From Octopus sinensis (lineage: Eukaryota): a DNA stretch of 64,000 nucleotides. The translations under genes were made by a program, and so were the position numbers. The stretch's first letter is position 1. Each line of letters opens with the position of its first letter. Under the pieces are notes generated by a model. The model saw only the letters and a list, made by a program, of their open reading frames with translations. It searched no databases and was not told the DNA's origin. The stretch spans positions 17,236,001-17,300,000 of the forward strand of contig NC_043017.1 of the NCBI RefSeq assembly GCF_006345805.1, given 5' to 3'. Positions 1 to 64,000 of the stretch are shown piece by piece.

Positions 1-80
1 AAGTTGTTAGTGGTGGTGGCCGCCGTTGTATGATGTGTTGTAGCGATGATGATGATGTTTGTTATGATAGGACATGTATA

Positions 81-106
81 CGTGTGTGTGTGTATGTGTG
101 TGTGTG

Positions 107-149
<43 letters not shown>

Positions 150-273
150 GTGCGTGTGTGTGTGTGCGTGTGTGTGTGTGCGTGTGTGTGTGCGTGTGTG
201 CGTGTGTGTGTGTGCGTGTGTGTGTGTGCGTGTGTGCGTGTGTGTGTGTGCGTGTGTGTGTGTGCGTGTGTGT
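81..273. repeat. (GT)n microsatellite with interspersed GC
   Basis: About 190 bp of GT repeats, directly visible; explains the overlapping VC/HT ORFs. Confidence 0.97.
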
Positions 274-1229
274 GATTTAAGGTTGCCGGTTTGCTTGTTG
301 TGTTATGACACATTAAACAAAACACGAAAACCCTGCTCCTTACTCCGAATAATGCCGCATTACTTTCGAAGGAATTCAATGCAGATTTATAGATAGTCAG
401 TCAGTCAGTTTCTCTCTCTTTCTCTTGGGGTCGACCGCGTCCTCCGCTTCATTTTTTGTTAATCACTCATTCTCATTTAATTGTATATATTTTAATTGTT
501 TGTTTATTCATGTTTCGTCTCATTCGATACCCTGACCCCAACGTTTGTTTTGTCCCCTCTTTTTCTCAACCTTATGGTGAATAAAGAAATACTCTCTCTC
601 TCTCTCCCTCTTTCTTCCCTCCCTCTCTTTCCCTATCTCTATCCTCCCTCTCTCTCTCTCTCTTTTACTGTCAATTTCTTTCACTGTCGCTGTTTGTATC
701 TCTGTCTTCCTCTCACTCTCTCAATGTCTGCCTGTCTGTCACTCTCTCTGTCTCACTGTACCTGTTTGTTGGTCTTTCTCTCACTATCTTCGTCTTTCTC
801 TCTTTTTCTCTCTTCCTCTCACTCACTGTCTGCCCATCTTTCATTATCTCTGCATCACTGATTGTCAATCTGTCTGTCTCTCTCTATTTTCGCGTTCACT
901 GTCTACTTGTTTCTCTCTTCTCTCTCGACACAACGCCACCAGTTTTGACGAGATTCTAATAAATTAGAGAATCTGAACTCTCAGAACTCAAAGACCGGAA
1001 TGAATACCACAAGGCACCTCGCCGTCCATTTAATATCTTTGAGTGTTGTCTATCGACATTCGAATGATAAAAGGCAGAGTTATCCTGAACGGCATTTGAA
1101 CTCGAGAGCAGAGGTTCGAGACAAGTACGTTAAACATTTGATCCAGAGCGCCATCGACTCCACCGCATAAGCAATACCAATGATTATATTGTTTCTAATT
1201 TTTATGACCATGAATTTTAAAAGGAGATA

Positions 1230-1388
1230 TATGTCGATCAAATCGACCCCAGTGCTTGATTGGTACTTTATCGACGCCGAAAATAAAATGAAAGGCAAAG
1301 TCGACTTCGGCGGAATTTGATCTCAGAACTTGAAAGAGCCGAAAGAAAAGGCTGCTAAGTATTTTGTGTGAAGCGCTAACGATTCTGC
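1230..1388 (-). mobile_element. SINE family A, older partial copy
   Basis: Diverged reverse complement of the family A core (AAAGGCAAAGTCGACTTCGGCGGAATTTGA). Confidence 0.8.
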
Positions 1389-1417
1389 TTTGATATAATG
1401 GTATCTGATGAGAACAA

Positions 1418-1649
1418 GGCGGTGAGCTGGCAGAATCGTTAGCACGCCGGGCGAAATGCGTAGCCGTATTTCGTCTGCCGTTACGTTCTGAGTTCAAATT
1501 CCGCAGAGGTCGACTTTGCCTTTCATCCTTTATGGGTCGATAAATTAAGGACCAGTTACGCACTGGGGTCTATATAATCGACTTAATCCGTTTGTCTGTC
1601 CTTGATTGTCCTCTCCGTGTTTAGCCCCTTGTGGGTAGTAAAGAAATAG
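1418..1649 (+). mobile_element. tRNA-derived SINE family A, full length (~230 bp), Meta/MESC-like central domain
   Basis: Pol III A-box-like TGGCAGAATCGTTAG and B-box-like GAGTTCAAATTCC; core GCCTTTCATCCTT..GGGTCGATAAATTAAG; tail ends AAAGAAATA; diverged TSD ggtatctgatgagaac / gatatcagatgaggac. The domain name is recalled similarity, not a search result. Confidence 0.9.
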
Positions 1650-2876
1650 ATATCAGATGAGGACGACTTTACCAAAGAAGGTTACAAGCTGAGGAGGCGA
1701 GTACATAAAATAAGGTATGGACAAAAATTAGTGTCAGTTGGGAGAAATGAGATCAAATGTAAAAAAAAAAAGTAGGTGCTAATACTGAATTCGGGAACAG
1801 TCTATCTTGTTCATTTTAGTCATGTGCTCTACTTTTGTTTTGATATAAGTCTGGGTACTAACGGTAAAGTAAGGCAATTGTGTTGACGAATCCTTGAGTC
1901 TTCTGATTATCTCTCCACTTCTCATGTGGAGCTGGTCTTTATTGCCATTTGGTAATTATGATACGACCTCGGGAAGCGAAGAACATTTTAATAAATCACA
2001 AGTTTATGTTGTATGGTATTCGATATACCTGTATCTCTTGTTTAGAAACAGTTTTGTGAAGATGAAAAATATTTACCGCTAGTGTATGTATGCATATATT
2101 ATGCGTGTGTTTGTATGTTATATCTGTGTGTGAGTGTGTGCATTGTGTATGTGTCCGCGTGCGATGTGTATGTATGCATGTGTGTGTGTGTGTGCGCGCG
2201 CGCGTGGCAGTGTCCCCAGGTGAGTCTGTTTTCGAGAAGATTTATGATCGTAGACTTTTCCGTCATCGTTATAAAAAAAAAAAAGTCGCGTGTGTGTGTG
2301 AGTTTGCAGGGTGTCGCTAGGGGTAGATTTGGTCTCTTTTCCCATTTTTTTTTCTTTTCGCGAACTGAGACACAGCATAGAGGCTCGTTAGATATGTCCG
2401 GTTCTTTTGGTTTAGTTCGTTATTTGTCATATGTTCATAGGTGGATGTCAAGAATAATCCCCTGTTCATTTGTAACAGTCACGATTCAAAGCTATTCGTT
2501 AAGACACATGTATGCGTAAGTATATGTATGTCGCAGAAGGGAAGTGTATGTAGTATGTTTATACTTATAGTGGAAGGGTGTGTGTAAAGCAAAAAAAAAG
2601 TGGGTGGAAACACGCATAAGAATCGCAACGAGATCAATGTAAAAGAAAATGGCGGCAGAGTATTTCAGAAGTACAAAATGATTGAATACAATTCAGTTGT
2701 TTTCTTCATAGGTGCTTGGTTGCTTTTGCGTACAGGGGTACATAGACAGCTGTTGGCGTCTATAACCACACAGAGAATAGATAGACACACACACACGCAT
2801 ATATAGATAGATAGACAGATAGATAGGGAGAGAGAGAAGTTGATAGGGAGAAATATAGGTAGATAGATAGAGGAAG

Positions 2877-2935
<59 letters not shown>

Positions 2936-3163
2936 TATATATAGGAAATTTTGAAAATCGTTCTTAAACTAAGTGGCGACGTTGATTACGTAAAATAAAG
3001 TTTATTTTTTTAATTTAAAATTAATATGTTGATATTACGCTGTCAAAGCTCGTGAAATTTTCTTTATTTTGATATAAATCTTAAATCAAAAATTACATCT
3101 TGAATTTATAAAACATACCATTTTAACATTAGTATACTAGCGTTCTTGAATTAAATGGCGCCA

Positions 3164-3260
<97 letters not shown>

Positions 3261-3265
3261 GGCAG

Positions 3266-3340
<75 letters not shown>

Positions 3341-3341
3341 A

Positions 3342-3532
3342 ATGTCTTCTACTATAGCATCGGGCCAACCGAACATTGTGGGCGGATTTGGTAGACCGAA
3401 ACTGAAAGAAGCTCGTCTTGTGTATATATATATGTCTGTATCTGTATGTGTGTCTTTATGTCTGGGGTCGGTCTCTTTGACTAAAACCATTTAAGGCGTT
3501 TCCCCAGCATGGCCGCAGTCAAATGACTGAAG
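3342..3532 (+). mobile_element. SINE family B, partial
   Basis: GTCTTCTACTATAGC...GTAGACCGAAACTGAAAGAAGC and tail CCAGCATGGCCGCAGTCAAATGACTGAA shared with full-length copies. Confidence 0.8.
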
Positions 3533-4137
3533 TACACATATACAAAGTCATTATAACCGTTATTTTATGAACATTTTTCTCGCCTTTCTCCTATTATGTT
3601 TCGTTTCCCGACTTTCAAACGAAAAAACAAAATTAACGATGTCAGCCATTTTCTCGTTCGTGAAATGAATGAACAAACATATAAGAAAGAAATAAAGGTA
3701 TAAACTATAAAGACTAAAATATAAAGACTGAAGATATAAACATAAATATATAGCCATAATGATGTATAGACTATGATATAAAAACATAATGGAAGAAAAA
3801 AAAGCCAAAGATATAAAGACTTAATAACAAAGGTATATTGGCTAAAGCTTTTGATATAAAGATGTCGAATAAGATATCAACGTATAAGAAATAGAAAGCA
3901 GGAAATAAACAAACAAACGAAACGACAAAACCAAAAACACAAGATAAAGCCCTGCAATAACGGATTTCCTTAGTAGTAGACAGTACAGTTTGTCTTGTTT
4001 TCTCTTCCGCCTGTCCACTATTTTACGTGATGTTAAAGAAACTATCTGTTATATTCTAAACCAGTGTTTTTCAACCATTCTTTGCCTATGGACCCTTTTG
4101 ATTCCTCTTTTACTCGTATGGACCGTCCTAGCCATTC

Positions 4138-4325
4138 GATGGCGGAGAACAATAACAAAAGATCTTAAAAGCAATGGGTTAACAATGGGACAAGCTGTCA
4201 AGGACGCTCTCAGTGTTAGAAGGTGGAATGATCTTGCTGTCACCTCAAGTGCCTCAAGACACAATGAGAACCGAATGAATGAATGAATGAATGAATGAAT
4301 GAATCACTGCATGAATGAATGAATA
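4138..4325 (+). mobile_element. RTE-like LINE 3' end with (GAAT)n tail
   Basis: Translates RWRRTITKDLKSNGLTMGQAVKDALSVRRWNDLAVTSSASRH, resembling an RTE ORF C-terminus, followed by (GAAT)n. Confidence 0.65.
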
Positions 4326-4430
4326 CAAAGCACTGTTTAAAATATTCTGTGTATAGAAGTATAACCGATTTTATTGCACATCATTTTTAACAACAATATC
4401 TCATATGTACCCCGAAGGGTCATATGTACC

Positions 4431-4658
4431 TATTTCTTTACTACCCACAAGGGGCTAAACACAGAGAAGACAAACAAGGACAGACAAACGGATTAAGTCG
4501 ATTACATCGACCCCAATGCGTAACTGGTACTTAATTTATCGACCCCGAAAGGATGAAAGGCAAAGTCGACCTCGGCGGAATTTGAACCCAGAACGTAGAG
4601 ACAGACGAAATACCGCTAAGCATTTCGCCCGGCGTGCTAACGATTCTGCCGGCTCGCC
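4431..4658 (-). mobile_element. SINE family A, full length
   Basis: Near-identical reverse complement of 1418-1649. Confidence 0.92.
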
Positions 4659-4711
4659 GTGAAAACCACTGGTCTAAGCTAATAAGGGAGAAGGAATTAG
4701 ATGACTGCAAC

Positions 4712-4753
<42 letters not shown>

Positions 4754-5078
4754 CGTGTGTGAAGGTGCGTCACTTAGCGGCGAGGGTGTTGCATTCTCGA
4801 TCGCCAGATCGTGCTTATGACTCTCCAAGTCGGTTGCGCATAGTAATCTTGAGCGAAATACTTCATTTTACGTTGCTCCAGTCCACTCAGATGAAAATGG
4901 ATGACACTGCGACCGACTGGCGTTCCGTTTAAGAAGAGTGACGGCCTACCCACCTAACAGCTAAATGGTATCTTCGGTAGTTAAAAGAATGCGCAACGCA
5001 TCGTAACCAGCGATGTATAACGAGATCCCACAGTCTGGTCAACAACTACCGTGACATTATATATATATATATATATAA

Positions 5079-5272
5079 AGTTAATCCAAACATGAAAGCA
5101 CACAAAAACACAACAACGCGAGGACGTGGAACAAATATAGTATTATTGGACGCTCAGGAAAGAAGGAGAGTTTAACGTTTCGAGCGGAGCTCTTTTTCGG
5201 AAACATAGGAGAAGGAAAGATTCAGAGAAGGGAAGACGGAGGAAAAAAAATCGCCAACGGTACACACGCGGT

Positions 5273-5273
<1 letters not shown>
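5079..5273 (-). mobile_element. (TA)n-flanked non-autonomous element with degenerate hammerhead-like motif
   Basis: Minus strand CCGAAAA-A-GAGC-TCC-GCTC-GAAA-CG-TT; truncated second copy at 49430-49522. Confidence 0.6.
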
Positions 5274-5308
<35 letters not shown>

Positions 5309-5598
5309 ATAGTAACACAATACCGACCAGATCATCAGATGCTGTTATACACTGCTGGTTACAATGCGCTTCCAATTTTGTGTTGATCGTGCCATTCTTT
5401 TCTATGTTGGCCGAAATTGCTTAACCAAATCGTCTTAGACTAACAGAGATTACTTAGACTGCCACACTGATATAGTGACTAATATAGGCAGAGATATGTA
5501 GGCAGATATAAACGGATTAAGAGAAAAGTACATACAGATTAACAGACATAGACTATCTGTATGAGACAGGGCACAACATGCACTCTGAGGTATATATA

Positions 5599-5827
5599 TA
5601 TTTCTTTACTACCCACAAGGGGCTAAACACAGAGGACAAACAAGGACAGACAAAGGGATTAAGTCGATTACATCGACCCCAGTGCGCAACTGGTACTTAA
5701 TTTATCGACCCCGAAAGGATGAAAGGCAAAGTCGACCTCGGCGGAATTTGAACTCAGAACGTAACGGCAGACGAAATACGGCCACGCATTTCGCCCGGCG
5801 TGCTAACGTTTCTGCCAGCTCGCCGCC
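5599..5827 (-). mobile_element. SINE family A, full length
   Basis: Reverse complement of family A; flanked by ggtatatata on both sides. Confidence 0.92.
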
Positions 5828-6080
5828 TTTGGTATATATAGGGTATATATAGGGAGTTAGACCCTGAGATAGACTGGAACGCATAGTGAGAAGGAGGTGA
5901 AGGTAGACTAACAAAGATTGACTATCGATATAGCGAGTTAAGCAATGTCTAAAACAGGAACAGAGAGAGAGGCAACGACGGACAGAATATCATAGATACA
6001 TAGATTGCGATATAATGGTTACAGATAAGGGAGAGAGGATAGCAAAGAGGACGAGAAGTTGAAGCAAATATGAGCCAGCG

Positions 6081-6460
6081 ATAGGCGTGGTTGTGTGGTA
6101 AGAAATTTGCTTCCCAGCCACACAGTTCAGGGTTCAGTCTCACTGTGTGGCACCTTGGGTTAAGTGTCTTCTATCATAGCCTCAGACCGACCTAAGCCTT
6201 GAAAGTGAAACTGGAAGAAGCCCTTCGTGTGTGTATGTGCGTGTGTGTGTGTGAGAGACCACCGCTCGACAACCGGTGTTGGTGTGCTTACGTTCCCGTA
6301 ACTTAGCACTTCGGCAAGTAAGACCGGTAGAATATGTAACGAGCTTTAAAAGAAAGACAAATACTAGGGGGTCAATATATTCGACTAAAATTCTTCAAGG
6401 CTGTGCTCCAGCATGATCGCATTCTAATGACTGAGACATGTAAAAGATTAAAGAAAAATA
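6081..6460 (+). mobile_element. tRNA-derived SINE family B (~400 bp, CORE-like CCTTGGGCAAGT motif, internal microsatellite)
   Basis: A box TGGTTGTGTGGTAAG, B box GGTTCAGTCTC, internal (GT)n, tail CCAGCATGATCGCA..TGACTGAGAC. Confidence 0.85.
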
Positions 6461-7027
6461 AAGATACATGCATACATGCAGACAGACTGAGAAAGAGATT
6501 TGTAGTTTTGACCTTGAAATATTGTGGAGTAATTTAGGTAATCCTGAAATAAGAATAGAAGAGTGGGGGTGGGGGAAAAGGTGAAGGGGAAGCGGGGTTG
6601 GAAGGTGAAGGAAGTCATTGAAAATAGAATGAAAAGTGTACGTGTGCACAGGTTGTACTAACAGCAGTTGTAAGTTTAAGGTGAGAGAGAGCGAGAGAGA
6701 GAGCGAGAGAGAGAGAGAGAGACAGTGATGACGTAATTAGTATAAGCTGTATACTGCTAGCACGTAGACTACTTAGTTATTTAGTATATAGTCAATTGAC
6801 TACGTGCTGTCAGTATATAGTACATACACACACCTGTATGCGTCCGCGTGTGTGTTTATGTGTAAACAAACACCGTTATACACAAATGCATATTTTTCCC
6901 CTATATATATATATATATATATATACTCACACACAAAAGTATATGCCCACGTGTATACTGGCAAGTGCACATTATATATATGTGTGTGTGTGTGTGTATG
7001 TGTGTGTATGTGTGTGTATGTGTGTGT

Positions 7028-7240
7028 GTGGCGTAGGTGTGTTGGCAGAATGGTTAAACACCCGGACAAAAATGCTTAGCGGCATTTCGTCCGTTTTTAT
7101 GTGCTGAGCTCAAATTCCGCCGAGGTCGGCTTTGCCTGTCATACTTTCAGATAAAATAACAGTTGGGCACCGGGGGCTTTATGATCGACTTATACCCCGC
7201 CCCCACACAAATTGCTGGCCTTGTGCCAAAAGTTGAATTC
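7028..7240 (+). mobile_element. SINE family A, older subfamily with alternative tail
   Basis: Family A head and core with tail CAAATTGCTGGCCTTGTGCCAAAAGTTGAA. Confidence 0.75.
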
Positions 7241-7706
7241 AAATATATGCACACATACACACACACATATACATATATATACATATATATATAAATGCAT
7301 GTATGTACGCGTGTGCGCAAAAGGAGGCGCGCACGCACACACACACAGGTGCACCATCAATTTTGCGGTATCTTTGGTTTCAGACTAGTGATGATTTCTC
7401 AATTTTGCCAGATTAAATGAAGTCATTACAAGGACATTGTATGAAGTCGACATCCACTTTAACCACACTTGAATCGTTGGCGATTTCTATCCCTCCGTCT
7501 TCCTTTTCTAAATTTCTTGGTGCTTGTACAAAATGATGAAATAAATACTAATTTTCAAAACAAAATATCTTAAAGTCAAAATTAAATAAAACAAATTTCT
7601 CATTTGCATAACTCGTCCCTTATCCACTTTATCATTTACTCCTTCTCTTCCTCCACTGTCTCTATGATTCTTTCTCACTCACTGTCTCTGTGTGTGATAT
7701 TCATTC

Positions 7707-7933
7707 GGCGAGCTGGCAGAATCGTTAGCACGCCGGGCGAGATGCTTAGCGGTATTTCGTCTGCCGTTACGTTCTGAGTTCAAATTCCGCGAGGTCGACT
7801 TTGCCGTTCATCCTTTCGGGGTCGATAAATTAAGTACCAGTTACGCACTGGGGTCGATGTAATCGACTTAATTCGTTTGTCTGTCCTTGTTTGTCCCCTC
7901 TATGTTTAGCCCCTTGTGCGTAGTAAAGAAATA
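7707..7933 (+). mobile_element. SINE family A, full length
   Basis: Matches 1418-1649; short gatatt duplication. Confidence 0.92.
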
Positions 7934-8642
7934 GATATTAAATTAATCTTTGCCTGCCACCTAGCCTAGTATGTACACTAATCCGACACCTCTTTCGTTA
8001 ACTCTCCCCGCACCTTTCAGTTACTCTCGCCCCACCCTTCTCTCTAAGGTGTGTCTGGAAAAGGAACTAACCAACCAACATTTATTCCGGCTACATTTAT
8101 AGAGATATTTTTAGGGATGTGCCAGAGAAATAACCACGAGCCTTCCTTTGGCACCCTTTATTCAAGACAGATGCACCAATTAAATTTTCCCATCCTCCCA
8201 CACTGAAGTTCTAATGACTTGGCAGTGGTTGTGTTTTTCTTATTCAAAGCAATGTGGCATGGTGTCTTGTAGAATACAGAATCTCGTCCCAGGCATATTG
8301 TGACACCCGTCCATCACTGCTGCTTTCGCCACAAGAGCTGGTTGGCACCTAGTTTTGCTGACTGTTCCTCGATGCAGATGGCAACAGATATCGTGATACC
8401 GTTAATCAGTTCTTCGTTCTTGTAATGTTTCGTGCTTTTTCAGTAATGGTGGCTTCGTGCGTGTGCACAAGCACTTGTGTGTCTGTACATATGTATGTAT
8501 ATATACAAAAACATACATACATACATACATACACATATATGCATAAGTGAGTGGGTGTTGTATATATCTTTGTATGTGCATATATATATAAATACATACA
8601 TAAATACACAATCACATATATATGTGTGTATTTGTGTGTGTG

Positions 8643-8692
<50 letters not shown>

Positions 8693-9653
8693 CATACATA
8701 AATACACTCACTCACACATTTGTGGATGTGTATGCGTATGTGTGTGTGAGAGAGACTTACAATGAGTGGGTGTATATACACATCTACGACACAGCTGTCT
8801 GGTTGTATAACAATGAGCCATTTACAAGGTTTCCCCAACCATCTTAAACGATAAGCCACACTATTTGATTATCCGAAATGAACATTATCAGTTTCACTAA
8901 TGTCTGTCACATGACTTCTGTTGTTGTTATTGTTGTTGTTGCCCTTTGTTTCTTTGTTACTGTTGGTGTTATAATTATCATCATCGTTGTTGTTGTTGCT
9001 GTTATTGCTGCTGCTACTGCTGCTGCTGCTTCTTGTCATGTGGTTTTTCTTATTGCTCCTGTTGTATTTTGCTTTGCTTAATATTACTCAGATATACACT
9101 TTATAACTGCTTTTCCTGATAATGGCGGTGATGATGTTGACGCTGATAATGAAGAGGATGCTTTTTCTTGGTTTTCTTGCTGTTGAACTTCACCGCTTTC
9201 GTCTGACATTTTTTTTTAACAGTCAGGATCTTAGTATATATTTATGTATTTGTTTCCCAACCACCACCACCACCACCACCCACTACCACCATTCCAACGA
9301 AATATTACAATTTCTCCCTCTCTCTCCCTGTTACCCATCGCTATGTAAATAAACATCTCATTAACATACACTGAAACAGGAGCAAATAATTCCAACAGTC
9401 GACACATTTCTCTTTGTTTTACGAGCTTCTCTCACTCTCTTTCCTCTCTTTCATATTAATAAATTCTTCCTCTGTCTTTATAAAATATCATTTGTGAAGC
9501 ACTCCCTACACACACTCTCTCTCTCAAAGTCTTTGAGAGAAAAACATCCACCATCCCCCACTAACAATTTGATCAGATGCTCTACCATTTCTGCCACTGT
9601 TCTCTGTAGAATATTGGCACAAGGCCATGCCTTTGGAATAGAGAACGAGTGAT

Positions 9654-9689
<36 letters not shown>

Positions 9690-9954
9690 ATATATATATG
9701 CATGCACGTATGTATATGTATGTCTGTGTCACAAGTTCACCGATGCGAACGGGTGAGTGGAAATGTTTTTGAATCAAATAGCTGATAGCGATTCGCTACC
9801 TTAAGTACCGGTACCAAATTGAACTAAATACCAATATGCTTTAAGCCCTGAGGTCGAATTCTTCGACAAAATCTCTCTTAGGACGGTGCCCCAGCATAGC
9901 TGCAGCCAAATGATGACTGAAACAATATATATATATATATAATTATATATATAT

Positions 9955-10041
9955 TCAAAATAAGCAGCAAGAATGACTCCGGTAATTTGGTACGATCGTT
10001 TCGTACCAAATTACCGGAGTCATTCTTGTTGCTTATTTTGA
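9955..10041. repeat. Near-perfect palindrome (41-bp arms, 5-nt loop)
   Basis: 9955-9995 is the reverse complement of 10001-10041 with one mismatch; abuts (TA)n. Confidence 0.95.
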
Positions 10042-10149
10042 TTATAATCACCCCACGGATTTTTATGGATAACACCATACAGAATTCTGGTGCATCTAAA
10101 TTAAGTACCATATCCATTTGAATCTAAATTTTTGCTGAACTTATATATA

Positions 10150-10460
10150 TATATAAAATACAAAATGAGACTAGAACGCAAAACATCCAGACAACTAGGA
10201 AATACAAAAATGGGACAACAAAACATTCAGATTGACGATACAAAGAAAACAAGGACGGGTCATTCGAAGTTTTCTTTCCTCAGTCAAGTATCAATCAGAT
10301 TATCTTCGCAATTTCCTGGCCAGCCCCAAGGAAAATCTATGCTAAGAGCATTAGATTCCTTGGAAGAAAGCAGCGAATGTATACAAAAACAAGGATGGGA
10401 AAAAAACGGACAATGTTATTCAAATACAATAAAAACAGGACATAACAACAGGTGTCTTTA
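10150..10460 (-). mobile_element. Microsatellite-flanked dispersed repeat family (other copies 33806-34025 and 52050-52310)
   Basis: Shared GACGATAC, GACGGRTCATT, CAGTCAAG and TAAGAGCATTAGATT blocks in three copies; CTGANGA motif on this strand. Confidence 0.75.
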
Positions 10461-10560
10461 CACACACTCACACACACACAGACACACGTGTGTGTGCTTG
10501 TTTGTACTCCTGACACTTCCTGACGGCCGGTGTTGGCTTGTAACTTAGCAATCATATAGA

Positions 10561-10595
<35 letters not shown>

Positions 10596-10733
10596 GTTAG
10601 GGCGGGGCGGGGGAGAGTCGCGTCTCCACCTAGTAATGTCTGCCAAGGTGTGCGTATTGCACTCACTATATGCTTGTGTATGTGTGTCTTTGCGTTTATG
10701 TGTCCAAATGTATACGTACTGCACTCAGTGATT

Positions 10734-11135
10734 GTGTGAATGTAGATGTGTGTGTGTGTGTGTGTGTGTAAACGTAGATGTGTGTGTATGTGTGTGTGAA
10801 TGTAGATGTGTGTGTGTGTGTGTAAACGTAGATGTGTGTGTATGTGTGTGTGAATGTAGATGTGTGTGTGAATGTAGATGTGTGTGTGTGTGTGTGAATG
10901 TAGATGTGTGGGTATGTGTGTGAATGTAGATGTGTGTGTATGTGTGTGAATGTAGATGTGTGTGTGTGCGAATGTAGATGAGTGTGTGTGTGAATGTAGA
11001 TGTGTGTGTGTGTGTGTGAATGTAGATGTGTGTGTGTGTGTGTGAATGTAGATGTGTGTGAATGTAGATGTGTGTGTGAATGTAGATGTGTGTGTGTGTG
11101 TGTGTGTGTGAATGTAGATGTGTGTGTGTGTGTAT
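10734..11135. repeat. Compound minisatellite [GAATGTAGAT(GT)n]
   Basis: About 17 units of a 10-bp motif separated by variable GT runs; source of the 235-aa HT-rich ORF. Confidence 0.92.
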
Positions 11136-11721
11136 AAACGCGACAGTTTTTATGTGTGTAAGTTCTTGTATACAACTGTGTACTGATACTATATTCTGTA
11201 AAGATATTTGTATGTGTTTGTGTGTGTTTGCGTACGTGTGAACACGTGTATGTGTGTGTGTGTGCGTGCATGCGTCTATTTAACAACAATCGTGTGTTTT
11301 TGTGAGCGCGCGCGTATGTGTGTGTGTGTGTACGTGCGTCTATATACAAGCATCTGCCTGTTGCTAAAAAACAATGAAACCTAAAAAAACATGACCCACT
11401 CAATGGAACACAGGACTACTACTACTAATACTACTACTACTACTACTATCATCATCATCATCACCATCAGCAGCAGAAAAACTGAGAGAAATCACTTGCC
11501 TAATGGTATGTCAAGGTAACTCTGCGTGCGCGCGTGCGTGTGTGTGGTGTGTGTGTGTGTGTATGTGTGTTTGTGAGTGGGTGTATGGGCGAGATATCAC
11601 TCATCGCCACATATGTCGGGGTACCCCGCATTATTCAAGGTGGTTGTCCTGCCCTACATTTTGATGATCGTCACGTCATTTCGCCATTCTCTTACGTAAT
11701 TCTTGTATTGTTATTATTATC

Positions 11722-12100
11722 CTAATAAGTTTGGATCAGTCGAAACCTTTTGATAGAGTCGACCATCAATACTTGTAGCCTGTCCACTCGGCGGCCGGAT
11801 TCGCTCCCGTTTTCAGAGGCTGCATCGGTGCAATGTACAGCGACTGCTGTGCTGTGGTCAAAGCAAATGGCCATATGTTAGAGTCATTGAACATCGCACG
11901 TTCGGTTCGTCAAGGATACCCGCTCTCACCACTTCTATACGTGCCAGCTCTTGAGCCATTGCTATGGAAACGAGATGTTTCGAGAGGTATCCCGCGTGAA
12001 CTAGGATGCGGAAAGTAAGTGTCGGCTTATGCAGACGACGATGACACCGTAATAGTGTCGGATATTTCGGGAACTGATGTGATCGGCACCACCCTAAGGG
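11722..12100 (+). mobile_element. L1/Tx1-clade LINE reverse transcriptase fragment, decayed
   Basis: One frame reads ISLDQSKPFDRVDHQYL*...VVKANG...RSVRQGYPLSPLLYVPALEPLL...*VSAYADD, with two in-frame stops. Confidence 0.9.
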
Positions 12101-12472
12101 ATTCCCCAGGACGGATCCGATTATCGGGAGGATCGCCTCACCGCCTTCTTTTGGCTGTGAGTTCGCCCACGGTGCTGCCATCGTGGTAATTGTTGTTGTT
12201 ATTGCCATCATCGTCACCACCGCTGCAGTTGTCATTGTTAGTCGTGTTGTTGATGCTGTTGCAGCCCTCTTTGAAGTTATTGTGTGCGTTTGTAACTGTA
12301 TATGGGTTCGATTCTTATGTTGTTTGTATCCATACTCTTTATATAGATTTATTTATTATCTACCTCTATTTCTTATATTTATCACGGGTATGTGCTTGTG
12401 CATATATGTCTATTGTGATATTCCTATATCATATGTCATAAACGTAATATATATATATATATATATATATAT

Positions 12473-12900
12473 GTGAAAAAACAAGTAAAAAATAGAAAAT
12501 GCTAAAATAATTTTATAGTGAACATTTCAGTACCGGTTTCGTCATTTTGAGACCTTTTCAACTGTAACGATTAAATAATTAAATTTAGAAAAATTAGAAG
12601 AAAAGTTTTTTTAAAAGAATATTTCTATAGTAGTGTTCAGATTTAAGTGGCATTCTCCTTTCTCTGACTCCTTGTTGCACTTGTGTGTTCGATGGTAGTT
12701 GTGAGTTCTTGGTAGGGTAGTAGAGGGAAGCTGGTGAGGAAAGGGGGGGGGGAGAATCTGGGAGTGCCCTGATGGTCGTTTTGAATGGTCAGTGGCGGCT
12801 GGCAGTCGTCATTCAATTCGGAGAATATTTATATTGACATGCTTGTTTATAGAATTAGCGTAGGTGTTATACTAAAAACTTATTGAACAAACTTAAGGGT
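12473..12900 (-). mobile_element. (TA)n-abutting Penelope-like remnant with hammerhead-like motif at 12522-12570
   Basis: Minus strand CAG-TTGAAAA-GGTC-tcaaaat-GAC-GAAA-CCGG-TA-CTG; right boundary uncertain. Confidence 0.5.
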
Positions 12901-13165
12901 AGGGGTGAAGAAGAAGAAGAAGAAGAAGAAGAAGGAGAAGGAGAAGATGATGGTGATGGTGGTGATGATGATGATAACGATGATGATGAGAAGAAGAGAA
13001 GAAGAAAGGAGGAGAAAGGAAAGATGGTGGTGATGAATGGTGGCGATTGATGATGACGCCGATTATGATGATGATAACGATGATGATAAGAAAAGGAGGA
13101 AGAAGAAGAAGAAGAAAAAAACAGAGAAGGGAGAATATGAATGGGTGTATATATATATATATATA

Positions 13166-13275
13166 CTACTACTACTACTACTATGGCAATCCCTCAAGGT
13201 CGAGGATGATGGTCTTCGCGCAAATTTATTGGTGAGTCCGCAGGTGACTGATAAGACCAATTCTTGCTCGAAAAA
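13166..13275 (-). mobile_element. RTE LINE extreme 3' end (zinc-finger-like tail, 3' UTR, (TAG)n)
   Basis: Minus strand translates FRARIGLISHLRTHQ*, then a short UTR and (TAG)n. Confidence 0.85.
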
Positions 13276-13463
13276 GGTAGACCTCAGCGATGAACTCCAA
13301 CACCGTTTGAAGTGTGCAGGAACAGCTTTCGGCAAGCTTCGAACAAGAGTTTTTGCTGATCGGGACATCCGAACCGAAACCAAACTCATGGTGTACAGGG
13401 CAGTCATTATTCCAACCCTCCTTTACGCATCCGAAACCTGGAACCCCGTATAGTCACCACCTG
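13276..13463 (+). mobile_element. RTE LINE RT C-terminal fragment, inverted relative to the adjacent 3' end
   Basis: VDLSDELQHRLKCAGTAFGKLRTRVFADRDIRTETKLMVYRAVIIPTLLYASETW. Confidence 0.9.
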
Positions 13464-13672
13464 AATATATATATATATTATATATATATATATAGTATAT
13501 ATTATATATATACACGATGGGCTTCTTTCACTCACAAGGTTTTGGTCGATTTTGCCTTTCATCCTTCTGAGGTCAATAAAATAAATACCAGTTGCGCACT
13601 GGGACCAATTTTAATCAACCCAAAATTTCAGGCCACATGTACCTATAGTAGAAATTATTATATTTATTGTAA

Positions 13673-13867
13673 GGCGGCGAGCTGGCAGAAACGTTAGCAC
13701 GCAGGGCGAAATACTTAGCGGTATTTCGTCTGCCCTTACGTTCTGAGTTCAAATTCCGCCGAGGTCGACTTTGCCTTTCATCCTTTCGGGGGTCGATAAA
13801 TTAAGTACCAGTTACGCACTGGGGTCGATATAATCGACTTAATCCGTTTGTCTGTCCTTGTTTGTCC
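13673..13867 (+). mobile_element. SINE family A, 3'-truncated, joined to a minus-strand family B head fragment (13868-13935)
   Basis: Family A consensus up to TGTTTGTCC. Confidence 0.88.
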
Positions 13868-13932
13868 GAGGCTATGGTAGTGGGACCGAGTCCGGGTCCA
13901 TGTGATTAGGAAGCAAGCTTCTTACCACACAA

Positions 13933-13968
<36 letters not shown>

Positions 13969-14129
13969 TAAAAAGGAAGCCATACATACTGAGACAAAAA
14001 AGTGGGGAATCCCCATTCATAGTTTAAAAAGTCATGAAAGATGACAAATTTTAATTCAACACAACGAAGGTGGCGGTGAAGGTGTAGGAGTTTATGTGAG
14101 TCACTGTGTCTTTCCACTATGTATTTACC

Positions 14130-14420
14130 ATCTTTATTTTTATCAATGCTCTTATCAACATTGCTACCACCACCACCACCAACACCACCGCTATCACACC
14201 ATCACAATCATCATCACCACAAACATAATCATTATCACCATATTACAATCTTTACTATTATCATCACTATGATGATGATGACAATAATAATAATAATAAT
14301 GATAATAATGAGAAGAAGAATAAGAAGAAGAAGAATAAGAAGAATAAGAAGCGGAAGAAGAAGAAGAATAAGAAGCGGAAGAAGAAGAAGAATAAGAAGC
14401 GGAAGAAGAAGAAGAAGAAG

Positions 14421-14452
<32 letters not shown>

Positions 14453-14468
14453 AAACAAAAACAACAAA

Positions 14469-14507
<39 letters not shown>

Positions 14508-14612
14508 AAACAACAAAAACAACAACAACAAAAACAAAAACAACAAAAACAACAACAACAACAACAACAACAACAAAAACAACAACAACAACAACAACAA
14601 CAAAAACAACAA

Positions 14613-14653
<41 letters not shown>

Positions 14654-14950
14654 TATTGACACCTCCGCCATGAATCACTTTTGTCACCATACCTGTCCTC
14701 GTCATCACCAGTTATCACCACCGCCACCATGACAACTATTACTCAGCATGTTTTATATATTATCATCTCATTAGTGCCATCCCTGTAACGATCACTATCA
14801 TCGTCACCATTATCATATTCATTTCCACCATCAGCATCACCTCCTTTACTAGCATCATCGTGACCTGACTATCATCATCATCATCATCATCATCTATATT
14901 CTTATCATCATTACGCCCACCGATATCATCGCCATCATCATCATCCTCCT
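14130..14950. repeat. Mosaic trinucleotide tract (CAC/CAT/AAT/AAG/AAC)
   Basis: Successive triplet arrays including three copies of AATAAGAAGCGGAAGAAGAAG and ~230 bp of (AAC)n. Confidence 0.95.
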
Positions 14951-15064
14951 CTATGACGGTAGTTCTGAGCCATTTTTCTACCTATGGACCCCTTTTAGTT
15001 CCTATTTTACTCTACTGGATCCCTAAAACCAATTGATGTTTAGAAATATTCCTATATCATTTTT

Positions 15065-15455
15065 CTTTTATCTTTTGATTGTTTCAGTCATTAGACTGCG
15101 GCTATACTGGGGCACTACCATGAAGAATTTTTTTAGCCAAATGAATAGAACCTAGGACTTGTCTTTTTTTTTTTTTTGTTAAGCCTGATACTTATTCTAT
15201 CGGTTCTTTTGCCGAACTGCTAAGTTACGTGTACATAAACACAGCCCAGCACTGGTTGTGGGACATACACACACAGGTCTGCTCGAGCCCTGATTCTCCG
15301 TAAATTTTGCGGATCCCGCCGATATACGTAGTTCTCAATCTTACCATTAAAGGCATGAAACTGAGTATTAACATTTCGGTCGATAACTGATGAAGAATTG
15401 AGGTCCTTCTGTGTCTGTCCAATGTGTACATTGTTTAGTGCTTAATACATTTTTC

Positions 15456-15490
<35 letters not shown>

Positions 15491-15908
15491 CTTTGGATAG
15501 ATTTATAAAATTTAAAAATGCATTACTGCGTGCGTCATCCTTCGCGCTGGTTAAAAGGAATAACCGTCCTTCTGATAAACACCCATTAATGTTATATCGC
15601 CTGAAGAAATTAATTCATGAAGATGATCAACCTGGTGCCGACGGGTACTACGGACTACACTGTAATCATTCCAGGAATATAGACTGTGATCTTAAGAGAG
15701 ATGTGATTTGTGGAACACGTAATGATGCATTAAATGTTTATAGATTCCATCCAAGGATTATTGTTATTACGATATTTATCCTATCGGTACAGCTTGATGC
15801 AACCCCCAAAAATTGGTTCAGCATCATTAGACAGAGGCCACCATAATGGAATAGGAGCTTTATTTGCATATTCAAAACGTTAACAAATTGAATCTCTCTC
15901 TCTCTCTC

Positions 15909-15945
<37 letters not shown>

Positions 15946-16350
15946 AGAGTTTACGAAAAACAAAACAAAAGACGAAGACAGGTGGTGTACAAAACAAACA
16001 GATGTATTAGTATAACACTCAGGAATAGAAAAAGTCTTTTTACGTTTCGAGCCTACGCTCTTCTACAGAAAGGGACACAGAAAAAACAAGGAGAGAAACA
16101 AGGAGAGAAAAAAATGTGTGTAGAGGCTAACGATCTATCATGGCGACTAGTGCCGGACAGAAGGGTCACATAAACCCAAATATATATACGACGGGTCACC
16201 TTCAGCTTTTGTTTACCAAAGCCGCTCACAAGGCTTTGATCGACCAGAAGTTATAGTAGAAGACTCTTGCCTCAGGTACCACGCAGGGGGACTGAGTCCG
16301 GACCTAAGTGGTTAGGAAGCGAGCTTCTTACTACATAACACGCCTGCGCC
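15065..16350 (-). mobile_element. SINE family B split in its internal microsatellite (3' half 15065-15262, 5' half 16188-16350)
   Basis: Both halves are collinear with the intact copy at 34171-34583. Confidence 0.75.
15943..16147 (-). mobile_element. (TA)n-inserted ~200-bp element with variant hammerhead-like motif
   Basis: Minus strand TTT-CTGTAGA-A-GAGC-GTAG-GCTC-GAAA-CG-TA-AAA; homologous to 49159-49340 and 53714-53912. Confidence 0.75.
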
Positions 16351-16937
16351 TAAATATATTTTTAGAATTGAATATTATTAGGAATTGTGTAAAAAAAAAA
16401 TCTTAAAATATTTTGTATCTTGCAGAAGGGAAAGTAATTTATTGAACATAAAGTTTAAGAAGAAAATCTTATATGGACCCCCAAGGAGCTATATGAACCC
16501 TATCGGTTGAGAACTCTTGGTCTATACCATCATTACCACCCAAGTTATAAGCCAACGAAGAAGACACTATATAGTCTCTCAACCTGCCACAAGTAAAAGT
16601 TAATGTTCCAACAAATCATGCGGATATACGGTAATGGAAACAGGAGCGCATGGAGTACAAAGCATAGGGGATGGACATGGATGGAAGTCATTTGATGAGA
16701 AATCATCTCAATCGTCATCGCCATCCTGGGACAAAACAATGCCGCTAAGTATTATGCCTGGCGCGTTAACGATTTTGTGAACACGCCATGGAGATATATA
16801 CACATAGAGACATACACATCTATTCATATCTTTCTCTCTCCATATATATATATATATACATATATAATTCCATGGATAAACGTATCTATACATATTTATA
16901 AACCTATGCGTAAATATATCCATATACGAACATACAT

Positions 16938-16976
<39 letters not shown>

Positions 16977-17062
16977 CATATATGCACATATATACAATAT
17001 ACAAATACATAACGTATTTAAGTATACATGTAATTACGCATACACGAGCACAAACCAACGTC

Positions 17063-17106
<44 letters not shown>

Positions 17107-17964
17107 CGTGTGTGCGAGTGTCTTCAGGGTGTGGGTCGACAGATATGATTGATTATATAGCTAAATCTATTTCATGTCAGATATTGTTAATTTCATAGTT
17201 GGTTTCACTTGGTCAAGCCACATGTTCACCCACAGGTGATTACCATGATTCAACTTTTGTTTAGATAACAAAAAAAAAAGATCCCAAGGTAGGCACCCGA
17301 CTACAATACCCGTCTCTATGGTGTTCCGCAACCCATCAGTTTTGATTTCAGCTTACATCTCATTTTAAAATTACTGTTGGAAATGACGTATAACCAGCAG
17401 AATACAATACAAGCGCAGGGTGTGCGGTGGAGAATATGAATTACCGTTTTGCAGCTACGAATAATGAAAATAAACACACAAAGTGAAGAGAGGAGAAAAG
17501 GATCTTATTTTCTGGATTGTATCCTCAGCAATCCTACCGCAATCCTCAATTACCTCCCATTTTGTAATCAAAGTATTATGGTCAATGACAGGAGACTAAC
17601 AAATCACACAGGTATGAAAGATATGATTTTATCTTTTATCAAAAGATGGGAAAGAAAAATAAAAGATCAAGAAATGGGAACTATACCAAATTTAAGAAGT
17701 CTGTTTACATTGCAGGTTGGGTGTAAAAAGAAAACTGGGAGTGTAAATATATATCTTCCGGTGATGTATCTGCGGAGGATGTAAATATTGACAATAAAAC
17801 CAATAAGGCGGTGATTTCAAACTTCTTTATAATATTTTTTTCTGCCTCAGTTGTACAGACGTACCCATCACCCTCTTTCCATCATAACAGTTGTGAAGTA
17901 ATAATGACTGATTCATTGTAAAGCTGCAACCAATGACGCTAAAAATACTCTAAAAATAATATTG

Positions 17965-18152
17965 GTTTCAAATTTGGCACAAGACCAGCAATTTCGAGGA
18001 TGGGGTATGACGATCACATCGACACCAGTGCTCAAATGGAATTTATTTTATCGACCCCGAAAGGATAAAAGGCAACGTCGACGTTGGCGGAATTTAAACT
18101 CAAAATGTAAAGACGGACGAAATGCCGTTTAAGCATTTTGCCCGGCGTGCTA
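17965..18152 (-). mobile_element. SINE family A, older subfamily
   Basis: Reverse complement of head and core with the GGCCTTGTGCCAAA-type tail. Confidence 0.8.
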
Positions 18153-18244
18153 ATACAAATAAAATAGTAATCCTCTGTTGTCTCCCATTGTGTACTCAAG
18201 GTATCATGGTCAATGACAGCGAACTGACGTGTCACACGAGTATA

Positions 18245-18475
18245 TATTTCTTTACTACCCACTAGGGGCTAAACACAGAGAGGACAAACAAAGACAGGCA
18301 GATGGATTAAGTCGATTACATCGATCTCAGTGCGAAACTGGTACTTATTTAATCGACCCCGAAAGGATGAAAGCCAAAGTCGACCTCGGTGGAATTTGAA
18401 CTCAGAACGTGGCGACAGACGAAATACTGCTAAGCATTTCGCCTGGCGTGCTAACGATTCTGCCAGCTCACCGCC
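18245..18475 (-). mobile_element. SINE family A, full length
   Basis: Reverse complement of family A; 13 nt of its own 5' region (acgattctgccag) are repeated immediately outside the end. Confidence 0.9.
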
Positions 18476-18977
18476 ACGATTCTGCCAGACGTGACCAGAG
18501 AAGGCCTATTGGTGACATACGGGACGACAGCAGACGCAGAGCCTTTAAATGGGCGTTCTCAGTTAGAAATAGCAGCCAATGTCACACCAGCAACATTCTA
18601 TGGAGTTTCAAAAATACAGACATTGTTTAATGCAATTTAGAGTAGATAGCACTTGAATAATTGGGGATAAGCAGGGCTGGAATTAATTCCTTTCAATCAG
18701 AGTTTGTCTGGGTCTAAACAATAACGACGATGATGATGATGATAACGGCGACGGACAAGGCAACCTTGTCGACACTGGGATATGATGCTAAACAGTGAAA
18801 TAAACGGAAGGAAAACAAAGCAAAGGGCATCCCGTCTGCCTGACGATCTATTTGCTCTGATGACGTCACTGAGATGTAAGTTAAACGGAGAAGTCTGAAG
18901 TACTTTACATAACTTACCAATACGTAACATATACATTACTTACATACATACATACATATATACATACATACATACAT

Positions 18978-19017
<40 letters not shown>

Positions 19018-19106
19018 ACATACATACATACATACATACATACATAGCATTCTTCTGTACCATTCACACAATTCATTTGAGGTCGTTTGTTTCAAACATG
19101 ACATAC

Positions 19107-19165
<59 letters not shown>

Positions 19166-20111
19166 CCCACACAACACATAAGGTGATATATTATATATAT
19201 ATGTATTACATTCTTCAGACAGTCGGCAGCATTTGCCACCGACATGGACACACACACATACGCACACGCACGTACTCGCAGTCCTCCCCCACACATACCA
19301 ACCCAACTGTCTCACACACACACAATCGTATATATGTCACACCGGTGTCGGTAATTCCTAACTTCCGAGACTCCTTTTTATTCTTCATATAATATTTCAG
19401 AAGAATGCAAGGATGAGTGGGGAGGTGTAGTGTATGATGGGTAGCCTATTTATTTGCATATTTGCATATTTTACTACTGCAACCTGACATACACACATAC
19501 ATACACACACATATATATATATAAACACAAGCATTTAGATACATTCACAAACGCGCACACACACTATATATATATATAATAGAAATATGTTACAAAAAGA
19601 AAATAGAAACTAAACGTGGTAATGCGAGGGGAAAGAAAGAAAAATCAACGAAAATGCACATTGTAAATATAAAAAGTAAAGGCTTTTTATGAAAAAGTAA
19701 CGAAAGATATATGCAATTAGATGAACTGAGGTAGGAATAAAAGTAATAAAAGTCATTATTGTGAGATTATTAAAGAGATTCTAGCATACCGACGGTTTCG
19801 TAAGTTACTATTCATATATATATATATATATCTATATAATAATAATAATATTAGGGAGTAAATCCAAACTTACAGGGAAAAATTAGAATTAGGATTAAAT
19901 CTAATTTTACAGTATAAGTATAAATTAAATTAGAGATAAAACCACAATTAGGCAAATCAAACAGTGAAAAACATAAACCAAAACATAGAAATAAAATTAA
20001 TTAATATAATATACAAAATATATAAAAAATATAAAATTCAAAATTTAAATTATTTAAATTTAAAGTTAAAAATTTTAAATTATTAATTTATATTTATAAA
20101 TAAATAAATAA

Positions 20112-20148
<37 letters not shown>

Positions 20149-20187
20149 CATACAAGTATATATATTTCGGTTAGGCATTGTGAGAGT

Positions 20188-20636
20188 AATAACCTGGTGT
20201 AGAACCTAATATACGTATTGTATCAGAACAAAGTGTTAGACGAGTATAGAGCGGTAATAAGAAAGAGAGATGACACAAGAGAAACGATGGTTGTTATGAA
20301 CTGGGTCCTCTGAAAATATTACATAATTATCATACAAGACCTGTTGAGTCAACTGAAATCGTAGTCGTGGCCGATGCCAGTGCCGCCTGACTGGCACCCG
20401 TGCCGGTGGCAGGTTAAAAGCATCCACTACACTCTCAGTGTGGTTGGCGTTAGGAAGGGCATTCAGCTGTAGAAACCTTGCCAGATCAGATCGGAGCCTA
20501 GGGCAGCTCTTCGCTTGGCAGTCCTCAGTTAAACTGTCCAACATGAAAAGCAGACGTTAAACGATGATGATGATGAGTTGTATATGGAGTTCATAACATA
20601 ACCATCGTTTTTCCTATGTCACCTGTTTTTCTTTTA
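20188..20636. mobile_element. Foldback element (arms ~20256-20302 and ~20588-20636), same family as 27940-28284
   Basis: Shared lead AATAAYCTGGTGTAGAAC..TCAGAACAAAGTGTTAG..GAGATGACA..TTATGAACT; the inverted arm resumes after the inserted SINE. Confidence 0.7.
20339..20576 (+). mobile_element. SINE family D 3' portion with (GAT)n tail
   Basis: GGTTGGCGTTAGGAAGGGCATTCAGCTGTAGAAA ... GACGTTAAACGATGATGATG; related minus-strand copy at 55771-55880. Confidence 0.7.
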
Positions 20637-20757
20637 TATATGTCAATTTGAGGATATAAACCTCTTATAGGGATAGTTCCATCCAAGTTACACTGGTTTA
20701 ATACATTATACTGTGAAGAGCTACCTCTTCAATAAATACATTATAAATATCAAATAT

Positions 20758-21089
20758 TATTAAGCGAGAAAATGGAGAGATTTAATGGATAAAATTAATT
20801 TATTAGCATTCCCTACAATTGTTTCAATTCACACAAAGGATATTAACGAAGTTATTTGCTGACACGTTGGGGCATTGTAAGTCTGTTAGAATGTCCCAAC
20901 CGGCCAACAAGTAACTTCTTTAATATCCTTTTGTCCTCATGATATTCCACTCAAAATCTTCAAAATGCAAACATATTGTATTATATATGTTTTGTAATTT
21001 GTATTGAGTGTGAATTGAAACAATTGTAGGGAATGTTAATTAAATAAATAAATTTTATCCATTAAATCTCTCCATTTTCTTGTTTAATA
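20758..21089 (+). mobile_element. Nested foldback element with hammerhead-like motif (inverted-pLTR-like)
   Basis: Outer arms 20758-20834 / 21008-21089; inner hairpin 20835-20931; CTCATGA (20936) - long stem II - GAAA-C-AATT-GT-A (21017-21028). Confidence 0.75.
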
Positions 21090-21868
21090 CATATATATAT
21101 ATACACTCGTGTACGTATATCTAATGTTTGCGTATTGGAACGTCTAGAATAAAATAAATGAAACCGATACTCAAAAATATGAGTCAGATTTGGTTTATTT
21201 CCACAAAACTGAGCATTCACTTAAACCCTATTGTTGAGTTACTGCTGAGGTTTTTCCGGAGTTGTGTGCAAGGGAGCATGGCCTAGTGGTAGGGATGTTG
21301 CTCTCCTACACCGGGACGTTGAGCTCTTCAGCAAAAGACTTCATCCTCAGCCAAACACCATCGTTACTTCCACCAAAAAGACAACCATCATCACTGTTAA
21401 GCTCACCACTATTCATATTATCTGTTACTACCTCTACCACCGCCGACACATTCACTGTCTCTGGGGTCTGTATAGCATTACCATCATCATCAATGCTATC
21501 AACAATCAGCGCCCATCACCATCACAATAAAAGCCCTTACCATTAACCCCGACGCCATTATGAAGCATTTTTGTAACCGTCGTCACCAACATCACCACAA
21601 CCACCAACACCTTCGTAACCATCACCATCAATAACACCATCATTACAACCACCACCACCACCTCTACTATCTCCATCACCATACCATCTGCCCCATTACT
21701 ACTACTACCACCACAACCACCCCTACTTCCACCAATAGCAAACGATGCATGGTTTAATCCAACACATCTTACAATGATTAAAACCTGCTGTGAAAATAAC
21801 GTTGAAATATGTTGACACACCAGCACCACCAACACACAAATTACGAATACTACTACTACTACTACTAC

Positions 21869-21932
<64 letters not shown>

Positions 21933-22254
21933 CTGTTGCTTTCAAATAAACACCAGAACATCCGCCATTGTTGTTTGTATAACAGCACCACCTTTAACTA
22001 ATACCTACCAGCATTACTATTACTAATATTATCACTACCATAACCACCACTATTACTGCTAACACTACCACCACAACTAATGCTTAGTGACATTTCGCCC
22101 AACTTTACATTCTGAGTTCAAATTGCACTGAGGTGTCTTTCATCCTTTCGGAGTCGGTAAAACAAGTACCAGTTGAGTACTGAGGTGACTGTAATTGATT
22201 TTCCCCCCACCAAAATTTCAGGCCATGGGCCTTTAGTAGAAATGGTTATTATTA

Positions 22255-22286
<32 letters not shown>

Positions 22287-22655
22287 CCTGTTTACATAAC
22301 TTTAAAACACTGATGTTCTTAGACACACAGACATCCGCCACATCAACTATCACCACTGCAACTACCACCACTACCACTTCAACACCACCGCTGCCCCGTC
22401 CCCAGATGCATCATCACCCTAGTACTATTGCTTTTAAAATACCTTTACCACGACTACTATAACCGCCACCACTATCACCCCACTGCAACAAATTCCACTG
22501 TCTCCACCACCACTAACATCACCATCACCAAAAAACTAACACTACCCTTAACATTACCATCCACCCCCACAAATACCTAAGTCTCCCTCAAATCACGCTT
22601 TGCCACCTCAGAGAAGGACACGTTAGATCATGTGGTTCGGGATTCTTACCATATA

Positions 22656-23090
22656 GGAGCAGGCGTGGCTGTGTGGCAAAAAGTTTGCTTCAGAACCCCA
22701 TGGTTCCGGAACCATGGGGTTCCGGGTTCAGTCCCACAGCGTAACTACTTGGGCAAATGTCTTTTATTACAGCTTCGGGCTGACTAAAGCCTTGTGAGTG
22801 GACTTGGTAGACGGAAACTGTTGTGTGTATGTGTGTGCGTGTGTGTGTATGTGTGTACGTGTTTGTGTGTGCGTGTATGTGTGTGTGCATATGACTTTGT
22901 GTCTCTGTTCGCTACAACCACTCGACAACCGGTGCTGGTATGTTTATGTCCCCGTTACTTAGCAGTTCAGCAAAAGAACTGAATAAGTAGCAGGTTTTAA
23001 AATAACTGAGTACAGGGGTCAATTCATTCGACTAAGAATTCTTCAAAGCGGTGTCCCAGCATGACCGCAAACCGAAACAAGTAAAAGATC
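22656..23090 (+). mobile_element. SINE family B, full length
   Basis: Head GGAGCAGGCGTGGCTGTGTGG, B box GGTTCAGTCCC, TTGGGCAAATGTC, internal (GT)n, tail GAAACAAGTAAAAGA. Confidence 0.88.
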
Positions 23091-23299
23091 AAGGAGATAG
23101 GTAAAAAGACAGGATGGCCATAGTCGGAATGCCTGCAGTCAGTGGAGGTAAACAGCACCAGCCGCAGTATACTTACCATACCATCACCACTGCAACAACC
23201 AACAGACACAATATTTGAAATAGACGAGACGGTTATTGCAAGATTGCTTTTGATGCCAACTCCAATAGCGACTGGCTAGGAGCAAGAACAAGAACAACA

Positions 23300-23748
23300 A
23301 CACGGTGACCACCACTACCAAAACCACGATAATCAGAACTATAAATCCTACCATTTCCACCACCATCATAACCACCTTCATCACAACCAACACCATCACC
23401 ACCACCACCTACATGAATACCGCCACCGTATCTACATACGCAGTAGTCACCACCACCACAACAACACCACCATGATATCCACTACCCCGACCACAAGCAC
23501 TGCCACCACCACTACCTCGACGCCACCTTCACTACCACCACTTTAACCGCCCACAAGCACCGCCACCGTCACCACTACCCCAACGCCACGTTCACCATCA
23601 CCACCAACACCACTATAACCACCCACAAACACCGACACCCCCATCACCACCACCTCCACTATAACCGCCCACAAGCACCAGCACCACCACCACCACCACC
23701 ACCAATATAACTACCTACAAGCACCGCCACCACCACTACCACCACCAA
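23300..23748. repeat. (ACC)n-derived minisatellite
   Basis: Recurring ACCACTATAACCGCCCACAAGCACCGCC units in an ACC background. Confidence 0.85.
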
Positions 23749-24341
23749 TAGATGTTATCTTATACCATCAGTTTCACACATTTACACATATTTGCTATTG
23801 TATAAAGAACGAGATGGGGGAGGGGCGGAGGCGGAGGGGATTTCCTTTTGCATGCCTGACTTTTTAATATTATTTCCTTAGCTTTTGTTGTTTTACTTCA
23901 TCTTTTGTTCTGGTACAATGCTAGTAGCATCACCGACACCCCTCACCTCAACACACTACAGTATTTGTGTGTGTATATATATATATATTATATATAACAT
24001 AGACAGACACAGACACACACGCATGCACACACTCACACACGCACGCATATATATTTGAGAGAGAGAGAGAAATTGATGGCAAGTGTATTTGGTGGAATTA
24101 GATTAACCATTTAAAAATACACATATAATTATATTCACCTTTGTTTATCTTAATCATATAAGACAAACAATCCAATATATAAAAGTCAAAGTAGTTTCTG
24201 AAAATATCTGTGAAATACATCAGCCGGAATCTACAACATGCTAAACAATCTGGGTTTATGTCTATATAGCTTGATATATATATAAACTGAATGAAAAAAT
24301 AAAAAGATTAAAAGGTATATATAACAAAATAAACAATATAT

Positions 24342-24420
24342 TTTATCGGGATACGGTTGTATTTCAGCGAACTGAGTGACTTCGTAAAAGTGCACTGAAA
24401 GTCGTCGTCAGCCAAGAAAA
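24342..24420 (-). ncRNA. Type I hammerhead ribozyme-like motif
   Basis: TTTTCTTGG-CTGACGA-[stem II]-GAAA-TAC-AACC-GTA-TC-CCGATAAAA: stem I 8 of 9 pairs, stem III 4 bp, AUC triplet; base of stem II imperfect. Confidence 0.6.
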
Positions 24421-24482
24421 ATAACATCGTAATTGTTCCTTATTTTATATATACAGTATCTACAATAAAGCCTTATAATAAT

Positions 24483-24705
24483 GGTTTCAAATTTTGGTAC
24501 TAGGCCAGCAGTTTTGAGGAAGGGGTAATAAAACGCTTACATCGACCCCAGTGCTCAATTGGTACTTATTTTATCGACCCCGTAATGATGAAAGGCAAAG
24601 TCGACCTCGGTGGATTTTGAGCTCAGAACACAAAGACTGACGATATGCCGCTTAGCATTTTGCTCGGGTTAGGGTTCTGCTAACGGTTCTGCCAGATCCA
24701 CAGCC
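24483..24705 (-). mobile_element. SINE family A, older subfamily
   Basis: Reverse-complement core ATGAAAGGCAAAGTCGACCTCGG. Confidence 0.8.
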
Positions 24706-25181
24706 TTAAAACATTGTAATATTGCAAGTGTATGAATCTTCGAATTCATATTTCCCTGCAATTATTAGTAGAATTAAGACTCTGTTGATTTTCTAGCTCT
24801 AATTGGAGTAATTAATAGAAATAATAGATTTTCCCAAACTGTAAACCAAGAAGGCATCTTTAAACAACAATACAAGAGTGTGCAAAATATTTAGTTATAA
24901 AATCCATCTGGTTAGATTTACAGAGCTATATTATAACTGGGTCGATTCTGATTTTCCTGTCTTTGCCATGCATTTCTTCTCCGAAATCAACTGATAGACG
25001 TAAACCCTATGACTGACATAAACACCTACCTATGTGGAACACCTGTATATCTGTCTGTTAATAAATAAATTTTTTAAAACTATCTGTAGATGGAGAGAGA
25101 CAGAGAGAGAGAGTAAGCAGGCAGGCAGCCAGCTAGATAGAGAGTCAGAAAGGGGGGGGGGAGAGAGAGAGAGAGAGAGGC

Positions 25182-25232
<51 letters not shown>

Positions 25233-25811
25233 CAGACAGTCAGACAGAAGACAGACAGACAGATAGACAGACAGACAGACAGACAGCCACATAGATAGAG
25301 ATAGATAGATAGATAGATAGATAGAGATAGATAGATAGATAGATAGATAGAAAGAAAGAGAGACAGACATACAGACAGTTTTATTAGATGAATAATACCA
25401 AAGAAAGCAATATAAATAAATTATATTTATATTGTCTTTCTTCTTTGGTTTCATTCATCAGTTGATGAGAGACGGGAGTTGGAAGAAGAAAATTGCAGAG
25501 ACTTGAAAACGTGAGATGCAGGAAGCACTTAACGACGGTCGGTAAGAAGTAAGTGGGGGTACAGAGGAGAGGGTGGGGATGCGGCGGCTGGCAATTTGTA
25601 TGAAGAAACACTGAAAGAACACCAGAAGCTATAGAAACAGGAATGGGGGTCATGTTGAGGTATAACGGAAAAGTGAATGTGAAGTAGGATGGGGTACGGA
25701 AATGCATTGTAGTAGGTGGCGTATAAAGAAATATACCTAGTCGTATACAGAGCTATATTGTTAGATATATAAACTGATAGGGACTGAGAAAATAGATTAT
25801 ATGCGCATGCG

Positions 25812-25864
<53 letters not shown>

Positions 25865-25927
25865 GGAAAAAGTAAGCGTAGCACATTATAAGCGTAATTA
25901 TGTTAGCAAAGGTAGTAAAATAGAAAT

Positions 25928-25970
25928 GACTTTAACGTTTCGAACGTTAAGTCCTTCATCAGAAAAGGAA
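25928..25970 (-). ncRNA. Minimal hammerhead-like motif
   Basis: TTTT-CTGATGA-A-GGAC-TTAAC-GTTC-GAAA-CG-TT-AAAG within a microsatellite-flanked ~200-bp insert (25863-26065). Confidence 0.55.
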
Positions 25971-27231
25971 GAATTTAGTGCAAGAGAAAAGCAACGAATG
26001 ACAAGAATTTGAAAGAATATTGGAATGAATGAAAACAATAATTCAAAGAACTAAAAAAAAAACAGTGTATGCACACATATATATATAGGTGCAATCGTGG
26101 CTGTGTGGTAAGAAGCTACCTTCCCAACCATATGGTTCCGGGGGTTCAGAACACCATTTCAGAAAATTATCACCGTTCTCTTTGAGCACATAATAGACAA
26201 ATTTAGCTGGGACCAAATAAACCGAGACAAAGTAAGTTCACCTCTTCAATTCTCCAGAATTACATTTGAAAACAGACTCATACACATCAGAAAGACCAGA
26301 AATGTATAAAAAATATAAAATATCTAGGTGAAATGTAAGCGGATCATGGAAAAATGGCACATGATATGAAATTAACGAAACTCGATTAGATCTCAGAACT
26401 CAACATAAAATATTGTCTAAAGCTTCTTCTTGATCTGCTGGAGTGGCTTTATTCCCGCTATATTTAAAAGAGGAGAAATTATTGAAATTACCCTATTTTA
26501 GACATCATGTTTTGAAAAATCGTGTTTTGAAAAATTATCAACTTAGACATTAATGTGGGGGGGAAAATTGACTTGGAATCCAACAGAGAAAAGAATATTG
26601 ATTATCCATGTGTTTTATTAGCAACCTCAATTAGAGTCGGGTCATAATTGAGGAAAAATGTCTCGAAAAAAAAAGTACGTTTCAAAATCTCTCAACTTCA
26701 ACAACGTTAACAAAGCTGACAAATTTTTATTCCTGAAGATGATGCAACAGGACAAAATAATGATGATGCAGGTATGGAGGAAATAACGAAAAATCAGAAA
26801 TTACTAATTTTACCCCGGTTATTAATCACCCCACCATATTATAAATGAATATGTTGTATTTCTTCACCGCGTGATATGCGTAACTAATGTTGCTGCTGAG
26901 ATTGGATTTGCGAAATGATATTAAAAATAACGATTATGATTAAGTTATTTAATCTTGTGATTGGATGATAAAATGAGGGTATTAATTTATTAGTATTCCA
27001 ACATGGTACACCACTAGATAATTACATACCGAGATTTTACGTAGATCTCAACGATAGACGTTCATTTCATCACCCAACTGAATTTCTGCTCCCGAAATTA
27101 ACATATAAGCGGCTGAGTATTCCACAGAAACACGTACTTTTATACCATATTTTTCTTGAGTAGTTGTAACAGTGTGACAATTCAGGACCTTTGAATAACA
27201 GGTACAATGGAAAGAGCGGTGGGGGAATATA

Positions 27232-27361
27232 TTAGGTTGTCCCAAAAGTTCGTAAACACTTGCGAAAATTGAATTTTTACTCGCCAAGCACTAACGAAAA
27301 CAACAAAAATTATTCCTCAAAATAAAGACATTTATGTTTACGAACTTTTGGGACAACCTTA
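27232..27361. mobile_element. mariner-type MITE (130 bp)
   Basis: 27-bp TIR TTAGGTTGTCCCAAAAGTTCGTAAACA / TGTTTACGAACTTTTGGGACAACCTTA with one mismatch; TA on both sides. Confidence 0.9.
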
Positions 27362-27721
27362 TATTATAAAGTGAAGTAGATAAGGGTAGATAACTCGATG
27401 GGCTGGAGATAAACTGAGTGAAACGAACGTGTGTTGCAATGTTATGTTGTAGAGATTTTATTGATTCGATATTGATGGTTCCTCACGTCGGTATTACTCA
27501 GAGTTTCTTGACATGTGCCATTCTCCGAACGACAAAATACTAAACACATATAAGCAACGGTGATTGTGTATATATTTTTCACACACACACACATCCATAC
27601 ATATATTTGCGAGTGTGTGTGTGTGTAACTTTTAGCACTATCCTGGATGGAAGTTTTTGCGTTTTAATATATCGCCGAAGTGTTGCGATGCTAATAATCT
27701 GGTGTAGAATTCAGGACAATT

Positions 27722-27939
27722 CAGAAACGTTAGCACCCCGGACGAAATGCGTAGCCGTATTTCATCTGCCACTGCGTTCTGAGTTCAAATTCCGCCGAGG
27801 TCGACTTTGCCTTTCATCCTTTCGGGGTCGATAAATTAAGTACCAGTTACGCACTGGGGTCGATATAATCGACTTAATCCCTTTGTCTGTCCTTGCTTGT
27901 CCTCTCTGTGTTTAGCCCCTTGTGGGTAATAAACAAATA
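27722..27939 (+). mobile_element. SINE family A, slightly 5'-truncated, perfect 17-bp TSD
   Basis: aataatctggtgtagaa at 27693-27709 and 27940-27956. Confidence 0.92.
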
Positions 27940-28004
27940 AATAATCTGGTGTAGAACACAATATACGGATGCCTCAGAACAAAGTGTTAGTCGAGTAGAG
28001 CGGG

Positions 28005-28284
28005 TATCAAGAAAGAAGAGATGACAAACGAATAAATGATTACCTTATGAACTTTATTAGCTTTACAGCTGTTTCTGTTATAAGTACCAGTGAACTCATA
28101 ATTGAATGCCTGAGTAACACCTCATAGCTTCACTGGCACTTTATATTCGAGGTTCCGATGAAACTATAAGGTGTTACACAGGCACTAAAACATGATTCTA
28201 CTGCATCTTGATAGCAGAAACAACTGAAAGCTAATGAAGTTCATAAAATAATCGTCCATTCCATTGTCATCTCACTTTCTGATA
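28005..28284 (+). mobile_element. Nested foldback element with degenerate hammerhead-like motif
   Basis: Outer arms ~28005-28084 / ~28206-28284; inner hairpin 28107-28184; CCGATGA at 28155, GAAA at 28217; the left arm read on the minus strand gives GAAA-C-AGCT-GT-A. Confidence 0.7.
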
Positions 28285-29303
28285 TACAAGGAATCTTCCC
28301 CCAATTGTAGAGAGGTTGTGTGAACCCAGTCATTTGAGTTTGACGAATCGCCCGTGCAGATAAGCGCTTGTTTGGTGCGAAACCCATAATCCCTCCCTGA
28401 CCGGCCACAACAAGCAAACCTCAAAATATACACAAGGAACTATATTTATACACACACATACACACACATGGTAGCGTGTACTTGCTTCTGCTCATTTCTT
28501 TGCCTGTGTGTGTGTGTGTGTGGTGTGTGTGTGTGTGTGTTTATATCGAAATGAGTTGGCAAAAGGAAAGGAAAATAATCATAATTAGTAAGAAAAAAGT
28601 AATTGTTTCCTCTAGTTATACATGCCGCCACGTGCTAATATATCCACTACCGCCATTATTTTATTATTTTTAATAATAGTAATAATAATAATAACAATAA
28701 TAAACTGCGAAATGTCTTGTTCTCTTCACCTCCACCGTCCGTTTCCTTCTGCCCTCTCTGTTTCTCCTCCCACTCTTTAACTTACACAATTACCAACATC
28801 ATTCTCACTACTCTCACCACCACTATCACAATTATAATACTTCCGACAACAGTACTAGTACCCACCACCGCCACCACCACTACCGCTACTACTACTACCA
28901 ACACCACTATCAAAAAGTCCACCTGTCACACCAGTAATGTCAACTTGTGTCACCTTGTGACAAGTATATATTTCCTTTTATTTTTTTTCTTTACCTTCCG
29001 TGAGTGAGTCCCCTACTTGTCCTGGTGGAAGTAGGCATGTGTTGGGGAGAGAGAAAGAGAGAGAAAAAGAGAGAGATAAAGCAGAGGAAGAGACGGGGTA
29101 ATGAGAGACAGAAAGAATCATGGTGGGGGGGATAAGTGCAATAGGGAAAGAGAAAAAGGGAGGAGAGATCTTTAAAAGGAGAAACAAAAAGAGAAGAGAC
29201 ACGAGTAAGATAGGGAGATGGAAGGAGGGAGGTCGCGGTCTACAAAGAGATAGATTGTGGGTGAGATAGAAGTAGAAGAGAGATGGGGAGAATAGAGAGA
29301 ATG

Positions 29304-29334
<31 letters not shown>

Positions 29335-29732
29335 TGTGTGTGTGCGCGTGGTGACAACGATAGAAGGTCAAGAACTTTCCAATTCTTCCCTGAACCAAGC
29401 AACCCCCGTCAACTTACATCCACGCATCCACTCGGTTATATTGGTCAGTATACCATCTATCAACCAATGTATCGGGTAGCAAACTAGTTGAATACGAGGT
29501 GGATAAATGTCGAACATAATTAAATAAAAACATATAAGTGGAATGCGTGGATGATATATGGGAGATGCAAGTGCACCTGGAAGGCAGACTCGTTTTCTTA
29601 GAGGCTGCAGCAGAAACATCACTGCGACAGATATTTTTTTATCCAAGAGCACAAAAGTCAGTAATCATTGTAGAACTTGCAGTGTGCCCTGGGAGGACAG
29701 ACCTGACATTTTGTACAAGCTGAACAATGCCA

Positions 29733-30109
29733 GAGGAGAATTAATGCATTCGAGCTTTGGTGTTGGAGAAGACTTTTACGGATTCCATGGACAGCGAGGC
29801 TCACCAATGGAGAAGTTCTTAAGCAGATAAGGCCGAAAATGCCGCTAGAAGCGAGGAACACCAAGCATAGATTGGCATATTTCGGTCATATTATGCGGAG
29901 AAAATCCATAGAGAAGGACATCATGCTCGGAGTGGTCAGTGGCAAGAGAGGAAGAGGCCGACCAAGAACCCGCTGGCTTGACACCATCAAGAGCGATACC
30001 GGAATGGACATAGCCAATCTGAAAGAAGCGGCCCACGATAGAACTGACTGGAGGACACTGATCCAACGAGTGACCGAGAGTCGACTTCGACTGAGCGAAT
30101 AGAGAGAGA
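29733..30109 (+). mobile_element. RTE-BovB-like LINE, 5'-truncated 3' end with open frame
   Basis: RINAFELWCWRRLLRIPWTARLTNGEVL...YFGHIMRR...LGVVSGKRGRGRPRTRWLD...DRTDWR...RVTESRLRLSE*, (AG)n tail, 11-bp TSD gaacaatgcca at 29722 and 30110. Confidence 0.95.
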
Positions 30110-30120
30110 GAACAATGCCA

Positions 30121-30240
30121 AATGTTAGAACTTGATCGACGAAGCATTCCACGAGGTTTGGCACGCGACCTCATTCCCTGCTGAAGTTAGTTGTTGAGGT
30201 TTCCCAGCTTGGTCAGTGTGCTGCTTCTTGCAGAAGCCAA
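30121..30240 (+). mobile_element. Highly decayed CR1/Jockey-like RT relic hosting the RTE insertion
   Basis: With a frameshift reads LD/DEAFHEVWH, resembling LDxxKAFDxVWH. Confidence 0.35.
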
Positions 30241-30465
30241 ACAACTAAAAAGAAATTACCACCAGGAGAGCCATATTAGCTGATAGCAGATCAAGGTGAT
30301 TGTGGTTGAGAAGAGAACATAGATGGTACTCTTCTTTAGGTAAAAGCTGTGTCTTCTTCTTTAGGTAAAAGCTGTGTCCTCACTGCCCAACTAGGGAAAA
30401 TCTTCAAGAGACACAATGTCTAAGATATCTGCTAAAGATATTGAGGGGTATCCGACGTTATAAAG

Positions 30466-30724
30466 CAGGGGTTCTCAACAATTTTTTTTTACTATTTTAT
30501 TCTGGTGGACTCCCATAACCCTTCGAGGTTTAAAAGCTAATTTTATGGAAACTTCTTTCAAAATACCTTTTTTTTTTTTGACATTAACTTGTAAAATGTT
30601 AGAGAAAAAATACGTACCTTAAAAACATAATTTTGGATACTTAATTTATTATTTTGTTGCGTAGACCCCTCCAAAATCTTACATAGACGTTAGGGGTCAT
30701 ATGAGCCCCGGTTGAGAACCATTG
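30466..30724. mobile_element. hAT/Charlie-like MITE, uninterrupted
   Basis: TIR CAGGGGTTCTCAAC / GTTGAGAACCATTG; body similar to the copies at 4062 and 14957. Confidence 0.8.
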
Positions 30725-31803
30725 TGTGAAGGCTTTAGTCACCAACCGTAGAGCTTGCAATACCGTCGGGCAGCTCATGTAGTTTTTGTGTGGAACAAAA
30801 CATCTCCGGAGTTTATGTTACCGATAGAATGTCATATCCTCAGTAATAAGTAAATAAAAGAATAAAAATACACTATATGTTAAAGGGGTGATAGTTTGAA
30901 AGAAATTCAATTACTGAGATTTTTAGGTTTTCAATTGGAGAAAGAAAAGGCAGCACTAGCGGTGATTGTTTACAAATAAAAGTTCAAGAATTTCAGAAAT
31001 AATTTCACAAAATCAATTTAAATATTTAGTAGGGCTAGGAATGTGATATTTCAGTATTTAGCACAACCAGTACTCATTGGCGAGGAAACATGGCTGAGTA
31101 ACATATACTCAGGTTGACTTTAGCTTTCATCCTTTCGGGGTCGATACAATGAGTACCAGTTGAATACTTGGGTAAATATAATCGACTTATCCCCTCCTCA
31201 GAACTTTCTGGCCTTGTGCCGAAATTTGAAATCATTATTATTATTAAAGGTGGATATATGTCGCAAGAATGGCCAGTATGAAAGGACCCATTTCTGAGGA
31301 TACACCTGTAAGAAAAAGGTATTACAAAAGGAGAAAGGGGCTCTCTACCACACTTTTGACCAGGCTCCCGTGGCTTTTATGGGTTTTTCCACCAGGAACC
31401 TTTCGAAGCGCCTCCCCCTATTGGGAGTTTTTCATTGTTAAATATTTTCGTTGTTATACTGTTTTTTACACGGATTTTCAAACGGACAAAACTCTTTGTA
31501 ACTTTCGTCCTGTGTTTTGTCCCTTTATGTTATAATTAATTTTTGTCAGCCCTTGTGGCCAATAAAAGAATTTATTATTATTATTATTATTATTATTAAG
31601 TGAAGATTAATGTCAGAATTCGAACTCAGGAAATGTTTGTCCCATACATGCCAGTTTTGCTCCAGTACGAATCAGAGCAACCCGTCAGAGTCTTTCCTTT
31701 AACATCTCTGCTTCGACCACTGCTAGTATTATTACAATGTAAGGAGCCAAAGTTTTCCACCACTGAAATTTCGTACAGTAAACTAGATAAAGCTAAGGGA
31801 AAT

Positions 31804-32354
31804 TATGGAAGCACTCCGTCGGTTACGACGACGAGGGTTCCGGTTGATCCGAATCAACGGAACAGCCTGCTCGTGAAATTAACGTGTAAGTGGCTGAGCA
31901 CTCCACAGACACGTGTACCCTTAACGTAGTTCTCGGGGATATTCAGCGTGACACAGAGAGTGACAAGGCCGGCCCTTTGAAATACAGGTACAACAGAAAC
32001 AGGAAGTAAGAGTGAGAGAAAGTTGTGGTGAAAGAGTACAGCAGGGATCACCACCATCCCCTGCCGGAGCCTCGTGGAGCTTTTAGGTGTTTTCGCTCAA
32101 TAAACACTCACAACGCCCGGTCTGGGAATCGAAACCGCGATCCTATGAACGCGAGTCCGCTGCCTTGAGAGAAAGTTGGGGTGAAAGTTGGGGTGAAAGA
32201 GTACAGCAGGGATCACCACCATCCCTGCCGGAGTCTCGTGGAGCTTTTAGGTGTTTTCGCTCAATAAACACTCACAACGCCCGGTCTGGGAATCGAAACC
32301 GCGATCCTATGACCGCGAGTCCGCTGCCCTAACCACTGGGCCATTGCGCTTCCA
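31804..32354 (-). mobile_element. tRNA-derived SINE family C with internal ~150-bp tandem duplication
   Basis: Minus head GTGGAAGCGCAATGGCCCAGTGGTTAGGGCAGCGGACTCGCGG..GGTTTCGATTCCC; TSD ctaagggaaat at 31793 and 32355; second copy at 46438-46676. Confidence 0.88.
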
Positions 32355-32799
32355 CTAAGGGAAATGACACACAGAGGCTAAGGGGTAAATTTAGATAGAT
32401 AAATTACACACACATTTAGAGAGAGAGAGAGAGAGAGAGAGTATGACAGGGATGGAGGGAGAGAGACGAGTGTATGTACACACACGTCATCGTTATATAT
32501 TACTAATTTTTCTTTTATACTTGAACAGCTCAGCGTTTCTATTTTCGTTTCATTTCTCGCCATTTTTGTTGGCAACGTTTTTGCAAAGAGAGAGAGGGGG
32601 AGGGAGAGAGAGTGAGAGGGGAGAGAAAGAGAGAGTGAGAGGGGAGAGAGAAAGAGAGAGCAGTGACATCAGTATTTCTGTGCTATTTCCGTGGATGTTG
32701 TTGTTGGTGTTGGTGGTGGTGATGCTGGTGTGTTGATATTTCTGCGGAGAAATGTGGATATCGATGTCGGCGAAGTCGTGGTCATCTTATGATCGGGCA

Positions 32800-32816
32800 T
32801 CACGTGAGATATAAAA
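32800..32816 (+). promoter_or_regulatory. E-box (TCACGTGA) abutting a TATA box (TATAAAA), candidate core promoter
   Basis: Motif match only; lies in a CpG-richer unique stretch with YY1-like sites at ~32558 and ~32943. Confidence 0.3.
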
Positions 32817-33288
32817 GCACTAGCGAGAGGAGAGGACAGAGCGAGAGGGGGTTGGGATGGAGGGAGAGTGAGAGGGGGAGAGAGAGGGAAGGCAAGAACG
32901 AAAAGAAGAAAGAAAGAACGGGAGAGAGAGAGAGAGAGAGAAAGAATGGCGCCAGTCTAACGTATGCGAGGTTGTGTGACCTGGAAACGACTCGCCAAAC
33001 ACCATTTGCTTATCGACCAATGGCTTATTTACATACAGCGTTTTTGGATAGCTGGCTGTATTTGTATGTGTGTGTGGAGGGGGGGTAGGGTTGTTTATTT
33101 GTGGCCTTCTTTACTTGCATATGTATCTAAAGGTCCCCATAACCTAACGGCTGGAAAGAAGAAACTAATAAAATGAATAGCAGAGTTTAGGTTGATTTAA
33201 TCGCCTAAAAACAAAGAAGAAAACCTTGAAGGCAATCTCTCATCATGGTTGCTATCCAGTGACTGAAACCAGCAGAACGAGATGTATG

Positions 33289-33321
<33 letters not shown>

Positions 33322-33339
33322 TATAGTGTGTGTGTGTGT

Positions 33340-33545
33340 ACACACGTATATATTTGTGTTTGTGTTTGTCCCCGCACCATCGCTTGAAAACCGATGTTGG
33401 TGCGTTTACGTCCTCGTAACTTAGCGGTTCGGCAAAAGAGAACGATACAATAAGTATTAGGCTTCCAAAGAATACGTCCTGGGGTCGATTCGTTCGACTA
33501 AACGCGGTGCTCCAGCATGGCGGCATTCAAATGGCGAACAATAAA
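33340..33545 (+). mobile_element. SINE family B, 3' half
   Basis: TTTGTCCCC..CATCGCTTG..GTAACTTAGCGGTTCGGCAAAAGAG..CCAGCATGG. Confidence 0.85.
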
Positions 33546-33574
33546 AAAATAAAAATAAAATAAAAGTATGTATA

Positions 33575-33790
33575 TTCTTTTATTTGTTTCACTCATTTGA
33601 CTGCGGCCATACTGAAGCACTGCATTTAGTCGAGCAAATCGACCCAGGACTTATTCTTTGTAAGCTTAGTGCTTATTTTGTTGGTCTCTTTTGCCGAACC
33701 GCTAACTTGCGAGAACTATGAACACACCAGCATCGGTTGTCAAGCGATGCTTTGAGGAGAAACACGGACACTCACACACAAACACACACA
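33575..33790 (-). mobile_element. SINE family B, 3' half, tail-to-tail with the previous copy
   Basis: Reverse complement of the same region. Confidence 0.85.
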
Positions 33791-33805
33791 CACACACACA
33801 CACGT

Positions 33806-34019
33806 CCTTGTTTCGTATACATTCGATCTTTTTTCCAAGGAATCTAATGCTCTTAGCTTAGTTTTTCCTTGGGGCCGGCCAGATTGGAGCAATCTCAAGA
33901 TTAATCAGCCGAAATTGCGAGGATGATCCGGTTCTTGACTGAAGATTAAAGGCTACGAATGACCCGTCCGTGTATTTTGTATCGTCTATTTGGATGTTTT
34001 GCGTTCTTGTCCTATTTTG

Positions 34020-34025
<6 letters not shown>
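33806..34025 (+). mobile_element. Microsatellite-flanked repeat, same family as 10150-10460
   Basis: Reverse-complement homology; CTTGA-CTGAAGA at 33934-33945. Confidence 0.75.
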
Positions 34026-34064
<39 letters not shown>

Positions 34065-34135
34065 AATAAAATGACAACAAAAGAACGGAACCTCGATATT
34101 ATGAAAATAGAGGAATTTATATACGTGTGTGTGTA

Positions 34136-34170
<35 letters not shown>

Positions 34171-34171
<1 letters not shown>

Positions 34172-34583
34172 CTCTCTTTACTCTTTTACTGGTTTCAGTC
34201 ATTTGACTGCGGCCATGCTGGAGCACCGCCTTTAGTCGAGCAAATCGATCCGGGACTTATTCTTTTGTAAGCCCAGTACTTATTATATCGGTTCTTTTAC
34301 CGAACCGCTAAGTAACGGGGACGTAAACACACCACCATCGGTTGTCAAGCAATGCTAGGGGGACAAACACAGACACACAAACACATACACATACATAATA
34401 TACATATATATACATATATACGACAGGCTTCTTTCAGTTTCCGTCTGCCAAATCCACTCACAAGGCATTGGTCGGCCCGGGGCTATAGCAGAAGACACTT
34501 GCCCAAGATGCCACGCAGTGGGACTGAACCCGGAACCATGTGGTTGGTTAGCAAGCTACTTACCACACAGCCACTCCTGCGCC
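34171..34583 (-). mobile_element. SINE family B, full length, least diverged copy
   Basis: Minus head GGCGCAGGAGTGGCTGTGTGGTAAG..GGTTCAGTCCCACTGCGTGGCATCTTGGGCAAGTG; tail GTAAAAGAGTAAAGAG; (TA)n on both sides. Confidence 0.92.
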
Positions 34584-34859
34584 TAATATATATATTAGTT
34601 TATATATATTTATATATGTATGTCATGTAGGAGTCTCTCATCTATTGGATTACATTCTAAAGTCTGCCGGTTTCATATATGTATAACTGTTTCTTTATTT
34701 CCTCTCGCTCTCAATCACTTCCAGTTTCCTTCTCCCCTTCTCCTTATCTCTATTTTTCTCACTGTTCTACATCTAATTCACTCCTTCCTCTCCCTCCTCT
34801 CTCTCTCTCTTTTTGTGTTATACGTCCGTATGCATTTCCGTCGGTTTTCTTGGAACAAT

Positions 34860-34966
34860 AATGGCGACTTCAGTTGAAGACGGATTCTCAAAATTCTATA
34901 AATTTAATTAGAAACTAATCACCACTTCCGGTAGACAGTTCTGGCAGCCAGTACTTCCGGTAAACA
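34860..34966. promoter_or_regulatory. Tandem ETS-like sites plus a YY1-like site
   Basis: ACTTCCGGTA at 34924 and 34953; AATGGCG at 34860; motif match only. Confidence 0.3.
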
Positions 34967-35118
34967 CATATCGACCAGTCATTTACATGTAATTATAACA
35001 CCAGTTCCTTTATTCATGGCTGTTTGTCACTTGATATACATACATACATTAATGCGGCGTCTAGTTAGACTTAAAAATTTATCTATATGAATGCACCCAC
35101 CAAACATACATACATGCG

Positions 35119-35149
<31 letters not shown>

Positions 35150-35278
35150 TACTCTTAGGCTAATATATTCATATAAATAATAAAAATATGTATACACTTC
35201 TGTGTATACTTGTATGTGTATGTTTGCACATGTATGCGCCTATGTGTTCCTCTGTATATTGTATGTATATGGGAGTGC

Positions 35279-35365
<87 letters not shown>

Positions 35366-35480
35366 AATGCGCGCGCGTGTTGTGTATGTGAGACGTGCAA
35401 GAATGTAATTTGATAAATATAACAGCGATCAATAATATATATTTGATTTGTTAAGCCACATTTCAGTCAACTAGGCACAT

Positions 35481-35519
<39 letters not shown>

Positions 35520-35761
35520 CCGGCCTCTATCTTTCTCACACTTTCTTTCTCCCCCCTATCTACATATTTCTAGATTTCTCTCTCTCTCGCTTTTTTTCTC
35601 CATATTCTTTACTATGATTCATTATCTCTCTATATATCTGCTTTGCTCTTCCCTCTATCGTGCTTACAAAATCACACGTGACATTTGTATTGAAACAACA
35701 ACAACAACACACACACACAGACTCACTCACAAACACAGAAATATATACAGAGGGAGTGAAG

Positions 35762-35806
<45 letters not shown>

Positions 35807-36775
35807 AAGACACGGACATAGCGAATATTCACACGCAGCAAACACACATACAGATGCACATACACACACAACTCAAACACACCATATATTAGTAAACAAG
35901 GAAATTAATATTTTACAAATTTTTATGTCTGATTCTCTCGACACAGTTCTGAAGACATGTTGTACGATTGGGTTCGTGGTGAGGTGAAACCATTGGTTTT
36001 CTCAAGTAGTTTCATATCACTATTGCGACTACAGTGAGGTGTCACCCGAGTGTCTGCTGTGACGTGTTACTACTTTAGCTGTTACGAAGTGTCTGTACTT
36101 TCCTGCCATAGTTGTGTTTAAATCGATGTCCCCTAATTATGTCCCTGGTGTCACACTTTTATCTCTCAATGTCAGAAATTCGTGACAAAATTGTTCCGTA
36201 CAGAGCTGACCGTGATACAGGTCACAACAGCTCCTAATATAGTTGGACGGAGTGGTGGAGGAAATGTTCACTACTTTGTCGTTATTTTGATACTTAAGTT
36301 TCAGCCACAATTGGCCCAGGCCATGACTAACTTAATACCACCACCTGACAAGACATTTGATTATACTTCATGTCAATTTGGGCACCAAAGTGCATTCGTG
36401 TAAACAGTTATTTCTTGCAGAGATGTATCCGAGTGTAGATGGCTTATTTGGAATTTGAGGGAAGAATTCGTTCAAGGACCGTTTGAATGTTATGAGGTCT
36501 TTTTCTTCCCTTATGCGTCTTAGTATAATACTATAGAGAGCAGTCAAATTGTTACTGGCATCGATATCATTCTTATTATTGCTAGTAATATTGTTGTTTA
36601 ACCCAGTTCAGCTGATTTTTCGGAACTATGACCGAAAGTGTCCCAGTCATAATCATCTCTTCTTTTATTTAGGGATACACTACCCAATGTACACTTCTTG
36701 ATTTAAAGCAGTGTGTCGTTTTAAAGATGGCTTTGTCTCCTACTTTTAAATGTCATTGCTTTTACTTTTGTTATT

Positions 36776-36806
<31 letters not shown>

Positions 36807-36960
36807 CAATCGCTTTTGTTGTTGTTGTTGTTGCAGCAGAGACAGTTGCACTCGGTCCGATTAAGAAAGGCTAAAGTAGTTCATATAGTGGGTTCATGTC
36901 AAAGAAAGAAGTGCCTCTGCAGTAGAGGCTGAAGAGATGAAGCAAGGGTAGAGTTAGATG

Positions 36961-37005
<45 letters not shown>

Positions 37006-38367
37006 TGGAAGGAAGGAAAGAAATGCTGATAGACAGAAAAGGGGTTTGAGAGAAAGGGAGATACATAGAGAGCAACACATGGGAAGAGAGAGGGGGTAAA
37101 ATAATCAGGAGTAGCAGGGTAAGAGGGTATTTCTGTGTAATTGAAACTGGTGGAAATAACACACACATACACACACGTATCTATATACATATACGCATAC
37201 ATGTATACATACATTTTATACACAAATGCATATGTGTGTGTGTGTGTGTGTGTGAATGCACATATGTGTGCGTGTATGCAAACGAAAGTATGCACATTTG
37301 CATATAAATACATAGTTATATATTCGCACAGCCCTGTATAAAACTCACAAGTTCCGTTCGAAATATGAATGATTCTGATATTCCTCACCCTCCATCCACC
37401 CTCAACTCCTTTTTTCTCTCTTATAAAAGAGACAGAAAGAGTTGAGGAGGAGAGGGTATGCTTGGGTGCGTAAGGGTGTGTGTGTGTGTGTGGTGAGGTG
37501 TGTGTTAGCGATCAATGTTTTTCATTCCTAAACCATCTGCGATTCTAAGGTCTTTGACTCCTTTTCTTCATTTCCGTCACACTCCCACGATCTTCGATCA
37601 TCCCCCCCCTCACTCCGCTCATCCTAATCCCAGATGTCGCGTATTGATGATTGTGACAGCAACCACGGCAAAACATCTGAAGGATAACGACAAAAACATC
37701 AACATCATCATCATCATGAACAACATGGTCAACCTCATTATAATCATCATCATCATCATCGTTGTCATCATGTCACTGCCAGCAGCACATCAATATCATC
37801 ATCATCATCCCTGCTCTGCCATCCGCATCGCCACCAGCGCCACTACCACTATAATCACGGACATTATTATCGTTAAACAAGCTAAGCAAGAGCGTCACTA
37901 TATGGCCATGTAGACTGCTAGAAATGAGAGTTAAATTTCCTTCAAATCAGGACCTAATGTGACATGAAAGACCACATCGGGTAATGTGCCCCACCCCACC
38001 CCACTCCCAGTTCCTTGAAGGTACGAAGAAGACTGAACCACCACGGTTGGAACAATGCCTTTAATAATATATCGACTCAAAGAAACCTGACGAATCAGGG
38101 GCTGAAACAAGAGCATCATCTTCACCCTTATATTTGTTATCCTCATCCTCGACAACATCGTCGTTATATCATCATCATCATCATAGCCATTATCGCAATA
38201 ATAATAATCATACTACTGATTTTGGCACAAGGCCAGCACCTTCGGGGAAAGGTTAAGTCGATTACATCGAAACCAGTGTTCAATTGGTACTTATTTTATT
38301 GACCCCGAAAAGATGAAAGATAAAGTCGACCCCCACCAACGGCATTTGAAATAATAATAATATTGAT

Positions 38368-38585
38368 AGAACCATTAGCATGCCGGGCGAAATGCGTAGC
38401 CATATTTTGTCTGCCGTTACGTTCTGAGTTCAAATTCCGCCGAGGTCGACTTTGCCTTTCATGCTTTCGGGGTCGATAAATTAAGTATCAGTTACGTACT
38501 GGGGTCGATGTAATCGACTTAATCCGTTTGTCTGTCCTTGTTTCTCCTCTCTATGTTTAGCCCCTTGTGGGTAGTAAAGAAACAA
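38368..38585 (+). mobile_element. SINE family A, beside an older minus-strand copy (38220-38350)
   Basis: Family A consensus. Confidence 0.88.
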
Positions 38586-39754
38586 ATATAGTTGGGAATG
38601 GTCATATTTTGTCTATTAATCACACGTACTCTCTGCTAGATAGGGATACATAACAGAGGAAGACAAAATGGTGTAAGCAAAACAAAAGGAGACACTTGAG
38701 ATAGAGAGTCTCTGAAGGGGTCACAGGATGTGTGACGAAAGAACTTTGACAAAGAAACTAAAGTGATGCTACTAAAGCTGAAATGAAGAGCAAATAAACA
38801 GTGCGTGTGTTTAATTGGCAAAAGATGACCGTCCCCAAGTAAAACAATATCTGTTTCAACACACAATTTTACATCAAGAGTCATGCAAAGCAAATTCATA
38901 AACGTAATTATCATAATAATTAACTTCAAGCAATAAATTAGTTAAGAAACCATCAAAGAAACATCTGATTGCTTGACATATTAGAAATAGCAGTAATAGT
39001 TTCTTTGAAATCTGATACATTGAATTGTATTAGTGAGGAATGGACCCGTTAGAAAACAATAGACAGGCTGATATGGTTGCACGATACCACTGATCCCTAG
39101 TCAACTCGTTCAGTGCTGACCTGGAGTTAAACAACGATCGATCGACAGACAGACACACGCATATGCACACACAAGAATCCGAGAAACAAAATGGAATCTT
39201 GTGAACGCCATGTGCTTTTTTGTCTTTTTTCTTCGCATTTTTCCCTCTAAATATTACCAATTTTTGTGGAAATGAAATATAGCGACTAGGAAATATTTCT
39301 TACCGGAAGTGAGTGTAACGTCACTCTACTCCGATAAGAACTATCATCGATGTATCATCGTCATCAACATTGGCTGTTACGTCTTTAGTCAGTGTGTGTG
39401 TAATTTTTGGGGGAAGTGTATTTATATGTTCTACCGGAACTGATCTCACCGGAAATAAACTTCAATATCTCTCTTTACTCTAATAACTATCACCATCATC
39501 ATCATCATCATCATCATTTATAACACCTTTAGTCACTGCATGAGAGTGTGTAAATGTGTGTAATTATGGGGTTGTGTATGTTTTTAAACCTTTTTTTTTA
39601 GATATTCTGTATCTTTTGATGTTTTAGTGTAAAATAAAATGACAAGACTTCGTGGAGCGGCGGAAGAAATTTGTTGCTGAATTCATTTGCCTCTCCTTAA
39701 CGCTCTGAGTTCAAACCCCGTCGAAGTCAACTTTACCTCAGGCATGGCTGAATA

Positions 39755-40112
39755 GGTGCAGGCGTGGCTGTGTAGGGGCTATGTGGTAAGACGTTTGCTT
39801 CTCAATAAGATGGTTCTGGGTTCAGTCCCACTGCGTGGTACCTTGGGTAAGTATCTTCGACTATAACTTCGTGAGTGGGTTTGGTAGACGAAAACTGAAA
39901 GCCCGTTGGATATGTGTTTGTGTGTGTGTGTGTTACCACTGCTTGACAACCGGTGTTGGTGTATTTAAGCCTCCGTAACATAGCAGTTCGGCAAAAGAAA
40001 CCGATAGACTAAGTAGCAGGCTTAAAAATAAAATAAGTAGTGGAGTCGATTAGTTCGACTAAAATTCCTCAAGGCGGTACCCCAGCATGGCCGCAGCCTA
40101 ATGACTGAAATA
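39755..40112 (+). mobile_element. SINE family B, full length
   Basis: Head, CCTTGGGTAAGT motif, internal (GT)n and tail all present. Confidence 0.85.
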
Positions 40113-40508
40113 GGTTTACAGTAATTATAATTCGACTTTTAATTAAATTTCCTGGTGTTTATAGAAAATATTGAAATGAATGCTAATTTTCAAATAATAA
40201 TAATAATAATAGTAATTGGACGGTGAGTTGGCAAAATTGTTAGCACGGTTGACGAAATGCTTAGCAGTATTTCTTTCACTCGTCGTTACATTCTAAGTTC
40301 GAATTCAGCCGAGGTCGACTTTGCCTTTCATCCTCTTGGGATCGATAAATTAAATACCAGTGAAACACTGAAATCAACTAGTACCCTCCCCACAAATTTG
40401 TAGCTATAGTAGAAAGGATTATTGTTATTATTATTATTATTAATTATTGTAAGCAGGTGAGATGGCCAACTGCTTAGACTATTGCTTAGAAGTTCTGTGA
40501 AAACAGTC

Positions 40509-40546
<38 letters not shown>

Positions 40547-41140
40547 TCATAATACAACTACAAGTCGTGGTATGTTCCTTGTACTCTTCTCTCTCCGCCC
40601 TGCTCTGTCCCCACCCCCGTCACCCACCACCTCGCCATTCCATTATATAACTAGAAGAAATATTTGACTCAATACTCTAAACAAATACTTAACGAACGAA
40701 AGTAAAAAATGAAATGTGTGTCGTCTGTTAAATTTGGTCAATATTTAGATGTACTTTGGCCTCCCATCTTTTATTCTCGCCACCAATATTTGACATTTGT
40801 TGCGTTGCTATGAATCTACGCTTTCTGTGCAAAAGCTATTTGTCTACATGTGTACACAGCACTTCTAATAAATTTTGATCTATTATCAAAGCTAATGGCG
40901 AAGGCGGCGAGCTTCAGAGTAGTTAGGGAGTCGAATAAAATGCCTTTCGCACCTTCAGGGTCGATAAATAAGTATCAGTCGAGCACTGGGGTCGATGTAA
41001 TCAACTAAGCCCCTCTCCCTTCTAAATTTCAGCCCTTGTGCTTACAATAGAAAAAAATTAAAGCCAGTTTCAGCGACCAGCAGATAGACTCGTCGGAGTA
41101 CCGGACAAAATATTGAGGTTAATGGTATTGACAACTACTT

Positions 41141-41360
41141 GGCGGCGATCTGGCAGAAACGTTAGCACGCCGGCGAAATGCTTAGCGGTATTTCGTCTGC
41201 CGCTACGTTCTGAGTTCAAATTCCGCCGAGATCGACTTTGCCTTTCATCCTTTCGGGGTCGATTAAATAAGTAGCAGTTACGCACTGGGGTCTATATAAT
41301 CGACTTAATCCGTTTGTCTGTCCTCTCTGTGTTTAGCCCCTTGTGGGTAGTAAAGAAATA
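41141..41360 (+). mobile_element. SINE family A with 12-bp TSD
   Basis: ggtattgacaac at 41124 and 41361. Confidence 0.92.
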
Positions 41361-42080
41361 GGTATTGACAACCAAACTACAAATTTCAAGGTTTTGTGCC
41401 TTTGATACAAATCTATAACAAGTTAGGCTGACCGACTGCCAGAAGTGTTAGCGCGTCAGATAAAATGCTTTTCGGTAATTATTCCGGCATTCTACGTTCT
41501 GAGTTCAAATTCCGTCGAGGTCGACTTTGCTTTTCACCTAGCCCGTGTTGATAAAAATAAAAAGACTAAACAAATGCTGGGATGAAGCGTATCGGCCACA
41601 CTTTTCCCTTAGTTACTCAGCTCTTGTACTTACGATAGGTCAGTAAAGGCGACTGGTTGGTGGAATCCTTGTTCAGCTCTTTACCTTCTCAATTGAACTC
41701 CCACTGAGGTCGATTTTAGCTTTCATTCCTCCAGGTTTGTTAAAATAAAGCCCCAGTCAAGTACTGCTGTAGATGCTATCGCCTAACCCTGTCCTACATT
41801 TTTCGGTCTTTTGTCTAAACACTGACGAGCAATGATAGGGCGGCGAGTTAGCGGAAGCCTCAGATATTGGACAAAAAATATTTGCTCCGGATTTTTACAT
41901 TCTGAGTTCAAATTTTTGTGCAATCAGCTTCTCCGGTCATCCATCAACGATGAATAAATACAAATAATGAATTGATTGATTAGATATTGATTTTAAAATT
42001 TAGTACAAGGCCAGCAATTTTGGGGAGGGGTAAGTTGATTACGTTGACCCCCAGTACTCAACCGGTACTTATTTTATCAA

Positions 42081-42311
42081 GGCGGCGAGCTGGCAGAATC
42101 GTTAGCACACCGGGCGAAATGCATAGCAGTATTTCGTCTGTCTTTACGTTCTGAGTTCGAATTCCGTCGAGGTCGACTTTGTCTTTCATCCTTTCGGGTT
42201 CGATTAAATAAGTACCAGTTATGCACTGGGGTCGATATAATCGACTTAATCCGTTTATCTGTCCTTGTTTGTCCTCTCTGTGTTTAGCCCCTTGTGGGTA
42301 GTAAAGAAATG
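42081..42311 (+). mobile_element. Young SINE A inserted into an older antisense SINE A (41995-42450)
   Basis: 15-bp TSD ggtacttattttatc at 42064 and 42312; host halves are collinear. Confidence 0.92.
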
Positions 42312-43586
42312 GGTACTTATTTTATCGATCCGGAAAAGATGAAGAGCAAAGTAGACCTCGTTGGAATTTGAATTCAGAACGTAAAGACGAACGAAACGCT
42401 TGCTAAGCATTTCGCCCGGCGTGCTAAAGATTCTGCCACATCACCGCCTTTTGATTGATCACATATTAAACTGTTGAGAGAAATATTTCAACCATTTTAT
42501 TTGATATGCAAAAGAGGTCAGATTTCCTTTCATCTTTCCAGGATTGAAAAAATATTAAAGTAGCAATCCGGAGCGGTGGATTAATGGAACTGTTAGAAAA
42601 TGGGACAAAATTCCTTGTGGTATTTGTTCCGGTTCCTTTACGTTCTAAATGCCCCTCAAAGGTGTTGCGAACTTGGTTGACTTGTCAGAAAACTACCGGA
42701 AGAAAGGCAATAGGAAACCACGAAAATTCCATGTCAAGTATCTCTCATGTAATACACACACACAACTTGTCAAGGAACACACTAGGGATCGCTTAGTATA
42801 AATACGGATGTTTTCTTTTATCCTTTACTTGTTTCGGTCATTTGACTGCGGTCAGGCAGGGGCACCAAAATGTGGGGAGAGGTTATTTCAAATGTTTACA
42901 CAATTGAACATATACTGGGTTACATAATGCAAATGCATGCACACACAAACACACACGCACACACAACATAAGATACTTTTTTAAAAAATCAATTATTTTT
43001 TTTATTTTCAGTTTGTTTAAATATTGATTTTCAATTTGTTATAATTTCTATTGTAATTGTTGTCGTTTCTGAGATACCAGAGTAGAGAGACTCGCAATTA
43101 ATCAATCAAGTAAGCAAACAAACAAACTGTTTGGAAAACTGAGGCACCGAATTGTTGGCTGGACGGGATGTGGGAGAAGATCAGAGAAGAATTGTTGAAA
43201 TGCACAAAACAAAGAAGAAATACTTCTTCTAAACTGATTAATGCATCTTGGGTAAACTTTGAGACTGCCACAGAATAAAGAACAAGAGAAGGAAATCATG
43301 TTTGTATAGAACAAGAAACGCTGATATTGTTAGCATTATATCCGGCATTGTAAAAAAACTATAGTTATATATTGGTTCATAAATGCGTGTGTGATCGGCT
43401 GTGGTTCTTAGTATAAAAGAAGAAAGTGACCCAACTATAGGAAAATGTGAGGGTTTTTTTTTCCTTTCCTGTTTTCAAGTGAAATTTATAAGGTGTCTAT
43501 CTGAGGAATTCAAAGATGTCGATCTTACAGGAAACTCAGAATCATGTCGCATCGTATTTTTGTATGGTCATCATTAAACTATGATA

Positions 43587-43817
43587 CAGGGTGCGACAGA
43601 AAGGTTGCTTCGATTTCAAAGGTTAAAAAACAAACACACGAAGATGCATGAAAAGAGTTTTGTATTTCTACGAAGTTCATTAAATGCCATTTTTTTTTCC
43701 TGTTTCAGGTCGTCCCTACCATAGCCTGGAGTGGAGAGCATCGGTTTTTCTTGTAGCTTCATGTGTTTGTTTTTTTATTAACCTTTGAAATCGTGGCAAC
43801 CTTTCTGCCGCACCCTG
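43587..43817. mobile_element. Tc1/mariner MITE with ~70-bp imperfect TIRs
   Basis: CAGGGTGCGACAGAAAGGTTGC..GATTTCAAAGGTTAA / TTAACCTTTGAAATC..GCAACCTTTCTGCCGCACCCTG; TA on the left. Confidence 0.88.
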
Positions 43818-44002
43818 GATATTAGCTGAGGCGCCACCCTGATGCCACTGCAAGCACCACGTTACTACCAAACACCTTCATAAACATCAAACAGAGACGA
43901 AATAGTTGATGGAAAAATTCGAAACTTAATGACTTATATTTGAATATTTTTCTTCCGCTTATACATTCACAAAATCGGCAGACACACACATACACACGCG
44001 CG

Positions 44003-44041
<39 letters not shown>

Positions 44042-44634
44042 GTGTTTTTAATCAACTTTTGGAGAGCGTTCGCTTTCATTGTCGGGTTCAAACTGGTGTG
44101 AATTTCAATTAAGCGAAAATAGCACTGAAATGCTGTTAGGTAGACAGGAATATCATTTATTCAAAAATAAATTATTTTATTTCAATACACAAATTTGAAA
44201 ACACACATACACACACACATTCGTACATAGACAGACAGCTAGACAATATTTTTCTTACTGGCGCTACTTAATTACGTAAACACCACCAGGCACCATAAAA
44301 TATTCAAATTCTTCAGAGATTCTTCTGAAATTTAAACATTTCTGAGGCTGTACTACTCTCGTTTCATTGAGAGAAAACATCCCAAAGCATTTCAACTGCA
44401 AAAAGTATGTCGACAGGCTGATAACCGACACACATGAGCGCACACACACGCACGCACGCACACACACACACACACACACACAAACCACAGTCACTGGAAC
44501 ACCGAGTCTTCTGTGTCACTCTTCTCACAACTACTATCCTTCTACGATGGGCTTTTCTCCTCTAAACTAGCAGCTCTTCTCACCTCACTCCGCTTCTTAA
44601 GCTTTACGTTAGAAATATATTTTCACAATCATAA

Positions 44635-44860
44635 GGCGGCGAGCTGGCAGAAACGTTAGCGCACCGGGCGAAATGCTTTGCCGTATTTCGTCTGCCGTTA
44701 CGTTCTGAGTTCAAATTCCGCCGTGGTCGACTTTGCCTTTCACCCTCTCGGGGCGATAAATAAAGTACCAGTTACGCACTGGGTCGATGTAATCGACTTA
44801 ATCCCTTTGTCTGTCCTTGTTTGTCCGCTCTATGTTTACCTTGTGGGTAGTAAAGAAATA
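44635..44860 (+). mobile_element. SINE family A with 16-bp TSD
   Basis: tatattttcacaatca at 44616 and 44861. Confidence 0.92.
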
Positions 44861-46437
44861 TATATTTTCACAATCAGTCTTTTACTTTTTTCTTTTTCCT
44901 CTTCTTCTTCCCTAACCTCCACCCCCACCCTATTGAAATTTAGTTCGTCTGGTTTTCCTTTCCTCTTAATTGTGTTGCTTTTTAAGATCCTCATCATCGT
45001 TATCATTGTAATTATTATCATCGTTGTCGTCATTTTCATCGATCTGTAGGAATCTAAGCTAAACCCCACAATCGCCACCACCTTCATGCTATGGTACCAA
45101 TCTGGGAGTAAGGCCTGTAGAGATCAGGCACTCCGCCCCCTCACGCATAGATATTGTGCAAACATACGCCTACACCTACACACACACACACACACACACA
45201 CAGACACATGCGCATTTGAAAGATGTACACATAAAGTGCGTGTAATCGAGAAGCACCCACCACCTCCGTCACCATGTTAATTTCTTAAGTAGTTTTAAGT
45301 AGCTAACACATAGATATAATACTCATATATTTATGACGTTATTAAACCCATCACGTGGTTTGACGTATGTGTGGGCGTGTTAATAAGACTGGGTGACAGA
45401 GAGAGAGAGAAAGAGAGAGAAAGAGAATGTAGGTGTAATTATCTTAAGTGCATACATGTTTAAGTGGATGTAAAGAGACATCTTGTGTGCATATCTGTGT
45501 TCTAGAGTGTTGCGTGTAGGTGTAAGTGCGTATGTGTGTGTATTAAAATTTAATTAATCCATATGCAAATTTGCTTGTGTGAATTGTGCATATGTAATAT
45601 ATAGCAGTTAAATCTAAAGATAAAGGGGGCGAAGGATAATTACATTTGTTATCTTTGTTTTCAAAGTAGGGAAAACCCCCAAGTCAGCTTTCAGACAATT
45701 GAACCTCGTCAGCGTAGTATAATCTAACCAAGCCTCCAAATAAATGGTTTAGAGTTTTACATATGCAAAGAGTTGGGAGTATATCATGGTACAACATACA
45801 CAATATCTATCTCTGTATCTATCTGTATGGATATACCTTTTACTTGTTTCGTGTTGCCATGCTAGGATTAACGTCTTGAAATTAGTTGACCAAATCGACC
45901 CCAAATCTTTTAAATTTATTACTTATGTTTTTACCGAACGAAGATTTGGGACAAACTCAGACGTATCGATATTGCCTTCGATCTTTCCGGTCGTGCCTTT
46001 TAGCAATGTATGATTTGCAATATATGTGTCAATCCTTTAAGTACTGAGTGACCTGCGAGATATGGTGACGTCTGTATCTAAACTCTACAAGGTATCTTGC
46101 AATACCGGAAAGAAAGCAACAGGAAACCGCTTTTGTATTTTTCCCCACAAAAATTCCATGACAAGTACATTGTGGATGTGAAGGCGGTCGTAGAGGTTAT
46201 TTTTCGATCTGACAGTTCAGAAAGAAACCAAGCAGCCACACATTGGCGCAGTTGCTGAGACCGCCAAATTGAATATCATTGGAAGGTGTCGAAGTTATGA
46301 TGGTATTTGGTCGATAACTAATGAGGAATTGAGCACGTCTTCACTTATTGGGGTTTAACCTGCTTCTTCGTATGTTCCTTTATCGTGCCCCACATTTTTA
46401 TGTGTGCCTGTGCAAAATATATATATGTATAAGTCGT

Positions 46438-46676
46438 AGCACTCCGTCGGTTACGACGACGAAGGTTCCGGTTGATCCGATCAACGAAACAGCCTGCTCG
46501 TGAAATTAACGTACAAGTGGCTGAGCACTCCACAGACACGTGTACTCTTAACGTAGTTCTCCGGGAGATTCATCATGACACAGTGTGACGAGGATGGCCC
46601 TTTGAAATACAGGTACAACAGAAACAGGAAGAGAGAGTGAGAGAAAGCTGCTATGAAAGAGTATAGCAGGGTTCGC
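46438..46676 (-). mobile_element. SINE family C, 3' portion
   Basis: Close match to 31810-32047. Confidence 0.88.
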
Positions 46677-48177
46677 ACCCACTTGGAGTTAATATACCTT
46701 TGTTTATAATTTTAATGATTAGATTCAATTAGTATTTCATTCTTAGGGTATTTGTTATTGCTTTTTAAACATGTCTAATAAATTGCTTGATTTAAGGTAA
46801 CTTTTCTTATAGTACTAATCTGCCTGAATACCCGGCTTTAATTGTACCCATATAGTGCCAATATACTCTTTTAAATTGTTTTACAATAATAGGAACTATA
46901 TAATTTTAATGACTATGCAATGCTTATTAAGCATATTTAGTTTACTGTGACAACTAGAGAGTTTCATTATTTGATAATATTTCAACATGTGATTTGGCCT
47001 TGCGTACCTGTATATATTTAATTATTACCACAATTTGCTATATACAAAGTTGAGCCCAATTTCATTTCCTAGTAGCTTTAATTGAATCGCTGAGTTGCCA
47101 GTACTGGTTGCCTCCCCTTAAACACAATCCCGTGGATTCCTTCACTTTTCCCTCATGCAGGTGTTGTAACGTTAAGATGCTGAAGGACATAAATGGCCCC
47201 CACAACATCTATAACCTTGACTTCTCCCCCAGAACTTTTTTCTTTTCTTATTTATTTTATAAACAAATTCTTTGTAGCGGTTTTAACTTGTGGCCGCGGT
47301 TCAATTTGTAACTGACCAATTGGACTTAGACATGACCCATTGTGGACCGTAGGTGGGATCCATGGTACTAATTCCAGTGAATAAATGTTCTTAAGCACCA
47401 TACGGTAATTGCTTACTTTTACTGCCCTTTGATAATCATGGTAGTATTTTTCTTATATACATTTTCATGATAACTTCTTTTTTTAAATGCTATCCCCTAC
47501 CCTTCAAATTGCATCTGCCCGTTAATAAATTGTAGTATTCCCCTAGACCATTACTAGCTCACTCTTTTACATACAGACTTCGTAGCTCCAAGATGGTAGA
47601 TTATATGCTTTTAACATATTGGGGCTTCTAGACTTTTTGTCTAGGCCATGTTTTCTTTCCTTTCCCTTCTTCGGAAAATGGCGTTCCCGAGAATCTTTAT
47701 CGTTGTGGTGATTAAAGATTCTCATGAATTCCATTTTCCGTTTCCCTCATTCATTATAAACTCAATGAACACTGCAGAATTTGAGAGGTAGATAGGGTGA
47801 CACTTATATATCAAAGGTGTGGACGGCATCATTTAGCCTAAACAGTGAAAGTACGTTAATCGGCATACTATTCACCGTATTCTCTAAGCCCAAATAATTA
47901 CTCTCTCTTTATATATTGCCCTTACCTTCGAAACACGGAATAAGTCGAAGCAAGGGCAGCTGAAGAAGGGGAATGTTCCTTGTGTTGTTTGTCTTGTACT
48001 CTGTTTTTACGTTGTTTAAAAAAGTCCGTTTCCATGTTTTGTTTTTATGTTTTCGTTTCTCGTTGTATTCTACGTTTTTTTGTGGTGTCCTGTACCCATA
48101 TATGCATGTATATATACATACAGATGTAGGTAAGTACATATATGTATGTATGCATGTGTTTTATTTATTAAATTATT

Positions 48178-48222
<45 letters not shown>

Positions 48223-48227
48223 CACAC

Positions 48228-48268
<41 letters not shown>

Positions 48269-49158
48269 AAGAAAGAAAGAGAGAAGTGTTTGTATTTGGT
48301 GAGCTATTTATTAACCTGCGTATTTCATTGTCTGTCGGTATACTGGGTGCCCACCACCATCACAACCACTCCCATTCAAATCGGTACATTTTTCAATGGG
48401 GAAACATAGCATATACAATAAAAACGAAGACAGTGCAACACTGCTGTAGTAGTAGTAGTATAGTAGTAGTAGTAGTAGTAGTAGTAAATATTGCGTGAAT
48501 TGAGTATCCAGTACTACTACTACTACTTCTATTATTAGTACTACTACCACCGCCACCACTACTAATATAACTATCACTACCAACGCCACAACCACTACTA
48601 TCACCACCACTGTGGCCACCAGATCTATCTAATTAGATAATAAATGTATGAAATCAGGGCAGATTGTTATTAATTCAATGGATTTAATCAGGGAGTTGTG
48701 GATTAGATAGAGAGAGGGATCGAGAATGTGAAGAAGGAGCAGACAGACGCATAGAAATAGATAGACAGACAGACAGACATAATCATACAGGTACAGACAG
48801 CAAAATGCGTACATGAAGTATTGATATAGAGACAAAAAGATACACACACACATACATACACACACGCACGCACGCACACATTGACTGACTTACTGAAGTT
48901 CATTCATAAGTTGTGGAGAGGGGGGAAGGGACAAAATGGTGGCGTGTATCGAATTTTAATGTCAATGTTGGGGGAAGGAGGCGAGGTTCACAACAGCACT
49001 GCAGACATACATAGAGACTAAAAACAAGGTCATGTTTTGCATGTAAGCTTACCAAAACACACACATTATTTACATATATATATACATACGTTATATACAC
49101 TCACGTTGTATACATATACACGCACACTCACTCGAATATATATATATATATATATATA

Positions 49159-49337
49159 GATCGGTAGCCACTACACATATTTCTCTTCTCTCCTTGTTTT
49201 TTTCTGTGTCCCTTTCTGTAAAAGAGCGTAGGCTTGAAATGTAAAAAACTTTTTCAATTCCTGAGCGTTATACTATTACATCTGTTTGTTTTCTACACCA
49301 CCTGTCTTCGTCTTTTGTTTTTTTCTTGAACTCTCCC

Positions 49338-49340
<3 letters not shown>
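49159..49340 (+). mobile_element. (TA)n-inserted element, same family as 15943-16147; hammerhead-like motif decayed
   Basis: CTGTAAA-A-GAGC-GTAG-GCTT-GAAA-TG-TA; (TA)n on both sides. Confidence 0.75.
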
Positions 49341-49379
<39 letters not shown>

Positions 49380-49534
49380 CAAGATAAGAAAATGGAGAAA
49401 TACATCTAAATCAAATATATATATATATATAGTTAATCCAAACAAGAAAACACAGAAAAAAACACAGCAACGCGAGGACGTGGAACAATTAAAGTATTAT
49501 TTGACGCTCAGGAAAGAAGGGAAATATATATATA

Positions 49535-49575
<41 letters not shown>

Positions 49576-49576
<1 letters not shown>

Positions 49577-49860
49577 GTGTTCTGAGTAATCTTAAAGCCA
49601 TCATGCTAAACGACATCGGTCGCTCTCCAACAGGTTCAATGGTCGAGTCAGTGGCAGTGGAGACCTCCGGGTTGTAGGCTCCCTGGCCATATCCCTGCTC
49701 ACCGTCAGCGAGGCGAAGACGGCTTTTCGCAAGTGCAAGCCCAGTGGGACCGAGTGGCTGTTTCAGTGCATCTCCCTCGCCATCCTCCGGGGCAACAACA
49801 CCTTTCTTATTTCGTCTGCTGGAGCCACGAGAAATGTTTCTTGTGTGAGCGGCAAGTTTC
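49576..49860 (+). mobile_element. CRE-like (restriction-like endonuclease) non-LTR retrotransposon C-terminal fragment
   Basis: With one frameshift reads VESVAVETSG/VGSLAISLL...TEWLFQCISLAILRGNN, matching the PxAVETxG...WLFQRxSxAxxRGN pattern of CRE-type ORF ends; follows (TA)n. Confidence 0.7.
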
Positions 49861-50369
49861 TTCAAAATTAATTCAAATAATGGCAGTGTATGTATGACAA
49901 CAGAAAAGTAATATTCACGAGTTCACGGCACATAGGAAAAGTCGTGTTCATCATGGTCTTTCATCCGATGTACACTCCATGTTCCACCTAGGGTTTTCAT
50001 CCGACTAAAGACCTATCACCTTCATATAAATTAGCTTGATTTTGCCCTTTAGCTTAATAACACCACCTTAGTCTTTTTAAGTCATGTTTTTTGGACGTTA
50101 TGGTTCATTGAAATAAAGAGGCATTGTTTACCAAAATGTATCCAGGCGCTGGTTGTTATGTAAGGTATTGCTCGGTGGAATTTCTCTCTGAATATTATGA
50201 CGTCTTTTTCTCTTCAGGTGGGAGAAGAAGGGGAGATTTACAACAGCACTGCAGACATATGTAGACTGTTTTACATGTAAGCTTACCATAACACACATTA
50301 TTTACATATATACACGTACAGTACATACACTCACATTGTATACATATGCACACACACACACACACACGA

Positions 50370-50404
<35 letters not shown>

Positions 50405-50493
50405 TGTATGTATGTATGTATGTATGTATGTATGTATGTATGTATGTATGTATGTATGTGCGTATATATCTATACTCTGGACACCTTTGATAA

Positions 50494-50906
50494 CTATTTT
50501 TCTCTGGTGGACTCTCAAAGCCATTCGATGTTGAAAAACCTATTATAATTTTATAATTAAATATGATTACGGAGATGTACTTGCATAGCAAGTGACCTGA
50601 TCTGAGACGGTGTGTTGGAACAGAATTTTGTCAGTGAACAGGTCGCGGTCTTAAAGCGACGAAAATATTTTGACAAATTAAATTTAAATGTTGAAGTGAA
50701 TCTAACGGTTTTGTGTGTTTCTTAAATGGCTTATAAACACCTTCCCCGCTGCAATTGTTATATATAATTAGGTATTGTATTTTTAAAAATTGTTAAAATA
50801 TTTTGTGTATTGTAGAATTATAAACAATTTATTGTCGATAAATTCTAACTATAAAATCTTGTATGGAAACCCCTAAGGCCATATAGAATCCTGCTGAGAA
50901 CTACTG
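50494..50906. mobile_element. hAT/Charlie-like MITE lacking a clear left TIR, with an insert at ~50570-50760
   Basis: TCTGGTGGACTC..GCCATTCGATG body and right end GCTGAGAACTACTG. Confidence 0.6.
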
Positions 50907-51720
50907 GTGTAATGCATTCACTTCAAATACACAACACCATAACATATACACACGCACAACATAACGAAGGCTTGAGACCTGGTTAGGATGGTGTACTGGG
51001 GATCGTTATATTATGGTTTCGATTTCCAGACCGAGTGGTGCGATATATTCTGGAACAGAACTTCATTTCTCGTTTCTCTTGTACACAAAATGAGTAGCCC
51101 TACGACACACGGAAGTTGTGACTTCGGTCACAGATATATATGATTACCAGTTGACTAATATAATCTAGTTTCAATTTAAGCTGGTCTGGTTATTGTGAAC
51201 AGATTCAACCTGACCCGAAACAGAATTCACTCTGTACGTAAATCACAATGTAGAACAACATAACACTACATATTGAAGCACTATGCGCTTTGTTTTCTAT
51301 TTGTAAATCCTATTTCTATGGACAAGCACACACACACACACGCGCGTGTGAAAATGTGGAAAAGACCTCGACTAAACTGGGAGAGGTCTAGCAATCACTC
51401 ACTACATGCTTTTAGAAGGATTGCTGGGAATCCATCAGGGCCAGTAGCCGAGTTTGGGTTCATTTCATCTATAGCCCTGATCATATCGTCTTCCTTTATA
51501 TTGATGTAATCAATCATCACTGCCTCTAGTTTTTATATCTGCATATAAATATATGTGTGTGTTTGTGTGTGCATAGGAGAAATCCAAGGGAACAATCTCA
51601 ATGTAGCTAAAAGTTGTTAAGTCTCCTAGGGAATAATCCCGAGATTGTAAGACTTATTTAGTTAAAATATAAAAAGGAGGTGAACGCTCGGGACGTTGTT
51701 AATCCATTTATATCATGAAG

Positions 51721-51806
51721 TCTTCTACATACGTTTCGACGGGTGCACTCCAAAATGTCCGGCAGGATAAATAATGGGCAGTAGTGCACCAATCTCTTCA
51801 GGAGGT
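51721..51806 (-). ncRNA. Type I hammerhead ribozyme-like motif with canonical core and extended stem II
   Basis: CCTC-CTGAAGA-GATTGGTGCAC...GTGCACCCGTC-GAAA-C-GTAT-GT-A-GAAG: stem II 10 of 11 pairs opening with G-C, stem III 2 bp, GUA triplet, stem I weak. Confidence 0.6.
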
Positions 51807-52011
51807 TTATGATAACAAGTTCATGAAATAAGCATGCTGGCCGAAAAAAAAGTCATACAAAATGTAACGTATTTATATAAGAGAAATAAATGAAAAAGTA
51901 AGTAGATAAAAACAAATAAATAAAATAAAGCTAAAGTAAATGAACACCAAATGTATAGTGCGTGTGTTTCCATTGGCTAAACTGGCAACATGACCACCCC
52001 CAAATACAATA

Positions 52012-52049
<38 letters not shown>

Positions 52050-52051
<2 letters not shown>

Positions 52052-52310
52052 TGGAACGAAAACGCAATAGAGGACAATAAAACATTCGGACAGATAGACG
52101 ATACGAAGGCGGACAGGAGAAACAACAATTAGGACAGGAAGAAAAGACGGATCATTGGTTGCCTTCTTTCGTCAGTCAAGTTTATCGGAAGTCCTTACTG
52201 TTTCGGGCAGTTACACTTCAGAGAGTTGCCATCCCCACCCCCAATGTCTAAGTTAAGAGCATTAGATTTTTTGTAAGATAGCCAACAAAGACAAAAACCG
52301 AGAACATAGT
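52050..52310 (-). mobile_element. Microsatellite-flanked repeat, same family as 10150-10460
   Basis: Diverged homology; CTTGA-CTGACGA on the minus strand at 52169-52180. Confidence 0.65.
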
Positions 52311-52317
52311 ATATATA

Positions 52318-52358
<41 letters not shown>

Positions 52359-52726
52359 GGTCGTTGTAGTGTGTAAAGCTTAGGTGAAGGCGGAATGCCG
52401 TTGTCAAGAGTGTGGATGTACGAGTGTGTATGAGAGTGTATATCACTGGTGTTGGCGGCGATGGCAGTATGGTAGCGGTGGCGGTGGTGATGGAGAGAAA
52501 AGAAGGAAGGAGAGGAAAGAGAGGGGGGGGAGTTGAAAGAATTAATTGGAGATGGAAACAGAATACGAGAGAAAGACAGAGAGAGGGAGAGAAAGAGAGA
52601 GAGTGAGAGGGTTAGGCAGAGCGGAATGTAAGAAATGAGGGAAGAGGAAGAGTATCGACTTAAAACGAAAAGTTTATTCTCAGGTTACAGTGTGAAGAGA
52701 TAATAATGTCTATTGATATTGGGGAA

Positions 52727-52957
52727 GGCGGCGAGCTGGCAGAAACGTTACCACGCCGGGCGAAATGCGTAGCCGTACTTCGTCTGCCGTTACGTTCGGA
52801 GTTCAAATTCTGCCGAGGTCGACTTTTCCTTTCATCCTTTCGGAGTTGATTAAATAAGTACCAGTTACGCACTGGGGTCGATATAATCGACTTAATCCGT
52901 TTGTCTGTCCTTGTTTGTCCCGTCTGTGTTTAGCCCCTTGTGGGTAATAAAGAAACA
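52727..52957 (+). mobile_element. SINE family A with 17-bp TSD (one mismatch)
   Basis: aatgtctattgatattg at 52705 and aatatctattgatattg at 52958. Confidence 0.92.
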
Positions 52958-53053
52958 AATATCTATTGATATTGTAGACTGGCTTTGAATTATTAACACA
53001 CACACAAACACACTTATTTTTCATTTGTTTCAGTTTTAAGAATGCAGCCATGC

Positions 53054-53418
53054 TGCAGCACTACCTCCTCCTGTCACTTGATGCAGACTTCCATATTGAG
53101 TCTGTGGCCGTGTAGGAAGATGAATGGAAGCATAATGTCGCCATCACTAGTGATCACACTAAACACCATGATGTTGACTGGATGTTTGATTTTTATCACT
53201 CTCGATACATGTTCGTATTGGAGATTCCGGCGCGGATACCAAACAGCACAGCATGTCGTTTCCAAATTTCTGTTAGAGTGAATGGCGCCATGGTACTATT
53301 TTTCTCACAGGCGGTGCCCACCTGACCCTGCTATACTGTGTGATCGAGAAAATTAAAAGCAATGCGCATGCGCGAAATTAAAAATATAAATTTATCTCAG
53401 TTTACCCATCACACCCTG
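53054..53418 (-). mobile_element. Internally deleted Tc1/mariner (DD37D/maT-like) transposon
   Basis: Terminus CAGGGTG at 53418; MAPFTLTEIWKRHAVLFGIRAGISN joined to KHPVNIMVFSVITSDGDIMLPFIF..GHRLNMEVCIK. Confidence 0.8.
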
Positions 53419-53440
53419 CAAATTCATACACGTATGTATA

Positions 53441-53641
53441 CGAGGTGGTGTACCGAAAAGTTCCTGGCTTTAAGTGTCTCACGAAAGGCCTGGCTGAAGA
53501 CCCAACCATCTGAGTTGTTTTACAGGGTTTAGAAAAACTAAAGGAAAGCTGCAATAAGTGTATGAATCTGAGAAAAAATCATAACTAACAGATCTTCATG
53601 CATTTTCTTTTACCGAAAAGCAGGAACTTTCCAGCACCCAC
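53441..53641 (+). mobile_element. mariner-derived MITE
   Basis: Imperfect TIRs GAAAAGTTCCTGGCTTT / AAAGCAGGAACTTTCCAGCACC; retains the transposase C-terminal relic GLEKLKESCNKCMNL; TA flanks. Confidence 0.7.
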
Positions 53642-53652
53642 TATATATATAT

Positions 53653-53713
<61 letters not shown>

Positions 53714-53716
<3 letters not shown>

Positions 53717-53907
53717 CATGAGTGACCGCTAGCCACTAAAGCTTTCTTTATTCCCTCTGTTTATTTTCTCGTGTTCTTTTCTGTTGAAGAGCGTAGGCTC
53801 GAAACGTAAAAGACATTCTCACTTTCCCGAGCGTTAAACAAATTAATACACCTGTTTGTTGTTTACACACCTGTCTTCGTCTTTTGGGGTTTTTTTTTGT
53901 AAATTCC

Positions 53908-53912
<5 letters not shown>
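53714..53912 (+). mobile_element. (TA)n-inserted element with variant hammerhead-like motif at 53773-53814
   Basis: TTTT-CTGTTGA-A-GAGC-GTAG-GCTC-GAAA-CG-TA-AAAG. Confidence 0.75.
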
Positions 53913-53943
<31 letters not shown>

Positions 53944-53963
53944 ATATATATATATATATATAT

Positions 53964-54222
53964 GCGCAGGCGTGGCTGTGTGGTACGAAGCTTGCTTCCA
54001 GGTTCACTTTGACAAGTGTCTTCTACTATAACCTCGAACCGGCCAAAGCCTTGTAAGTGGATTTGGGAGACGGAAACTGAAAGCAGTCTGTTCGACAAAA
54101 GGGACCGATAATAGAATAAGTGCTAGGGTTACAAAGAATAACACCTTGGGTCGATTTCGTTCGACTAAAGGCTGTGCTCCAGCATGGCCGCAGTCAAATG
54201 ACTGAAACAAATGAAAGAAAAA
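53964..54222 (+). mobile_element. SINE family B, internally deleted
   Basis: Head and tail present, central microsatellite region missing. Confidence 0.8.
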
Positions 54223-54360
54223 AACGTATAAAATTAATACACACAGACACACACATACACGTATGTTTATATAGGTATGTATATAGAAATACATACATGT
54301 ATATATAGTGTACACACACTCACACCCAGTTAGGTATGCAGCTATGCACACACACACGCG

Positions 54361-54401
<41 letters not shown>

Positions 54402-54489
54402 ATATTTGAAATGTCAGTTTGTCAGAGACGGTACACTCTATGTTTGGTATTAAAAGTATGTTGTTGAATTAAACTGAATTGTGAAACTA

Positions 54490-54546
<57 letters not shown>

Positions 54547-54829
54547 TGTTTGTATGCGGTGGGGGGGGTCCGCTTTCATATTTACTTTTGTCGAATAGGC
54601 GGTGTTGTGTGTTGTTATGTCCCGTAACTTAACAGTTCGATAAAAAAAAAGTTCTGAGATTGATATGATTGACTAAAACTCTTGAAAGCGGTGCCCCAGC
54701 ATGGCCACGGTCTAAGGCATGGAACCAACAAAAGCGTCTGAGTATAATTGTGATAGTAAATATGTATACATATTCCGCTTTCATTTCTTTTATCTTTCCC
54801 TATGTTTTCTCTCTCTCATTGTTTCCAGC

Positions 54830-54865
<36 letters not shown>

Positions 54866-55995
54866 TTTCATCGTTTCTTTGGTTCTTTTTCATTCTTCCT
54901 CATTCATTCGTTTTCTCTTTCATTTTGTCTTTGTCTCTCATTCTTTCGCCTATTTTTTCATTTATTCTTTCTTTTCCTTTTCCTTTATTGTCTTACTTTT
55001 CTTCATTCTCTTTCGTAGTGATGATTCTTTAATCCATGTTTGTCCTGACCGAGCTGATCAATGATTCAAAGACAGTCCAACCGTGATCAACCCATATTTT
55101 GTTTATCTCTTCATTGCCCACTGTGTTCATACCTTCTATTAAACGGCCAGTGGTTTTGAAGGAGATTTGGCTGCAATTTTTAGCAGATCGAGTCTTCTCC
55201 GCTCCGTCGTAGTGTGTTGTAATTTAACCCTTGGTCATCATGGATTCAGGAAACCAATGATCAAAAGCAATCCGGCTACGCCTATCAGTCTTTTATTCAG
55301 ACGTGATTTATCTGGGAGTTCATTAACCAAAGCATCCTTCCTTTCTTCTGAAGCCGATAAGGAGGAGTATTTTGGCTGCTGTGGTGGCCAGCCTCAGTCC
55401 CAACTCGGCTCTGAGTAAATCTATGATCAGAAACAATCAACCCGTGACGATCCTGCCTGACTATATCATGTTTGATATAATATTGACCAATATAGTATTA
55501 GATATCATTTATGAAGGGTGAGACTTAGCGCAGTTATTAGGGCGCCGGATAGGGAGTCTCTTTCCGACTCCCTACGATCCCAATTCAAATTCCTCATCTC
55601 TCCGAAAAAAAGAAAAAAAAAAGAGAGAGAGAGAGAGAAATTAAATAAATCAACGGCTTCTTTGAGATACCGTAAATCTCTAGATAGGTTTTGAAAGTCC
55701 TTAAGCAAGTGACCAAGTTTATCAGCTGATTACTAAATATGCACACATCCGCCTTCCGTATACCAGTTGATCATCATCATCATCATCGTTGTAGCATCCA
55801 CTTATCCACGTTCGCATGGATAAGACGGAATTTGTTGAGGCAGATTTTCTACAGCTGGATGCCTTTCATGTCACCAACCTTCGCGTATTTCCAAGTAAGA
55901 TAAGGTTTCCATGCAGCCAGACATGTTTTCACGGAAGAATGTAAAGGAAAGTCACAACTTGTATGATTGGTTACACTCGCTTACAACTACCACGT

Positions 55996-56034
<39 letters not shown>

Positions 56035-56052
56035 CTCTTTCTCTCTCTCTCT

Positions 56053-56083
<31 letters not shown>

Positions 56084-56092
56084 TAATATATA

Positions 56093-56256
56093 TGGCGGGC
56101 TTCTTTGAGTTTCCATCTGCCAAATGCACTCACAAAGCTTTGTTGGTCCGGAGTCATAGTACATGTGGCTTGTGCCCAAAGCACTACCCAGTGGGATTGA
56201 ACCCGAAACCATGTGATTAGGAAGCTAACTTCTTACCACACAATCACTCCTGCGCC
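56093..56256 (-). mobile_element. SINE family B, 5' half
   Basis: Reverse complement of head and core. Confidence 0.8.
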
Positions 56257-56707
56257 TACGATATCCTTTATCCTTTACTAGTTTCCGCCCGAGAGCTGCA
56301 GCTATGCTGGGCCACAGCCATTATATATTGTTAATAATCAACTGATATCGCTATTAGATGATGACAGAATCAGGAGAGCATTCCGTTTAGGTCACGGGTT
56401 CAAATCTTGCCATGAATCAACTTTATTTTGTGTCATTTACAGATCGATAAAATAAAGTCACCAATCTACACAGGACATGGTGGCCGGTATTTAATCCCCT
56501 ATCCCCCAAATGTGTACCCGCGTGTCTATTAGAGAGAAATCCTCATTCAGTTAGTTTAGAAATCCTCATTCAGGTGTCATTCAGATAGACAAAATGACTA
56601 GAGGTGTTTGTTCAGGTTCTGTAGCGATCTGAGTTCGAATCCTACTGAGGTCAGCTTTGCCTTTCATCCTTTCGCATTGATAAAACTAAGTACCAGTCAT
56701 CAATATT

Positions 56708-56933
56708 TTTCTTTTACTTGTTTCAGTCATAACAATGCGGCCATGCTGGGGCACCTCCTTGAAGAATTTTCAGCCGAACGAATCGACCCCAGTACGTTTC
56801 TTTTCTAAGTCTGGTACTTATTCTATCGTTCTTTTTTTGCCGAATCGCTAAGTTACGGGTACGTAAACAAATCCACACCAGTTGTCAGGAAGACACTTAC
56901 ACACTCATATATATATATATATATACACATATA

Positions 56934-56976
<43 letters not shown>

Positions 56977-57145
56977 GTACATACAACACACCACAACCGG
57001 TTTCTTTCAGTTTTCATCTGCCAAATCCATTCACAAGACATTGGTTGGCCCGAGGCTATAGTAGAAGACACTTGCCCAAGGTTCCACTGAACCCGGGAAC
57101 ATGTGGTTTAGAGCAAACTTCTTACCACACAGCCACACCTGCACC
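56708..57145 (-). mobile_element. SINE family B, full length
   Basis: Collinear with 34171-34583. Confidence 0.88.
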
Positions 57146-58385
57146 CATGATTTTATGTACTGGGATCGATTTAATCGCTTACCCCTAGGTCTCAAAGCCA
57201 CTTATTGCTGAAAAAAATCGATGGCGCACCGAACAGAAGAACTGACGGTATTTTGAGTATAAAGGGCTCGAGATCAAATCCCGAGAGGGATGAATTTGGC
57301 TTGCATCCTCCAGGGCCCGAGTTAGGTTCAGGTACTAGCATGAGAAGGTGCGGCATTTATCTTCCCACATGTGGTGGGGAAGCACTTCCTATATGTACTA
57401 TGTAGTGTGATGGTAGTGGGACCTAAACGAAATAAGGACCAGTAAAATATTGAAGGGGTAGATGCAATTAACTGTGACCTTTCTTAAAATTCAAGGGATC
57501 TGAAATGTGCAGATATTTGCGAGTGAAATTACAAAGACTACAAAGCTTACTTCTGGTGAACCGCCTTTTTTTCAATATATAAACATTGATTGAGGTCCCG
57601 GTAAATCCCTGGGCCCAGCTCGTTGCACCCCTTATACCCCCATACAACCCCTCATGGGCCCTACCAATCGTTCGTAATTATTATTGATTGGATGTGATAA
57701 CTGATGTTGTTGTTTCTTAACCCTGAGTGTCGCCCTTAATTAAAGGACGTTGGGCCAAAGACAGTCTTTAGATTATATTTATTCAATGGAAGCCTCCCAT
57801 TTGACGAAGACTTGGGTTACTATTTTTAGCAAATTGGTCGACCACTTACACACTTTCAAAGGTTGTCGATGTTATTATTGATGATGATTGCGTTGTTTGT
57901 TGTTTAGTCCCATATCAGTTCTGATTGAACAGATATAGACCTTTGGCCTGAAAGCGTTCCAAAAGTGACCAATCTGCCTTTATTTTACTCGAAACATAAT
58001 TTTATCCAAGGTTTTATCATCCCATATCTTTTCTTCTCGAAAGGTGATAGGAAGTGATTTGATGGAAGTTTCGTTGCTATTTCTAGTAGATCTAGCGACC
58101 AAGGAAAGGCACCTCGTCGACACGTGTTTCCCTTGTTGTTATTATTGGTGGTGGTGGTGGTGGTGGCGGCGGTGGAGACAGGATAGTACAGCGAACTAAT
58201 AATGTAGTAGTAGTAATGCTGGTTGAAACCATTCGTCAGCGGCGATAGGATTCGAAACCGGGTCCAGCAAATTCATTCAGGTGGGAAAAGGTTTGTTTAG
58301 AAATGGAAGGTGGAGGAAAGAGGTTTAACAGTAAGAAATAGAAACGTTTGTTTGCCCTACAAACCGCGTAGAAATGTGAGTGTGG

Positions 58386-58418
<33 letters not shown>

Positions 58419-58557
58419 CGAGAGAGAGAGAGAGAGAGAGATTTGGAGATTTGAGAAGACACACGGATAATTAAGCAGATACGAAAGCAGAGAGACAGAT
58501 AGAAACAGAGTAAAAGAGAGAGTTAGTTTGATAGATAAATAGAAAGAGTATAAGCTG

Positions 58558-58599
<42 letters not shown>

Positions 58600-59502
58600 A
58601 GAACAAAACGAGAAAGAAAACCCGCAATCACGAAAGGAATGAAAGAATGAAGAAATATATTTACGAAGCGAAAGAAAAAAAAGAATATATATAATATATA
58701 AACACAAGATTGATAATTTCTATAAAAACCAAACTTACCGTTCAGTAATATAATATGTAGATTTTCCATGCACGAGTGTATATTTTGGTTTCCATATAGC
58801 TTATTTCCTCTGTATATATGTTTAATTATATATACAAACAACAACGAAGAGCGTGTGTGTATATATCTATATAATAGTAATTACAGTTTACAGAGTATAT
58901 ATACTCGCGAGTGTCGTTGTAGGTTACAATTATTATCCGTGCACGAAATGTTTTAACTCCACACGTCCACACAAGATGTTAGTTGAATGTGTGATGTGTG
59001 TGTACGCGTGTGTATATAAGTATATATGTGTGTGTGTATGTGCACGTGTGTGTATGAATATGTGCGTTTGTCTATATATATATGTGTATGTGTTTGCCCT
59101 TATAAATAGATAGATAGATAGATAGATAGATAGTTAAGCAGGTGCGTGCGTCTAAGTTAGTAATGCTTCTGTGTAAATATATATATAGAAATAGATATAT
59201 GTATGTTTATGTAAATATATATGCGTATGTGTGTTTGTGAGCGTGTATATATATTAAAACATGATAGTATCTGTATATATATATATATCTATATCCTCTC
59301 CGATAGGTCCACAAACACTGAATTAGCTTTCAATACTGACGGCTAACAGCTCTCACAGTCATCACTGAAATGAGACTCACTCATCCTCACACCCTCACCC
59401 TCTCACATTCTACACTTTCTCCGTCTCTCCCTCTCTCTCTCTCCCACACGCACTGTTTTGCTCCTTCTCTCACTTTCTCTTTTATTCCTTTTGTTTCTCT
59501 TA

Positions 59503-59535
<33 letters not shown>

Positions 59536-59579
59536 ATCTTTTCCTTTTCCTCTACGCTTCCTCCCCGACATAAACACGC

Positions 59580-59620
<41 letters not shown>

Positions 59621-59714
59621 ATTTTTTTTATTTCGTTTCTTTCCATGAACGGACACACACACACACACACACATACACACACACGCGCGCACATACACGA
59701 AACACATACACACA

Positions 59715-59749
<35 letters not shown>

Positions 59750-60084
59750 CAAATTCACACACATACATACATAGATTCTGTCGCAGATATTCATGCATAC
59801 ATATACACAAACATAATGCACACCACACACACACATGCACACACACGTGTGTATACACAAACATGCTCGGCGATAAAAATTGCTCGTATTCGTCACTTGT
59901 AAACACACTTGCAATCGCGCACACTCACATACACATACATACACACATATACACACATACATAAACACACACATACAGAGATTTTCTTGCACACATTAAT
60001 GCATATATACAATATATATATAAATGGCGGTGCCCCAGCATGGCCACAGCTCAAGAGCGGAAGGAAAAACTATATAATATATGG

Positions 60085-60143
<59 letters not shown>

Positions 60144-60303
60144 GCACATACATACTCTCTCACACTGTCTATAACACACGCTTTCTCTCACATACATAGC
60201 AATTCTAGCACACAGATATACATAAATCCATACATTGTAGCACACTCTTAGATATACACTCACACACACATACGCAGATACATACACGCACACGCGCATT
60301 AAG

Positions 60304-60334
<31 letters not shown>

Positions 60335-60677
60335 CGCACATAGCATTCGCTAGCACAGTCACAATCACACACACACAAATGCGGCATATAACCACATACA
60401 AACACACACTAATACACACCTGCTGCATATAAGCGCACATACATACACATATACACACACACGCTCATGCGGCATACAACCGCGTCCACATACGAACACG
60501 CACCTGCGGTATATCATTATACATACATTCAGACATTCACATAAACATACACACACAGACACTAACATCAGTATATAATTACACACACACACACACACAC
60601 AGATACACGCACCCATACACACACATATACGCACACATGTGGTATATAATAACACACGCTCCTACTTAGACATACAA

Positions 60678-60708
<31 letters not shown>

Positions 60709-60719
60709 GAATATAATCA

Positions 60720-61240
60720 AACACATTAACACACACGCACACACACTCACACATGCACACATACACACACTCACACATGCACACACACACACACACCACT
60801 TGCAAGAATAACAATCAAACACATTAACACACACGCACACACACTCACACACGCACACATACACACACTCACACACGCACACATACACACACTCACACAT
60901 GCACACACGCACACACACTCACACATGCACACATACACACACTCACACATGCATACATACACACACTCACACACGCACACATACACACACTCACACATGC
61001 CACACACACAACACACTCACACATCTACACACACTCACACATGCATACATACACACACTCACACATGCACACGTACACACACTCACACATGCACACATAC
61101 ACACACTCACACATGCACACATACACACACTCACACATGCACACGCACACGCACACACACTCACACATGCACACATACACACACACACTCACACATGCAC
61201 ACATACACACACTCACACATGCACACATACACACACGCGC
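60720..61240. repeat. 22-bp minisatellite ACACACTCACACATGCACACAT inside a ~3-kb (CA)n-rich tract (59650-62680)
   Basis: Roughly 20 units directly visible. Confidence 0.9.
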
Positions 61241-61262
61241 GCGCGATGTATCTCCCGCGCAC

Positions 61263-61303
<41 letters not shown>

Positions 61304-62084
61304 TACATGCAACAGGACATACAAAGCTCACACCGTTTTATATGAAACAACGCATATACGGCCCAAATCGATGCCCACACGCCCCTACATCACATACAAC
61401 AGACACATACACACAGTATAAATTCACACACATATACATATACACAACACACACACACACACACAAATCAAAGATAGAACGCGCTACAAACTTACAGACA
61501 CACATAGACCCTCAGTGCATAGCGCGTGCACGTACACACACATACACACGCACACACATACATTCGCACACATTCGCACACAGCTTCAAACGCACGAATA
61601 CAATATACAACGATGCACAAGAATACACATAGATCACACATGCACATACATATACAAAACATCATACACATACATACATATACATATACATACAACGACA
61701 GGTTCATTGAAGAGAGCCTGTATGAGGTTGCCTGATCTGCTAGAAATAGCAGCCAAATCTCCGTCAGATCATACTATCGCTATCATATAAACAAGGAAAG
61801 GTCATATTCGGTAATGTGGTGTTAGATACCGCTAAATAGACGGGATGGACATGCCTGGAACGTCGTTAATCATAAGTCTCCTCGAGGATGGTTGACCGCG
61901 GGTAAAACGATAACATTTCCTTTTACACACACACACACATACACACACACACACACACACACATAGACACACACACACACACATATAGACACACACACAC
62001 ACACACACACATACACACACACACACACACAAAACATTTCCGTTCACAGCAGAACACACACACGCACACGCGTGCCACACATAT

Positions 62085-62132
<48 letters not shown>

Positions 62133-62154
62133 GGAAATACACATGCGCGTTCAT

Positions 62155-62189
<35 letters not shown>

Positions 62190-62361
62190 GGGTTAGTTCA
62201 CCTGTACTCTTTCTTTCTCTTTTTCTTTCTCTCCCACTCAGTCTTTCATTCACACACGTACACACATATCCACACACATATATCCGCACACACATATCCA
62301 CGCATACCCACACATATACACATGGCATTAGTACACCTGCACTCGGCCTCTCTTTCTCTTA

Positions 62362-62418
<57 letters not shown>

Positions 62419-62761
62419 AAACAAGTACACATACAGACACACATACAGGTGGCGGTTAGACACGCATTCTAACGAATACATGACCATACGGCATTCGTCA
62501 GTTGTATTCGCATGCACAACACACACGCACCATACAAGTGCTTCTATACATTCACCTACTCACGTATATACGCAAGGTATTCATTCAATAACACTCACAC
62601 ATGCGTACACACACATACACACACAAACAAGTACAACGGGTCAGTAACACACACACATACACACACATATATATATACATATATATAGTCGAAAGCTGCT
62701 CATAGAACTCGAATCTGCAACGGTCTTCTTATATGTGTGCGTGTTTGTGTGTATGTGTGTA

Positions 62762-62794
<33 letters not shown>

Positions 62795-63464
62795 CATGTC
62801 CCCGAGAAAAAATTTCGTTGAGTGGAGCGAGACAGCGTTCAGGTCCCGAATTAAAAAGGGGCCGTGAAATGTTATTTCTACTTTCCCAGACATGCATACA
62901 TACATACATTTTTATTTATTTATTTTTTTGTTCGAGGGAAAGGATACTGAATATATTCACAGGGCCATTTATTGACTCCTGGCCCCGGACACTAGTACCA
63001 TCTGAGCCAGCCCCCACCCGGGCTCTCACTTATTGGCCCTGCTTATGTGAATGTTAATATGGCCGTGTATGTATGTATGTATGTATATATGTATATATGT
63101 ATATGGATAAAAACGAATCATTTCACGTCTCTCGAAGTCACTAAATTCTTATAACGTAAGCAATATATAACACCCACACCCACTCACACTTACACACACA
63201 CAACAAGAGAGGTATCCGGGAAGTGAGGCGGTCACTCCACGTAACACTCCAGTAAACATAGACTAATAGGAGGATATGTCGGAAGGAAAATTTCGCTACA
63301 AATCGCTTCCATCCGACACAAACTGAAAATCCAGAAGTTTAACGTGGTGATTGAAATAAGAAGAATGGAATTATAGATATTATGTTCCATTGTTTACAAT
63401 TGATTCAATATCGTTTAACGACAAATTATATAAGATTAAATACAACCGCCCATTCTTTTATTAT

Positions 63465-63740
63465 ATCTTTTATTCTTTTACTTGTATCAACCATTTGATG
63501 TTGGCTATGCTGGAGCACCACTTTGAAGGGTATTAGTCGAACAAATTGACCCCAGGACTTAATCTTTTTTAAGCCTACTACTTATTCTACTGTTCTCGTT
63601 TGCCGAACCGCTTAGTTACAAGGGCGTAAACACACCAATACTGGTCGTCAAGCGGCAGTGGAAAACTAACAGACAGAAAGATACACACAAACACACACAT
63701 ATATATGTGTATGTGTGTGTGTGTGTATACGATGGAGTTC
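63465..63740 (-). mobile_element. SINE family B 3' half; resumes at ~63975 and runs off the window
   Basis: Reverse-complement tail; interrupted by SINE A. Confidence 0.8.
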
Positions 63741-63971
63741 TGTTTCTTTATTACCCACAAGGGGCTAAACATAGAGGGGACAAACAAGGACAGACAAACG
63801 GATTAAGTCGATTACATCAACCCCAGTGCGTAACTGGTACTTAATTTATCGACTCCGAAAGGATGAAAGGCAAAGTCGACCTCGGCGGAATTTGAGCTCA
63901 GAACATAACGGCAGACGAAATACCGCTACGCATTTTGCCTGGCGTGCTAACGGTTCTGCCAGCTCGCTGCC
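63741..63971 (-). mobile_element. SINE family A inserted in SINE B
   Basis: Full-length reverse complement; duplication tatac..ggagttct on both sides. Confidence 0.9.
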
Positions 63972-64000
63972 TTTATATATACAAGGAGTTCTTTCAGTTA

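What the first reader, a model, noticed from the sequence alone, without database searches (positions are those of the whole stretch)
5170..53814. Many unrelated microsatellite-inserted elements share a minimal hammerhead-like motif with family-specific palindromic stem-loop III
Seen: about 12 motifs of the form stem I / CTGANGA / stem II / GAAA / tiny stem III / TH at 5170-5203(-), 9985-10010(-, partial), 12522-12570(-), 16033-16075(-), 19783-19815(-, partial), 20930-21032(+), 24342-24420(-), 25928-25970(-), 28150-28232(+), 49208-49250(+), 51721-51806(-) and 53773-53814(+). They sit in short non-coding inserts that are otherwise mostly dissimilar, and most abut (TA)n. In most of them stem-loop III is a palindrome whose sequence differs by family: ACGT, ACCGGT, ACAATTGT, ACAGCTGT, ACGATCGT. 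Established: Penelope-like elements carry minimal type I hammerheads in their pLTRs, and palindromic loop 3 allows dimeric cleavage. Inference: this genome hosts a diverse set of non-autonomous, ribozyme-bearing, (TA)n-associated PLE derivatives at roughly one per 5 kb. I cannot tell whether these families are already described.
Basis: partly seen in the sequence, partly recalled or inferred. Interest (0 to 1): 0.75.

Follow-up and report, generated by a model that had tools for sequence, protein, structure and literature searches.

The report
Penelope retroelement hammerheads with rewired cores
These motifs are the tail ends of several Penelope-type jumping-gene families, which are already known to carry a tiny, likely self-cutting RNA; the unusual part is that whole families here have changed core letters normally held fixed, including all four possible versions of one core base pair, though cutting is untested.

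Summary
The motifs are real, but only 3 of 12 read CTGANGA literally. Eleven of 12 have relatives elsewhere in the genome, in eight families; 24342 is a single copy. They are the 3' ends (pLTRs) of Penelope-like retrotransposons. For 5 of 12 (three families) longer copies lead into a Neptune-type GIY-YIG endonuclease, and two families have pLTR-RT/EN-pLTR elements, so these are 5'-truncated copies, not separate non-autonomous elements. Minimal palindromic hammerheads and microsatellite targeting are published PLE features. The less ordinary result: many departures from CTGANGA are family-wide, not decay. The largest family fixes A6U, while its subfamilies differ only at the free positions 7 and 17. 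I found only U3-A8 among these as natural in print; two key papers were unavailable. This scan had already noted A6U and G3-C8 on other DNA of this genome, and A3-U8 in another genome. Cleavage is untested, and insertions run through the predicted cut site.

The parts
5080..5275 (-). Family B pLTR fragment; hammerhead at 5170-5204, family core CCGACGA/CCGACAA (U4C, often G8A), palindrome ACGT
   Evidence: 1,888 first-look candidates; 28 of 29 copies end in (TA)n
9950..10140 (-). Family H fold-back insertion; only the 3' half of the hammerhead (9987-10005), palindrome ACGATCGT; the complete canonical motif is seen in one locus, L234
12471..13155 (-). Family E 5'-truncated copy; hammerhead at 12528-12564, core UUGAAAA (U3-A8), palindrome ACCGGT; the window copy lacks one stem II base
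   Evidence: begins about 100 bp after the stop of the RT-GIY-YIG ORF of L236
15943..16130 (-). Family A (subfamily A2) pLTR fragment; hammerhead at 16038-16071, core CUGUAGA (A6U)
19583..19815 (-). Family I 3' end; hammerhead at 19783-19815, core AUGAAUA (A3-U8); 5' strand of stem I lost at the TA run
   Evidence: longer copies L245 and L251 carry GIY-YIG sequence upstream
20755..21089 (+). Family F copy with inverted 5'-truncated arm (20755-20834); hammerhead at 20934-21030, family core canonical, U10.1.U11.1 mismatch (read by eye), palindrome ACAATTGT
24342..24420 (-). Orphan candidate: CTGACGA core, 4-bp hairpin III, poor stem II; single copy, status unresolved
25930..25966 (-). Family D minimal hammerhead, fully canonical core; two distant relatives found
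28005..28285 (+). Family G copy (hammerhead 28151-28232) with inverted arm (28005-28132); family palindrome ACAGCTGT
49159..49337 (+). Family A2 fragment with decayed hammerhead at 49213-49246
49432..49520 (-). Family B 3' tail that starts just after the hammerhead (no motif)
50570..50757 (+).
   Evidence: 32 of 32 motifs in 30 loci; 1,534 first-look candidates
51661..51880 (-). Family C copy; hammerhead at 51722-51805, canonical core, long stem II, helix III ACGTATGT (self-pairs with G.U) or ACATATGT by subfamily
53720..53910 (+). Family A (subfamily A1) pLTR fragment; hammerhead at 53777-53812, core CUGUUGA (A6U)
   Evidence: 4,840 first-look candidates

Best explanation
The motifs are hammerhead-type sequences in the 3' repeats of several Penelope-like retrotransposon families, left as short 5'-truncated insertions at TA microsatellites, and they likely act as slow self-cutting RNAs that would work in pairs. 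Shown: family membership, the ORF link for families A, E and I, TA-rich 3' junctions, inverted truncated arms, family-fixed cores. Inferred: a tandem pLTR-ORF-pLTR transcript carries two motifs about 4.3-4.5 kb apart, which pair through the palindromic helix III to form a double hammerhead and trim the precursor; the element's RT and GIY-YIG nuclease then copy RNA into (TA)n sites and mostly stop early. Because every family's copies extend 40-204 nt past the predicted cut, the template must often be uncut or religated, so cleavage is probably slow or protein-assisted. That would explain why rate-lowering but fold-keeping cores (U3-A8, A3-U8, G3-C8, A6U) can be carried by successful families.
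For: ORF link: EN upstream of A1 copies L007 and L027; pLTR-ORF-pLTR elements L124-L126 and L128 with open frames of 841-1,009 aa (RVT_1 1.3e-7, GIY-YIG 0.008 below Pfam's cut-off); family E L236/L238 (RVT_1 1.7e-8, GIY-YIG 3e-4); family I L245 (50% identical to the E endonuclease, E 9e-28). The CX4CX2C linker before GIY-YIG resembles the Neptune rows in the supplement of PMC8557442. Selection on the motif: majority sequences of A1/A2/A3 agree at 32-33 of 34 motif positions vs 65-82% in the flanks, and differ only at N7 and H17 (Fisher p 0.0001, 0.003, 0.053). U at position 6 in 26 of 30 A1 motifs and 40 of 40 regex matches in 33 of 36 EN-linked loci (one a probable stray match), and in both pLTRs of four long-ORF elements; no other letter at >=10% at that position in four runs with different organism labels, while N7 and N17 vary. 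3-8 pair: E U3-A8 in 28 of 28, K G3-C8 in 32 of 32, I A3 in 21 and U8 in 23 of 26 matches, several of the rest truncated or stray. Family C subfamilies swap C-G/U-A in stem I and G-C/A-U in stem II (25 of 30 rows parsed). The double hammerhead is the cofold minimum for G and I, and within 0.2 kcal/mol for H.
Against: No cleavage data. 5' ends do not pile up at the predicted cut: 2 of 307 hits within 3 nt (hits are biased towards long copies and overlap between the A queries). The double hammerhead is not the cofold minimum for 7 of 10 families (A, B, C, D, E, F, K). In family B position 8 is A in 15 of 29 copies while the other CpG letters are mostly kept (24-29 of 29, one at 16), and it tracks a second diagnostic site, so a subfamily with a broken C3.A8 pair seems to have amplified. 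PMC3088659 (section 8) reports low activity for A6C; PMC11167929 (passages) found cleavage not needed for insertion in vitro. No ORF was found for B, C, D, F, G, H, K. Each 3-8 swap is one evolutionary event, three in all.
Confidence: 0.72

Rival explanations
1. Same PLE origin, but the variant motifs no longer cut. They persist as a folded handle or sequence signal for the element's protein (binding, RT start, promoter or splice signal), or simply hitch-hike in successful master copies.
For: Insertions run through the cut site and 5' ends are not enriched there; family B amplified with U4C and G8A; A6 changes lower activity (PMC3088659); catalysis was dispensable for insertion in vitro (PMC11167929).
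Against: Three separate families changed both 3 and 8 to a new Watson-Crick pair, a pair of the active fold; family A varies only at the two positions that are free in hammerheads.
Confidence: 0.18
2. Some families (B, K, perhaps G, H) are true non-autonomous, retrozyme-like or SINE-like elements mobilised in trans by PLE proteins.
For: B and K copies are short with clustered 5' ends and no ORF in 1.5-kb flanks; one B tandem with a 574-bp period. bioRxiv 2026.07.22.740005 (part 1 of 5) derives animal retrozymes from PLE pLTRs.
Against: A, E and I looked equally short until longer copies were found; only the best 40 of about 1,500-1,900 candidates were scored for B and K; copies are dispersed or inverted, not tandem arrays.
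Confidence: 0.3
3. Chance matches or decayed repeats read as ribozymes.
For: Nine of 12 window copies lack the literal core; relaxed descriptors give 0.8-3.8 chance hits per window; 24342 is single-copy; no Rfam hammerhead in the rows shown.
Against: 11 of 12 have family relatives whose majority sequence forms the full type I layout; strict descriptors exceed all 60 shuffles.
Confidence: 0.03

Closest known systems
[quoted passage not shown]
   Same: Type I order, palindromic 15.2-16.2/loop 3, extra base between 9 and 10.1, many dissimilar families per genome, mostly single motifs from truncated PLEs. The family E core UUGAAAA equals the Schistosoma U3-A8 row.
   Different: None of the 56 rows of their Fig. 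S3 has U6, C4, A3-U8 or G3-C8, though their descriptor excluded these by design; no cephalopod among those rows.
Neptune-clade PLEs (described in Craig et al. 2021, PMC8557442; passages, section 6, supplement search)
   Same: RT then C-terminal GIY-YIG with a CX2-5CxxC linker; 5' truncation, partial tandems, inverted arms, 30-40-bp tails, microsatellite targets.
   Different: Clade assigned by domain order and linker only, no tree; core variants are not mentioned in the passages read.
Natural hammerhead core variants (Perreault et al. 2011, PMC3088659; section 8 and passages)
   Same: U3-A8, A6C, U4C and U10.1.U11.1 are reported as natural and active or weakly active.
   Different: Those are rare single cases; here the variants are fixed in families with about 900-4,800 first-look candidates, and include A6U, A3-U8 and G3-C8, which the section read does not name (its Fig. 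5 was not visible).
Non-LTR retrozymes (bioRxiv 10.64898/2026.07.22.740005; part 1 of 5)
   Same: Short non-coding type I hammerhead carriers derived from PLE pLTRs.
   Different: Defined as tandem arrays with a hammerhead in each unit; the window elements are dispersed or inverted and three families are ORF-linked.
Small dimer-cleaving PLE hammerheads (Lunse, Weinberg, Breaker, PMC5785218; not held, title seen, content recalled)
   Same: Diminished stem III, dimer cleavage, PLE association.
   Different: Could not check whether its large collection already holds these core variants.

Membership tests
Penelope-like element, EN+ (Neptune type) | Single ORF with RT followed by C-terminal GIY-YIG endonuclease | tested here: met
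   Families A and E; family I endonuclease part only. Not found for B, C, D, F, G, H, K.
Penelope-like element, EN+ (Neptune type) | pLTR-ORF-pLTR partial tandem with the hammerhead in both pLTRs, sense to the ORF | tested here: met
   L124, L125, L126, L128 (A) and L236 (E); motifs 4.27-4.51 kb apart.
Penelope-like element, EN+ (Neptune type) | CX2-5CxxC linker between RT and EN | tested here: met
   Read in the translations of A, E and I (last Cys altered in the decayed I copy), compared by eye with the Neptune rows.
Penelope-like element, EN+ (Neptune type) | Placement in the Neptune clade by RT phylogeny | not tested
   No named reference set was fetched.
Penelope-like element, EN+ (Neptune type) | 5' truncation, inverted arms, tail extension, microsatellite target | tested here: met
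   3' end followed by (TA)3: B 28 of 29, E 24 of 24, I 20 of 24, G 12 of 23, F 10 of 24, C 10 of 29, K 7 of 29, vs 9% background (end offsets set by hand).
Minimal type I hammerhead ribozyme | Stem I / core / stem II / GAAA / palindromic helix III / UH in type I order | tested here: met
   Family majorities or intact copies of A-I and K; not met by 24342 (no palindrome).
Minimal type I hammerhead ribozyme | Consensus core CUGANGA | tested here: not met
   Met by C, D, F, H and 13 of 24 aligned G copies (counted by eye); not met by A (U6), B (C4, often A8), E (U3-A8), I (A3-U8), K (G3-C8). These five are variants, not consensus members.
Minimal type I hammerhead ribozyme | Stem covariation | tested here: met
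   Family C subfamilies; stem I and palindrome differ between families with pairing kept. Few independent events; no formal covariation statistic.
Minimal type I hammerhead ribozyme | Self-cleavage 3' of H17, as dimer | not testable with these tools
   Needs an in vitro assay; genomic 5' ends give no footprint.
Non-LTR retrozyme | Tandem array of short non-coding units, each with a hammerhead, and no ORF | tested here: not met
   No such array among the 150 of 165 tandem-repeat rows shown for the window; A, E, I are ORF-linked; only rare short tandems among genome hits.

The most novel reading that the evidence does not exclude
One animal genome carries active retrotransposon hammerheads with all four Watson-Crick versions of the core 3-8 pair plus a fixed A6U, each kept by selection as a slowed, possibly protein-assisted switch. 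Standard CUGANGA searches would then miss a large share of animal hammerheads, and PLEs would tune cleavage down so that uncut RNA remains for copying.
Probability: 0.4. Interest if true: 0.65.

Novelty: new variant of a known kind. Interest (0 to 1): 0.45.

Why it matters
As written, the finding restates known PLE biology. The family-fixed cores add natural, high-copy tests of hammerhead catalysis: G3-C8 and A3-U8 are, as far as I could read, known from laboratory mutants, and A6 is treated as nearly invariant. If they cut, ribozyme search descriptors are too narrow and the open question of what hammerheads do for PLEs becomes testable with matched natural variants from young families (E is 99% identical across copies). 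If they do not, family A shows a hammerhead fold kept by selection without catalysis.

Tried and rejected
Rfam scan: no hammerhead in the 150 rows shown of 233; minimal variants are poorly covered, so not used as evidence. No PLE ORF in the window itself (ORF list; tblastn with A and E proteins). Pfam on the 107-aa A endonuclease fragment: 0 families. ORF search upstream of B, C, F, G, K copies and in 6-10-kb stretches around paired C, F, G copies: nothing PLE-like except one weak, unlinked hit in L085; H loci gave only one E-family fragment (L231). 24342: single copy. One search's first motif-vs-flank test was mis-anchored and was redone. 5' ends at the cut site: not enriched. RNA: no RNA holder listed. 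Contigs laid on family I list no change at positions 3 or 8, but cover is thin and 28 rows were not shown, so it is not counted. Host: not determined by a call; an octopus-like cephalopod is my inference from recalled repeat families, molluscan names among homologues and the scan's notes. Literature searches for the variants; none showed natural A6U, A3-U8 or G3-C8. PMC5785218 and PMC1986816 were not held, and bioRxiv supplements are closed; these could bear on novelty.
Full report
Setting. The window lies in a 2.72-Gb animal genome and is rich in microsatellites and short repeats. It holds no PLE reading frame. The host is probably an octopus-like cephalopod; that is inference and recall, not a tool result.

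Observation. All 12 places hold hammerhead-like sequence, but only three read CTGANGA. A type I descriptor with palindromic helix III finds more hits than shuffled sequence: 1 vs 0 for the strict core, 3 vs 0.03 when any Watson-Crick 3-8 pair is allowed, 5 vs 0.82 with one mismatch (60 shuffles). Ten of 12 lie within 120 nt of a TA run against 29% by chance.

Families. Genome searches scored the best 40 candidates for each query. First-look candidates, which are lower bounds and not copy numbers: A1 4,840; B 1,888; I 1,701; H 1,620; K 1,534; G 1,302; E 910; F 614; C 116; D 3; the 24342 motif 1. Copies share a 3' end, often followed by (TA)n, and many have an inverted truncated arm or a tail extension, which PMC8557442 (section 6) describes as PLE hallmarks. 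In A, E and H the element's own 3' boundary contains a short TA stretch before the tail, which fits insertion into its own end to form tandems (inference).

Link to autonomous elements. Two of 30 A1 loci continue upstream into a GIY-YIG domain. That domain has 13,169 first-look candidates, and fetched regions show pLTR-ORF-pLTR elements with 841-1,009-aa open frames. Family E is 99% identical across 40 scored copies and flanks an RT-GIY-YIG ORF; the window copy starts about 100 bp after the stop. Family I copies L245 and L251 carry endonuclease sequence. So 5 of the 12 motifs are truncated copies of coding elements; 'non-autonomous' is unproven for the rest.

Core variants. Family A has U at position 6 in 26 of 30 A1 motifs and in all 40 matches from EN-linked loci, including both pLTRs of four long-ORF elements. 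Across three subfamilies the 34-nt motif differs only at N7 and H17, while flanks are 65-82% identical. Contigs of four runs with different organism labels show the same pattern. With the canonical families, the window holds all four Watson-Crick forms of this pair. Each swap is one event. Family B is the counter-example: U4C in 24 of 29 copies and G8A in 15 of 29, a pattern that looks inherited and breaks the 3-8 pair; a canonical-core relative sits in L035/L036. About half of the aligned G copies also have C4 (by eye).

Mechanism. PMC4209133 shows that such motifs need a second copy to form helix III and cut weakly. Here tandem elements place two motifs 4.27-4.51 kb apart. The double hammerhead is the cofold minimum for G and I and near it for H, but not for the other seven families. 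Copies extend 40-204 nt beyond the predicted cut and only 2 of 307 hits start within 3 nt of it, so the templates were mostly uncut at the 3' motif. This agrees with PMC11167929 (passages), where a lizard PLE hammerhead cut only with the element's protein and uncut RNA was the main substrate. My reading is a slow, probably protein-assisted dimeric ribozyme, in which rate-lowering but fold-keeping changes are tolerated. Cleavage itself is not shown.

Comparison. Minimal palindromic hammerheads, family diversity and truncated solo copies are published (PMC4209133), as is microsatellite targeting (PMC8557442). U3-A8, A6C, U4C and U10.1.U11.1 are known natural variants (PMC3088659). C3G/G8C is described as a partial laboratory rescue (PMC11167929, PMC8495972, PMC3884650; passages). 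Five searches showed no natural A6U, A3-U8 or G3-C8, but two central papers were not held. A repeat annotation of Octopus vulgaris lists recently active Penelope-like families and does not mention ribozymes in its main text (PMC13282606, passages). This scan's own notes had A6U and G3-C8 from other pieces of this genome and A3-U8 from another genome; I saw them after my own calls had shown each variant, and they are not independent support.

Verdict. Real, and mostly a known feature of Penelope-like elements. The family-fixed cores make it a new variant of a known kind; interest 0.45.

Noticed in passing
   Followed up: yes
window 10161-10400 (-) and 33805-34024 (+); motifs at 10259-10283 and 33939-33963: Family J: TA-terminated repeat with CTGANGA followed by GAATGAC in place of GAAA; could be a U15.1-A16.1-type variant or a decayed motif; stems unclear; 12 more fragments in fetched loci.
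   Followed up: partly
families A, B, C, about 10-35 nt 3' of stem I: A shared YCYGAGCG box follows the hammerhead in otherwise dissimilar families; role unknown (seen by eye).
   Followed up: no
L252, L254, L257-L259, L263, L264, L266, L268: A family I subfamily has a tandem duplication of the 5' strand of stem I plus the first core half.
   Followed up: no
L005, 3' flank of the A1 copy: A family B copy inserted next to an A1 end, with the hammerhead deleted between two short direct repeats.
   Followed up: no
window 1416-1653 and at least 12 other places: A 240-bp dispersed repeat with internal inverted similarity, about 90% identical between copies, not TA-associated (3 of 13 with TA at either end).
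   Followed up: no
window 13037-13453 (+) and 29707-30102 (+): Short frames that look like fragments of non-LTR retrotransposon proteins (RTE/CR1-like by recall).
   Followed up: no
window 43584-43820: Inverted repeat pair (84% over 75 bp), possibly a MITE.
   Followed up: no
P0031, P0042, P0054, P0097, P0101, P0111, P0118: Close PLE homologues are filed under bacterial gill-symbiont names on short contigs; probably host DNA in symbiont assemblies.
   Followed up: no
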